Part shown: positions 1 to 64,000 of the stretch, one piece after another | How the letters are laid out: each line of letters starts with the position of its first letter | Position numbering within the stretch: the stretch's first letter is position 1 | From: Malacoraja senta | Taxonomy: Eukaryota | Reading direction: 5' to 3' | Assembly (NCBI GenBank): GCA_038087875.1 | Contig: CM075993.1 | Coordinates: forward strand, 8,372,001-8,436,000 | DNA length: 64,000 nt | The notes under the pieces: model-generated | The model's input: only the letters and a program-made list of their open reading frames with translations | The model's database searches: none | Told to the model about the DNA's origin: nothing | Position numbers and translations under genes: made by a program

Positions 1-318
1 CCTGTATTTGTCTGCCTGCCACTTTTACTTTTCACCTTGCTACCTATTGCTTCCGCCCGCATTTTACACCCCTCTGTTTCTTTGCTCACCCATTTAAGAA
101 CCCCACCACCTCTTATTCGCTGTTTATTATTGTTTTCTTCTTTCCCCCCTACATGTTGGGTCTGAGTGCTTTCCTTCTCTGCCTCACACACTGTCTAATA
201 GCTTTCTCTATTTGAGTCCCTCCCCCCAACCATTCTAGTTTAAAGTCTCCCCAGTAGCCTTTGCAGATCTCCCAGCCAGGATATCGGTCCCCCTCAGGTT
301 CAAGTGCAACCCATCCTT
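1..318 (-). mobile_element. CR1-type LINE fragment (end of ORF1 esterase and ORF1-ORF2 spacer)
   Basis: Minus strand reads DGLHLNLRGTDILAGRSAKATGETLN*, typical of the CR1 ORF1 SGNH-esterase C-terminus (DGLH motif). Confidence 0.7.
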
Positions 319-699
319 AATTCACTGGGGTGGAACCCTCTCCAAGACAGACGTGAAGCTCACCACTTGACCTGTTTTTACAAAATGTTAAATGGCCAGC
401 TCGACATAGATTACAAAACCTACACCAAACCCCACCCAATTAGGAGCAGACAACGGCATTCGATCCAATTTGAGATACCAGCTACCAAGACAGATGTGTA
501 CAGCAATTCATTCTTCCCCTGCACAATAAAAGCATGGAATAATCTCCACTCTACCATAGTTACCCAACCAGATGCAACTAAATTTAAGGTAGCTCTTTCT
601 TCCCAAAAACCCTTTCTGGCTTAAGTCCTCCCTCCACCACCTCCAGTTTAAATTCCACTTGGAATATTTTGGAGGACGGAGAAACCAAGAACCAAGAAT
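318..699 (+). mobile_element. 3' end of CR1/L2-group LINE ORF2, with 3' tail
   Basis: ORF 304-624 has LGW..LQDRR..FYKM and SFFPCTIKAWNNL..FK, the conserved LINE ORF2 C-terminus. It is followed by a short (AACCAAG)n tail. Confidence 0.75.
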
Positions 700-753
700 G
701 ATCTCGATCCTAAATGTCACTATCTATGTTCTCCAGGGATGCTGCCTGACCTG

Positions 754-868
754 CTTCTTCTTCTTCTTCTTCTTGCATATGGCGTGCACAGCCTAAAGTT
801 GTACGACAACTTGTTCTATTTGATCGCATTTGATTGTGCACACCGGGTTGATTGCATTTGTCGAAACG
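754..868 (-). repeat. Short retroposon 3' fragment with (AAG)n tail
   Basis: (CTT)n run at 754-774 followed by a unique repeat-like body; family not assigned. Confidence 0.35.
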
Positions 869-924
869 TCCCACCCCACCTGCTGATTCACTCCATCAAT
901 TTGAGTCTTTTTCCAGATTTCCCT

Positions 925-1700
925 TGGTTTGGCTCCGGGTTCACTCCGTGACTGACTCCGTTCCGTGTTTTCCCAGGTCCAAATCTGAGTTAATACACCA
1001 CCCCGGGTTTTACCCGGATCTTGGTTTCGTTCCGTTCCGGGTTCGAGGCGGCTCCGTCGCGGGTTTTTGCGCCGCCCGGCAGTCCGCTCCGCTCCACTCC
1101 GGGTGTTGTGGACGCCGCGCCGGGTTTTGCCCGCCCCCTCGCCAGTGCATCAGTCCTTCGCCTCGGGGACTGCGCGGATCTGGGAGCGGAGACAGCGGAG
1201 CGGGGGGATCGGGCCCGAGAGAGGCCCCGCAGCCTGACCCGAGCCTAGCCTAGCCCAGCCCAGCTGACCCGGCCTGGCCCGGCCCTTCCCTTCCCCCGCC
1301 TGCGGCCTCGGGCCTCGCCGCCGCTGTCGGTGAAGAGAGAGAGTGAGAGTGAGATGGCCGCGACCCCCCGGTGAAGGCGGACAGCCCGCCCGCCAGCCCC
1401 GAGCCCTCAGCCGCGTCGATGAGCCTGGAGCCCGGCTGCCGTCCCCGGGTAAGCCGCCGCTCTCTCGCCCCGGGTCCCGGCTGACGGGAGCAATCCCTTT
1501 GTTCGAGGCCGGGGTTGTTGGGGTGGGTGGGGGGGAGAGATGTCGGGCCCGACCCCCCGGGACCGGGCAGGGGGCTCGATTAGCGGGGCTGCCCGGGCTC
1601 GGCGTGGTGACAGGTGGTTGGGAGAGAGGGAGGGGGAGGGGGGGGGGGTTGGGCCGAGAGGCTCCGAGCCGGATCTCACCAGCCCTGAGCCGGCACATGG
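925..1700 (+). promoter_or_regulatory. ZNF609: CpG island, probable ZNF609 promoter
   Basis: Very GC- and CpG-rich non-repeat stretch with CCGGGTTTT and TTCCG motifs and G-tracts. It lies ~21 kb upstream of a coding exon that starts with a splice acceptor and so needs an upstream exon. Confidence 0.75.
1150..1448 (+). other. ZNF609: Putative non-coding exon 1 of ZNF609 (TSS approximate)
   Basis: Strong donor CGG|GTAAGC at 1448/1449 inside the CpG island. Weaker donors near 1330-1350 are possible; the start is a guess. Confidence 0.4.
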
Positions 1701-2319
1701 TGAGAGTGGGCAGGATGAGGATGCTGGAGGGGTCAGGGTTACCCTCCTCTCCCCAATAAACCTCAGCCACTGCCCCCCTCCCCTGCTTGGCTTTGGCTGG
1801 AAGCATCGACGAGCGAGCAGAGAGGCATTGTTGTGGTGCCCGAGCCCCCAACGCTCTGGCAGCTTCACAAGTAGACCGAGTCCCTTCTGTTAAATTGAGT
1901 CTCATTTATTGTCTGTTTACTTATCCCTCCCTCTTTCCATGTTGTTTGGTGCCTTGGTGCACTTGGCTCAGTTACAGCACCCTCTGAGTCAGATGATTGT
2001 GATTCAAACCTTGCTCCAGAAACCAGTGCAGACCGCCCAGTTTGGATTTTATTAAGAGAGTGGACAGAATGTTGAGGGGTGGAGGTTGGTGTGCTGATGA
2101 ATGTTGGAAGGTGAATCTTTCCCCCGGATCACTGGTTTCTTTTGTAAACCGATCCATTACTTGGTTTAGAATTTTTTTTAGAAATGGGGTTAAGGGTCAA
2201 GTTAAAGATTTTTGGGTGTTAGGAATATTGGGGGATGTGCCTTAGTACTAGATTGTGATGCGTACTGTCAACTGTAGCTTGATAATAGCACCCTGACCAC
2301 TGTATAAACATCAAGTTCT

Positions 2320-2600
2320 ATTTCTGAGACTCCAGCACAGAATCTTGGCTGTTACTCCAGCGCACTGTTACAAAGACGTTGTCTTTCAGATGGGATTTAA
2401 ACCAAGGCTCCACCTGCCTGTTAGGTGGATGTAAAAAAAAATCTCAGCATTATTTTGAAGGCTAGGGGAATTCTACTAACCTCTTGGCATATCATCGTTA
2501 GCGCAACACCCACTAAAGTAGTTGCTGTTGCCACGTCTAAAAGTACTTTATGACTAAGGTGACCTGAGATTTTAAGTGGTGCTATCAAAATGCAAGCTTA
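2320..2600 (+). mobile_element. Old Deu-domain SINE (SacSINE1/AmnSINE1-like)
   Basis: GTCTTTCAGATGGGATTTAAACCAAGGCTCCACCTGCC..GGTGGATGTAAAA resembles the Deu domain; it ends in an L2-like tail, GTGCTATCAAAATGCAAG. Confidence 0.6.
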
Positions 2601-2995
2601 TTTTTAATGCAATATTTCCTGCCATGAGTGTCTCTAAATGCATGTGGGACCGTGTTCAAAATGTTGTTGTACGGGGAGTATAATTGAGAAAAGCATTTGT
2701 TGAAACATTTAAGGATTGGTGTTAGGAGTGCCAGGGTAGTCTTGTTGATGGTAGATTGGATCTGCATGGATTTGCCTTGCATTGTGGATGTCATGCAGGA
2801 CCTGAATGATCCCATAAATCTGCCCACTGGGCAGCTGTGACATGAGGCAGCCTCAGCACTTGCCACTTGCCACAGTGTTTTTTAAAAATCTGGATTAAAT
2901 TAAGAGCTTGTCCTGTTGGCACCAGTTATCGTGTTGTCACTGATCTGGTAGTGTTCCATTGATGATCAAAGATGAGGAATCTTTGCTTATTGCAT

Positions 2996-3265
2996 GTGTA
3001 AGAGGAAACTGCAGATGCTGGTTTACACCGAAGATAGATACAAAATGCTGGAGTAAGTCATCGGGACAGGCAGCATCTCCCAAGAGAAGGAATGGGTGAT
3101 GTTTCGGGTCAAGACCCTCTCGTCTGAAGAAGGGTCTTGACCCAAAACGTCACCCAAGTCTGACGAGTTTGAAGAAGGGTCTCGACCTGAAACGTCACCC
3201 ACTCCTTCTCTCTGGAGATTCTGCCTGTCCCACTGAGTTACTGTAGCATTTTGTGTCTATCTTCG
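2996..3265. repeat. Penelope pLTR-derived fold-back element with two tandem degenerate hammerhead cores
   Basis: Inverted copies of the GATGCTGG..AATGCTGGAGTAA..CAGCATCTC unit; CTGAAGAAGGGTC..GACCC.AAACGTC cores at ~3124-3151 and ~3169-3196. Confidence 0.75.
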
Positions 3266-3714
3266 ATTACTTATTGAAGTTTGTTAACAAATGCACATAT
3301 TATGCTCTATTTTAGTGTTTGGATAATCAACATGGAAAATGGGAGTTTCAGTTGTCCGTTGCTACGTTTTCATGCAGTCAGTGTGTTTTGTTATGTTTAC
3401 TGGTGGTGATTTGTCACTTGGTGAGCTTGGTTTGATTGTCAAGGTCATTGATTCACCATTGTTGGTCTCATCATAGGTCAGATGCATGGCTGATACCACT
3501 GAAAACATTTCCAGCAACTGACGACTGGGACTGCCTGTGTGACTTTGTTAGCATGGTGCAGGCTGGATTACAAAGAATAGTTGTCAAATATATATCAGGC
3601 AAGCAGTGAGCTGCTCTGGGAGACCATGTGCCTGGTATTTGCAGTGATTTCTTCTGAAGCCAAATATCCAGTGATGGATCATGGACACAAGCTCTCTACG
3701 ATGGCAAAAAAGCA

Positions 3715-4316
3715 ACAGTACATAGAACAGTACGGCACAAGAACAGGCCCTTCGGCCCACATTGTCTGTGCCGAACATGATACCAAGACCATCACTTGTC
3801 TACCTGACCATGAACCATATCCCTTAATTCCCTGCATATCCAAATGCTTTTCCAAAAGTCTTTCAAATGGCAAATGTATTTGCTTCAACTACCAACCCTG
3901 GCAGCACGTTCCAGGCACTCACCACCCTCTGTGCAAAGGAAACTTTCCCTGCATATCTCCTTTAAACTTTTCCCCTCTTACCTTAAAGCTATGTACTCTA
4001 GTATTTGATTTTTCCACTCAGGAAAAGAATTCTACCGTATTTTGACCATCTGATGATTCTGACCATCTGCCCTATTTATGCCCCTCATAATGTTACTATC
4101 AGGTCTCCCCGCAACCTCTGGTATTCCAGAGAAAACAATTCAAGTCTGTCCAAGCTCTCCTTGTAGCTGGTACTACTTAGTCCAGCAATCATTCTGGTAA
4201 ACCCCCGCAGCACCCTTTCTAAAGCCTCCACATTCTTCATGTAATGGGGCGATCAGAACTGTACACAATATTCCAATTGCGACCTAACCAAAGTCCTATT
4301 AAGCTGCGTCATGACT
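3715..4316 (-). mobile_element. CR1/HER1-like LINE 3' fragment
   Basis: CATAGAACAGTAC..GGCCCTTCGGCCC tail and antisense ORF2 C-terminal sequence (LEYCVQF, RGHSFK-type motifs). Confidence 0.7.
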
Positions 4317-4990
4317 TCAGAAGAGAGTCAATACCCACAAACTAAAGCGAGTGGGACTATCTTAGATGGGGCAACTTGGTTGGCATGGACCTGTTGGGCT
4401 AAAGGGCCATGACAGTATGATGCAGCGCAAAGCAAGGACAATTTAAAAAAAGGAACAACATGTTTAGTGACGTTTTTAATAGATTAAATGGAAATCAAGT
4501 TAATCAATTAAAATATATATCACTCCACATTGTGTTCCTTTTGCTGAATTACTCAAATCAAAAATTCAAATAAAGGATGTGTTACTGATATCTTGCAACC
4601 AGCTGCCAGAATGTGAAAATCACACTTGGGCTCATAAAAGCTGAGTGGTGAATGTTGAGAAAGCAATAAAAAATAATTGCAGGTAAGCATGCACCTGCTT
4701 TGTAAAAATCCTTGTGATCAATAGCCAGGAAATAGTACTAATTGTACCTGTGGGGTCAACAACTTTGCTCTCCACTTGTGCTAAACCCACAGTCTAGTAA
4801 ATCAAACAAATCAGTGCATTTGATGTCCTGCCCTGTGTAGCATTGCTTAGTGCTGTGATCACTCTGGTTCTACTTGCTCAGTACATCAAATACATATAAC
4901 ATGATATTCTTGCTCTGCCTGTCCTTGTAATCTGCTCCAGCATCTCACTTTTGACTGGGCTTCTCTGTGTCTCAACATCTGATTCACTTT

Positions 4991-5192
4991 GCGTAGGAAA
5001 GAACTGCAAAGGCTGGTTTACACCGAAGATAGACATAAAAAGCTGGAGTAACTCAGCGGGTCAGGCCACATCTCTGGAGAGAAGGAATGGGTGCCGCTTC
5101 AAGTCGAGACCCTTCTTCAGAACGTCACCCATTCCTTCTCTCCAGAGATACTGCCTGTCTCGCTGAGTTATTCCAGCATTTTGTGTTTATCT
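4991..5192. repeat. Penelope pLTR-derived fold-back element with 13-bp TSD
   Basis: Inverted pair flanked by TCTGATTCACTTT at 4978-4990 and 5193-5205. Confidence 0.75.
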
Positions 5193-5620
5193 TCTGATTC
5201 ACTTTATCTGGCAAAGCCTTCAGCTAATCTGGCTGCACTGCAAACTGATTAGGTTAACAATGGTCGAGGGAAACTTTGACACTAATCCTGGGCAAAGATG
5301 TCATTTGGAAAAAATCAGGGTGGTAAATCTCTGTTATCATTTAATAAAAGCAAGGCTGCTTTACTAGATTGCATTCTTTGCTGAAGTAAGAAGAGAGTTG
5401 ATGTGTATTTGGGGTTTTCAAAAGGAATTTGATGGAGTGCCACCGTGTGATAGACCTGTTAACAAAACTGAAGACCACGACGGGGAAGTTGAAGCTGGGT
5501 TAAAAGAGTAGAGTGGTGGGAAGCAGTTGGTTTTCAGTTTGGAAGTGGAGAATGATCTCACTCAAGAATTGGTGTTGAAACAGGAATGTGGAAATTGTCA
5601 GCAGATCAGGTCTGGTTACA

Positions 5621-6110
5621 GGGCGGCCCGGTGACGCAGCGGTAGAGTTTCTACCTGAATACGCAAGTGACCCGTGTTCGATCCTGACTACAGATGCTGT
5701 CTGTATGGAGTTTGTTTGAACATGTGGCTTTTTCCCGGGGCTCCAGTTTCCTCCCACACTCCAAAGATGTACAGGTTTGTAGGTTTAAGAAGGGACTGCA
5801 GATGCTGGACAATCGAAGGTAGACAAAAATGCTGGAGAAACTCAGCGGGTGAGGCAGCATCTATGGAGCGAAGGAAATAGGCGACATTTCGGGTCGAGAC
5901 CCTTCGCTCCATAGATGCTGCCTCACCCGCTGAGTTTCTCCAGCATTTTTGTCTACCCCAGGTTTGTAGGTTAATTTGCCTTTGGTAAAAATTGTAAATT
6001 GTCTCCAATGTGTATGATAGTGCTAGTGGACAGGGTAATCGCTAGTCGATGCGGGATTGGTGGGCCGAAATGGCTTGTTTCTGCGCTGTATCTCTAAACT
6101 AAACTAAACT
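5621..6110 (+). mobile_element. tRNA-derived HE1/V-SINE, interrupted by a pLTR fold-back insertion (5786-5958)
   Basis: A/B-box-like head (GGTGACGCAGCGG..GTTCGATCC), V-domain core CCAGTTTCCTCCCACACTCCAAAGA, (CTAAA)n tail. The insertion has TSD CAGGTTTGTAGGTT. Confidence 0.8.
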
Positions 6111-6529
6111 TCACAAAGCTGGACATCAGACCTTGATGCTGAGGGAGAGTCAACAATTTGAAATATTGACTGTGTTTCTGCCTGCCCAGATGCTTCCTTA
6201 CCCTTTGGGTATTCCTAGTGTTTTGATATTCGTATAGGTTTTCAATGGCAGCATTTTCTTTTAGATTTGTGATCGTCTGACATTCAGAATACAAATACAC
6301 AGAGGAGAGTAATAAACTCCAGGAGCTTGTAGATTGTCTAACTGGATAAACATGTGGCAGTTAATATTGAATGCGGAGAATTCTAATATCTGCATTCTTC
6401 CCATCTTGGTCTCTGCTGCTCAGACTCACGCTGCTGTCTTCATTGCTGAGGGATATTTTGATGGAATAGACTCGTGCATGGAGTTCTGATCTTATTTTAA
6501 ATGGTGTGAAGGTGAGAAATAAATATGTT

Positions 6530-6700
6530 TGGTTTAGTTAGTTCAGTTTATTGTCACATGTACCGAGGTACAGTGAAAAGCTTTTGTTGTGTGCTAACCT
6601 GTCAGCAGAAAGACAATCCATGATTACAGTCGAGTCATCCACAGTGTACAGATACATGATCAAGGGAATAATGGTAAGTGTAAGGTAAAGTCTGATCTCT
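6530..6700 (-). repeat. LINE 3'-tail fragment (Rex1/Babar-like); related copies at ~24400-24450, 30555-30803, 35130-35510, 38370-38640
   Basis: Recurrent TTTATTGTCACATGTACCGAGGTACAGTGAAAAGC motif with short tandem tails. Confidence 0.5.
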
Positions 6701-7259
6701 GGGAGGTCTGTAAGCCGCAGGTCTTCACGGCCGCAGTGGGCCTCGCTGGTTGCTCCTCCAGCACCAAGAGTTGTTGCGGTAAAACCCCTGTCTCACGGTG
6801 CGAGCTGACCCACGAGGTACCCCGAGCTTAAAACAAATTTAACTCGTGGTAATCACTCACGATTAACGTAGTGGGAACGTCGGAACTCGTGGACGCAACT
6901 TAGCGACTCGTGGCGCTAATGGCAGGTACCCGTGACACTTGTTAACTCTTGAAAAAGTTCAAACATGTTTAAAGTTTTCCACGAGTAAAATTTCCTCTTG
7001 AGGTTAAAAATGGAAACATTTAAACTCGTTGTAAGAACGTGGTGGCCCTTGAGTTAAACTTAGTGACTCTTGAGTCTACCGTGTTGGATTAACGTTTCGA
7101 GTGCGATCTTTCATCAGAGCCCCGTTTAATTAATAAATCCAGCCACGGTATTTTGACATCAGTTAGAATTTCTTCCGGAATATGATCTATTTTGCTTTAA
7201 TTCATAAAATGAGTGAGGAAGAGTCACTGGAGTTTGAAGAAGCGGTGAGAAACCACAGC

Positions 7260-9235
7260 CAGTCCGCCACGGAGAACATGCCAGATTATAAACCAGACCA
7301 AGCCACCACTCCAGAACCCAGTACTCAGCCACCAACGGCAGCGGTGGCACCCAGGAGAAGAACCAGTGGCGGCAGGAGGTCCCGACGTTGAAGCAGCCCA
7401 GAAAAGTTGATCCCAAGCATTGGGCTGAGTATCTGGAAAGAGCCAGGAAGAACGCCGCAGCCAAGCCAACAACAACAATGCGAGGAATCACAGATAAACC
7501 TCAGGGGGGTTCCCAGGCATCTGGAGGGAAGGGAAGCGTCGGGAGACGACCAGGATAGCCCAGTGGACGAGGAATTCATCGCGGTGACCACCAGGCGGCC
7601 ACGAGAGGTTCCAATCACATTGGTATCTCCTCGCATAAGGCCAAAGGATCCCCATGCGAATGGAGCGCCAGTGGTGGCACAGTCTCCAATGCTGGTACAG
7701 ACCACACCACCTAACGAAAGGGAGACAACGTTTCCAATGAGCCAGGTGTCCACATACCCCAGTCTGCATCCTGTGCCTACAGATTCCATTGATAAAAGGA
7801 GACCAGGAGGTGTCAAAGCCCCAACTGTAACTCCCCAACAACCCAATGCTGAAGGGCAAATGACGTTCTCCGATGATATTTTGGGTCTTCATGTTACCCA
7901 TGCACCTACCCCAGCCACAATGCGGATGCCCACGCCAGAGGCAGATATAATCCCACCAGGAGAACATACAACACAAGTGGAGGTCTCTAAAGGCGGGAGC
8001 GTGACCATCAGTGGCGGCCACCATCACCCTATGACCACCAAAGACCATGGTCATCCAGTCCCGCTTGAGCCCAGGCAGAAAGCCACCGACTCTCCACCCC
8101 CCTTGCTATCCACCACTGTCAGCCAGCGGAGCCACACTGTCACCGACGCCTCAGTTTCCAAACCAAGGCTTTGGGACGAAGACGGAAACAGCCATACAGG
8201 CGTCGATACGGCCGGCCAGGTGTTAACAAACACTGGTATAGCATTGTGAGACCGGTTCGGCGGAGACATGGCGGGTCGGCACTGACACAGTCACATCGCA
8301 ACTCCGCTATCACCGAGGTCCCACTGCGACTCCCGTTCCCACTGTCCCTTCCCACACAGACTGAGATAGCACCGATGGAGAACGCCGGAGTTCCCCCTCA
8401 GCCACAGATCCAGTTTGGCAGAGGTCACTTGGAGGAAGACGATCGGGCAATCAGTCCCGATAGGAACACACAAGCCCCCACTTGGAAAACCACGACACGA
8501 CCCCCGGCGACCAGTCCAGGCACCAGCCCGAACCCTACCTTACTAGCTATCAAGAGACCTACAGAAAGTCCACCCCAAATTATCTACTCAACATATACTC
8601 CAACCACTATCCAGCCTACCAGCCAGCCCCACAAGACTGTTCGTGGAAAGATCCCTTGGGATAGGCTTTTCGGGTTCAATAGTCAAAGGGATGTACTCCG
8701 GAGGCTTCGGAAACCCATGAAGGGTACTGGGCCTAAAATTGTTACTCAAAGGACGTTCGTTCTGACCAAGCCGACTCTCCAAGATGTGGTGACCTCGGTG
8801 CCAATGGTAGAACCCACGGTATTCCCTCTCACCACCCCACGTACCCAAGACACCACCACCAGACAAACCACGCGGATTCCCATTACCTCTGCCGGCGAGA
8901 TTACAAGGACCATCCTCCCATCTACTGTTGAAACGGCGGCGGTCACTACAGAGACCACCCCTATCACAGTCACCACTACCCGGGCAACCTTCACCACCAG
9001 ACAACGGGCGTTCTTCCGGTGCAGGAGACCGGGAAAGCCCTTCGGTAGAACCAAAAGCCGAGCGTTCTTTTCGAGGCCCACCTCCGGACGGAATCGCTCG
9101 GTGGCGTTGGCGGCTGAGAACAGGAAGACAATACTAGACATGACGAAAACTTGATTGGCCGTGACTCCGACTGTCCCAGTAACCACCAAAGCGCCTCTTC
9201 CTGTTGCAGTAGAGACCAGCACTTGGAACATTGGT
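7260..9235 (+). pseudogene. IGSF10: Frameshifted fragment of the IGSF10 central Ser/Thr/Pro-rich region
   Basis: Collinear motifs match recalled IGSF10: VDPKHWAEYLERARKN (7406-7453; cf. IDPQHWAALLEKAKKN), EASGDD..DEEF (cf. DSSG..HEEF), KHWYSIVR (8228; cf. RHRYSIFR), KIPWDRLF (8648; cf. KIPWQQNF). About 3 frame changes; no LRR or Ig domains. Confidence 0.75.
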
Positions 9236-9639
9236 GCGCACTGGAGACGTTACCCTTACTCCAGCTTAAATTTATTACGTCATTATTAACGGCCAGTATT
9301 TGAAAGGTTATCCTTTAAATGAAATAGTTATTGCCATTCCTAAAGGCTTTTGCGAAAACTTAAACCGTGGTTTATTATTAAGATACTTGAGAATGTTGTT
9401 TCATTAACAAATGCTCCTGCAGTTACTGAGATCAATTTAAAAACACAACAGTGCCTTCAGTGGATTTATTTCTAAAAAAAAACATTTATTCATAAAAAGA
9501 TGTACAGGATATGCAATACACCAATGCCATGTGTAATTTCAAAAATAATCTTTCTCCTGAATAAAAATATGTATAAAACAAAAAACGTGCAAAATCTTTT
9601 CATAGATTCTCAGTGGTTAATGCCTTCGGTATTTTTCTA

Positions 9640-9862
9640 AAATAAACTTTACTCAGAATAAGAAATGTGCACAAAACAAAAACAGTGCAATGCATTATCA
9701 GTGTCTATACATTCAATAGTGTCATACTTAGGACTGTTTCCATCTATATTTAAACTAAACTCTCTTGTCGCTATGTGCCCCTTGGGGTGATATCCCTACC
9801 CTTGTCTGACGGGTGTCCCCATTTCAATATCCTGCAGCGGAAGGGCCATAGACTGTGGTCCA
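9640..9862 (-). mobile_element. Probable L1/Tx1-type LINE 3' fragment inside the TIR element
   Basis: CCTGCAGCGGAAGGGCCATAGACTGTGG resembles recalled chondrichthyan Tx1-like 3' ends; AT-rich antisense tail. Confidence 0.35.
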
Positions 9863-10226
9863 AATGAACTGCACGTAAATGCAATGCAGATACAAATATT
9901 CTGTGTCTGTCTGCCATTTCCGTCTTTAAGGCTTCCATGTCACAATTGCCAGTTCAATGAGTAATTCGGCTTAATTCAGATTTTATATGCGGATGCGAAT
10001 AGTTTAATTATAAAGTTTAAATTCTATTAAATATGTTACAGGGAAAAACGTCCAGCAATGAAAAGACATCCCTGTATTTAAATAGCGCCCATCACAAACT
10101 CAGGAGGTTCCAACGTCTATTACAGTAAAGGAAGTACAGTGAACGTACTTGGATAAACATAATGTTGAGCATGAATATTGTTTTGTTTAAAAACGGTGGT
10201 AACAAGGCTTGTAAATATGCAAAGGC

Positions 10227-10316
10227 AGACAAAAAATGCTGGAGAAACTCAGCGGGTGAGGCAGCACCTACGGAGAGAAGAGATATGCGACGTTTCGGGT
10301 CGAAACCCTTCTTCAG
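10227..10316 (-). repeat. Penelope pLTR fragment with intact minimal hammerhead core
   Basis: Minus strand 10316-10289 = CTGAAGA A GGGT TTCG ACCC GAAA CG TC. Confidence 0.75.
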
Positions 10317-10708
10317 TAACACTGTTCCTTATTAAAACAGACCTTCATTCACGTTTGGCTCAAGAGTAACTCAGGAGAGGAATTTGGTAACTCGGGAGAC
10401 GAACTTGGAACATCGCAGAAATGACAAGTTAACGGCAAACCTAGTCATACCCGTGGGAACTCGGTTAAACGCTTGATCATACACTTGGAATCTCGTACAC
10501 AACCACGAGTCTTTCACTTGAGGTACCTCGTGGGTCAACTCGCACCGTGAGACAGGGCTTTTAGTTTTCTGGTACCAGGAGTTGGAAAATTGATTGATTT
10601 TTACTTTAGATTAGTTTAGAGATACAGCGTGGAAACAGGCCATCCGGCCCACCGACCAGCGATCCTCGCACACTAACACTATCCTACTCAGACTGGGGAC
10701 AACATTCA

Positions 10709-12346
10709 CAGTGCCCTCCATAATGTTTGGGACAAAGACCCATAATTTATTTATTTGCCTCTGTGCCCCACAATTTGAGATTTGTAATTTAAAAAATCAC
10801 ATGTGGATAAAGTGCACATTGTCAGATTTTATTAAAGGCCATTTTAATATATTTTGGTTTCACCATGTAGAAATTACAGCTGTGTTTATACATAGTTCAC
10901 CCATTTCAGGGCACCATAAAGTTTGGGACACGTCTTCACAAGCGTTTATAATTGCTCAGGTGTGTTTAATTGCCTCCTTAATGCAGATATAAGAGATCTC
11001 TCAACACCAAGTCTTTCCATCACTTTTGGAAACTTGTATTGCTGTTTATCAACATGAGGACTATAGTTGTGCCAATGAAAGTCAAAGAAGCCATTATGAG
11101 ACTGAGAAACAAGAATAAAACTGTTTGAGACATCAGCCAAACCGTAGGCTTACCAAAATCAACTGTTTGGAACATCATTAAGAAGAAAGAGAGCACTTGT
11201 GAGCTTACTAATTGCAAAGGGACTGGCAGGCCAAGGAAGACCTCCACAGCTGATGACAGAAGAATTCTCTCTATAATAAAGAAAAAAGACCAAACACCTG
11301 TCCGACAGATCAGAAACACTCTTCAGGAGTCAGGTGTGGATTTGTCAATGACTACTGTTCGCAGAAGACTTCATCAACAGAAATACAGAGGCTACACTGC
11401 AAGATGCAAACCACTGGTTAGCCGCATAAATAGAATGGCCGGGTTACAGTTTGCCAAGAAGTACTTAAAAGAGCATCCACAGTTCTGGAAAGAGGTTTTG
11501 TGGACAGATGAGATGAAGATTAACTTATATCAGAGTGATGGCAAGAGCAAAGTATGGAGGAGAGAAGGAACTGCCCAAGATCCAAAGCATACCACCTCAT
11601 CTGTGAAACACGGTGGTGGGGGTGTTATGGCCTGGGCATGTATGGCTGCTGAAGGTACCAGCTCACTTATCTTCATTGATGATACAACTGCTGATGGTAG
11701 TAGCATAATGAATTCTGAAGTGTATAGACACATCCTATCTGCTCAAGTTCAAACAAATGCCTCAAAACTCATTGGCCGGCGGTTCATTCTACAGCAAGAC
11801 AATGATCCCAAACATACTGCTAAAGCAACAAAGGAGTTTTTCAAAGCTAAAAAATGGTAAATTCTTGAGTGGCCAAGTCAATCACCCGATCTGAACCCAA
11901 TTGAGCATGCCTTTTATATGCTGAAGAGAAAACTGAAGGGGACTAGCCCCCAAAACAAGCATAAGCTAAAGATGGCTGCAATACAGGCCTGGCAGAGCAT
12001 CACCAGAGAAGACACCCAGCAACTGGTGATGTCCATAAATCGCAGACTTCAAGCAGTCATTGCATGCAAAGATATGCAACAAAATACTAAACATGACTAC
12101 TTTCATTTACATGACATTGTTGTGTCGCAAACATTATGATGCCCTGAAATGGGGAGACTACGTATAAACACTGCTGAAATTTCTACATGGTGAAACCAAA
12201 ATGTTTAAAATTGGCCTTTATTAAAATCTGACAATGTGCACTTTAACCACATGTGATTTTTTTTCTATTGCAAATCTCAAATTGTGGAGTACAGAGGCAA
12301 ATTTTAAATGCCTGGGTCTTTGTCCCAGGCATTATGGAGGGCCCTG
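10709..12346 (+). mobile_element. Tc1-family DNA transposon with ~220 bp IR/DR-type terminal inverted repeats
   Basis: Left CAGTGCCCTCCATAATGTTTGGGACAAAGACC; right GGTCTTTGTCCCAGGCATTATGGAGGGCCCTG. Inner direct repeats at ~10909 and ~12122. Right flank is TA; left flank is CA (mutated). Confidence 0.93.
11054..12090 (+). pseudogene. Inactivated Tc1 DD34E transposase
   Basis: GRPRKT, WTDE, KHGGG, QQDNDPKH and WPSQSPDLNPIE motifs, with D-E spacing of 34. Stops at ~11126 and 11858, and a 1-nt deletion near the C-terminus (..ACK[G]YATKY*). Confidence 0.92.
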
Positions 12347-12959
12347 TATACCAAACCAATTAACCTAGAAACCTGTACATCTTTGGAGTGTTGGAGGAGA
12401 AAACCCACGCAGGTCACGGGGAGAACGTACAAATTCTGTACAGACTGCACCCGTAGTCAGGATCAAACCGAGTCTCTGGCGCTGAAAGGCAATAATTCTA
12501 CAGCTACGTCGCCGTGCTGCCCGTGAAAGGAGATTAGGAAAAGCGTAGTTAAAGTAAGAAATACTGCTGTTGGAGTAGAGATTTAAAAGGGTGGAACGAT
12601 GGTAACGTGATTGCAGATCCACTTCTGCGATCAGTCGCCTGGCTTGGGAGCCATCTTGAATCCGCATGGTGCAAGCATTGAGAAGTTTCTAGGACAGTGA
12701 TGATCTCTTCTTCAGAAAAACTAAACGTTATTGGTCATCTTTCAGGTTCTGAAAGAATTTGCAAGAGTAGACAGTGATGTTTCTACCTGTAAAGAAGGCT
12801 TAAACTCGGCTATGAATAAAACCTCGTATTAGTACATCTAATGTGCAATTCAGGAAATACTTCTGTACTCGTGGAATTTAAGGTAAAATTGCATATATGC
12901 TTTTAGCAATTAGTAGTGTAAAACAGACAAGGGAAAAGGGAAATAGATTGATGGCGTTA

Positions 12960-13316
12960 GGTTGAAAAGATGCAAGAACCTTGCGAAAAACCCTTGTGGA
13001 TTAGAGGGGATTAGTTACAAGGAGAAATTGGACGGACCTTTGGTGGAACACTGGAGGTTGAGGGGAGAACGAATAGAAGAATATAAAGTGATGAGAGGTA
13101 TGGTTAGTGTAGAACCTTTAGGCGGGTGCCTGGTTCACACTGCCAGGGTAGTAGTGGAGGCATATACGATAGTGGTGTTTAAATAGGGACATAGATATCC
13201 AGGGAATGGAGGGATATGCATCACATACAGGCAGATGAGATTAGATTATCTTGGCATCTTGTATCAGACATTGTGGACTGAAGAGCCTATTCCAGTGTTG
13301 TACTTTTTTATGTTCT
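12960..13316 (+). mobile_element. Decayed CR1-like LINE 3' fragment
   Basis: GLEGISYKEKLD..RLRG..YKVMRG remnant plus a CR1-type tail. Confidence 0.6.
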
Positions 13317-14345
13317 GTCAACCGTGTGTGGAGTGAAACACTTTCATTTCCATGTGGGTCAACTGGTTGTTGTTTTTTTAAGCTGTTTGCATTGTACTTC
13401 ATGGCTGCTGGGAATCAAGGGAAGAGCCACTTCTCTTTTTCTTCCCTCTCAATTCGTTACCACCCTGCCCTCCATTTCTCCCAGCCAGGGGAAACTGCTT
13501 ACCCTATGAATGTCAAAAGGACCATTGTAACAGCAAAGCTGTACTTTTGTAGCTCATTTATTCCTGGGCTGATCTTCGCTTTGCTTTTTAACAAAAGCCC
13601 AGCAGACTCAGTTTGTTGTGCAATGAAGCAACTGAAGTGGCTAACCTTTCGAAACATTTATTTTCTCTTTTCTATATAGATTAGAGATCACCATTTAAAT
13701 CCTTAGAAACACTGAGGGAGGTTACTCACTGAGCGATGTCTGTGCGCCTGGTACCGCTCTTACAGGAGCTAGGGCCTCGACAATAGTGGTCCAAATTGTT
13801 CATTCAGTTCATTGTGGGGAAACACCTGCTTTTTGATTTGAAGTCTGCACCATCTGCAGAGCTGTGGCCTTGGACATTACATTGTTATTTTGTGCTCCCG
13901 CCTGCATTTAAATCTCGTTTCCAACGACAGTCACTAAATTGTGCATCGAAAATGCTTAGACCGTGAACATTGTGATGTGTGTGTAAAATGTGATGCTTTT
14001 TTTTGCCTGGTTGAATTAGAGAAGAAATTTGATTTGTTGTTATACTGGAGGAGAAATCGTTTGATCCATTGATTCCATGGTAGCTCAGCCTCGAGGAAAC
14101 CATCCTTTCCTGTTGCCCTGTAGGTTTTCCCTTTTGAATGTCTTCCCCCCCCCCATGCAAGCACTAATTCACTCTGTTTCCACCATCCTTTCAGACAGTA
14201 GATTCCATAAATTAACTTTGTTGAAGTAGCCATAACGAAGGCTTTAAATGTTCGGTTCTTACCTAACATGTTTTATATCAACTAAGCAGATTTACTTTCA
14301 GGCTTTTCATGCTTTAAAGGGAAAGTCACCAATTTGTTTTACTGT

Positions 14346-14621
14346 AAAGATACAGCGTGGAAACAGTCCCTTCAGCCCACCGAGTCCTATCCCCGTACAC
14401 TAGCACTATCTTACACACTAGTGACAATTTTTCCCAAAGCCAATTAACCTACAAACCTGTACATCTTCGGAGTGTGGGAGGAAGCCAGTCCACCTGTGGA
14501 AATCCCAAGCAGTCACGGGGAGAATGTACAAAGTCTGTACAGACAGCACCAGTAGTCAGGATCGAACCTGAGTCTCTGGCGCTGTAAGGCAGCAACTTTA
14601 CCGCTGTGCCACTGTGCTGCC
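14346..14621 (-). mobile_element. HE1/V-SINE
   Basis: Antisense of the tRNA head, V core and tail consensus seen at 5621. Confidence 0.8.
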
Positions 14622-14795
14622 TCTCAAATCAAAAATTAAATACTTGACTTTCACCTCTGGTACCTGAGGTTCGAACTGGGTTTAAAACGGTGAGTTTGAT
14701 GCATCCTCTGCCTGGCTGCTGAACTGAGAGGGTTTGATGAACTGAGATTGGCGGTCTCCCTGCATGCTTGCAGTCCCAGTGAGCTACAACGGGAG

Positions 14796-14954
14796 TGTAG
14801 GAAGGAACTGCAGATGCTTGTTTAAACTGAAGATAGACACTAAATGCTGGAGTAACTCAGTGGGAGAGGCAGCATCTTTGGAGAGAAGGAATGGGTGACA
14901 TTTTGGGTCGAGACCCTGAAGGTGCCTGTCCCTCCAGCATTTTGTGTCTATCTT
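14796..14954. repeat. Penelope pLTR-derived element with imperfect 15-bp TSD
   Basis: Flanked by GAGCTACAACGGGAG and GAGCTCCAATGGGAG. Confidence 0.7.
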
Positions 14955-15419
14955 CGAGCTCCAATGGGAGCTGACCCTACCAGCAATATATGGGCATGTT
15001 CACAGAGTCTCTTGTGTGATCCGGGTGGGATATAAATAAAAGCATATGATGGACATTATGGAGGCTGAGTTGATGGTGCTTTGCTAGGCATTGATTAACA
15101 GACAGAAAATGAAGAGTCGGTATTAATGGGACTTTTTGGATAAGGAAGCTGTAAATAGTGTGATGCCTCGGGGACTATTGCTGAGGCTCCAGCTGTCCAC
15201 ATCTATATTAATGAGAGGCAAGTGTAATATATCCAAGTTTGTTGATAATGCAGAGATAGAGCCAGACAGCATGGACACAGACCATCGGTGCTGTTTCTGT
15301 ACCTCTAGTTTCCCTCTTCCCCGACTCTATCACAAGAAGGGTCTCAACCCGAAACGCTACCTATTTCTTTTCTCCTGGATTTCTGCTGAGTTACTCCAGC
15401 ATTTTGTGTTATTCTTTGA

Positions 15420-15925
15420 TAGAAACAAGCCCTTTGGCCAAACTCATCCATACCAACCAAGTTACCCAATCGAGCAAGTGCCTGTTCCTGGCCCATATTC
15501 CTCCAAACCTTTCCTATCCATGCACCTGTCCAAGTGACTTTTTAATGTCATAATTGTACCAACCTCTTCTTCATCTGGCAGTGTGATCCATGTACACACC
15601 ACCCTCCGTGTGAGAAAGTTGTCTCTCAGGTTCCCTTTAATTCTTTTCCTTCTCAGCTTAAACTTATGCCCTCCCGTTATGGACTCCCCTAACTTAGAGA
15701 AAAGACGGTAGCTATTCACTTTGTCTATTTACCTCATGATTTTATTAACCTCTGTAAGGTCGCCCTTCATCTTTCTATGCTCCAGGGAAAATAAATCCAG
15801 CTTATTCTCCTTGTAAATCAAACCCTCCACACCCGGTAGCATCCTCGTGAATCTTTCTTTGCACCCTTCCACTTTAATGACATCCTTCCTGTAGCAGGGC
15901 GACCAGAACTGTACAAAATACCCCG
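15420..15925 (-). mobile_element. CR1/HER1-like LINE 3' fragment
   Basis: ORFs with YFVQFWSPCYRKD..RFTRMLPG and GHKFKL..NFLTRRVV. Confidence 0.75.
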
Positions 15926-16046
15926 TGGCCTTGCCGTACTCCAAATGCAGCTTTTCCAATGGGTTACTGATGATTGGCAGTGTGGTTATTGAGTCAGAGA
16001 GCAGTGCAGCATGTAAGCAGGCCCTTCAGCCCAACCTGTCCATGCT

Positions 16047-16800
16047 GTCCAAGGGCTAGTCCTATTTAGACACAATATGCTGGAGTAACTCAGCGGGGCA
16101 GGCAGCCTCTTTGGAGAGAAGAAATGGGTGCGTTTTGGGTCAAAACCCTTCTTCAGACTAAGAGTCAGGGGCAGGGGAGATACAGCGATAAGGAAGGGTA
16201 AGGTGTGAGAACGAGACATCAAAGGGGGTGGAGATCAAGGAAAGTGTGGATCATTGTTAGCTATGGGGAAGGTGACAAAGCAAACAAATAAAATGTAATT
16301 AGGGACAGTTAGACTGGTTGGGGAACTGGGAAGGGGGAGGGATGGAGAGTGAGGGAAAGCAATGGTTAATTGAAGTTAGAGAAGACAATATTCATACCGC
16401 TGAGGTGTAAACTGCCCAAGTGAAAGATGAGGTGCTGTTCCTCCAAGTGCACTGGGCCTAACTCTGACCATGGAGGAGGCCCAGGACAGAAAGGTCAGTG
16501 GGAATGGGAGGTGGAGTTAAAGTGTTTAGCAACCGGGAGATCAGGTAGGTTTAGGTGAACTGAGCAGAGGTGTTCAGCGAAACGATCGCCAAGCAGCCCT
16601 TAGTCTCGCCGATATACAGGAGTCCACACCTGGAACAGCGGATACATTAGATGAGATTGGAGGAGGTGCAAGTGAACCTCTGCCTCACCTGAAAAGACTT
16701 GGGGTCCTTGGATGATGTCGAGGGAGGAGGTATAAGGACAGGTGTTGCAGGGGAAAGTACCTGGGGAGGGGCTGGTTTGGGTAGGAAGGAACAAGTTAAC
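16047..16800 (-). mobile_element. Penelope-like retroelement 3' part (GIY-YIG endonuclease plus pLTR)
   Basis: Minus strand FQVRQRFTCTSSNLI*CIRCSRCGLLYIGET..DLSVLGLL..LGSL..SGMNI. It is followed by a pLTR with a hammerhead-like core near 16130-16158. Confidence 0.85.
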
Positions 16801-16849
16801 TGTAACGAGTTAGTCCTATTTCCCTGCATTTGGTCTCTGTGAGGGTGGT

Positions 16850-17272
16850 GCAGGGAGGTATTTGGTAATACCTGCCTTCAGAGGCCGACTCATTATATAA
16901 GAGTTGGGATATTATGTTGCAGTTGTACAAAGCATCGGTTAGACCGCACCCGGAATATTGTGTACCTTTCTTGTCATCACAATGTATGGAGTATGTGGTA
17001 GCAATAAAGAGAGTGCAGTAGAGATTAACCAGGATGTCTCCTGCAATGGAGGGCTGGAGTAACAAGAAGCAACTCTATTTTTCACACTGAAGTTGGGGAT
17101 TAAATGGAGGAAACTGCCAGAGGAGGTGGCGGAGGTAGATAGTATTATGACATTTGAAGAAGCACATGGATAGGATAGGAGTAGATGGATATGGGCCTAA
17201 TGTAGATAGGCATCATGGTCAGCATTGCCAGCGACGGCTGTAGAGCCGGTTCACTGCTGTGTGATTCTGTGA
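16850..17272 (+). mobile_element. Decayed CR1-like LINE fragment
   Basis: LYKASVRPHPEYCV..RLTRM remnant plus tail. Confidence 0.6.
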
Positions 17273-17927
17273 TTTGTTTGTCAGGGCTGATGGAGTAGAT
17301 GTAATGTTATCTTTCCTTGTTGACGAAAACCAGTGATAGTCTCAAAATAAGCCACTCATAACGGAGACGAAAAGTAATCTTCACCCAGAGGGTAGCGAAA
17401 GACTGGAGGCTCTTTTATTTTGAATTTGTAAATGAAGGGAATCGATGCATACGAGGTTTGTGCTTGAGGTGAAAGATCAGTCATGATCTTATTAAATAAC
17501 AAGGCAGGCGCTAGGGTTTACATAGCCTAAATCCTCTATTTGTCAAGTTCATATCTAACTGTGTTCTTCTGGCCATTGATGCCTGACTAGTGGATGCAAG
17601 GCTGTGATCATCAGTGTAAATTGCTTTCAAACTTAACTGCCCTCATGTTTTTAGTGCAGCTCTTCCTGCATTGTTCAGTCGAAGCAATTGATGACCTGAC
17701 TTGGAGTGATATTCTGGTTAGTGTGTATGTCAATCATAATATGCCATAATATTAGATGAAACCAGAGCACAAGAGGCTCTTGTGTCAGATTATCTGATTT
17801 GGACTAGTTGTGCTGAACAATATCTGTTTCTCTACCATTAGAATCAATGTAATTCTATGTAATGGACTTGTCCTTTGCAGTTCACCCTCTGTTGCATCTT
17901 TGTAGATTGCCTTGCCTTTTTCACTCT

Positions 17928-18219
17928 GGGCGGTGACGAGTGGTAGAGTTGCTGCCTTATAGCGCTTGCAACGCCGGTGACCCGGGTTCGGTCCCGACTA
18001 CAGGTGCTGTCGGTACGGAGTTTGTACCTTCTCCCCGTGACCGCGTGGGCTTTCTCCGGGCTTTCTTCCAAAGTCGTACAGATTTGTAGGTTAATTGGCT
18101 TGGTATAAGTGTAAATTGTCCCTTGTGTGTGTGTAGGACAGTGTTAATGGGCGGGGATCGCTGGTTGGCGTGGGCCGAAGGGCCTGTTTCCACACTGTAT
18201 TTCTAAACTTAAACCTAAA
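17928..18219 (+). mobile_element. HE1/V-SINE
   Basis: tRNA-like head GGTAGAGTTGCTGCCTTA..GGTTCGGTCC and GGGCCGAAGGGCCTGTTTCC tail. Confidence 0.8.
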
Positions 18220-18430
18220 ATTCACTCAATTTCCACTTTCCATCTTTCCATCATATTTCATCAGCTATTCTGACTATTCATGTATTTTGTCCAAATCATT
18301 CTGTAATTACCATCCTCTTGCCACTGATACCAGGACCACTCCTGGTTAGGTAAATGGAAAGGTGACTAATGATCCCCAGCATTGATCAGAGAAGTATCCT
18401 GTTAAAAAAAATATCCATAATATCCACTCT

Positions 18431-18550
18431 GTTTAAGAAAGAACTGCAGATGCTGGAAAAATCGAAGGTAGACAAAACTGCTGGAGAAACTCAGTGGGTG
18501 ATGGAGCGAATGAATAGGTGACGTTTCAGGTCGAGACCCTTCTTCAGACT
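18431..18550 (-). repeat. Penelope pLTR (second subfamily) with hammerhead core
   Basis: Minus strand 18547-18520 = CTGAAGAAGGGTCTCGACCTGAAACGTC; flanked by a TCCACTCT TSD-like repeat. Confidence 0.7.
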
Positions 18551-21500
18551 TCAGAATTTCCACTCTTGTTAGTTTTACCTTGAATCATTGGTGGTCTATA
18601 ATTAGTATATATTTATATGGAACAGTGTAAAGCTGTGTTCAGTGCTATCCATCCATGCTGAGTGCAGGTTGAACATTTAATGTTTTTTGAAATAATCTGC
18701 TTGTTGGCATCCAATGTATCCCATTAGTTATAATAAATTGATGCAAAAGGAATATTCTAATTTTTAAGAGATTCTGATGAAGGGTCTCAACCCAAAACAT
18801 CACCTGCTCCTTTTCTCCAGGGATGTTGCCTGACCCGCTGAGTTACTCCAGCATTTTGTGTCTATCTTCAGTGAAAACCAGCAACGGCAGTTCCTTCCTT
18901 CACATTCTAATTTTTCTGTCCTTTTATGTGCTCACTCCTGTAGTCTTCTGTGATCTTGAGATTTTGGGCTTTACGGCCCTATGCTATGAAGTTCCAAATA
19001 TAAACCTCTTTGCTTTTGCCCCATTTCCGCGCCTTTTTCCACGCTCTGACGTCTAAAGGGTATGACCAGCATAATTGAATATAATATATTCCCAATTTTC
19101 CCATCTTTACAAATTTACTCTAGTTGGTTCACAAACTTATACAACTAAAGGAGCAACAGCGCTTCTTAGCTGGTTAGGATTATGATTAAAATAAGTTGAG
19201 TTATGCCGTGAGATCATGCAGAATCCCACGGAGAAACAGACTGTGTGACCCATCTCCAGCAGGTTACAGTTTATGCTGCAAGGGGTTCCTTCCACTCCTC
19301 TTCTACTGACCTTATTACTGTTTATTTTATTCCTTTGTTGTGCTTGCCTAACTTTCGCTCAAATGCCGTTATATCATTCATCTCAATTATTCCCCTAGAG
19401 TGACTTCCACACACTCAACACTCAATTCCCCATTGGATTTATTAGTGACCGTCTTAAACTTTTGACCAAAAGCTGCAGTTAGAAATCTGAAATTAAAAAG
19501 ATGCTGGAATTCAGCAAATCTGGGAATTTATGATCCCTGATTTTGATCTCCCGCCAAATGCAAATATCATTTTCCCATCGATCCTGTTTTAGAATCTCGA
19601 GGACTGCTTGCATCATCACCCCTCAATTTTCTTTTTGTAAAGTCTTGGCTTGTTCAATCTTTTCAGATATAATTCCTGTAACTTTTTTAATCTTATCCAG
19701 TACATCTCAGTATTGTGTAGGAAGGAACTGACGACGCTGGCTTACACTGAAGATAGACACATGCTGGAGTAATTCAGTGGGTCAGAGAGCATCTCTGGAG
19801 AAAAGGAAGAGGTGACGTTTTAGGTCGAGACCCTTCCTCAGAATCTCAATATTAATTGCTTGAAGACCTGAATTGTCTTGAATATTCTGCGAGGTCTTTC
19901 CGCGATTCCATGCATATTTTCAAACACAAACCTCAGTATTCCAGTTTTGTTTCCTTGGCAATGATCGCTGATGCTTTGAAGTTCCCTTGGTGCCCTGTCT
20001 CAAGTTTTAGTGGTTTTGTCCTTTAAGCTATATCATACTGAAACAGTTACATTTATTTGGTACCTAAATGTCCAGCCTACAACTTTATTAATTAGTTGTA
20101 ATTTTATTTTGAACTCATAACTGTTACTAACTCTAAAGTAGCAGCTACTCTCAGCTGCCCCACCAATATTTGGGCTTTAGGCACAGTTTGAAATTGTGCT
20201 TCCAATTCCCAAGCCCAAGTCATTGAAGTAAATGATGAACAGCAGTGGTCCCAGCACCAATCCTTTTGAATCATCATTTCCCTTTGTTGCATGTTAGAGT
20301 GCCCATATCTTTTCTAGTTCACAAATAATTTGTTATTCATGCTGCTACTTATCCCTGATTGCGTGGCAATTTTAGTCGTGAATTTATCATGCAACATGAT
20401 ATTGAAGTCATTGTGAAAATCCAAAAATATATTATTGACATCCTCACCTGTATCTATTTATTCTACTTCACGTAATTTGTTGAGGTTAGCCTTGCAAAGC
20501 ACGATATTTCCATTTGAAATTATGTTGAGTATTCATCATCTTTTTGCTTTCTGGATTAAAGGTTTGAATATACTACGGTATTAAAACTAAGCTTGCACTT
20601 CAGCTAGGTCTGCTGAACTTAAATGGGAGAAATGCCATCTCTGGGTGAGAATGTTGGGACTCTAAGCCCCATCGTGGTCGTAGACATCTCCCTGTCAAAA
20701 AACCCCACTCGCCTGTGATGACCTATTACCTGCCATGCCTTGCCTTTGCCCTTTCCAGCTTCACAATCAGTCTGAAGAAGGGTCTCAACCCAAAACGTCA
20801 CCTATCTATGTCCCCCAAAGATGCTGCCAGACCCACTGAGTTACTCCAGCACGCGGTGTACATTTTAAGCCCCATCATAGACTTGACTCGGCTCCAACAC
20901 GTAGCTGCTGTGGCAGTGTTCACAGGGCATGGAGTGCCACCGATATCCAACTTCAATTCCTCACTTCCAATTCTTTTTTGATCCCAATACAAGATCATGT
21001 GTGCAAAATGGTCACTGCTAACATAATAGCGCTAACATTTCAAAACTATTCGAGGAATACGTGCCACCTCTGATTAAAAATAAAAAAAAACACTGTCACG
21101 ATATTTCTCTATCTTGAAGGGTTGTAAAATTCTGGCCTTTCCCAATCTGTTGTTTGTCGTATTGAAATGAAAGATCGTGGAGTGTTATCCCAAGCAGCTG
21201 CTCTGTAGATGAACAGGCAGCTGTTACAGGTGGAAGCTTACATTTAGAAACGCAGGGATGCAAATTTATTTTTCAATTAGTTTGCTGATCCTTTCGCGTG
21301 TCTTGTTTCCCCTCTGCCTCTACCCTACAATTTTGGTGAAAATGCTGTAATGTGCTTGATGACCTGTTTGAGGTCAATTTGCACCTGAAGGGAAAGATGG
21401 GCTAATGATTTGGGTGTTGGTCATGGTTAGACGCAGAAGAGTTGTACTCATTAAAGATCATTTATTGCATTGGTGAATATAGGTCAACGCTTGTGCAAGA

Positions 21501-21589
21501 TAACACAAGTGTTACGCACAGGTGTTTATTTTTACCACTGCCCCCAAACAGGCAGGAGTTCAAATCTTGTGTCTTTCAATAAAGCATCA

Positions 21590-21788
21590 ATGCTGGAGTA
21601 GCTCTGTGGGTCAGGCTGCATCTCTGGAAGACATGGTTAGATGACATTTCGAGTCGGGACCCTTCTTCAGACTATCCGTTCTCCAAAGATGCTGCCCGAC
21701 CCACTGAAGAAGGAACCTGACCTGAAACATCGCTTGTCCGTGTCTTCCAGAGATGCCGTCTGACCTATGAGTGATTCCAGCACTTTGT
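21590..21788. repeat. pLTR-derived fold-back element ~550 bp upstream of ZNF609 exon 2
   Basis: Inverted copies of the pLTR unit with degenerate hammerhead cores. Confidence 0.65.
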
Positions 21789-22340
21789 AAAATTGAAGCG
21801 TATCAGGCTTGCAGTGAAATATTGTTGGGCAGACTATTTTGCCTTGTGTTGGAAATGGTTTGTATCCTTAGTCTATGAAAGCAGAGACAATTTAAAGTTC
21901 ATGCATTTTTAACAATATTTTCTTGGCCGAGTCTTTGCATGCCATTGCAAACCTGTATTATTTGCGTGAGATTACATTTAGGTAAATTCTGTGGCATTGG
22001 CACCATGTGTGGTGAACGTGCACTGGGTTAATTGGGGTTACCTGTATCTAGAGAGATTTAAATCTTTGTTGTCCGCCTGCCTGCCAGCTTCGCAGCTAAT
22101 TATTGCTTTGATACTACATCTGTGTTTATGTGTGTCCTTTATATCGCCGCCCACAATTCATCTGTCATTACTTGGTACTCGTTAGCACCTGGTAAATTAT
22201 GCCTTTCTATATCTTGGTGGCTGGTAGATTAGAAAAGTAATTTTTCTAGGTTATCTGTGCTTGTTGAATTACTGGCTGGTGCTTTTTTGGTACACCAACA
22301 ATAAGTCTGTTTTTCATGCAGTTTTCCTTGCCTTTTCCAG

Positions 22341-22464
22341 GTGATAATGTATCCGCATCGAAGGAGAAGTTGTGAGGACTCTACGATAAGAACCTAACAC
22401 ACCAGCACCAGACTAGGCAACCGAGAAGAGAAAGGAATCTTTTCACAGGGAAGGTGAATCTAAG
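22341..22464 (+). other. ZNF609: 5' UTR part of ZNF609 exon 2
   Basis: Polypyrimidine acceptor TTTTCCTTGCCTTTTCCAG| ends at 22340. The TCTAAGATGTCC start context matches the recalled mammalian exon. Confidence 0.8.
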
Positions 22465-23244
22465 ATGTCCTTAAGTAGCAGCAGTTCAGCTGGGAAAGGT
22501 GTGGATTCGAATGCTGTTGATGCCTACGACAGTGGGGATGAGTGGGATATCGGAGTTGGGAATTTAATCATTGACTTGGACGCAGACTTGGAAAAGGACC
22601 AGCAGAAAATGGAGATGTCGGGATCGAAAGATGGGAGCATCCCAGTGCCAAGCGCCGTGGCAGCTCTACCAGAGAATATCAAGTTTGTCACTCCAGTTCA
22701 AGCACCGCAGGCCAAGGAGAGCAAATCGAAGGCTAAAAGGAGCAAAAATGCAAAGGAAGGAAGTAAATCTGTGTCTGCTGCTTCTCTCTACACTGTGGGA
22801 GAATCAGGAAATGGCAAGAAAGAAATGCAGGCACGGTCTGCAGAAATTGTGAATCCCAGTGGGCTGGGGTCATCTAACAGCACGTCCAAAGGATCAGAAA
22901 AAGGTCCAAAGACTGTTCGGAATGGAGCCGGATCAAAAAAGGACAAAGAGGGTGGATCCAGCAAAAGCAAAAAGGATAAAAGTGAGAGCAGTGGAGGTGT
23001 GCAGCTGCCTCCTGGGAACGATTCCAACGCTGCACAACAACTCGGGCTGGGGTCAGGGCCAAAGGGCAGCTCGTTTGAATGTGCTCCAAGCATAAGCTGC
23101 CCAGACGCGGCTGCCGTCCAAGTGCTGGATTTGGGAAACGCACCACTGGATAGCAACAGCATTTCCAACCTGCTGGGAATTAAACCCGAAACGGAGGAGG
23201 TCGACAGTGAGTGTCGACCACTGAAGAAGGTCAAGACAGAGAAG
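22465..23244 (+). CDS. ZNF609: Zinc finger protein 609, first coding exon (260 codons, phase-0 donor); the rest of the gene lies beyond the window
   Basis: MSLSS..KGVD..YDSGDEWDIGVGNLIIDLDADLEKDQQKMEMSGSK..NIKFVTPV..ECRPLKKVKTEK matches the ZNF609 N-terminus better than ZNF608. Donor AAG|GTAAGA at 23244/23245. Confidence 0.95.
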
Positions 23245-23887
23245 GTAAGAACAGTGGCTGTTCATGTTCCCTTGTAAACCCAGATCCGGCAATGAGATTA
23301 GTGGTTTCTCATCAGGACTTGAGAGATCTCTCGTGTTTCATGAAGTGGCGAGTCAATTGATTCATCAGGCAATCAATGATCCTTTTAACAATCTACTGAA
23401 AGATCAGTACTCGTGAGTTGGATGGCTGGAAAGGCTGATCAGAGCCTTATTATATTTATTGTATTTTTGCTGAGTTAATTTGCACATGTTTTTGTTTGAC
23501 TCTCTACGCTTATGACATCATTAAGGGAATAGGCTGAGAGGTAATCATTGGTGCATGGGAGCTGAATTAATGTCAGTCGAGTGAACTCATTAACTGGATG
23601 GTGAGTACTTAGCTCACTTACATTGTCTGCCAGAATGCCATTTACCTGCCTGGCTGACATCTGTGTTCGACTATGCTCAAGGAGAAATAATCGGGAACTA
23701 TTTGAATGTGCGGATAGTTAGAGGGGAGAAACAGAAGTTGTCTTTATGGTGAGCATTGCTGTTTGTAAAAGTTTAACCATTCAGTTAGTCCAGAGAGCTT
23801 GTGCCCCACTGATTGCCATAGTGTTCGACGGTAAGCCCACCTAATATCTCTAAATGAGGACGGTATACATTGTATTGATGTCGTTGG

Positions 23888-24014
23888 GTAGGAATGAATT
23901 TCAGATGCTGGTTTACACCGAAGATAGACACAAAATGCTGGAGTAACTCAGCGAGTTGCTTCTCTCCAGGGATACTGCCTGTCTCACTGACAGTCTCATT
24001 TTGTGTCTATCTTT
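23888..24014. repeat. pLTR-derived fold-back element ~640 bp downstream of exon 2
   Basis: Same pLTR unit in both orientations. Confidence 0.65.
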
Positions 24015-24808
24015 GATGTCATTGGGAGCAAGGCAGGTGGGGTGTTGGGTTTAATAAATTCACCACAATCCCCTGCTGTTGGAGCGGATGCTGTATGGGT
24101 ATTGCCATTGTGATTTCTCAAGTGGATTTGGTTCATACGGTTCGGTGGTCGGTCAGTTTTGTGCTCAAGTAAATTGTTGTTAAATGTTTGAGTGTTCTCC
24201 TTGTTCTGTGCCCAAACAGTGACAGACAAGTAGATGCGTAGAATGGTATGAGCAAAAAGAAGTCCATGAATACATTTCTTGTGTAGGAAGGAACTGCAGA
24301 TGCTGGTTTAACCAAAGATAGGCACAAAATGCCGCTACTGTAACTGAGAAGCTGACCTTAGATGTATTGAAGTATTTATGTATAGTGATACTTGTACTGA
24401 ACTGTAAACAAAAATGAATTTCACTGTACCTCGGTACATGTGACAATAAAGTACCATTGACCCATTTTCACCAATCGGGGAGTAGTACCCGCAATTGATT
24501 TTCAGCAAAGGGCGAGAATCGGGTCAAGAATTTTTGAGACAAAGCAGATAATAAAGTCAATATTTCATTAGTGTTTTTTCACCACTCCATTCAACCCCCA
24601 CCCACCCCCGTACTTCCTGTCCTGTTACTGTGTGAACTTTCTTGGTCAGCTTTAGCTTAGTGAAAATCTTCTTGCCTCTGAGTCCAGTCTTGCCCCAGGG
24701 TTTTGTCTGGCCCGAGGCCTAAGCAGCTACTTCAGGGTGGAATGCTGGTAAGGCAAGCTCTGGGCTGAGAATTGCATCGAGACGGCAGCTTCCCTCTCAG
24801 TTGAATAT

Positions 24809-25807
24809 AATAATAATAATAATAATAATAATAGATTTTATTTATGGGCGCCTTTCAAAAGTCTCAAGGACACCTTACAAAGTTTAACAAATAGTAGAAA
24901 CATGTAAGCGGAATGAAATAAATAGTAAAGACATCACGAGTACACAAATTAAAGAGAGAATTCAATCCAAAAACAAAAATCAAAAACACAATATGGAAGA
25001 GAGAGCAGCGGCTACTAAAGCGCGCCAGCGTCCACTCTCCCCGCCGGCAGCCATCTTGGACACAAAATAAAATATCATTTACACACACAAAAAAATCACC
25101 CCCCCACAATGATTACCACTGTGGGGGAAGGCACAATGTCCAGTCCCCAACCCCAGTTCACCCAAAGTCAGGCCTATTGAGGCCTCCACAGTTGCCTCTA
25201 CGGAGGCCCGGTGTTCCTGGCCGTTCTCGCCGGGTGGAGTTGCCCCGGCGTCGGGAGAGTCCACGCAGCGGCTGGGATGGCTGGAACAGCCGATCTCCTA
25301 TTGGAGTCCGTGGCACCTGAAGCCAACAGGGCCGCGCCGATTTGGAGCTCCGAGGCTCCCGATGTTAGGTTTGGCGCCGCCGCCCGCGGCTGGCCGCTCC
25401 ACAGACCTGCAGCCCGGAGGTGTTGAGCTCGGCGGTCCAGCTCACCGGAGGTCCAGCGCGTCGATCCAGCGCGGCGACCCAGGCAAGGCATCGCCCGCTC
25501 CGCTGCGCGATAGCGCTCCAGCGCTGTGCCGCCACCGGAGCTGAAGGTGCTGGGCAGTCCCCGCCAAGAAAACGCCGCTCCACACCCGCTAGTAGGCCGC
25601 AAGGACGGGTCGACGGGGCAGCCCGGAGAAAAAGCTGCCTCACCGACCAGGTAGGGACCTAGAGATAGTTTCCCCCTTATCCCCCCACGTTAAAATTCAA
25701 AATTCCCCTAGACATAGACAAGGAAAAAAAACTAAAAACTAAATAAAAAAGTGAATTTAACGGACGGCTGCTGGTTAGCAGCCGTTCCCCAAGATAGCTC
25801 CTCCTCC
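24809..25807 (-). mobile_element. GC-rich non-coding retroposon (element A) with L2-like tail, apparently inserted in an old Deu-SINE
   Basis: Minus-strand 3' end TGTAAGGTGTCCTTGAG..AAAGGCGCCCATAAATAAA(TAT)n. CpG-rich body with two hairpins. Confidence 0.6.
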
Positions 25808-26397
25808 TTACGAAAGATGAAAGATCCTGCAGCAGGATGTAGATGAGCATGGAATTGCTTCCTCTGTCTTGGTCATCATTTATTTGTTAACTAGTATTAA
25901 TAAAAAGTTCAAATTATCATTTGATCATGAGGGTTTCTGGCACCCTGCTGTGTGCTTTAGTTTGTGTGTTTCCTTTCATTGCAACAAACAGCACATTTTG
26001 AGGTTCTGTAGATGCATGCTGTTTTACATTGCAACGACTTTGACAACTTTTCCCTTCTAACAGAATTAAAAAATATATTATTCTGACCTTGTGTTTCGCA
26101 ATGATTGTGTTGTAGTTTCACTGGTTGCCTATATAACAAATTAAGCCTCTGTCAGAACCTGTAATTTAACTTGGGACCCTGGATCCAGACCTCGGCAGCC
26201 TGTGAGCAATCGGGTGTCTTTCTGCTGGACTAACTCTCATCTAATGATTGCGTTGATTCCGGTTTCTCAGAGCAGATGAAATGGATTCAGTGTCTGTGGA
26301 TTTTTGCATCTCTTTTGACCAAATCCTTTTATTGAACAGTGAAGATTTATGGCACTTCAGTATTCATGCAAAGGATTGCTGCAAAATTCTCAATTTG

Positions 26398-26712
26398 GGG
26401 GGAGCTACTGTGGCGCAGCGAGTAGAACTGTTACCTCACAGCGCCAGAGACCTGAGCTCAATCCTGACCCCTGGTGCTATCTGTGTGGAGTTGTACGTTC
26501 TCCACGGGTGCTCCGGTTTCCTCCCACATTCCAAAGATGTGCGGGTTCGTAGGCTAACTGGTCAATGTCTGTCGTATGTAAGGGAGTAGTAGAAACTGGG
26601 GAGAGTTGATGAAAATGTGGAGAGAATTTTTTTTAAAAAATCGGATCATTAAATGGTTATTGCAAATGGTTGTTTGTTGGTTGTCATGGATTTGATGGGC
26701 TGAAAGGCCTGT
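26398..26712 (+). mobile_element. HE1/V-SINE (older)
   Basis: GTGGCGCAGCGAGTAGAA head and CTCCGGTTTCCTCCCACATTCCAAAGA core. Confidence 0.75.
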
Positions 26713-26714
26713 TA

Positions 26715-26962
26715 GTTCATAAATTCAATAGGTTCTTAAGTTGCAGGAGCTGAATTAGGCCATTTGGCCCATCAAGTCTACTCTGTCATTCAATCATGGC
26801 TGATCTACCTTTCCCTCACAGCCCCATTCACCTGCCTTCTCCCCATAACCCTTGACACCCGTACTAATCAAGAACCTATCAATTTCCACCGTAAAAATAT
26901 CCCTTGGTCTCCACAGCCTTCTGTGGCAATGAATTCTACAGATTCACCACCCTCTGACTAAA
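26715..26962 (-). mobile_element. CR1-like LINE 3' fragment
   Basis: AGGAGCTGAATTAGGCCATTTGGCCCATC..CATTCAATCATGGCTGATC antisense tail. Confidence 0.65.
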
Positions 26963-29167
26963 GATGCTGCCTCTCTATCCTCTCAATCTCCATACCCAGA
27001 TCAAGTTGGACTATATCCCTCTATATTTTTTGTGAGCATATTTGGATGCATATTTGATACAGAGCATGAATAATGTAGGCTTCTCCAAATGAGGAGAAAC
27101 CAACTAATACAGAACCCAAAGTGAAAGCAGTGCCATGAAACGTGCATGGATAAAGTGAAGGCTTTAATGCTGAGGAACACTGTGGTGAATAATAATGACA
27201 TCCAAGTTAGTGTCGAGAGAGGCAGACCCAAGAATGCCTTGTGGAGGAAGGAGCAGTTTATCATGGCAATAAGGAGCAGGGTTTGGCTGAAGTAAGCGAG
27301 ACGGGAGAAACAAAAGCAGCCGAATTTAGAAGACAAATTTAGCCATGAAATGAAACGGCAATACTTGAGTTAGCAGACTTAAGCTCAAATTTTCAAATTC
27401 TCAAATGACACGTGGATGGATTTTGAGAATTCATTGTTGCTGACATTAAAAATATGGTGTCTAAGTCATAACATATTTCATTGACAACCTCCTGTGAAAG
27501 TCAGTGAGGCTGAGGGGGACGTTTTCATTCTGCTTGCTTTCCAACAATTAGGCTAAGTGCTTATTTAAAGAGGCACAAACTCGGGTCTACAAATGGTAAT
27601 TAAACAGTTTGTGCTTGTTGGAGTGAAAAGAAATCGGCCAGTCCTTATTAATACTCACTCAATGACCCCTGTTAGATTAGAATGTTTAACAAGAGGAAGA
27701 CCATCAAGTTCAACACGTTTGAGGATGTTTAAAGTAAGCTGCTTTCAACAATGGTGAACTGCACTAAAATAAACACCCAAGACAAGTGTTTTGTTGTTGG
27801 CAAACTGTGCTGAAACAAAATGATGCAGAAAAAGAATCTTTTGGATCTAGCACATTTGTTAAACTGCCAAAAATGGTTTTATTTTCTGATAAGCAGAGAA
27901 TTGGCTATTCATCAGCTCTCCATCCATCCAACGACACTGCCAGAAGTGAACAGAGAGATTGATCCAAAGTAGAATTAGGTCCCTATACCAGCAGTCGATT
28001 GTAATTCAGCTTTGAGGGCAAAACACAGGATTGCTTTGCATAATGTGCACAGAAAGTGATAGGGTAGGAGTAGTTGTAAAGTGTGCACATTTCTAGTCCT
28101 GCATCACATTTGAAATATGTAGGAAGGAACTGTAGATGCTGGTTTACACCGAAGATACGGACACCAAATGCTGGAGTAACTCAGCGGGACAGACAGCATC
28201 TCTGGATAGAAGGAATAGATTACGTTTTTGGTCCAGACAGGTCTGAAGAAGGGTCACACATTCCATCTATCCAGAGATGCTGCCTGTCCCGCTGAGTTAC
28301 TCCAACATTTTGTGTCACGTTTTAAATATTTGCTGTGGAGGCGCTGCAGTGCTTGTGAAGGGGAAGAGTAGAATGGTTGTTTGGAGCAGCTGTGGGAGTA
28401 GTGTTCTGATAGTTGTTCAGATCTGCTTTGGGAATGGTGTAACATGAGATGTCTGGTTCTGCTCTAGGGTGGTACGTTAACTGATAGGATCTGCTCATGG
28501 GTGCCTTGGACATAAGTATCTCCTCAACTCTTGGGTTCGCAGATGCTATTTCTAATTCAGCCGACATCCTGCTTGATTGAAATAGCTGTGAATTTAAGGG
28601 ATGTCGGCAGACAACAGCAAAATGGTCACCACGGGAACATATTTCAAGTATTGTACAAGAATAAGCTCCGTTATGTTAATTCCCTTCACCGCATCCATTC
28701 TCTTTCCTGACGACTTTTTGCTCTTCTCACTACAAAACAATGCTCCGATTGTGCCTGCCCAAAGCTCACTTCAAATCACGGCAACACACTCATACAGTCA
28801 ATGACAAATATGTTTGATTATACCCATACCTGTCAGGACATTGAACGGCTGCAGCACTAAGAATCTTAAGTCCGTTATTGTGCTCCAGAATATGTAAGAT
28901 TTATTCTCTCCGCTCCTGAGCAGACTCATATTTAACCATTTGAAATCTGACAGAGGAGTTACCTCTGATTCAAGCCCTCCTTGTTAATATACTATGTTTG
29001 GATCTAATATGTTAGCCTACTTCCTGCTTTTCTACCTTTAGAGTGTCCTGGTGTTTGCTTTCAATCAGCTTCAGGTGTTTGAGTCAGCAGTTAGGTCGGG
29101 CAGAGCAGCACTGTGAATCTTGCATGTACCCAGTTCGCCAATGTAGAAACATGTTCTTTTAGATTTT

Positions 29168-29440
29168 GTTTTAGAGATACAGGCCCTTCAGCCCACCGAA
29201 TCTGCACCGATCAGCAATCTCCACACACTAACACTATCCTACACACACTAGGGACAATTTACACCTTTACCAAGCCAATTAGTCTACTGACCTGTATGAC
29301 TGGAGTGTGGGAGAAACCACACGGGGTCACAGGAAGAACGTACAAACTCCGTACAGACAGCACCCGTAGTCAGGATGGAACTTGGGTCTCTGGCGCTGTA
29401 AGGCAGCAGCTCTACCGACCGCTGCGTCACCGTGCCGCCC
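29168..29440 (-). mobile_element. HE1/V-SINE
   Basis: Antisense of the same consensus. Confidence 0.8.
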
Positions 29441-29904
29441 CACACATGTTGAAATATGCCCTTCTGAACAAGGTCAGCAAAAATAGTCTATATTTTGGCA
29501 TGAGCACTATGAATCACCTGCTCTAATTGAAAAAATCAATCTTTCTAAAATAAAAGGGTTAAGATAACACAAATTGAGAAAAGTAGTCTTTTTTTAGTCT
29601 CTTGAAAGAATAGGTTTAGTCATCACATTTTCAGTTAGCTGCAGTTTTAAGTTTCCCTTGGGAAATGCTGGATGATCAAGAGTGGGATCGTTTTGTGGAA
29701 GCAGCTGAAAAAATGTAGTTAGTTTCATTTAGTTCAGATGAATAGCCTGAGAGATCCAGAGGAGGACCTTGTGGCCCGTGGAGCTGCATACGTTACCTCC
29801 ACAGACTTGAATCTGAAACCTTTTCTGATGCAGCAAGGCTGTATTTGCAGCTGCCAGCTGGAAGCACAAATCCAAATATGGCTGTCTTGCGATGCCTCTC
29901 ACAG

Positions 29905-30132
29905 GCTATTGAACTCAACTCAAAACAAAACTCTGAACATTAATAGCCCATTATCTGTTTATTTGCACTTTATCTGTTTTATTTATTCATGTGTGTATAT
30001 ATTTATACAATGGTATATGGACACACTGATCTGTTCTGTATTCATGCCTTCTATATTCTGTTGTGCTGAAGCAAAGCAAGAATTTCATTTTCCTATCTGG
30101 GACACATGACAATAAACTCTCTTGAATCTTGA
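29905..30132 (+). repeat. LINE 3'-tail fragment (Rex1-like); related copies at ~42920-43110 (-), 49920-50210 (+), 61635-61825 (-)
   Basis: Shared CTGTTGTGCTG..AAGAATTTCATT..GGGACA.ATGACAATAAA(CTCTTGA)n. Confidence 0.55.
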
Positions 30133-31754
30133 CATCAGCGAGGCCTTTCCCATCGCATTATCTGGTGGCCATTCTCTGTCATGGAAAAGTTGGCCTGAGG
30201 AGTAGCTGCCCTTTGTTCGACTCCTCGTGGCAGCTGAGGCACTTTCAGCTGAAGAGCTGTTCAAAGGCACACGTCCTCCCATGGAAGAAAAGAAAAAGGA
30301 CGGTATCTAGGGACTGGAAGTTGCAGAATTCAGACATTTTCTATGGCGATTATCAGACACCATTAGTTCATGATCTCTGGCTTGTCCGCTGCAGACACCT
30401 TGTTACTCTGGGTGTTGGCGGATTGTGCTTGGATCTCCATTGACTGCTGATTCCACCACCGGGCTGTGTATCTTTAAATGACAGTACCAAGGTCATAACT
30501 GCTTCACACTGCTGTTATCAGGCATCAGAACCAAAGATCCTATATCATGTATCTTTGATCAGAACCATCCTACCACAACTAGAGAGCAGTCCTGAACTAC
30601 GATCTATCTCATTGGAGACCCTCGAACTAATGTTGAACAGACTTTACTGGCTTTATCTTGCACTAAACGTTATTCCCCTTATTATGTATCTGTACATTGT
30701 GAATGGCTCGATTATAATCAAGTATTGTCTTTCCACCGACTCGTTAGCACGCAACAAAAGCTTTCCCTAGACCCAGGTACAGGTGACAATAAACTGAACT
30801 AAACACTCAGAAAGACCCAAAGCAATGAGATCTTTTGATGTTCATTTGAATCATTTGCCCTGTCTGTCTCGGGATTGCTCATCCTATATTCTCCATAGCC
30901 TGGAAAATCCGTCCGAGACGCATCCTGGACATGGTCTTTGTGGGAATAATGGGATCTGGGAATTATGTTTTTTTATCAGTCCCAGTTGTAATTCAGTGGG
31001 TTTATCTAATCGCCTCCGAGACAGACTGGTGAGTGATTGGATCTAAATGAATGGGTTTGGATGTACACGCTGCAGCAGAAAGTGAGATTCTCGCATGGTT
31101 GGTGCTGTCTTTGGAGGTGATTCACTGGCTTAGTTCTGCACACAGGACAATAAATCATTTTTCTTTCCTGGGTCTCTTGCATTATCATGTCAGTTACAAT
31201 GCCTGCTTAGGATCATTTAAGCATTTAGTCCTGACCTACAGCATGGCACTGAACATGTATAGGCTCAGCCTATTGCATTTAAAGTATGGTGATCTACCTG
31301 TAAATGTGGAATGCAAAACCGACCTAACGTTGAGTGACTACATCAATTCATTCTAATTCATACCTTGTAGCACGTGTGATGGTCTGTAAATCTGGGTATG
31401 TGATCTGGTACTGTTCAAGGATGTTGCTTTGCCTCCCTGGATGCTGTCTACCTCCTCTTGTGTGAGTCTATCTGCTATACCGTGCCTCTCAGGAGAAAGA
31501 AAGCAGGAGTGTGAAACTCTGCAGCCACTCGCTAGCGAACATCACTTTGAAGCAAGTAAATAGGGGGACTGAATAAGGGGACTGGGTAGTGATATTACCG
31601 GGAATGAGACAATGATATTTTTATTTGCTGCAGCTTTACAGGCACGTTAAATGCAACAACACAAATATTTTATCAAATATGAGAATTTTTCTCCTGCAAA
31701 AGATTTCTCCCTTCATTTTGTTCTGGTGCTTGTGATGAACTTTTATAATATCGA

Positions 31755-33128
31755 TGTGTAGGAAGACACTGCAGATAGACACAAAAAGCTGGACAGGCAG
31801 CATCTCTGGAGAGAAGGAATGGTGATGTTTCGGGTTGAGACCCTTCAGACTAGTTATGGATAAGGGAAACAAGAGATATAGACGATGTGGAGAGATAATG
31901 AACAATGAATGAAAGATATGCAAAAGAGTAACGATGATAAAGGAAACAGGCCATTGTAAGCTGTTTGTAGGGTGAAAATGAGAAGCTAGTGCGACTTGGG
32001 TGGGGGAGGGATAGAGAGAGAGAGAATTCCGGGGGGCTACCTGAAGGGAGAGAAATCAATATTCATACCACTGGGCTGTAAGCTGCCCAAGCGAAATATG
32101 AGATTTCTGTTCCTCCAATTTGCGTTTAGCCTCACTCTGACAATGGAGGACAGAAAGGTCTGTGTAGGAATGGTGTATTAAAGTGTCCAGCAACTGAGAG
32201 ATCAGGTTGGTTCACGCAGGCTGAGCGAAGGTGTCATCAATGTAACGGAGATAGAGTTCGGGGATAGGGCCAGTGTACACCTGGAACTGGGATTGTTCAA
32301 CGTACCCGACAAAGAGGCCCATGCGGGTGCCCAAAGCCACGCCTTGGACATGGAGGAAGTAGGAGTCAATGGAGAAGTTGGTGAGGACCAGGTGCAGTAG
32401 AGTGTCAGTAGAGGTAAATTGGATGGTTCTGTGGTCAACGAAGAAACTAAGGGCTTTAAGGCCTTCCTGGTGGAGGTGTAGAGTGATTGATCGTCCATAG
32501 TAAAAATGAGGGAGAGGGGGCTCGGACTGCGGAAGTCATTAAAGAGATGAAGGGCATCTTGGACATAGGTCGAGAGAGATTGGACCGGGGTGATAGGATG
32601 GAGTTGAGGTACGTGGAAATCATTTCCGCGGGACAGGAGCATCAGAAGCAATGGGTTTCTTTCAGTCCTTTCAAGTTAGGCAGAGGTTCACTTGCACCTC
32701 CTCCAACCTCATCTACCGATCCGTTGTTCAAGATGTGGACTCTAAACGCAAATTGGAGGAACAGCATCTCATATTTTGCTTGGGCAGCTTACAGCCCAGT
32801 GGTATGAATATTGATTTCTCTCACTTCAGATAGTCCCTGCATTCCCTCTCTCTCTCTATCCCTCCCCCACCAAAGTCACACTAGCTTCTCATTTTCACCC
32901 TACAAACAGCTTACAATGGCCTGTTTTCTTTATCATTGTTACTTTTTTGCATCTTTCATTCATTGTGCTTTATCTCCCCACATCACCGTCTATATCGTTT
33001 CCCTTATCTCTAACCAGTCTGAAGAAGGGTGTCGACCTGCAATGTCACCCATTCCTTCTCTCCAGAGTTACTCCACCTTTTGTGACTATCTTCGGTTTAA
33101 ACCAGCATCTGCAGTTCCTTCTTACACA
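31755..33128. mobile_element. Penelope-like retroelement with internal inversion (RT and EN remnants between outward-facing pLTRs)
   Basis: Minus strand: FTMDDQSLYTS, GVALGTRMG, LFVGYVEQ, LRYIDD. Plus strand from ~32655: FTCTSSNLIY..KLEEQHLIFCLGSLQPSGMNIDFS. 31860-32110 is inverted relative to 32760-33020. Confidence 0.85.
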
Positions 33129-34030
33129 AGACACTGCAGATGCTGTTTTGAACCAAAGATAGACACAGATAAAGCTGGAGTAACTCATCTCTGGAGAAAA
33201 GGAATAGGTGACGTTTTGGGTCGTGATACTTCTTCAGACAGGAATCCTTGGCTTCACCGATCGCCAAACATTTATTTACAATGTGCATTTGGTGTCTGGC
33301 TCAATTGGCTTCAGTGCAGAAAGTCAAACACTCATCTTTCCTCCTCGTAGTTTTAACACATTTTTATTTTGCCAGTATGAACTATAGTTGGAACGACAGA
33401 TATTTAGAGAAAGACTGGCCATGGAAAAAGTGAACATGGCTCGTTGTGTTGAGTGAAGAGATTGTTATTAAGGAATCGTGCAATCTTTCCTTACAACCTT
33501 TCAAGCAATTGGTCTGAAGAAGAAGAAGGGTCTCGACCTGAAACGTCACACATTCCTTCTATCCAGAGATGCTGCCTTTCCCGCTGAGTTACTCCAGCAT
33601 TTTGTATCTATCTTTGGTTTAAACAAGCATCTGGAGTTCCTTCCTACAACATGCATTTGTTTTTGCTCTGCTGTCTTCATACTTTGCAAATCAATACAGA
33701 GGAAAATCGAAAGCAAACTATATACACAGATTAATTTCAAATTAAGAGTGTCCTCTAGACGATGTTCTTCAATTGATTGTAGTGCTTGCAGGCTGTGTTT
33801 ATTGCCCATCTAGTTTTAATGGATGTCTTCAATCCCAGGGAACTGCCAGTGAGGCATAATGAAGATTACCCATCCCATCTTTCTCTGTGAGACATTATTT
33901 CTGTAATTACATTAACAACTAAGCAGGTTGATTGCAGCGCCTTAAAACGTAACTATGCAGCATGGGAATAGAGGCATGTGTAGACCAGACCAAGATACTA
34001 GCAACTCAGCCATGCGTGTACCCTATTTAA

Positions 34031-34344
34031 GTTTAGTTTTTAGTTTAGTGTAGAGATACAGGCCCTTTGGCCCATCGAGTCTGTACCGACCAGCGATCCC
34101 CGCACATTTACACTATTCTACACACACTAGGGACAATTATATATTTATATACCAAGCCAATTAGCCTACAAACTTGTACCTCTTTGGAGTGTGGGAGGAA
34201 ACCGAAGATCTCAGTGAAAACCCACACGGGTCACTGAGAGAATGTACAAACTTTGTAAAGACAAGCACCCCCCTAGTCAGGATCGAATCCAGGTCTCTGG
34301 TGCTGTAAGGCAGTCGCTCGACCGCTACCCAACCATGCCGCCCC
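34031..34344 (-). mobile_element. HE1/V-SINE
   Basis: Antisense consensus with (TTTAG)n tail. Confidence 0.8.
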
Positions 34345-34890
34345 GTACAGCAATTTAAGTTGCTATATTTTAGATTAGTCCAATTTCCTGACCTCTTCCT
34401 GATGATCCGCTGTGTAAACCATTGTCTCTGATCTCTTCTCTCTTGCTTAGTGACAAAGGGCGATGATTTGAAATACCATTGTTCCCTAATTTTCTATGCC
34501 TTTGTTTATCTGTATTGTATCTTAACATTCATCTTTTTTTCCGCTGCTTCCTGTAAGTTCACAATCCACAAAATGATGAAGTATCATTTAAACAGCGTTA
34601 ACTGTGAAGTTAACGCTGTTAACTTTTCCACTAGGGTGGAAAATGCAGTTGATTTATTACTGTGAGGAATAAAATAAGCTTTGAACACAAACTAGGTCAC
34701 ATCATTTGACACGCTTCCTTTCTTTTTTCTTGTTTGTTTTACTTTATTTTATTCTTAATCCATATTTTTCCTTGATATCATTGTCTCTGAATCCTTAAAC
34801 AAATCCTTTTGCTGGGCTTTCAGGGCTGTAAGTACAATACATTCTTTGAATAATAAATTGAGGTTGGTCTGTAAATACCTGGACGTCTGT

Positions 34891-35117
34891 TAGTTTAGTT
34901 TAGAGATATAGCATGGAAACAGTCCCTTTGGCCCACCGAGTCCCTTTGGCCCACCGAGCCCATCGATCACCTCTTCACACTAGCTCTATGTTATCCCACT
35001 TTCACATGCACTCCCTACTGGGGGCAATTTACAGAGGCCAACAAACCTGCATGTCTTTGGGATGTGGGAGGAGATCGGAGCAACCGAAGGAAACCCATTT
35101 AGTCACAGGGAGAGCGT
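34891..35117 (-). mobile_element. HE1/V-SINE partial copy with 18-bp internal duplication
   Basis: GTCCCTTTGGCCCACCGA occurs twice in the tail. Confidence 0.65.
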
Positions 35118-35924
35118 AGATTAATGTAGTTTATTATTATTGTCACATGAACCGAGGTACAGTGAAAAGCTATTTTGTTGCATGTTATGTAGTCTGTGTA
35201 AAGACACAAAGTTTGTAATAAATTGAAGCTGGAACTAATTTAAGAAGTGAGATAGACACAAAATGCTGGAGTAACTCAGTGGGCCAGGCAGCATCTCTGG
35301 ACAGATGGACTGGGTGACATTTCGGGCCGAAGCCCATCTTCAGACTATACATGATTACAATCAAGCCATCTACAGATACAGGAATAAAGGGAATAAAATT
35401 TAGTGCAAGATAAAGTCCAATAAAATCCAATTAAGGATAATCCGAGGGTCTCCAGTGATGTAGATGGTAGCTCCGGACTGCTCTCCAGTTGGTGATAGGA
35501 TGGTTACAAACTATACATGAGGTCAGGATGACGACAGTTTGAGAAGTGTGCCAGATAAGCCAAGGAGCTGCAGAAGTTGGAATCCTGAGCAAAACACGGT
35601 GTTGGAGTAAAACCATTCCTGCATTTGTGCCTCTGTTAGATCTTTAGAGCAGTGTATAATTGAAAAGGATACTCTTGCATGTATCAAGACTGCATTGCTT
35701 GTTCATCTCTCAGCTAATAATAATAATAAATACTTTATTAATCCCCTTATTCAGGGGAAATTCAGCTAGGGTATTATCTTGAGGCTGTCTGTCACCCTGG
35801 GGATTTTCTGGCTTTTTAGCCAGTGTTCTTTCCACAACAATGATCAATAAAGAAAGGTTCTATATGTGAGAAATGGTATTTGGCCCCTTGTGGCTGAAAT
35901 CTAAGATCTCATTGCTTTAGAAGG

Positions 35925-36282
35925 AAACTTACCAAATAGTGAAAGGCCTGGATTGATTGGATACAGAGAGGATGTTTCCACAAATGGGAGAGAATAGGAA
36001 CAGAATAAAAGGATGCACCTTTAGAAAGGAGATGAGGAGGAATTTGTTTAGTCAGAGTGTGGTGAATCTATGGAATTCATTGGCACAGATGGATGTGGAA
36101 GCCAGGTCATTGCGTATTTTTAAGGCAGAGGTTAACAGAATCTTGATTAGTAAGAGTGTCAAGGCTTTTGGGGAGGAGGCAGGAGAATGGGGTTGTGAGA
36201 GAAAGTTAGATCAGCCATGATTGAATGGCAGAGTAGACTTGATGGGCCTAATGGACTAATTCTGCTCCTATAACTTATGAAC
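35925..36282 (+). mobile_element. CR1/HER1-like LINE 3' end
   Basis: ERMFP..FRKEMRRNLFSQSVVNLWNSL..IFKAE plus tail. Confidence 0.8.
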
Positions 36283-37539
36283 ATATCTAGCATAAGAGAA
36301 GGTTCTCTGTGTGAGAAATATTGGCGTGCATTTACAAGCCAACGCCGTTGTGCAATGTTCTTGAAAGGTCTTTACCACTGGGACCATGGGTTGTAATAGC
36401 AGCTGAGGCCTTGCTGCTTTTGGACATCGCATCAATCTGTAATTCCCAGCCACATTCACTGACTCAACGCTGGCTGAGAAGGATTCATTATAGTTTTGTG
36501 TTTCATCTGGCACTATTTTTTGGCTATTCTGATGCTTTTTCTGGATATAGTTTTTGTCAGTTAATTAGTGGTGCAGATCATTTGATTCATTTTGGTGAGT
36601 GTGCTTATTGATTTCATCCCCTTCAGTGACAAAGCCCAGATGTGGATTCATTGTTGTATAAACCAGAAAAGGGACCAACTGCACACATTTAATTTAGCGT
36701 AGGCTCTGCACAGACTTATTTTGGTTCCAGTGGTTATTTTGGATCAGTGAACTGGTTCAGGCTGTCCTTTGCCTGACATTTGGCAGTGTAGGGTCATTCT
36801 GGTTTTAAAACATCGCTTGGGATAGAAAATGGAAAGCACTAATAATGGAGAGAAAGCTGGCATTCATGGTTACTGCCTGCTTCACAGAATGGTAGAACAC
36901 TCTTGCTGCTTCTGTGCCTTTTTTTTGGTCCAGACCTTGACTGAGGTAAGTTATTTCTTGTTATGAGACACGGATATTTCTTGGGCCAGTTAATCAGACA
37001 TTGAGGTTAGAGGGCAGAGGGCAAACTCCAGGATTATCCTGAGGATTGACACAAAATGCTGGAGTTACTTAGTGGGCCAGGCAGCATCTTTGGAGACAAG
37101 GAATAGGTGACATTTTGGCTCGAGACCCTTCTTCAGACTGTGAGTCGGGGAAGAGGGAGAGGGTTATCCTGGCACCTTCAAAATTGGAAAATTAATTTTT
37201 GCCGTGAGCAGTTCTGACCAGTTTCGAAAGAAAAAAACCTCCTTTGTTGTAAAAAAAATATTTGGAGATGGAGGACGAAAAGGTGAAGGATTAATCCAGT
37301 CAGTCTATTCCCTTTCTAATTAGTCTAAATTGCATGACCATAAATGAATGGTCATGCCCCATGGAGATAGCCTAATGGGTTGTTGCTGGTGGTTGAATGA
37401 AGAAACTTCCAAGAATGCACCTGCCCAGAATTCTGAGAATGACTTGCGAGGCTGACATCTTGATCAGTGAACGGGTTATGCAGAGTCCCAAGGAAGAACG
37501 ACAGAGGAACAATTCTAAATAAGGGTCCCGACCTGAAAC

Positions 37540-37784
37540 ATTTTTCACACAGTGAGTGGTGAATCTCTGAAATTCTCTGCCACAGAAGGTAGTTGAGGCC
37601 AGTTCATTGGCTATATTTAAGAGGGAGTTAGATGTGGCCCTTGTGGCTAAAGGGATCAGGGGATATGGAGAGAAGGCAGGTACAGGATACTGAGTTGGAT
37701 GATCAGCCATGATCATATTGAATGGCGGTGCAGGCTCGAAGGGCCGAATGGCCTACTCCTCCACCTATTTTCTATGTTTCTATG
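37540..37784 (+). mobile_element. Young CR1/HER1-like LINE 3' end inserted into a pLTR hammerhead
   Basis: Near-consensus tail GGCTCGAAGGGCCGAATGGCCTACTCCT..(TTTCTATG)n; TGAAAC is repeated at both junctions. Confidence 0.8.
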
Positions 37785-39939
37785 AAACGTCACTTATTCA
37801 TGTTCTCCAGAGATGCTGCCTGACCCACTGAGTTACTCCAGCATTTTGTGTCCTTTTTTGAAGAGAAAGTCTAGTTTAATTGATGCATACGGCACTTCTA
37901 TAGGAATGTTGAAACATTGAGCCCAGGTCACTCTGCCCTTCAGCCAGACACAACAGTAGGTGTTGATTGAGGTGTGAATGTAGGTGTGACACCGAATGCA
38001 AAGTGTGTCAAATCCTGAAGAGGAGATGAACTTGCTTTGTTTTCACCCAAGCTCTGCTCGCGTAATTCCGTTCAGTGGACGGTCTGGAGGGTTTGTATAC
38101 GGTGTCAAGTGGATGGGAGCCCGTCTGAAGAAGGGTCTCAACCAAAAAAGTCACCCTATCCTTCTCTCCAGCGATGCTACCTGACCCGCTGGGTTACTCC
38201 AGCATTTTGTGTCTTTCTTTGGAAGGGGGGAAACTGCTTTCTTGTTTCCTTAATTAATCTTTATTTGGAATAAGTTCTTGCTACCTTCGGTATTTACCCA
38301 AACGAAAAAGCTTTTATTTTTCGTTTGGGTAATTTTAAATTGGGTATTTCTATTTGAAATAATATTATTCGATAGTTTATTATTGTCACGTGTATCGGTG
38401 AGTGCAAAGCTTTGTTTGCATGCTATCCAGTCAAATCATACTATATATGAGTACAATCAAGCTGAACGCAAGTACAGTAGGTGTAGTGTGCATGAGTACA
38501 ATCAATGCACATGTACTGCAGGTAGTGTCAAGAAAAAAATACCAGTTCAGTTTAGTTTATTGTCACGTGTTCAGTTTAGTTTTTTATTACAGTGAAAAGC
38601 TTTTGTTGCGTGCTAACCAGTCAGCGGAAAGACAATATGAGTTTCATTCAAGAGTCTGATCACAGTTCTTGAACCTCGTGTTACAAGCTTCTGATGTTGG
38701 CGAGGTATTCTGTTTATAATCTGCATGTGATGGTTTCCAGTTGATGGATCATGAACAGAGGTGATAACAGATGTGATCAGTACAATGAAGGTCCTGTGAT
38801 GATCTCTGGAGTATTCACTGCTGCGCAGCTCTTGTTAGACAGCTAATCCGTTACTAACGGACAGCCACACTGGTATCAGCCATTGTGTAACATTGGTGGG
38901 AAGTTAAAATCATGATCATAAAAATAAGATCGTCAGTAAAAGGAGTGGAAGAGGATGTAACTCGCTACCGCAGGTGCATAGAAGGGGAAGCTCGATGGGT
39001 AGGATGATGGTGGGGGGGGGGGTTGGCTGTTTGATGCACAAAACATCAAATTAGTGAGCGCTCCAAGGCTTGTTTTGGTCTTCTTACATTTTATCCAGTT
39101 GTTTATTTAGATCTGCACAGATTTGTTCAGGAACTTGGTAACCGCACAATAGATCCTGTTCACAATCTCCCAGTGGTTGATATTGCTGTCTCTGCGCACT
39201 GATCATTCTGGTGATGCTGCTTATGAGTTGCCATTCCACATTCCCATCACACATTTTGCTGAGTCGTGCTCAAGGTTCCCTGCTTTTGATGAACTCTGAA
39301 CATTTGGTTAATTTCTGCATTAATTGTCGTGGTATTTGATCACAAGAATAGTTAGGCACCTCTGATCCTTGCCGTGGCTGCCAAGTTCTAACTCTGTTGT
39401 TTGCTGAGAGGCAGGATGCTGCATGTTGTTCGCTGGACGCTGTGTGATCCCGACCTTGATGTGCTACTGTTGTGAGAACTCTTATTAGCAGGTGCCCCCA
39501 GGGGAGTTTGCTTTGTTCTGTCACAAACACATTGAACTAATTGTTAAAAATGGTTGCTGGCGCTTCCTGCTATGTTGCTGTGCTGCTGATAGCATGCTTC
39601 ATTACAGGTTAACTCTTTGGAGGCAGCCCTGGCTCTGTGCCGGCAACTGTTAATAATCCTTCAGTGTTGGTGAGTGATGAAGCGGATGAGTGGAGCTGGC
39701 GCGACAGTCCTGCTAATACTGTTGCATGGGTGACCAGGTCTGTCAGCAGTGTATCTGACCTTGAATTGCTGTCTGCGATCTAAACAATTCAGCTTGTCCC
39801 ATTGCAGGAAAGTTTTTGCACTAATGACTTGTTTTGCACAGCCTTTTTCTTCACTGTCTTGTATGATTTATATATAAGTTACCTTGAGTCTACATGCCTG
39901 CGATACTGCTACAAGCAAGATTTTCACTCTACCTTTACC

Positions 39940-40690
39940 TCGTGCAGAAGAGGATTGCTAAAATACTGCCTCGGTTAGGAGGGAGAGATAGATCACCCAT
40001 GATTGAATGGCGGAGTAGACTTGATGCGCTGAATGGCCTAGTTCTGCTCCAATCCCTTCTGACCATTCATTATAAGGAGAGGTTGTTCAGAGTGGGATTG
40101 TTTTCTCTGAAACGCCAGAGGTGGCAGGGAGACCTGATAAAAGTATATCAAATTATGAGAGGCATAGACAGGGTAGGCAGACAGAACCTGTTTGCCAGGA
40201 TGGAAAAATCAACTACTAGAGGGCACAGGTTTAATGTGCGAGGGGCATGGTTTAAAGGAGATGTGCAGGGTAATTTTTTTAACAGAGATGGTGGTGAGTG
40301 CCTGGAACTCTCTCCTGGGGATGATGTTGGAGGCAGATATGCAGGATATGGATTATGTGCAGGTCAATAAGAGCTGGTCTTAGCATCATGTTTGGCACAG
40401 AGGTTGTGGGCCACAGGGCCTGTTTTTGTGCTGTACCGTTCTATGTTAAGATGTGTGGGCCAAGTGTTTACACAGAGTGGTGGGTGCCTGGAGTGCACAG
40501 CTAGGGGTGGTAGTGGTGGAGGCAGATATGATAGTCCTGTTTAAGAGGCTTTTTGATAGACTCGTGGATATACATGGAATGGAGGGATATTGATCAAGTG
40601 CAGGCAGATGGGATTAGTTTACCGAGGCATCACCTTCGTCAATGTGGGCTGCGGGGCGGTTCCTGCGCTGATTGTTTTATGTTCTGTTCA
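39940..40690 (+). mobile_element. Cluster of CR1-like LINE 3' fragments
   Basis: YKERL..GLFSL..QGDLIKVYQIMRGIDRV..TRGHRF. Confidence 0.75.
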
Positions 40691-42207
40691 TATGACAATA
40701 AACAACTTGTCTTGGCATTGGTTGTGGATTTAATGGACAAATGATGATTCAGATGCTTGTATATTGCTATAGATGTTGGACAGACTTGGATTGTCTTCTC
40801 TTGAGTGCCACAGGATGCAGACAAAATGTCTACCATCACAGGTCACCAAATTTGCATAATAGATCCAGTTATGTGCTTGAGGGTTCACTGGCTCCTTAAC
40901 TGTCCCTGGCATAATAAAATGATGGGGGGGGGGGGGGGGGGGGGGGGGATGGAATGGCAGTGGTGATGAGCATACGTGGACAATGAATTGATGGGTATGC
41001 TGTGAGCTGGTGTAGATTCAACGGGCTGAATGGCCTCCTGTGTCAAAAGGAGATGAGAAAACTCTTTGAAAGCAAGAGTTCTGAGCGCTTAATAGTTGTA
41101 TATGATGCATCCTTCCATACGTGCACGCACACACGATATAAATAAATATAAACATACGAACAAACTATATTAATATTACATTAACTGCGATGTGTGTAAG
41201 TCCATTCATCCCTGCCAATGGCAGAACTAGTTTCCTCTTTCCACTTTGAGTAATTCTTCTATACTTGTGACGCCATTCATTGCAGGACTGTGGAGGGGCG
41301 GTTACCCTAGTTGGGGGATTTCTGTGTACTTTCTGACAGATGGACAAAATTAACTTCTGGAAAGCCTGTAAAAACGGAATTTGTTTGTTACCTGGGCATT
41401 GCCCACACTGGAACCTTGATATAATGGGAATGACAGTGAAATGTAAAAGTTGTGAAAGGAACAGTGAAATCACTGGAGAGCGAATTGGAGGCAAGTGCAA
41501 AAGAGGTATAAAAAGTTGCATTGAAAGGGAAAAGGAAGTTATCAATGCAAAAAAAAGTAAAACCTTTTCCAAATTCAGAATATTTAGGCAGGAACCCCCC
41601 GTCATGATATGCTTTTACTGATGCAGTAACGTTGGTTGTTATTAAACATTGTGTTGTTGAAGAGGTTAAGAATATATTTTAAAAATGGTGACCTTGCATG
41701 ACAGATTGTAAAAATTCAGTGAAAAATATTAGCGTGAATTACGATGAACTGCGTGAGATAAATGGTGCAGGGGCATTTAACCGTAAATTCTGGAGATTGG
41801 CAACAAAATGGCTTTTTGTGCATTGTGTAGTTATAATGGTAAATGGGAATCTGCCATTGATTTTCTGGGGAATTTGGCAGACCATGATGCAGACTCGTGC
41901 AGCGCACACACAAAGTTAAAGTGAAAGTCTTTTTGATAGGGCTGAAATTGGCGATACTTTATGGGTTAGATATGTGATTGATTTCATTTATGCCTCTAGT
42001 GATTTAGTCGGGAATTAGAGCATTGCTCCAAAATTGATAACTGCAACATTTATTTTATTTTCTGTGCTAACGTTTTAATATTTGACACGGGTGAAGGCTT
42101 TAATTATTGGATAGTTTGGAGAAGGCATTCCTCAATGCAGAAGATTGGAAAGGGATCTGATAAAAAAGCATTAGAAATTATAAAGGTTCTCAACAAAGTA
42201 GAAATTT

Positions 42208-42507
42208 TGTTTAAGAAGGAACTGCAGATGCTGGAAAATCGAAGGTAGACAAAAATGCTGGAGAAACTCAGCGGGTGAGGCAGCATCTATGGAGCGAAGG
42301 AAATAGGCAACGTTTCGGGGCGAAACCCTTCTTCAGACTGATGTGAGGGTGGGGGGGGGGAGGGATGGGAAGAAAAAAGTAAGAGGTGGAGCCAGTGAGC
42401 TGAGGGAGAGCTGAGAAGGGGAGGAGAAAGTAGGGACTACCTGAAATTAGAGAAGTCAATGTTCATACCGCTGGGGTGCAAACTGCCCACGCGAAATATG
42501 AGGTACT
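42208..42507 (-). mobile_element. Penelope-like 3' end plus pLTR (second subfamily)
   Basis: QYLIFRVGSLHPSGMNIDFSNFR*, then CTGAAGAAGGGTTTCGCCCCGAAACGTT on the minus strand. Confidence 0.8.
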
Positions 42508-43829
42508 GTTGGGAAACCGTTGGGAATGGTGAAAGAGTCAGGAACCTGGGTGTATGGGATGAAGTTGAATGGCAAAAGAAGTTAACGACACGAGAACGAA
42601 AGTTTTGCAGGCAGTGATTGGTTTGGGTCGGTAAAGCACTTAACAATGACACCACTTCAAGGGAGCTGGAGGAGGTTTTGAAATGCTGCAGAGAAGGTGG
42701 TGGTGTGGGACTAGCTGGATTGCATTTATATAGAGCTGGAAGGGATTTGGTGGGTTTCAGTGATACAACTAATTACGTGATCCTGCAATATTTTCTGTGA
42801 AAGTCTTATCCCCATCAGCTAGAGTGCGTGCGTGCATTCTGGCAAAACCACTTTGAGTTTACCAGATCTAGTTGCCTCGAGTAGGAGACAAAGCGGAAGG
42901 AGTTTGGAGGTGGGGGTAAATTCAAGTCAAGTCAAGAGAGTTTATTGTCATGTGTCCCAGATAGGACAATGTAATTCTTGCTTTGCTTCAGCACAACAGA
43001 ATATAGTAAGCATAAATACAGAACAGTTCTGTGTATCTATATAGCAAAGACCATATATATATATATATATATACACATAAATAAACAGATAAAGTACAAT
43101 AGGCTGTTATAATTCTGAAGGGATCGGGATAAAGGTGAGTCTAGTCCCTGAATTACACATGAGAACAGAATTTGTGAGTTACATTTTGGATTAATTTTAA
43201 CCAATTTTGGATTAATTTGGAGTAACCCTGCAGCTAAACTTACGGGCTGATGGTAGACACAAAATGCTGGAGTAACTCTGCGGGACAGGCAGCATCTCTG
43301 GAGAGAAGGAATGGGTGATGTTTTGGGTCGAGACCCTTCTTCAGACTGATGTCAGGGGGGTGGACTGATGGAGTCTGCGCTCTGTAAATTTCAGAAGGAC
43401 TGATGGAGAGTCTGGTACCAGGGGTTAGGTTTGGAGATCAAAGGTGGAGTGTATGGATCTGTCTGCAATTAATCTAGGGATTTGAGGGAAAGCCTCCCTT
43501 TCTTCAGGGTTGTGAAGATCAGAGGTGGGAATCTCTGTCCCTTGTTAAGTTTTGGAAGAGACAGATGGACAGTTAGAGGAGTTATAATGTGACTGATCTT
43601 TTGGATCATGGATTATTTGAAACTAAGTACACATTGCTGCTCTCTGACACGTTTGATGGAAGAGGTTTGGATGTGCCATGGTCAGAGGTCCTGCATGTTT
43701 GGGGAACATTTCTAGCCTGTTTATTGCAAATATGCTTCATGGCCAGCGCTCGGTTGCTGTGGTCAGGAGAGAGAAAGTGGCTGCCAGCTTGCATTTGCTG
43801 TGTTTTTATTTAGATGTCAGTTTTGCCTG

Positions 43830-44135
43830 AATGGTATCACTCTCACCTCGACACAGGTCATGGGTTCAAGTCCCACTGCAGAGATTTGAATGTTTAATCT
43901 GGGTTTGACATTTCAATACACCACTGAGGAGGTGTTGCTCTCTTGTAAATGGTGCCTTTCAAATGAGACATAAAGCAGAGGCGTTGTCTGCCCTTTTCAA
44001 TGGGTGTAAAAGGACAGTTGAATTAAAAATGGAGTAGGAGAGTTTTTTCTTGTGTTCGCACTAATCCCCCAAACAAAACCAGATTATCTAATTACTGCTG
44101 TTAGTGTAGTGCTTTGCTCTGTGTAAACAAGGTGG
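43830..44135 (+). mobile_element. Old Deu-domain SINE (SacSINE1-like)
   Basis: B-box GGGTTCAAGTCCC, then ACTGAGGAGGTG..CCTTTCAAATGAGACATAAA..GTCTGCCC..GTAAAAG. Confidence 0.6.
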
Positions 44136-47100
44136 ATGTGTATGTTCTGCAGAGGCTGAGCTCCATGTCTCTGTCAAGCACAACACATTCACGAGTAATG
44201 AAATAAAATGGAAAAATGCTGGATGTACTTAGTAGGTCCGTATCTGTCATAAAATGTTTGTTTCAGATCAGTAGCCTTTCTTCAGCACTGGAAATAAATT
44301 TTAAATTAATAAGGGGATGGAAGGGAGGTATGGAGAGAACACATTTCGGGCAGAGTGGTTAATGGCTGTGGTGCCAGTTGAATGAGAGTGGCAAAGGCAA
44401 TTGAGGAACAAATGACCTGTGTCTTGGAGATGTGAACAGAATATTAACAACATTGCCAGAAGAGGCTAGAGAAGAAAATGGTGTTAGAACTGAGAGATTT
44501 CCCAAATTTGTTGAATTCATTGTTGAGGCTTAAAGGCTGTAATGTGCCTTATTGGAAGTTCAGATGCCGTTCCTTATGATTTTGTTGAGATTAAATTAGA
44601 ACAAATTTACCGTTCATTTCCAGATGGTGGAAGGGAGAAGGTAAAAGGTTGGGTGTTTCATCTACTGCAGTTGCATGAGGAAATATCTTCTGCCATTATG
44701 CTAACATCAGTCTCATCTCAGTTCCTGTCTTTAGTACTCTGAAGGACCAATCCATGCCCTGCCAGGTATTTTTTCACTCCTTAGATTTCCATTTATACTG
44801 TTCTCTTCTTACAGAACCATCCTGTGCAATTACAGGAGATTCAAATAGTCTCATCACCCCCCCCCCCTTGATGTTCAGGACACCAGCCATACTTTCTGGG
44901 TAAAGCATCAATTGTGCCACTCCTTGAGGCAGTCCTTGGGAGTAAAAATTACTTCCAGTTTTGTGGGTTCTGAGATGATTGAGGCCAGTGTAGACACCCC
45001 AAAAAGAAGCAGAGAGAACTTGAAGTGTGGCTTGATGGGAATGCTGTTGGTGTTCCACTTCTTAGCTTTTTACTTGTGTGCTTCAGAATTCTCCTCTTCC
45101 ATTTTAAGTGGTTATGGATTAACGGTTCCCTGGTATTGGTGGAGGTGTTGCATTTTCCAAGAAGGCTTTGAGACCTTGGTTGATCTTTCCTCCTCTGCTT
45201 GGTTTTATTGTTGGCTGAGAGAGCTCAGAATAGCATATTCTTCGAATCTGGTGTCATACCTATAAATGCCATGTCTTGCACAGCGGAGCCAATTGAGTCT
45301 AATTAGAGCTTTGGTGCTAAGGTTATTGGTCTAGGAGATGAGACTGCGTTACCCCTCTAGTGAATTTGGAGGATTTTGAGGAGATGCTTCCAATGATTTC
45401 ACTGCTCTACTGATTGCAAAAGCACTTTAATCAGATTTGGTTTCACATTTTTAAGGTGACATCTCCATTTATATGAAGCATTAACATATGCATTAGATAT
45501 GAAATATGAGATTCCACAAACTGAGACATTAGGGGTGTAGGTGAATGCTTGTATACTCTGCCACCTACCCCAAATAGTGTCTACAAGATGCACGAAGAAC
45601 GTGGAAACTCCACACAAATAGCACCAAGGTCAGGAATGAGTCGGGTCTCTATGGATCCAGTGGAAAGTGTGTCAGCTTTTGGCAAATATTAATGCAGGCA
45701 GATATGAAATTGGAATAGCACCAAGGAACTGAAACTGAAATTGATGAACTGGAGACAATTACAATGAATTGGAAGTTATTTTTGATTTTCATTGGTACAT
45801 TTATTCTTGCTGAATATTCTGCCAGAAAATATAATGTAATTGTTGGGAGTAACTCAGGAGTTCATATTTAAGATGAGTTTGAAAGAGATTATGACTATGA
45901 TAAATAGCTTGCAGGAAAAGGCAAGCTCCTTAAACAAATTTGATATTGGGTCAGTGAGGGAGATGTAATCTGAAAGTTCTGCACGTCCAGCAGTGGTCTT
46001 TTGACACAACCTGCACCCCCATTGCCCTCATCTGTCAAGACTCTAGAGATTCGAATTATCTCCATAACTTGACCCTTTTGACAAAACACTCAGTTGTAGT
46101 GACATACAGCATCGTAACCGATCTTTCTGACCATCAGACATGTTTAAAGGAATCTACATCAATCCTATTTTTATTCTCCACACATTCATATCATCTCCCA
46201 TCAGATTCTACTCTTGCGTACATAAGGGCATTATGCAATGGCAGTTAACCTACTGACCCACATTTCCTTGGGATGTGGTGGAAAACTGGAGCATCTGAAG
46301 GAAATACACATGGCCGCATGGAGAACGTGGAAACTCTACACCGAATCTGAGATCAGGATTGAGGCAGATCTCTAACAATGCAAAGCAGCAGCACTAATGG
46401 CTGTATCACTGTCGCCCAAAATGTTAACCGCTTATGATCGGGGTTTCAGTTACTTTTCCATATCGTGGTTCGATTCGGCCTTTATCTGCTGAGATTTCCT
46501 TGACATTCCTTTGAACTTCCAGTGTATTGAAAGTGTCATAGAAGCTCAAGTTGTTGTTAAGTTTATGCTCAAATTTAGATATCCAGTTCTTTGACTGAGT
46601 GTTGACAAGATATTGAAAGTTACTGGGGTTAAGTAGATTAGTGGTTCCACATCCAAATGCTTGATTCACTCAGGACTTCATGGACGGCGCAATGATTCGG
46701 ACTGATTTCTTTTGTTCTCTGGAGGATTATATTAGTTGCAATTTTTGTAATGACAATATTGATGGATAAACCACTCAGTGAGCTATTGCTGAAGACCAAG
46801 CAAACTGAGTGGATTGGAATAGAGACACAAGAAACTGCAGATGATGGAACTGATCAAAACACAAAGTGCTGGAGGAACGCAGCGAGTCAGGCGGCATCTG
46901 TGGAGGGAAATGGGTAGACAACCTTTTTGGTTGGAACTCTTCTTCAGAATGTGCCGGTCTGAATACGGGTCTCAACCCAAAACGTCGCCTGTCCATTTCC
47001 ATCCACAGATGCTGCCTGATCTGCTAGGTTCCTCCCGCACTTTGTGTTTTGCTAAACGGCTTAGAATTTGTTTTAATTATTTAGGTGAAGCAGATGAAGG

Positions 47101-48519
47101 AAATACATTTCTTAATTCCTGCCTTTGAGGCCGGTCCCAAATTAATTAAAGAATATTCTTAACGTAGTGATAGCATTGACAGGGGTCAGTGAGTAATGCA
47201 TGGTGTAAACAAAATCCTTTCGGAGCTACCAAAAAAGATAGTCGGAGATGTAAATCGTTAGGAATTAGGCCAGACTGTGAGTAAACGTAAACACTTAACT
47301 GTATTACTTCTCCCAAGTAATCACTGGGGAAACAAATGAGCACCGAGCACTCTGTAATTGGTGATCATTCAAATAGGATTAATGACTGACATAAAGGAGG
47401 TAGCAATCCCAGACAGACTAAAGGGGACTGACAACAACTGCATCTCTTGAGATGGGTGATAAGTATCTACAAGGAATAAGTACGATCATTGATGGACGTG
47501 CATGCTGTTTGCCGGGTAAATTCTGCAAAGGTTGATAAACGGTCTCACAATTTTAAACAGTGACTGAGCAGACCTTAGAATCGATCGAAAACACAGTGGA
47601 GTAACCTCGCAGAAAAAGTGTATTTAGGAGCAGTCAGTTAACTTTTACACGGGCAGGTCCTGTTTGTCATCATATTATTTCAGGAAACCACCCGAAACAT
47701 CACCCATTTCTTCTCTCCAGGGACGCTGCCTGTCCCGCTGAGTTACTCCAGCATTTTGTGTCTTATCTACCCATATGAGAAAATTAGCTTGGCAGAAAAC
47801 AGTGAAACAAGGAGTGAATATGATTCCAGGTGAAAGATCGGATTGGTGAGAATTTGCTAACAGAATAATATTGGTTAAAAAAAGACAAAGTCCTGGAGTA
47901 ACTCAGCGCGTCAGGCGGCATCACTGGAGAACATCGCTAGGTGACCCTGAGCTGTCACACCTTGATCATGGGCACATGCACACATGCCCCAATGTAAGCC
48001 CCAACACATGCAAGTAATGGAGATAAAATGAAGAGTGCTTTGGGTAGCTTCATTTCTAATGAAAGACCATTGAACTGACAGCTCCGATGTTGCTCTCTGC
48101 ACTGATGCTGCCCAATCTTCTGAATAATTCAAACATCTGCAATTATTTACATTTTGATTCCTGGCAGCTAGGATGATTCCCTTCTGCCCTTGAAACCGTG
48201 GCCTATATCCCTCATGGGCCAAAATGGGATTGGGAAGGATTCTGATCTCTGGCAAGCAGAACATAGAGAAAGCCGAATCCAACTTGATACCCTCCTGTCA
48301 AAGTGCGTGGTCATAAGCAATGCCTCGTTTTGACAGAGAGGCATTATGCGATCTCATAGCAACCTTTATGAACAAGGCACTGGAACCAGGAGGATGATAT
48401 CATCCCTTATGCCATGTCTTGAAAACATGAGGACTGGTTTGATGACAATGATTAGGAGATCCAAGAGCTCATTAACCACAAACACAGGGTGCTCTTAGAA
48501 AGGAAGCTCTTCCACACGT

Positions 48520-48996
48520 CATGAGAAAAGAAGGTAGACGGATCTTTCTCACCTTTCACCTCATCAGCCATCACACGTAGCACAAAATCCTCTGTTTTCG
48601 CCACCTCCAACAGGACACCACCACTACTCACATCTTCCTTCTCCACTCCTTACCACTTTCTGCAGAGACCGCTCCCTCCACAACTCACTCATCCCTTCCG
48701 ACCCAAACCACCCCATCCCTAAATATTTTCTCCTGAAGCCAGAGGAGATGCAACAGCTATACCTCCTCCATCGACTCCTTCCAGGGACCCCAACAGCCCT
48801 TTCAGGTGAGGCAGAGGTTCATTGGCACCTTCTACGCAACCTCATCTATTGTATCCGTTCTCATTGTGGGCTCCGATATATTGGCAAGACCAAGCACAGC
48901 AGGCGATCGTTTCCCTAAACATCAACAGCCAGTCTGCCTTGGTCTATGCGATCTCCCGATTGCCAAACATTTTAACTCCCATTCCCATACTGACCC
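48520..48996 (+). mobile_element. Penelope-like fragment (GIY-YIG region)
   Basis: FQVRQRF..LIYCIRSHCGLRYIGKT..DLPIAKHFNSHSHTD across frames. Confidence 0.75.
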
Positions 48997-49277
48997 ACAG
49001 TGGCGCAGCGTTGCTGCCTTACTACCCCAGAGACATGGGTTAGATCCTGACTATGGGTGCTGTCTGTACGGAGTCTGTATGTTCTCCTTGTGACCACGTG
49101 GGTTTTCTCCAGGAGCTCCAATTTCCCTCCACACTCCAAAGACGTGCAGGTGTGTAGGTTAATTGGCTTCAGTTTAAAAAAATGTAAATTGTTCCTAGTG
49201 TTAATGTATGAGGTGATTGTGGTTCGGCGCAGACTCGGTGGGCTGAAGGGTCTGTTTCCACGCTTTTTCTCGTCCAA
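48997..49277 (+). mobile_element. HE1/V-SINE
   Basis: GTGGCGCAGCG head, V core and tail. Confidence 0.8.
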
Positions 49278-49394
49278 ACGAGCGATATTTATATAGGCCT
49301 GTTGCTTGAGGAAGAGGCAGGTCTATATAGATATATTTGCCTAAGGCAAATGCAATAACCATATAACCATACAGCACGGAAACAGGCCATCTCA

Positions 49395-49900
49395 GTAATA
49401 TTGTGAGCTGTTTTGGGCCCCATATATGAGGAAGGATGCGCTGGCGTTGGAGAAGGTTCAGAGGTGGTTTATGAGAATGATCCTGGGGATGATTGGGTTA
49501 ACGCATGAGGAGCGTTTGAAGGCTCTGGCCCTGTTCTCGCAGGAGTTTAGAACGGTGAGGTGGGATCTCATTGAAACCTACAGAATAATGAAAGGTAGAT
49601 GTGGAAAGGATGCTTCCAGGAGGAAGAAACTAGGACCAGAATGAAAAGATATTCCTTTAGAATGGAGACGAGGAAGAATTTCTTTAACCTGAGGGTGGTG
49701 GGTCTGTGGAATTCAATGCCACAGTCGGCAGTGGGGGTCAAGTCATTGGGTATTTTAAAGCAGAGGTTGATAGGTTTTTGATTAGTAAGGGCATCAAATG
49801 TTGCAGGGATGAAGCAGGAGAATCGGGTTGAGATGGAAAGATTGATCAGCTATGATTGAATAGCGGAGCAAACTCAATGGGCCGAATGGCATAATGGCCT
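49395..49900 (+). mobile_element. CR1-like LINE 3' fragment
   Basis: RKDALALEKVQRWF..EERLKAL..RKNFFNLRVVGLWNSMP. Confidence 0.8.
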
Positions 49901-51444
49901 AATATCGGAGCCTGAAAATGAACGTCCAGGTTCAGGAAAGGCTACTTCCCTTCAGCTAGCAGGATATCAAACACTACAAACTACAAATAAGCGCAACTAC
50001 ACAGACGTGGGGGCATTGGTTTTGTGTTTTTGCCCTATTATTTTGTTTGTTTTATATGCGTGTATCTATATGTGTAAATATGCTGAACTGTTTTTCGTTT
50101 ATTATATCGTTTGCAGAGTACTATGTTTACATATTCTGTTGTGCTGCTGCAAGTAAGAATTCCATTATTCTGTTTGGGACATATGACAATAAAACACTCT
50201 TGACTCTTGATGTCGTACGGTCTTGTGGTCTTCTGGATTTGGGAATTGGAGGCTTTCAAAGGGCCCATGTTGTGTTCAGTATTTGGTGGCAGGTAGAACG
50301 CATTGACATCTTTTGGCTCTGGATCAGAAGAACTCATCGATGCAATTATTCTGTTGCCAACCCAGGCGCAAATTGTTTGCTTCAATAACAAACTGCTTTG
50401 TGACCATATGCAAAAACCAGTCTGACAAGGCAGTATGTGCATGGATAGAAATTGAGGTGCAGTATCTCCAAGTTCATTGAGAATGGTAATGATGATCACA
50501 CTCTCCTTAGCAAATGTGGATTCTCAATGGATACCCTGCATCTCAAGCTTTTTATTCTGAACATTTGAGAATGATGTTAGCAGAAAAAGAGTTAATACGG
50601 CACAAATGATTAGATTTTCTAACCTTTAGCCCGAGGATATTGCAAAACAGCATTGCATCGTAATCTTGCTGAAATCCCACTGTGCTACTTCATTTCCTGA
50701 TACTTGAGATGAAGTTTTTATATGCCACTTATTGACTGGAACACACTACAAAATTGGAAGTGTGCATGTTGTTTTCAATGTAAAAGTTGTTTCCTTGTAA
50801 TTCCCAGCAGGGATGTTGAGTCACAGAGGAAAGGACAGGCCATTTCCCCCACCAAATCCATGTGGGACCCAACCCCATCTCATCTCATCTTCCAGCATTT
50901 GGCCAGAGCGTATACCCAAACGATTCAAGTGCTCGTCCAGGCACTTAAAATATGTAGGAAGGAACTGCAATAGACACAAAATGCTGATGTAACTCAGTAA
51001 CATAGGCAGCATCTCTGGACCCTTTTCAGATCGCAACATCACCCATTCCTTCTCCAGAGATGCTGCCTGTTCCGCTGTTATTACAACATTTTGTGTCTAT
51101 CTCACTTCTTAAAATAGTTCCAGCTTCAATTTATTCCGAACCAGATGTCAGTTTCAAAGGATGAATAACCAACATCCCGAGGACACAGCGACATGAATAA
51201 CGTGACAGTTAAAATTAGCTTACCAATGACAGTTTGTTTAGTTGCAGTAGCCTGTAGCTGATGGAACCAAGGTCAAATATGATGGGCTCTGTAATGAATC
51301 TGATTTTAAGTGCAGTATTATATGTGGGCTTATTTTCAACTAAGAACCACAATGCAATGAAGAAACTAAACCGTGGGCAAATGACTCGCCTAATCCTTAA
51401 AATTGTTTTGTATCTGGAGCAAAGCATAATGGAATAAGGCATAG

Positions 51445-52450
51445 CAAAGTGTATGATCATGCACTTTGGTAGAAGGAATAAAAGCATAGACTACATTCCA
51501 AATGGGGGGAGGAATCAGAAAACAAGAGGTGCAAGGAGACTGGTGCACGATCCCCTAAAGATTAATTTGCAGGTTGAGTCAGTGGTAAAGAAGGCAAGTG
51601 CAATGTTGGCATTCATTTCGAGAGGACAAGAATATAAAAGCAAGGATGTCATGCGGAGGCTTTATCAGGCGCTGGTCAGACCGCATTTGGAGTATTGTGA
51701 GCAGTTTTGGGTCCTATATCCGAGCAAGAATGTGCAGGTTTTGGAGCGGGTCCAGAGGAGGTTTACAAGAATGATCCTGTGGATTTATGGGGTAACAAAT
51801 GAGGAGCGTTTGAAGGCTCTGGGCCTGTACTTGCTGGAGTTTAGAAGGAGGATTCTGTGATTCAATGATTCACTATGTGATGGGGGATCGTATTGAAACC
51901 TGGATGGAGGCCTGGATAGAGTGAATGTGGAAAGGATGTTGCCAGTAATGGGAGAGTCTAGTAACAGAGGGCACAGCCTCAAAATAAATGGATCTACCTT
52001 CAAAATGGAAATGAGAAGGAATTTCTTTAGACAGAGGATGGTGAATCTGTGGAAGTCATTGCCACAGACAACTGTGGAGGCCAAGCCATTGGGTATTTTT
52101 ATGGTGAAGATTGATAGGTTCTTGATTAGCAAGGGTGTCAATGGTTACGGGAAGAAGGCAGGAGAATGGGGTGGGAGGGAAACGGATCAACCATGATTGA
52201 ATGTTTAAGAAGGAACTGCAGATGCTGGAAAATCAAAGGTAGACAAAAATGCTGGAGAAACTCAGCGGGTGAGGCAGCTTCTATGGAGCGAAGGAAATAG
52301 GTGATGTTTCCAACGTCTCCTATTTCCTTCGCTCCATAGATGCTGCCTCACCCGCTGAGTTTCTCCAGCATTTTTGTCCACCATGATTGAATGGTGGGAG
52401 TAGACTTGATGCGCTGAAAGGCAAAATTCTGCTCCTGTGTTTTACTTCTT
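51445..52450 (+). mobile_element. CR1-like LINE 3' part with a pLTR fold-back (52204-52379) inserted in its tail
   Basis: MHFGRRN..RLYQALVRPHLEYCEQFW..LERVQRRFTRMI..RGHSLKI..RRNFF. The insertion has 14-bp TSD ACCATGATTGAATG. Confidence 0.85.
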
Positions 52451-53114
52451 ATAAAATCTGCTGCAAGACAGTTTATATCATTCTAGATCTTTCATTGAGT
52501 TAAATGATTGAGTTACAACAAGGAAAGGAATGGAATGAGGAAGTGGGAGGATCTGCACAATTCCAGTGAAAGAATCTGGAAATGAATCTGTGAAAACTCC
52601 CTAAAGACAGTGAACTAAGTGTTGGGATTTCTGAAAAAAAATGTTCTCCTGCAGCTGAATAAATAACATTGTTAACAAAATCCTCGCATGTGTCCATGAT
52701 GGGGTAGTTCCAATTATCATTCTACTGCAGGTTCTGGTTTATTCAGGGCTAGTAATATTTAATATTTAAGTTTAGTCTGTTCTTATTTGTATCTCTCCCT
52801 CTCCACAAACTTTCCCAAATACAGTCATTTGAAGAGCACTTTTGTCTCAAAGTATAAATTTAGGACACATTTATAAGCCCAGGAACTTCAAATACAAGAA
52901 TATGATTATTAAATTTTACGGTCCATTTAGATGCATGTATAATGCAGGAGATTATAAACTTAAAAGGCATTTCCAACCCTTGAATTTCACTTCAGGGGTT
53001 CAAATTGCTTTGTGCTGAATGTTTAACAACAGCAGCGAACTATCCAGTGACTTTCTCCATCCTTGAAGAATAGTTTCGCAAGGATTTTCATTTTCAGTCG
53101 TTTCCAAGCGAGCT

Positions 53115-53930
53115 AAGAAATAGGAACTGAAGGATGCCATTCATCCTCTCAAGCTTGCTCTGCCACTAATAACGTCATGGCTGATCTAGCTATCCTCAAG
53201 TGCTCCATACTGATTTATATTAACAACCCTTGATTCCCTCCCTGATTAAAATTCTAATTATTCCGGGTATGAATATATTCAAGGGTTCAGCCTCCTTAGT
53301 TTTCTGGATCAAAGAGTACAAAATCAGTCCTTTGATAGAACAAACTCTTTTAATCTTGATGCCTCTTTATTGTGAGACTGTGTTATCTGGTCCTGTATTC
53401 TGCCGTGAGAGCTAACATCCTCCCAGCATTTTACCCCTGCTGTGATACCCCTGAAGAATCTTGCATGTTTCTGTAATGTTGCCTCTCATTCTTCGGACTT
53501 CAGTGAGTGCAGACCCACCTGTTCAATCTTTCCTCGTACGATAATCCCTCTTTTCCTAAATCATCCCAGTGCATCATCCCTACCTCCAAAGATCATGCAT
53601 CTTTGAAAAGACAGCCGGACCTTTTTCCCAGCACGTTATTGTCAAAGACTAGAGGGCATAGCTTTAAGATAAGGAGGACAACGTTTAAAGGAGATGTGAG
53701 GGGCAAATTTTAGTTTTAAACCCAGGGTGATGAGTGCCTGGAAAGAGATGCCAGAGTAGTGATGGGGGCAGATCTGATAGTGGTATTTAAGAGGCTTTTA
53801 AATAGGCACATGATATGGAGAAATATGAATCACGTGCAGGCAGACGAGATTAGTGTACCTTGGCATCATGTTCATCACAGACGTTGGACCGAAGGGCCTG
53901 CTCCTGTACTGTATTTTTTATGTTCTATCT
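53115..53930. mobile_element. CR1-like fragments (minus to ~53600, plus after)
   Basis: Antisense tail at 53115; TRGHSFKIR..FKGDVRGKF on the plus strand. Confidence 0.6.
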
Positions 53931-54079
53931 TTCTTTAAATGAAGGGAACTGTACAGAGGACTTTGGATTTGGTCTTGTTCGTGACCTATACTGGTCTAGT
54001 AAGACTTCCCTACTTCTATGTTCAAACACTCTTGAAATAAAAGGCAACGTTTCATTAGTCTCCCTGTGTTACCCGGAGT

Positions 54080-54914
54080 GCGGCGGCGCGGATTACTGCA
54101 GCGGCCCCTACCTGTCTTTTTTTTATTTTTGTCTAGTTAAATGTAGTTGTTTGTGGGTTTTTTTGTACTGTTTTAATTGTGTATATGTGGGGGGAGGGGG
54201 AAACTTTAAAAAAATCTATTCCCTGCACGGGAGACCCGACCTTTTCCCTGTCGGGTCTCCGTTGTCGTTGGGGCCTAGCTCCGTGGAGCCGCCTCCGACC
54301 GGGACGACCTGGGGGCTCCAGTCACGGAGCCTGTGGAGCTGCGGACTTACCATCGTGGGGCTGGCCGTCCTCGGAGCGTGAGGAGCGGTGGTGACTCGTT
54401 GCTGCTCACTCCGGAGCTCCAGCTGCAGCTGCAGACCCGTGGACTGTGACATCGGGGGCTCGCGGGTCCGGGTGAGAGACCGCTTTCCGGAGCTCCCGCA
54501 ACGCAACTTCTCCAGCTCGAGTCGCGGGGTTGGAACGACCCGGAGCGGGGCCGTAAATCGCCCGGCGCGGCTTTAATGTTAAAGCCGCGGGACATTCCAG
54601 CGCCTGCCGGGGCTCCAACTTTGTGACTTTTGGGCCCTGAGCGAAGCTGTATACCACCCGGCGCGGCCTCAACGGCCGTGGGACTTAACATTGCCCGCCT
54701 GGGGCTTCAACATCGGGAGAAAAATGGTGCAGGGGAGAGAAATGACTTTACCTTCCATCACAGTGAGGAGACGATTCACTGTGATGGATGTTTTTCTGTT
54801 AATTGAATTGTTTGTGTGTCGTGTAAGAATTGTTTTGTTTGTATGGCTGTGGAAACGGAGTTTCGTTTGAGCCTCTTTGAGGTTCAAATGACAAGAAATA
54901 AAATCAAATCAAAT
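54080..54914 (+). mobile_element. GC-rich non-coding retroposon (element B) with Rex1-like tail
   Basis: CpG-rich body with two perfect hairpins; ends GTTTCGTTTGAGCC..AATGACAAGAAATAAA(ATCAA)n. Confidence 0.6.
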
Positions 54915-55975
54915 TATCTGTGTCATCAGTTTTCAAGATCTGTGTTTCATGTGTAGGGACCTTTGTATCCCTTTGCCCTGCAGGGATCTGATTTTAAATC
55001 ATCTGTTCCTAAGTTAAAACTCTGTTTCCGCATTATATTTCACTTGCCATCTTTCTGCTCTCTCAGTTAACCTATCAATATTGCTGTGTAAACTGTTTGC
55101 ATGTAAACGACAAGCCCCGGAGTGCTTTGTAAATGGCCAAGTTTTGTTATCATAAAAAATATTTCATTGTCAAACCACATGTGTTGGCAGCTGTGGGCTG
55201 CTATTTTGGGTCGGTCAAACCAGCTGTGACTGGGAGCATTCTCATGCAACATATCGCTTACATTTGTTGGAACAAAGAAAAAGAGAAAATCTACAACTTT
55301 TAGGAGTGTAACAATTTGCATTTCAAAAAGTACAGTTTTGATCGTTGTAATTTGTGGGAATTTCTGTGACCCAAAAATAATGTCTCTTAACCCTCTTGAT
55401 TTGTTTTTGTGTTCAGTTGCTGTCTTCTCCAACATTTCTTTTCCCTCCAAGCACTTGGATTTCTTGTTACCTCGTAAATCCATGCCCAGCTTTCCTAAAT
55501 CCATGCCCAGCTTTCCTAGAAATCAATGTTTAAAACCCTAAAATGCAGTGTTCGTCCAAACTGTAAATTGTAGATCAGAACTGTAAATCAGAACTGCACA
55601 TGCTGGTTCATATCAAAGACAGACATAAAGTACTGGAATAACTCAGCGGGTCAGGCAGCATTTCTGGAGAAAAAGGATAGGTGACGTTTTGGGTCCCAAT
55701 CCGAAACATCACCTATCCCTTTTCTCCAGAGATGCCGCCTGACCCGCAGAGTTACTGCAGCACTTTGTATAACATTTTCATCATCATAAATGTTTGTCTC
55801 CTTGTCTGGGATGTACCCTGAGCTCCCTGATATACAGAGGCTCTTATTTTAGCACTGCCTTGATATTAACATTCTCGTTCTCATCATCAAAATCCTCTGT
55901 AGCAGCACCCCCCCCCCCCTCCCCATCTCAATCGCTGTTGTGTTCTTCAGCCATTTAACCCTCTAGGTTCTTCCA

Positions 55976-56104
55976 TCTGAAGAAGGGACTCAACCCGAAA
56001 CGTCACCTATTCCCTTTCTCCAGAGATGCTGTCTAACCCGCCGAGTTACTCCAGCTTTTTGTGTCTATCCGGTTTAAGCTAGCATCGACAGTTACTTCCA
56101 ACAC
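55976..56104 (+). repeat. pLTR copy with hammerhead core on the ZNF609 sense strand
   Basis: 55977-56004 CTGAAGA A GGG ACTCAA CCC GAAA CG TC. Confidence 0.7.
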
Positions 56105-56785
56105 CACCCTCAAGGTAATCATGCTTGATTTTAATGACTGCATCACTGGTTGCCTTTGGCTGCCATCTCCTTGAGCCCTGGATTATACTCCCTCAACCTC
56201 CCTACCTCCGTAACTCTCTTTCTTTATCGTATTCCTTAAAAATTACCCTTTTGTCGAAGCTTTTGTCCACCTGCCTTCATTTGGCTTTGTGTTTGTCTAC
56301 GTTAATGCTCCTGTGATTTAGAAGTTGAATTAGTGTGGCACCTTCATCATTTAGCATAATTTGGAGAGGGGTGAGAGATGAGGGCAAAGGACACAAAGTT
56401 CCAGCACTTTTCTGTTTTGAGTGCTTCCATTATAGGCAATGAGGTTCAAATATTTTATTGTAAAAGTAATTTTTGTAAGTTGTGTTGCCAACTTTTTGAA
56501 GTGTCAATTTTTGAACATCGTGGATAAAGGCACGTTTTCAACTGGCATCTGGGGTGTTTAAATTCGTTTTACTTAATTAGAGTTTACTAAACTGTTCTTG
56601 ATCTGCTAATTCAGAATCAATGGATTTGGATGTGCTTGCATTGTTTCCATTGTCTTTTGTACATGGGATTGTAAATATTTGTATTGCCCCTTAATTACTT
56701 GCAAAATAATTCTATAACAATATAACATCAGTCTGAAGAGGGGTCTCGACCCGAAACATCGCCAAGGGTCTCGACCCGAAACATC

Positions 56786-57165
56786 GGAGGGAGCGGCTGC
56801 TCCAGACACTTCCAAGCTGCTGAGGACTTTCCACCCGATGCTGGTGTTCCAGCTTCCCGGCAGGTGGGCATACAACATCGGGCTGCCGTTGCGGCGACTG
56901 GCTGCGGAGGCCTCAAATTGGCCCCGACCTCGGGTGGACTAGGAGGAAGAGGAGGAGGACTGGACATTTTGGTGCCTTTCCCTCACAATGGAGAGTGTCG
57001 ACTCTGCTGTGGGGGGATGTTCGTGTTGAATCTCTTATAGTGTGTTGTGTCTTTTTTCTACCTCTTTTTTTCATTTATATGGATAATTTTCTCTGTAAAG
57101 CACTTTGGCTTCATTGATTGAAATTGATTGGAAAGTGCTATATAAATAAATTTACTTTACTTTAT
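56786..57165 (+). mobile_element. Short GC-rich retroposon (element C) with L2-like tail, nested in a pLTR (56729-57222)
   Basis: Tail TGTAAAGCACTTTGG..AAAGTGCTATATAAATAAA(TTTAC)n. The host pLTR resumes at ~57163 and has TSD CTATAACAATA. Confidence 0.6.
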
Positions 57166-58859
57166 TCCTTCGCTCCATAGATGCTGCCTCACCCGCTGAG
57201 TCTCTCCAGGTTTTTTGTCTACCTATAACAATACAAGATATCTGCAGTACGTAGTACACATTTACATGCAGCAAACTCGGGCATTATGAAGGGCAAAGCT
57301 TTAACGCCATTGAAGAATTACAGGTGATGCAGTACTCTTCGTCTGCATAAATGTCTCCAACTTCTAATAACCCTCAAGAAGTTTAATATCGTCCAAAGCA
57401 ATGCAAGGCATTCACCTCTTGATTGATACCATAAATGGAATTTAATTTCTCCACCACCACCACAAACAGTGGCTGCACTGTATGTCAACCTCTGTTGTTC
57501 TTAACCTAGCTTGCTCTGAAGGCATCTCCCAAACACACAATCTCTACGCAAAGAAGGTGTTCAGGCAATGAAGGTTCCTCGCCCTCACAAATGTTAAATA
57601 AATTACTGAGTCACGATCCTGAAATACTTTCCCAACAGGACCTTGGGAAACCCTTCATCAGAAGGGCTGCAGTAGTTCAAGAAGGAAAGGAACCTGAGAG
57701 GCAATTTTTTCACACTGGTATTTGGAACAAGCTGCTAGTGGAGGAGGTTGAGGCAGGTACAATATCAGCATTTAAGAGACATTTGGACAGGTGCATGGAT
57801 AAGAAAGATTTAGAGGAATATGGGCTAAAAGTGGGCAGGTGGGATGAGAGTATACGGGGCATCTTGGTCCCACGGCGTGGGAAAGCTGAGCCAAAAAGCC
57901 TGTTTCTGTGCAATATGACTGACTCAAAGGTGACCCATCGCCATCTTCTCAGAAGTAGTTTGAGTTGGTGAATAAATGATGGCCTTGTCAGTGATAGCCA
58001 GACTATGGTGAAAAAAAATGTTGTCAAGCTTTCTACCATTTCCCGTAAACTAAGACTCTTGAGCCTGGGCGATGCTGCAGAATGAACGAGTTGCAAATGG
58101 GGCTGTGTCCATGGTGATTCTACCTCTTCAGATGATGACCTGATTATACTCCTGCGCTGCTCAGGGAATGTCTGTTTCTAGATTGAAGGTCAAATTTTAT
58201 AACTCGTTATTTTCCGTTGTGTCAGATTGATTACATTAAAACTGAATTATTTCATCTCATGCAAGAAAAAATCCCAAACTTTTGTTGGATCTCAGCAGGT
58301 CAGGCTGCACCTGTGGAGGCAGAGGGATGGTCGGTGTTTCGAGTTGCAACATTGCTTGAGGACTGAGAGTGTATAGATGAGGGGGAGGGGGCGAGGCGGG
58401 CTGGGGCTGGAAAGCGACAGGTGGAACTGGGGAAAGAAGGGGAGAAGGAGGCAGGTGGGGAATGGGGAAGGGCAGGAGTTGGGAGACTATGGGTGAGAGG
58501 CAGAGATGGATAAGGAGAGAGAAAAATAGTGCCGGGGCAGGGAAGGGGGAAGGCAGAGGCACAGACAGAGATTGAAAGGTGATGAATTGGGACAAAGTTG
58601 CCAATGCTGGAATCTGAGCAGTAAGGAAGGAAGGTTTGTTTACCTTCATTATCAATCCCACCCCTCCATCCTCATCTGGTTCCTTCTCTTGCCTGCCAGC
58701 CATTGCCTCTTTCCTCCTGCCTCTCAATGCTAGCTATCTTCCAATACATACTGATGCAGTGCCTCGATCGGAAATGTCGACTATATTTTCGTCTTCAGCA
58801 GTTCTTCAGTTTGTTTTTGTTCCGGGTTACGGCATCTGCAGTCTCGCGTGGCTTCATTT

Positions 58860-59632
58860 TATCATGTTGTACGTCCTTTGTACAAGACGTTGGTGAGGGT
58901 GCATTTGGAGTATCGTAGATAGACATAAAATGCTGGGGTAACTCAATGAGTCAGACAGCATCTCTGGTGAAAAGGAATAGGTGATATTTCGTATCGAGGC
59001 CCTTCCTCAGACTGGGTATGGAGTTTGGAGTGAGTGAGTTTGGATGACTGAGTTTGGAGTATTGTGTGCAGTTGTGGTCATCCTGCTATATTGGAAGGAT
59101 ATGTAGGAATGAACTGCAAATGCTGGTTTAAACCGAAGACACACAATGCTGAAATAACTCAGTGGGACAGGCAGCATCTCTGGAGAAACCTCCCTGAAGA
59201 AGGGTCTTGACCCGAAAAGGTCACCCATTCCTTCTCTCCAGAGATGCTGCCTGTCCCGCTGAGTTTCTCCAGCATTTTGTGTCTATATAAGAAGGATTCT
59301 TGGAGTGCAGGAGGATGAGGGTGATAGTATAGAGGTGTATAAAATCAAAAGTCTTTTACCCAGAATCGTGGAATCAAGGACCAGGGTTTAAGGTGAGAGG
59401 GGATAGATTTAATAGGAACCTGAGGGCCACCTTTTTTCACATAGAGGGTGGTGAGTAGATGGAGTAGCTGCCACATGAGGTGGTTGAGGCAGGTAAGTAA
59501 CAGCATTTAAGAGACATTTGGAGAGATAGATGGACAGGAAAGGTTTAGCGGGATATGGGGCAGGTGGGACTGGTGAAGATGGGGCATCTTGTTGGACAGG
59601 GGCAAGTTGGGCTGTGCTATATGACTATGTGA
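58860..59632 (+). mobile_element. CR1-like LINE interrupted by two pLTR insertions (~58917-59012, ~59102-59285)
   Basis: LYKTLVRVHLEY..CVQLWSSCYWKD remnants, resuming after each insertion. Confidence 0.7.
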
Positions 59633-62237
59633 CTTGGAAATTCTATAAAATTGAAAATCTTTTAATATTATAGCCATTGACGTTCAATAGTATACGCAGA
59701 GTTGGTTACAGGGAATTTGTGGGGCAGGTATTGAGAGTGAAAGTAATTGAATGAGAAGCTTCGACTGGGTAAACAGGAAAGACAATCTGCAGGCGGTGGA
59801 GGTTTTGTGAAAGGAGGAACCTTTGAGACCAGGGCAGGTGCGGTCAAGCGTTGAAACCACAGTCATCTCATTTTAAACTTTCTGATGAGCCTGGGTTTGT
59901 GGTGTCACTTACAGTAACGGGTGACAGACGCTAATGTTTCTGCTGCGTCGGAAGGCCAATTGAAATCCAATAAAGGATTGGATGTACTGGTATTGTGCGT
60001 GGTGGTATAGTTAAAAACGTTGTTATCCCAGAATGTGGCGAAACACTGACTTCCTGCGTGCTTCAGTTGAAATTTGTTCCAACAGCAGAACAGAAACAGC
60101 CTGTGTGGCTTTTAAACGTAACCAGAAGAGCAAATGTGCTGATGTTATTTATTTATTGTGGCTGATCTTCTCGATGGGGGTTGTGGATGGGGACCTGTTA
60201 CTTGAGAGCTGTGCTGTTTCCCTGTAAATGGACACAAAATGCCAGAGTAACTCAGCGGGACAGGCAACGTCTCTGGATAGGGTGTTGAGACCCGAAACGT
60301 CACCCATTCCTTCTACCCAGAGATGCTGCTGGTCCCGCGGACTTACTCCAGCATTTTGTGTCGATCTTCGGTGTAAACTAGCATCTGCAGTTCCTTCCCA
60401 CACTGTTTTTCTGTAACCTATATGCTGTGTAAATGTCATCATAATATTGGCCCTCTTAAAGTAAGCTGCTGGATTCATGCCGTTTGCACTGTAATTCCAC
60501 ACCTCTATCCCTGCTGTTTCCTCCTTGATCGAATGCAAGCAATTGAAAAAAGTAATTTTATGGATGGCCACCACTTTGCGAAGCGACAGTTATTTCACAA
60601 TGAGATGATCTGCACACTGTACAGCTGTGGTGCAGGCTCACTGCGTGTAAGATAATCCTGCTGTGGCTACAGGCTCCTGACTTATTTGTCCTTCGTACCC
60701 ACGTTGATCTCTATTACATGGAAGAAACTGAATAATCCTGCATTTCACCTCGAATGAGTAGGTGTCATTTTGAGAGCCAACACCACAACCCGATACCACG
60801 CAGATGCCCGTATCACTGCAGGATAAAAGGGAAGTGTTGTCAGGTTGTTCGTTGAACGGACTATTGTTCAGGTCATGGTGCGGTGATTCAGTTTCAGCAG
60901 GTGGAAACGGCGTATCATTGTGCAGGCACATTGATGATGTGTCTGGGTTTGGAAGCTGCCTTGAATAAAGCGAATCACCATTCCAACATTGGTGGATGGT
61001 CGACAGATTTTCTCTGTCATGCATGGAGATTAGGCTGACACCAAAGATGGATCTTTCATTCATTTGTTCTTTGTACCTTTTCGCATCCCTTGTTTCCCTC
61101 TCCCCCTGACTCTGTCTAAAAAAGGGTCTTGACTTGAAACGTCACCTATTCCTTTCCTCCAGAGATGCTGCCTGACTCACTGGGTTACTCGAGCATTTTG
61201 TGTCCATCTTCTCTGCAAAGAATCCCTTGTCTGCATTTCAGTGGATTTCAGTTTTCTGTCATTTTCTCATTTGTTGCTGGCATTCTTGTTTACAAACCTC
61301 TTGTTGTTTGTTGAGTAAAGAAACTGTTTGTGGTAAAGTACATTGATAGCCATCAGTCCAATTCAACCCCACCTCCATGCCTCAGGCAGTTTGTATGATC
61401 TGTGCCGAATATGCAAACTGAGTTCATGGCTGTAAATCGGTTGAATTCTGCCTGAGCATAGGATTTATGTTCAGTGGTGTCCCATTGCATCTATTCTGCT
61501 TCTATTCAATCGCTTTGCTTAGGAAGTAAAATTATCTTGTGGCTTATACAGCAATTTTGCTTTCACTTCAAGTTGGCTTTCCATTCAAAGTGATTCTGAT
61601 GTCTGGAGTACGATTTCACAACAGGAACTTTTACAGTCAAGATTGTTTTATTGTCAGATGTCCCAGGTAGAACAAAAACATTGTTACTTGCAGCAGTGCA
61701 ACAGAATATGTAAACATAGTACACTGTAAACAATATGATAAATGAGAATCTCACACACACAGACACGCACACACACACGCACACGCACACGCACACGCGC
61801 ACACACACACACACACACACACACGGAAAGTAAGTGGAAAGTTTGTTGCTTGGATTTGACACAACTGCAATAGAGTTGTCAGTATGATAAGCTTAAAAGG
61901 TGCCCGTGGTTTATTCTGACTTTATGGGCATTTGTTGAATGCCGCATTGCTCACCAACCCCATTCCGCCAACCTGTTTGAATATTATAATCGGCAAATGT
62001 TGTACTTTCTTCACTATAGTACAGAGTTAGGAGGCACTGGAGAACATGCAGAAACAGGACGAAACTGGCAGGCAACAGATTACCTCTGGCAGGGAGATTC
62101 CCTGATAGGCCGATTGTTGGTAAAGGATGGTGTGGTCTCAAGAGGGGATACATCATTGCAAATTGTGGAACGTTAACCTGCTTAAGTGGGGGAGGTGGGT
62201 GGGGAGAAGAGGATGGGGGAGGAGAGTGTATGTTAAA

Positions 62238-62368
62238 GTTACCTAAAATTAGAGAATTCAACTCTCATACCGCTGGGTTGTAAACTACCCAAGCGAAATA
62301 TGAGATGCTGTTCCTCCAATCTGTGGGTGGCCTCACTCTGGCAATGGAGGAGGCCCAGGATAGAAAGG
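62238..62368 (-). mobile_element. Penelope-like 3' fragment
   Basis: LSILGLLHCQSEATHRLEEQHLIFRLGSLQPSGMRVEFSNFR on the minus strand. Confidence 0.75.
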
Positions 62369-63279
62369 TTACTTTGTTTGGTATGGTTTTACCTTAATGG
62401 TTTGGCCAGAAAGAAGGAGCGACTTCTCCCGCGGGGTGTTGCTGCTTGTTTGCCGGCTCAAGGAAGTGGTTGGAGCAATGAAATGACTGGTTCTTCCTTC
62501 CCTTTCATTGACCATGGAGGGGAATCTTTAAGCTTCAGTGTACATCCAAGCACCGCAATGCTATCCATCAGAAAAAAGAACATCATCCCCTTAAAAGAAA
62601 TGATTCAGGTGTGATTCCAGCTTCAACTATTTGGTGTCTACTTTATATTTGTGTGTTTTCATTTACTTTTGTCACTTTTTGTGGGTGGTGAATCATTTCC
62701 TGATAGACTGGATTTCTGATCTGCAGGATGTTGGTTTGGTATTCTATTCTATGGCACTCTGCTTCTCCGCATGAATCTGTCTCTCCACCTCTTAGGTGCT
62801 CATCCATCTTCTCCAGAGATGTTGCCTGACCAGCTGAGATACCACTGCTCTTTGTGTCTTTTTTGTGAAGCAGCATATTCAGTTCCTTGTGTCTACATTT
62901 TGTGAGCCCTGCATTGAACAAAATTGTAAGTCAAGGCTGAAGGGGTGAAGAGGCACATCTTTGGATGTGCGCACCTCAGATGCAACGAGGAGAGTCCATG
63001 CACAGAAGTTTGCCATTTTCAGCTTAGAATTTGTTCCTTGTGTTCTCACTTGCGATTTATCAGCTCTCAGTCCCCTTAATTTTTCCAATCATTTCTCAAA
63101 GTGAGTGCTAATCTCCTTCAGCCCATTCTCTGTATACATAAGATAGACACAAAATGCTGGGGTAACTCAGCGGGACAGTCAGCATCTCTGGATAGAAGGA
63201 ATAGGTGACGTATCGGGTCGAGACCCTTCTTCAGACTCTGAAGGAATGGGTGACGTTTCGGGTTGAAACTTCTCTACGC

Positions 63280-64000
63280 ACTTGTTGTGCCACTGTGTAC
63301 TTTGTGCTATCCGTGGGCAGGCACTGCATATTCATTTAATTTCTCTGTCATTTTCTTCATCCCCAATATAACTTTCTCTTGTTATCTTTAGATATTGCAC
63401 ATTAGTTGTACTTAATCTTTTCCTTTATACATGCCTAAAGAAGCTTTTACAATCTATTTTTAGATTTCCCGTGACGTTACTATCTATTACTATATTCTTT
63501 CTTCCTCTTTTTTTCATTGTCTTGTTCCTTTGCAAAGTAACCTGAAATGTTCACACACCACAGACTTACTGCTCTTTTTTGGCAGCATTGTAAGCCCTTC
63601 CTTTGATCTACCATTATCTTTAACTTCTATTGCTAGCCATATTTGGACCACTTTTAGTGCTGGGTTTTTGTGTCTGACGGAAATGTATTTGCTGTAGGTT
63701 ATGTCGTAATTCTTTAACATTGGTCATTGTTAACTACTGTCTTACCCTTGAGTTTAGCTTCCATTCTAATTCCATTCAAAATCAGCCCACCCCTCATCAC
63801 ATGGAAGTTGCATTGTTTATATTTAAGATAGATTTTTGGATTAGAGTAAATTACTTAAATTTTCTTTTCCAATATAAAATTCTATAATACCTGATCACTT
63901 TTCACAGAAGGTCCCTTAACTACATTATTAGTAATTTACCTTTTCTTATTGCACAAAATATAATAATGTGTTCCCTGGCTAGTCCCTCAAGAAAACTGAT
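63280..64000 (-). mobile_element. Old CR1-like LINE ORF2 (endonuclease/linker region), heavily decayed
   Basis: Antisense remnants such as ILDFILE, LG..DQC, PW(L)-like and K.F.RHVK segments. Confidence 0.5.

Follow-up and report, generated by a model that had tools for sequence, protein, structure and literature searches.

The hammerhead-bearing mini-elements scattered through a 64,000-nt stretch of the Malacoraja senta genome (the window) are, by sequence, the last ~130 nt (the pseudo-LTR, pLTR) of a GIY-YIG Penelope-like element (PLE), and their copies tend to begin just before the hammerhead motif, not at the cutting site of the ribozyme. This position of the copy ends is the one new point; since the PLE class and this type of ribozyme are both on record from 2014 on, annotating them here is ordinary, and the useful part lies in the end statistics. 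We consider it likely that the mini-elements are solo and inverted pLTR insertion products of autonomous GIY-YIG PLEs, probably of the Neptune type, and that they arrived in at least two insertion waves, now about 10% and 3% diverged, followed by neutral decay.

Results

Extent and subfamilies of the repeat

A profile search of the window recovered 56 terminal-unit arms at E<1e-5 (out of 65 matches) in 41 loci between 694 and 63239, which occupy 5,519 bp or 8.6% of the window; with small unit pieces beyond the profile matches, such as 63240-63271, the arms span 694..63271 in both orientations. The unit carries the hammerhead at its 5' end and an optional ~35-nt tail at its 3' end. A first-pass annotation of this DNA had proposed an abundant short repeat with a hammerhead motif, in two subfamilies, and both points held: the profile search found the repeat and a descriptor search of the window its motif, and the arms divide into 48 and 8, with consensus sequences that differ at 14 of 134 columns and support of 100/99 for the smaller clade. 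In the tree, ORF-linked copies are intermixed with short copies in both subfamilies, and short arms exceed ORF-linked ones by ~10:1 (56 arms against 5 endonuclease C-termini). Solo copies make up 27 of the loci, head-to-head pairs 13 and a tail-to-tail pair one, and the 13 head-to-head junctions all differ from one another. The family is highly abundant, since 127,240 of 27.2 million contig records from one run match 391 nt of it. Contig depth was not taken as a copy number or truncation profile, the depth drop upstream of the core being confounded by UTR divergence; runs X15 and X17, which come from another organism and are only guessed to be RNA, were excluded as expression evidence. A degenerate core pattern had no match in metagenome contigs.

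ORF-bearing copies

The terminal unit had also been said to end the GIY-YIG PLE copies. It does end the ORF-bearing copies, with the corrections that 42208-42517 lacks the GIY-YIG motif and retains only the last ~26 endonuclease codons, and that 31755-33128 is two inverted, internally deleted copies rather than one. The 5'-truncated PLE at 16066..16800 (-) comprises a decayed linker and GIY-YIG endonuclease (16369-16776), a 3' UTR and a tail-less unit that has lost G12. At 31755..32660 (-), an RT fragment through YIDD (32233-32641) is followed by the endonuclease end, a 3' UTR and a deleted unit; the inverted partner at 32664..33128 (+) has endonuclease pieces, a 3' UTR and a unit with tail, and is then joined tail-to-tail to 33127-33239 (-). 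The young subfamily-2 PLE end at 42208..42517 (-) continues from its last codons through a 106-nt 3' UTR to a GUU core (42309-42336) and a tail (42208-42243), and over 55 compared positions shows no difference from 5901-5974. A decayed fragment at 48512..49024 (+) covers the thumb/linker/GIY-YIG region with the terminal unit absent, and an endonuclease C-terminus at 62240..62370 (-) has a different 3' UTR. The closest proteins to these fragments are shark PLE ORFs with Pfam RVT_1 and GIY-YIG domains (E to 1e-25); a Pfam search of the decayed window frames gave no PLE domain, and identity was taken from the relatives. A CX2-5CxxC linker is present in the closest proteins P0001, P0006 and P0012; at 16776 and 48740 part of it has been lost by deletion or decay. 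An early 'Poseidon' label was dropped on seeing this cysteine linker; the Neptune-type assignment is probable, and Nematis also has the motif. The 3' UTRs are low-complexity and lineage-specific: searches with UTR profiles paired the two arms of 31755-33128 and otherwise gave a single weak match, at E 3.5. In all four ORF-linked copies a pyrimidine tract and then YAG precede UCUGA. The window holds no full pLTR-ORF-pLTR partial tandem, full-length element or 5' pLTR-ORF junction.

Ends of the copies

Counted from C3, the 3' ends are bimodal, with 31 of 56 arms ending at +80 to +98 and 21 at +118 to +130; in contigs, loose ends with unrelated flanks occur at +93/+94 in each of the four runs and, in two of them, also at +129. 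The gap between the two ends, 35-36 nt, is of the tail length given for D. virilis Penelope (34-37 bp; PMC2377424) and in PMC8557442 (30-40 bp), and we take the interval to be the optional tail. Only one arm is tailed in 12 of the 13 head-to-head pairs (the tail of 50955 was read by eye). Flanking duplications score at least 8 at 9 of 41 loci, as against 1.5% of 400 random pairs. Optional tail, inverted pLTRs and target-site duplications are all present, as in ordinary PLE insertions.

Individual loci illustrate these marks. Among solo copies with tail, 18431..18551 (-), of subfamily 2 with an intact core, starts 4 nt before C3 and has a 15-bp duplication with 2 mismatches; 55969..56105 (+), of subfamily 1, has an 11-bp duplication with 1 mismatch; and 18766..18904 (+), its G12 lost, lies in a perfect 12-bp target-site duplication. 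A perfect 12-bp duplication also flanks the head-to-head pair at 4990..5199, tailed on the left arm only. Both arms lack the core in the pair at 23886..24020 (12-bp duplication, 1 mismatch), while at 59100..59288 (15-bp duplication, 2 mismatches) the left arm begins at +41 and the right arm at C3. The young subfamily-2 pair at 5783..5974, whose arms are identical over 55 nt, is joined at a 5-nt microhomology that the core box shares with the pyrimidine tract downstream of it. Partial tandems occur at 2995..3269, together with an inverted arm, where two cores 45 nt apart are both broken and the restart lies at AGU just before the core, and at 63102..63271 (-), where a piece that ends at +40 runs into a copy whose first base is A(-3).

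The 5' ends were counted in 45 short arms, that is, the 56 minus 11 removed by judgement (on pyrimidine content and short alignments) as reaching into the 3' UTR, so that some edge calls may be wrong. Eighteen of the 45 begin within 6 nt upstream of the core, with a pile-up 1-4 nt before C3, and a second group of eight begins at +33 to +43; none begins at the cleavage site (+26 to +32). Upstream of -3/-4, similarity falls to background: the 18 edge copies share nothing there, and no common first exon was found upstream of them (one of the 18 was aligned 3 nt out of register). The A of AG is retained in 8 of the 18. For run X1, the matches listed contain a single loose end on the 5' side that has unrelated flanks, at -2 (135 contigs). 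With 18 arms starting at the core edge and none at the cleavage site, the copy ends show that the inserted template was uncleaved RNA. A 5'-end pile-up at the ribozyme's 5' edge was not found described in the available parts of the PLE literature (PMC8557442, PMC3846280, PMC2377424).

The ribozyme core

A strict minimal-hammerhead descriptor matched 7 sites in the window, against a mean of 0.01 (maximum 1) in 100 dinucleotide shuffles. The first-pass annotation had proposed a hammerhead search, which thus succeeded with the minimal descriptor and gave no match in the window with Rfam at the gathering threshold, where none was expected because the core is without helix III. Both subfamily consensus sequences have the CUGANGA and GAAA boxes, one extra nucleotide after A9 and the G10.1-C11.1 pair. 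The consensus also has an ACGU palindrome (15.2-16.2), with no stable helix III in the monomer; ACGU is retained in 3 of the 7 intact cores. Its triplet is GUC, with C17 in 36 of 39 subfamily-1 arms; GUU occurs at 42309 and in most contig depth on that copy, a depth biased towards the reference. Helix I has only 2 bp (U-A, G-C), then an A-C mismatch, where at least about 3 bp are expected of a minimal PLE hammerhead; helix II has 4 bp and a YUCG-type tetraloop. An intact core is kept by 7 of 30 core-spanning arms. Four cores had been singled out as best preserved, and all lie where they were placed, with uneven quality: 10289..10316 (-), in a solo, tail-less subfamily-2 copy, is alone perfect (both boxes, 4-bp helix II, ACGU, GUC), whereas positions 10.1-11.1 form a G-U pair in 18520-18547 (-), helix II is only 3 bp long in 55977-56004 (+), and 42309-42336 (-), likewise with a 3-bp helix II, has GUU in place of the claimed GUC. 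The suggested loss of GAAA by CpG decay was borne out: G12 is changed in 15 of 35 subfamily-1 arms, 14 of these G>A, compared with 13 of 38 for the G of a CpG further downstream. The PLE origin of the repeat and the assignment of its motif to the minimal, dimer-dependent type I hammerheads are likewise supported. Lunse et al. 2017 reportedly observed dimer cleavage of small PLE hammerheads.

Folding models, which ignore hammerhead tertiary contacts, bury the core in monomers and in homodimers and give helix II a probability of at most 0.03 in all five folded copies. The monomer is predicted to be off, and cleavage would need a dimer formed via ACGU, and probably the PLE protein too. Covariation amounts to one double-sided change in 120 cells, with 155 of 500 shuffles as high; the change, U-A to C-G in helix II, was seen only in 35248..35347 (-), a solo copy with intact boxes, among 20 aligned cores. 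In 97% of X1 depth, position 11.4 is G or A, each of which pairs with U10.4. Conservation of the core extends across lineages whose neighbouring 3' UTRs cannot be aligned. Within the window, all non-CpG differences (core 6/127, downstream 144/1068) make the core the more conserved, an excess whose absence, along with no cleavage in monomer or dimer constructs, the earlier annotation had named as refuting its proposal; the excess is no longer supported after base matching and removal of shared variants (rare A/T changes: core 4/105, downstream 35/516, p=0.38), in a test of low power, and we assign the lower core divergence to inherited subfamily differences. Selection on inserted copies was dropped as an explanation at that step. 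For a ribozyme family amplified as such, there was no sign of cleavage shaping the copies (0/45) nor, at low power, of core retention after insertion.

Discussion

Minimal hammerheads in the pLTRs of metazoan PLEs were described by Cervera & de la Pena in 2014 (PMC4209133). The present motif shares with them the CUGANGAH box, G10.1-C11.1, GAAA, the palindromic 15.2-16.2 without loop 3, the NUH triplet and the pLTR position, and thousands of dispersed single and opposite-strand copies were there taken as probably truncated PLEs. Here helix I has 2 bp, like that of D. virilis, where the published consensus shows 3, and helix II has 4 bp where 6-8 are often reported; GUU endings, as at 42309, are already in that alignment. 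A term search of one supplement file of that paper gave no entry for shark, skate, Callorhinchus or Leucoraja, and a search of the open literature found nothing on Penelope hammerheads in skate or shark; the family may already have a name in subscription journals or Repbase/Dfam. As in EN+ PLEs of Neptune type (Craig et al. 2021, PMC8557442; Arkhipova et al. 2013, PMC3846280; Schostak et al. 2008, PMC2377424), RT is followed by a C-terminal GIY-YIG with the CX2-5CxxC linker (here in the closest proteins), and there are 5' truncation, solo and head-to-head inverted pLTRs, an optional 30-40-bp tail on one end and 7-15-bp target-site duplications; unlike in the available accounts, pLTR-only copies are very dense (41 loci in 64 kb) and their 5' ends are piled at the ribozyme's 5' edge. 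The Anolis Poseidon element PAc in vitro (Frangieh et al. 2024, PMC11167929) likewise has two 3' ends bracketing the tail, an uncleaved RNA template and a comparable ribozyme-to-priming-site distance; it belongs to another clade, however, and its ORF starts at stem II, whereas here the subfamilies differ by unit indels and no ORF start was located. The function of the PLE hammerhead was called unclear in PMC8557442. Our copies give in-genome support for the uncleaved template seen in vitro (PMC11167929), and because the family is very abundant (127,240 contig records), the template question is open to computation on an assembly.

Several other histories could produce such copies. The earlier annotation favoured an amplified non-autonomous family. 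A dedicated family of this sort would be SINE-like or of retrozyme-monomer type, with pLTR-only masters that have their own start site and are mobilised in trans by the PLE protein. The sharp 5' edge, the duplication-bounded units and the ~10:1 excess of short copies would suit it, as would the contigs (6, 9, 0 and 1 in X1, X2, X15 and X17) in which a 135-nt monomer is joined head to tail, and some recurrent joints of high depth, and pLTR-derived vertebrate retrozymes have been reported, one chondrichthyan included (Li, Clavereau & Pollet 2026, bioRxiv 10.64898/2026.07.22.740005). A separate family is not needed, however, because ORF-linked copies occur in both subfamilies; the short copies form no clade of their own, have no single structure and share no head-to-head junction. 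Animal non-LTR retrozymes (same preprint; PMC7229834) are also non-coding, dispersed, pLTR-derived monomers with a type I hammerhead, but are tandem units with at least two complete hammerheads, while the copies here are solo or inverted and bear a PLE tail; among the 41 loci there is no whole-unit tandem, only partial tandems with broken cores, and just a few monomer joints occur in 127,240 and 70,999 contigs. Moreover, the Anolis protein required RNA past the priming site, to ORF +172 (PMC11167929), which a solo pLTR does not have. We regard such a family as unlikely; the term 'non-autonomous Penelope' did not turn up among the papers listed. Were some solo copies to have become secondary masters, the two models could overlap. 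Far less credible still is host retention of the copies as ribozymes acting on a ZNF608/609-like pre-mRNA, seemingly in its introns: an exon of that kind lies at about 22465-23243 (+), with a weak recognition score, and of the seven descriptor-positive cores those at 55977 and 56733 lie on the + strand, but the other five are antisense, G12 decays at the CpG rate, covariation is not above shuffles and the family is abundant genome-wide.

Other alternatives concern the template. Cleavage of the transcript by the hammerhead, with the cleaved or circularised RNA as template (proposed in PMC4209133; retrozyme-like), would agree with conservation of the core across lineages with unalignable 3' UTRs and with the rare monomer joints. 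We nevertheless judge it highly improbable: no short arm of the 45 begins at the cleavage site, no loose-end peak lies at 42307-42308 among the matches listed, a circle gives no reason for a stop at -3, and in PMC11167929 ribozyme mutants left insertion in vitro unchanged and no Anolis RNA-seq ends were observed at the site. A PLE by-product whose 5' edge is instead a 3' splice site, RT fall-off at the base of the core-burying hairpin or a nick by a cDNA-resolving endonuclease seems to us rather unlikely, though less so. The pyrimidine tract and YAG one base before C3, found as tract then YAG in 4/4 ORF-linked copies, resemble a 3' splice site, and a D. virilis intron ends at helix I (PMC4209133, PMC2377424); yet a spliced template would add a shared first exon, which the 18 edge copies do not have, none of the 15 joints listed has splice-site ends at that position, and the A of AG is kept in 8/18. 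Fall-off would be consistent with the predicted hairpin, which ends at about C3 and whose 3' arm would hold the +33 to +43 group (8/45).

In the reading that we prefer, insertion by autonomous PLEs, the PLE protein would nick target DNA and prime cDNA synthesis internally on its RNA, at either of two nearby sites, as was shown in vitro for the Anolis Poseidon protein, of a different clade (PMC11167929). Two priming sites would give 3' ends at about +94 and +130 from C3, with the tail between them. The template, as the copy ends show, was uncut by the ribozyme, for the copies retain the whole core. The 5'-end pile-up may mark the physical 5' end of the RNA, with a start site at the initiator-like YYAGUC, a step we hold tentatively. 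Reverse transcription primed in the 5' pLTR of a normal mRNA would in that case reach the end of its template within ~100-130 nt and leave a solo pLTR, and fold-back or template jumps may yield the inverted and partial-tandem forms. Selection would act on the hammerhead in the source elements, and the copies would carry it along as a passenger. A short non-autonomous master would, however, also be expected to leave a sharp 5' edge and units of nearly uniform length between duplications.

It is conceivable, if somewhat doubtful, that the short copies form a genome-wide fossil record of PLE 'strong-stop' cDNA, primed at the two tail-edge sites in the 5' pLTR and run off the capped, uncleaved mRNA 5' end ~3 nt before the core. 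If so, the ribozyme would sit at the very start of the transcript, with helix I of at most 2 bp and masked by the hairpin, and cleavage would remove RNA from the retrotransposition pool rather than make the template. The copy ends alone would then reveal where the transcript of a vertebrate PLE starts in vivo and at which two sites it is primed, and pLTRs of fixed length would be accounted for.

Results

A profile built on six copies in the window retrieved 65 matches to the unit, a terminal piece (pLTR) of about 130 nt from a GIY-YIG Penelope-like element (PLE). The 56 matches with E<1e-5, each termed an arm, fall into 41 loci of single or joined arms and total 5,519 bp, or 8.6% of the window. 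We number the unit from C3 of its hammerhead as +1, which places the cleavage site after +28 and the bases upstream at -1, -2 and -3. As the first-pass annotation had claimed for Penelope copies, the unit forms the 3' end of four decayed retroelement copies, at 16066-16800, 31755-32660 and 42208-42517 on the minus strand and 32664-33128 on the plus strand. A protein search with the RT fragment 32212-32532 gave 15 matching proteins among 45 candidates; whale shark, bamboo shark and zebra shark are the sources of the named matches, with 52-55% identity. These proteins carry Pfam RVT_1, with GIY-YIG as well in P0001, one of the closest, and match the RT and endonuclease pieces of the window with E values down to 1e-25. 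Five endonuclease C-termini are present in the window. In the closest proteins a CX4CxxC linker lies upstream of the endonuclease; PMC8557442 gives this type of cysteine linker as a mark of Neptune and Nematis. The unit is of PLE origin, and from its protein matches the host is probably a cartilaginous fish.

In the hammerhead search proposed in that annotation, a strict minimal-hammerhead descriptor found 7 sites in the window against a mean of 0.01 in 100 dinucleotide shuffles, and Rfam at its gathering threshold found no match in the window. Intact cores, those having both boxes, U16.1, C or A at position 17 and at least 3/4 helix II pairs, occur in 7 of 30 core-spanning arms, three of the seven also having the ACGU palindrome. 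All four cores earlier named as best preserved were located. The one at 10289-10316 alone is without fault, while that at 42309-42336, for example, ends in the triplet GUU. Helix II has 4 bp and a tetraloop, and helix I two pairs followed by a mismatch. The hammerhead matches the minimal type I hammerheads (min-HHRs) described for PLE pLTRs (PMC4209133) in its extra base after A9, G10.1-C11.1, palindromic 15.2-16.2 and lack of loop 3.

The 5' ends of the copies were tallied in 45 arms, the other 11 of the 56 being set aside as judged to run into the 3' UTR. Eighteen begin at -6 to +1, far more than a uniform distribution across 89 positions would give (binomial p=3e-9), and none at +26 to +32, around the cleavage site; 16 begin within the core and 11 further down. 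Solo arms alone start at the core edge in 8 of 17 cases, and four solos bounded by duplications start 1 to 8 nt upstream of C3. Of the 18 edge copies, 14 retain the element's own base at -1, 11 at -2 and 8 at -3; above -3 they have no shared sequence. Among the matches listed for X1, one of four public sequencing runs whose contigs we compared, just one loose end on the 5' side has unrelated flanks, and it lies at -2 (135 contigs). At 3157-3169 and 63237, partial tandems resume with the AGU that precedes the core. One contig joint falls exactly at -3 with a single extra letter, a sense-strand G if the joint is same-strand, which would then do no more than hint at a copied cap. Because 5' ends gather at the core edge and 0/45 lie at the cleavage site, the inserted template carried an uncleaved ribozyme.

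The 41 loci comprise 27 solo arms, 13 head-to-head pairs, one with an extra partial tandem, and one tail-to-tail pair; the 13 head-to-head junctions all differ from one another. Among the 56 arms, 3' ends lie at +80 to +98 in 31, at +118 to +130 in 21 and at shorter positions in 4. When public-run contigs were compared over 42170-42560 for loose ends and joints, loose ends with unrelated flanks appeared at +93/+94 in 4/4 runs and at +129 in 2/4. The gap between the two 3' ends, 35-36 nt, corresponds to the PLE tail, which measures 34-37 bp in D. virilis (PMC2377424) and is given as 30-40 bp in PMC8557442, and in Anolis is bounded by two RT start sites (PMC11167929). Of the 13 head-to-head pairs, 12 bear the tail on a single arm. 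Duplications of 8-15 bp (score at least 8) flank 9 of 41 loci, against 1.5% of random pairs. The insertions show the normal PLE pattern of tail, duplications and inverted pairs.

Of the 12 one-tailed pairs (2995-60403), 11 carry the tail on their left arm, which is on the minus strand (binomial p=0.006, post hoc), whereas solo copies with a tail, four minus and four plus, lack such a skew; the host exon lies on the plus strand. A predicted long stem from +50 to +114 (for example 42223-42287, minus strand) has the shorter of the two 3' ends, near +94, inside it and, in the model, cannot form without the tail; it is a candidate RT priming structure.

Two subfamilies had been proposed, and two were recovered. 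Subfamily 1, with 48 arms that differ from consensus by a median of 10.4%, is star-like and has three ORF-linked members; subfamily 2, with 8 arms and a median of 3.1%, includes the ORF-linked 42208 copy and forms a 100/99 clade in a tree of 40 arms of at least 70 nt whose bootstrap is not fully settled. They represent two insertion waves. Since ORF-linked copies sit inside both subfamilies, short and long copies have common sources, and the earlier view of a non-autonomous amplified family is not needed to explain them. The window holds no whole-unit tandem. A head-to-tail joint of the 135-nt monomer occurs in 6/127,240 contigs of X1, 9/70,999 of X2, and 0/2,197 and 1/3,278 of X15 and X17, two runs from another organism; retrozyme-like dimers are thus present at low frequency. 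The window's own sample may be X1 or X2, which served only to view other copies.

At position 17 of the 42309 copy, C makes up only 4-12% of contig depth, the rest being mostly the reference U; this depth, biased by the reference used, suggests an abundant young GUU subfamily. In the window, 1/6 subfamily-2 cores has GUU at the triplet. Divergent versions at 46828-47049, 58275-58357 and 694-755 (74-81% to consensus) likely form a third, older subfamily, the two arms at 46828-47049 clustering with support 96/89.

Non-CpG differences from consensus in 22 arms affect 6/127 essential positions against 144/1068 downstream, where variation is largely common to several copies. The excess core conservation earlier named as a check did not emerge among rare changes (at most 2 copies, A/T positions only), at 4/105 in the core against 35/516 downstream (p=0.38, low power), and covariation in 20 cores nowhere exceeded shuffles. 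Catalytic G12, within a CpG, is changed in 15/35 arms compared with 13/38 for the G of a downstream CpG, in keeping with the earlier attribution of GAAA loss to CpG decay; its loss in copies is neutral. As the unit is common to lineages whose adjacent 3' UTRs fail to align and G12 is lost at the CpG rate, selection acted on source elements, and inserted copies decay.

Folding models, which leave out tertiary contacts, place the first box within the downstream pyrimidine tract in the minimum-energy fold of 5/5 folded copies. This fold is more stable by 4.5-8 kcal/mol than one in which the core is kept open, and the helix II probability is at most 0.03 in all five; homodimer models favour other folds over the ACGU:ACGU arrangement. 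These predictions agree with the published low in vitro activity of min-HHRs (PMC4209133) and the cleavage of the Anolis PLE ribozyme only in the presence of protein (PMC11167929).

Discussion

The 5' edge would, as our first choice, be a start site at YYAGUC, which we take to be an initiator-like motif. An initiator-like TCACT is described in a rotifer pLTR, and a start site at YYAGUC, if true, would also account for the 2-bp helix I. The edge may instead be a splice acceptor, but the edge copies have no shared first exon; it could possibly also come from a stop at RNA structure or from a nick by the endonuclease. Alongside the preferred start site, RT would prime inside the RNA at the tail edges, a step taken over by analogy from the Anolis work (PMC11167929), and cDNA would run off at the RNA's 5' end. 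Some inversions may arise by fold-back on complementarity between core box and pyrimidine tract, which fits 5783-5974 and 59100-59288 but not most head-to-head pairs. Hammerhead cleavage would depend on dimer and protein.

Thousands of dispersed single or inverted PLE copies bearing min-HHRs (PMC4209133) and pLTR-derived retrozymes (bioRxiv 10.64898/2026.07.22.740005) have already been published. In the open-access literature, with Repbase and Dfam outside the search, we found no account of this unit in sharks or rays and, in the text accessible there, no mention of a pile-up of 5' ends where the ribozyme begins. Beyond the known PLE/min-HHR kind, this pile-up is the new point and a testable mechanistic clue.

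A ZNF608/609-like gene seems to span the window, with a large plus-strand exon at about 22465-23243 that has scores of 0.93-0.94 but a weak recognition value. Its mammalian counterpart presumably forms circular RNA. Opposite-strand repeats surround it, at 20767 and 21704 (plus) upstream and 23886 and 24280 (minus) downstream, and could pair across the exon. A second hammerhead-like core, CUGAUGA ... GAAA CG UU, at 7090-7117 (minus), is unrelated in sequence to the unit, fails the strict descriptor and probably represents a different PLE family; a decayed core of its kind lies at 58746-58784 (plus). A Tc1/mariner transposase fragment at 11129-11860 (plus; Pfam HTH_Tnp_Tc3_2, E 7.6e-16) is enclosed by inverted repeats at 10791-10931 and 12122-12262.

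Follow-up and report, generated by a model that had tools for sequence, protein, structure and literature searches.

A transposon of the PIF/Harbinger type, belonging to a group of copies here called subfamily A, very probably swapped its interior for a piece of an IGSF10 exon, spread with this cargo through the genome of the skate Malacoraja senta, and handed part of it to a second group, subfamily B. One copy of the chimera lies in the window, that is, the whole 64,000-nucleotide stretch of DNA that was analysed. From the letters of the window alone, a preliminary description had proposed a Pack-type element carrying captured IGSF10 sequence, a proposal borne out by an intact parent exon, many dispersed copies and cargo-free sister elements. 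Comparison of copies sets the limits of the element proper at 6783-10560 (3,778 bp). Its parts and flanks, and an exon of the host gene, are as follows.

6780..6782, plus strand: left target-site triplet, TAA (TTA on the right)
6783..6826, plus strand: left terminal inverted repeat (TIR), 44 nt
6783..7083, plus strand: left transposon arm bearing an array of subterminal motifs, assigned to subfamily A by comparison of copies
7084..7210, plus strand: AT-rich remnant of an older interior, continuing into a 1,944-bp core in sister elements
7211..9256, plus strand: captured IGSF10 exon piece, Thr/Pro-rich (2,077 bp in the parent)
9257..10221, plus strand: older AT-rich interior common to cargo-free sisters, from sister alignment and contig depth
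10222..10317, plus strand: piece of an abundant short interspersed repeat, presumably SINE-like, with copies at 5816-5957 and at many unrelated loci
10318..10560, plus strand: right transposon arm, likewise carrying subterminal motifs (left limit approximate, set by diagnostic sites that begin at 10318)
10517..10560, minus strand: right TIR, from the inverted-arm match
10561..10563, plus strand: right target-site triplet, TTA, from flank comparison
22465..23247, plus strand: first coding exon of ZNF609, which matches ZNF609-like sequences of sharks and rays at 90%

Element structure and host gene

The inverted arms (6780-6826 and 10517-10563) span 47 nt including the 3-bp flanks and are 91% complementary, in agreement with the TIRs of about 40 bp first described. 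Subterminal motifs of the ACTC[G/T]TG type number 12 on the left and 7 on the right when counted with a loose pattern and no chance control. The element is a non-autonomous TIR element: as the preliminary description had also stated, no transposase-sized open reading frame was found inside it. A Tc1 open reading frame at 11129-11860 lies outside the element.

At the window copy the flanking triplets, TAA and TTA, mismatch at the central base. Both ends were found in 27 of the 32 elements examined, the other 5 lacking one end, and 17 of these 27 carry a perfect 3-bp target duplication (16 TWA and 1 TGA). Mismatched TAA/TTA flanks occur in three elements, the window copy and two others, the triplets of two further elements differ by another single base, and in five the ends are damaged. 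The preliminary description had read the flanks as TA or TWA; the TWA reading matches the 3-bp family rule, and the TA reading arose because one base is mismatched in the window copy. A 3-bp TWA duplication is given as a signature of PIF/Harbinger in the portion of the source drawn on here (PMC13668399). The target duplication, on which membership rests, points to PIF/Harbinger for this element family.

In the same sense as ZNF609, the element lies between a GC-rich island near 1001-2000 and the gene's first coding exon. It had been placed in intron 1 of ZNF609; its position upstream of the first coding exon holds, and intron 1 would be an interpretation of that position.

The IGSF10 donor exon and the capture junctions

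A genome search with the element returned one place that matches its middle only, C8:22187251-22189327 on the minus strand, on a chromosome other than that of the window copy. Window positions 7211-9256 are 96.05% identical to this stretch (2,046 bp versus 2,077 bp), and the parent IGSF10 exon is intact there. The parent stretch falls within an open frame of 1,413 codons with Ig domains, and further Ig exons follow. The N-terminal 440 aa of this frame find IGSF10 of Amblyraja radiata as the top match (96%), then other rays and sharks. The best 120 of 341 protein matches are IGSF10, Ig-like or unnamed, together with one hemicentin-1-like protein, and none of these is named MXRA5. Judged by these matches, the donor is IGSF10 and not MXRA5. 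In a tblastn search against the window with E up to 1e-3, 55 of the 120 listed homologues match, that of Amblyraja over residues 703-1376, and the cargo corresponds to about residues 690-1376 of Amblyraja IGSF10. Relative to the open frame, the window copy's cargo carries three frameshifting deletions and one stop. A homologue search with the 361-aa cargo frame gave 0 of 5,844 candidates, these being proteins of 633-2,000 aa (IGSF10 is longer), and Pfam returned no family for either of two cargo frames.

The capture of about 2 kb of IGSF10 coding sequence had been claimed from the window, and the genome confirms it, as it does the view that the cargo is a piece of one large exon: 7211-9256 matches the middle of such an exon, and the search for the parent, suggested as a check, found it intact within one open frame. 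The cargo had been located correctly at 7260-9235; its actual extent is wider. All four IGSF10 motifs that had been named are present and spread over three frames as described, of which only DP..W (43 of the 120 homologues) and KIPW (60 of 120) are widely conserved. The pattern KHWYSIVR occurs in none of the 120, Amblyraja reading KPWYSIVR, and the EASG motif is too short to be informative.

Cargo-free sister elements are in identical register with the window copy up to 7211 and again from 9255. Between these points lies an AT-rich core, either 1,944-1,950 bp long or shortened by deletion to 514-1,203 bp. Because the sisters hold the core in exact register, the IGSF10 piece replaced an older core and was not simply inserted. 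Microhomology at the junctions amounts to 1 bp (G) and 2 bp (CT), which would fit template switching; matches this short are common by chance and count as weak evidence. The same two junctions recur among the copies, and it is on them, not on trees, that a single capture rests, because neither tree supports it: in the tree of the right part no single branch sets the full-length IGSF10 copies apart (4 changes), and none of the branches in the cargo tree is starred.

The older interior (7084..7210 and 9257..10221) was itself probably host DNA captured earlier. This is suggested by contig depth in public sequencing runs of four organisms, A to D (4 of 24 listed runs), whose contigs were compared with the window; such depth is a contrast within a run and not a copy number. 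In organisms B, C and D the pieces 7087-7211, 9255-9574 and 9570-10256 have about the depth of unique flank (e.g., 47-54 versus 44-58, X3), whereas in organism A their depth is 194-397 versus 2-5 for the flank. The element arms, by contrast, have very high depth in each of the four runs. The older interior looks non-coding. A source for its core was not found in the skate genome among all 32 candidates, most of which lie at known arm positions. Of the five without a full arm on record, C2, C14 and C3 were rejected for the truncated left arms present there, and C1:373.6 Mb was rejected since its sequence runs on to a right TIR; C4468, where a LINE-like repeat interrupts upstream, is left as a candidate.

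The same runs bear on the time of capture. Organisms B and D each have a contig of 4.6-4.7 kb whose match covers exactly 7211-9256 and which continues past both ends, and in organism C two contigs end their match at the same 7211 and 9256 limits. Because IGSF10 is unbroken at the breakpoints in these three organisms, the capture postdates their splits. All three lack two 9-bp stretches of the window, at which the parent has no indel relative to the window. Contigs of organism A, whose run is possibly the assembly's own sample, cross both junction regions, reaching 56 letters beyond on the right and 25 on the left. One contig of organism B tracks the left flank as far as 6780 and diverges there, with no joint among those listed, so that an empty orthologous site in that organism is only hinted at.

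Spread, hand-off and competing explanations

The genome contains 22 cargo-bearing elements besides the parent, none of them on the donor chromosome, which supplies the copy count that had been proposed as a check. All 13 candidate places for the 5' part of the cargo are the parent and 12 elements, and all 23 for the 3' part are the parent and 22. Exact patterns recover the left junction 12 times and the right junction 20 times, with reversed controls at 0. Two pairs, L012/L013 and L016/L018, have common flanks and are segmental duplicates, so the copies represent 20 independent sites, which have differing flanks and their own target triplets. Mean divergence among full copies is 2.75%, and the window copy differs from L010, 0.84 Mb away on C17, by 1.7%. 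These two have 25-bp and 3-bp deletions in common and are probably the product of a local hop; a further local pair, L005/L008, is found on C1. The element is a multicopy PIF/Harbinger-type family, not a single insertion.

At ten of the cargo-bearing loci the cargo consists of its 3' 915 bp alone, with arms of subfamily B around an interior from subfamily A. Subfamily B has the same left arm at about 92% identity and diverges after 7083. Two cargo-free B elements are separated from 22 A elements by 27 diagnostic sites. At 25 of these, all in the arms, the B allele predominates among the 8 independent short copies (at one arm site a third letter dominates), and both interior sites show the A allele. 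In the right-part tree, from which L013 and L018 are omitted as duplicates, the short copies group with the cargo-free B elements at 98/98 (bootstrap not settled). The right junction of the short copies is also that of the full copies. The diagnostic sites, with B arms and A interior, thus show acquisition by subfamily B; by a route that we infer, a B element copied a portion of an A element with IGSF10 cargo and spread afterwards.

The course of events may be reconstructed from a non-autonomous subfamily A element of about 3.68 kb, the AT-rich interior already inside it. During break repair or at a stalled fork, synthesis could have switched from the element to the IGSF10 exon and back to the element, so that 2,077 bp of coding sequence took the place of 1,944 bp of interior, a swap seen directly with its junctions. 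Template switching in gap repair or at a stalled fork is among the models in the part of Tan et al. 2021 used here (PMC8277862). The chimera retained both ends and would have been mobilised in trans by a Harbinger transposase with a Myb-like partner; it reached 12 sites soon after capture, where distinct TWA duplications are seen. Early spread is indicated because, of the 20 amino-acid differences fixed between parent and copies, 15 are changes on the parent side (4 changed in the element stem and 1 could not be assigned). As the diagnostic sites show, an element of subfamily B later copied the 3' 915 bp of cargo and adjoining interior from an A copy, and the B chimera spread to 10 more loci.

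Other routes to the same arrangement can be weighed against this evidence. It is very improbable that paired elements flanked the IGSF10 piece and were mobilised with it as one unit, through the neighbour excision of Pack-CACTA or Pack-TYPE elements. A model of this kind exists for plant Pack-PIF elements in the portion of PMC8903248 drawn on here, and local hopping is seen in the skate (L001/L010; L005/L008 on C1). However, the donor exon is one open frame and no element arm matches were found in the 40 kb around it, which argues against paired-element capture. Moreover, with the sister register kept and the core removed, two insertions in a conserved exon and two deletions would be needed. 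An IGSF10 transcript, entering the element as a retrocopy or by RNA-templated repair before the transposon spread, would be a decidedly unlikely source. The sense orientation of the cargo is compatible with a cDNA template, and because the piece lies within one exon and has no intron, DNA and cDNA templates would look alike; the claim of DNA-level transduplication therefore stands as to transduplication, with "DNA-level" not proven. Yet the cargo is without poly-A and without a target duplication of its own at the junctions, both of its ends lie inside the exon, and 1,944 bp of element were lost at the same time. The chance that segmental duplication or misassembly produced the copies instead of transposition is negligible. 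Although L012/L013 and L016/L018 are indeed segmental duplicates, the other 20 sites differ in flanks and triplets, the copies differ by about 2.8%, contigs of organism A (perhaps the assembly's own sample) cross the junction regions, and the distinct target duplications rule this explanation out.

Retention of the cargo for a function, either as a secreted-protein fragment begun at a junction ATG or as small RNAs regulating IGSF10, is unlikely. The A and T that end the remnant (7084..7210) form an ATG (7209-7211) in frame with IGSF10 in all 12 full copies, one copy (L003, on contig C2801) retains an open frame of 698 codons, and the window copy lies in sense within ZNF609. However, 11 of the 12 full copies are disabled, the frame of the window copy ending after 60 codons, and a hand tally of about 3 disabling changes per copy gives a probability of about 0.4 that one or more of 12 copies stay intact. 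Private substitutions in the 20 independent copies comprise 204 nonsynonymous changes, 9 stops and 84 synonymous changes, where the observed spectrum predicts 202, 10 and 85 (omega across all copies 1.02, P=0.95), a result that reveals neither purifying nor positive selection on the captured frame. The private changes of L003 (20 nonsynonymous and 5 synonymous) likewise do not support selection on that copy. The cargo therefore appears to behave as a passenger that decays neutrally, and the interior swap by a subfamily A element, with later hand-off to subfamily B, is the account that we favour.

The wider family and known systems

A TIR pattern with TWA flank has 3,082 matches genome-wide and 0 for a reversed control, so the TIR, whose genome-wide search had been suggested earlier, is not single-copy. 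Among 72 ends taken from the first 100 listed, 18 pairs could be formed, which delimit elements of 1,795-5,075 bp. Interiors vary across the TIR family, because the piece 7088-7210 has only 61 candidates, compared with 741 for a right interior piece. Candidates for a Harbinger-type transposase (PF13359) number 534, of which at least 150 are scored matches, many with open frames of 440-480 aa. An autonomous partner would be expected to share these TIRs and to encode a DDE transposase and a Myb/SANT protein. None was found; the single autonomous element inspected ends in a similar but distinct sequence and is flanked by TTAA. L038, a broken Harbinger transposase that lies 15 kb away from the donor exon, was set aside as a candidate: it has no similarity to the arms of this element, so a link is not supported.

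A broader reading, tentative and to our minds slightly short of an even chance, is that about 1,500 Harbinger-type elements of 1.8-5 kb have the same ends and many different host pieces, serially captured and traded between subfamilies, as in the Pack system of rice. It is based on the 3,082 ends, the 18 pairs, the 61 candidates and the flank-level depth of the older interior in three organisms. If it is true, IGSF10 would be one of many amplified gene fragments in the first large-scale Pack family of a vertebrate, with captures young enough for their mechanism to be read.

Plant-style shuffling of gene fragments is rarely reported in vertebrates. Because the parent, the cargo-free precursor, the chimera and the second-generation hand-off coexist in one skate genome at 95-99% identity, the steps of capture can be read directly. 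The family indicates that a vertebrate DNA transposon can amplify a 2 kb coding exon more than twenty-fold, and its copies can give rise to false gene models and mis-mapped IGSF10 reads. Its importance is limited in that the cargo, as far as substitution patterns tell, appears functionless. A literature search on IGSF10 with transposon, on Rajidae or skate Harbinger and on Pack-TIRs after 2021 found no report of this element; repeat databases (Repbase, Dfam) may already name the TIR family.

Pack-TIRs in animals have been surveyed systematically in one study, that of Tan et al. 2021 (PMC8277862), and the following refers to the portion of that survey drawn on here. Its criteria are a non-TE interior of 100-5,000 bp and a parent with at least 90% identity and 80-120% of the length, without TE flanks; intron-less retrocopies of multi-exon genes are set aside, a point on which the skate piece, confined to one exon and without poly-A, offers no intron to judge by. 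In the skate, 2,046 bp lie between arms common to cargo-free sisters, and the C8 parent, at the identity and length given above, has no flanking arms within 40 kb. Identical junctions recur with distinct target duplications (12 left, 20 right). The criteria tested place the element among multicopy Pack-TIRs, a kind already known. The survey lists 4 multicopy cases among 370 Pack-TIRs in 100 animal genomes and none from elephant shark; its captures have a median length of 224 bp. It concludes that almost all Pack-TIRs exist as one copy, are short, and arise without transposition. None of its 21 PIF-Harbinger rows exceeds about 805 bp, and one multicopy example consists of 3 copies with 291 bp of UTR. 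Length alone is no record, as long captures are known there (a 3,585-bp human case and a 2,020-bp frog row).

The skate family resembles the animal multicopy Pack-TIRs of that portion (Pack-hAT-N8_XT and Ssk-FB4) in having host sequence between TIR arms, an unlinked parent, 1-2 bp of microhomology, distinct target duplications and copies far from the parent. What sets it apart are its 22 copies and a capture of 2,077 bp that is coding exon throughout, although the survey may hold larger or higher-copy cases. The portion considered reports no cargo-free precursor or orthologous element for its multicopy vertebrate cases. Furthermore, Ssk-FB4 is described there as positively selected, whereas the skate copies are neutral. 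With plant Pack-PIF and Pack-MULE elements, as treated in the part of Gisby and Catoni 2022 used here (PMC8903248), the family has in common the superfamily signature, common ends with differing interiors, and local insertions. Unlike plant Pack-PIF elements, it resides in a vertebrate host, and its junctions favour replacement of the interior over excision of neighbours. A parallel to the hand-off is found in the maize Mutator clades, where, in the portion of Hunter et al. 2023 considered (PMC10401008), interiors move between elements with divergent TIRs and the product still transposes. The maize exchange involves the transposon genes mudra and mudrb, whereas the skate exchange involves a captured host exon.

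Captured IGSF10 sequence and its parent exon

In one full copy of the captured exon piece (L003; G000:C2801:234553-238349, minus strand), a 698-codon frame is still open from the start codon formed at the left arm–cargo joint through the IGSF10 piece, which is compatible with chance. Over roughly 690 codons, the parent IGSF10 exon on G000:C8 has acquired 15 amino-acid changes since the capture, which suggests that the Thr/Pro-rich region of IGSF10 is under weak constraint. The transposon copies record an older IGSF10 allele.

Harbinger transposases in the host genome

Among the Harbinger transposase sequences of the host genome are these two:

L038 4390-5481 (G000:C8): broken transposase, near or within IGSF10, separated from the donor exon by some 15 kb
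L051 2848-4281, minus strand: transposase with an open 478-codon frame

The broken transposase is 84% identical in DNA to the intact one and, when compared with the arms of the Pack element, showed no similarity to them. The score of the L051 transposase is equalled at many places in the genome, suggesting that it belongs to a family with recent activity.

Ends, interiors and neighbouring repeats

Two elements of the sister subfamily B have a mosaic interior, made up of 1 kb of repeat-rich sequence and two pieces of the subfamily-A core:

L049 1503-3221
L050 1638-3346

In three elements (the window copy, L002 and L045), the ends are intact, yet one flank reads TAA and the other TTA; this is more such cases than divergence of a few percent would lead one to expect. 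Two further features lie in the window:

5818-5957: perfect inverted repeat, 57-nt arms, 26-nt spacer
11129-11860, plus strand: Tc1/mariner transposase fragment (PF01498, E 7.6e-16), flanks from about 10714

The former comprises two copies of one common short repeat placed head-to-head; the latter adjoins the Pack element on its right side and is unrelated to it.
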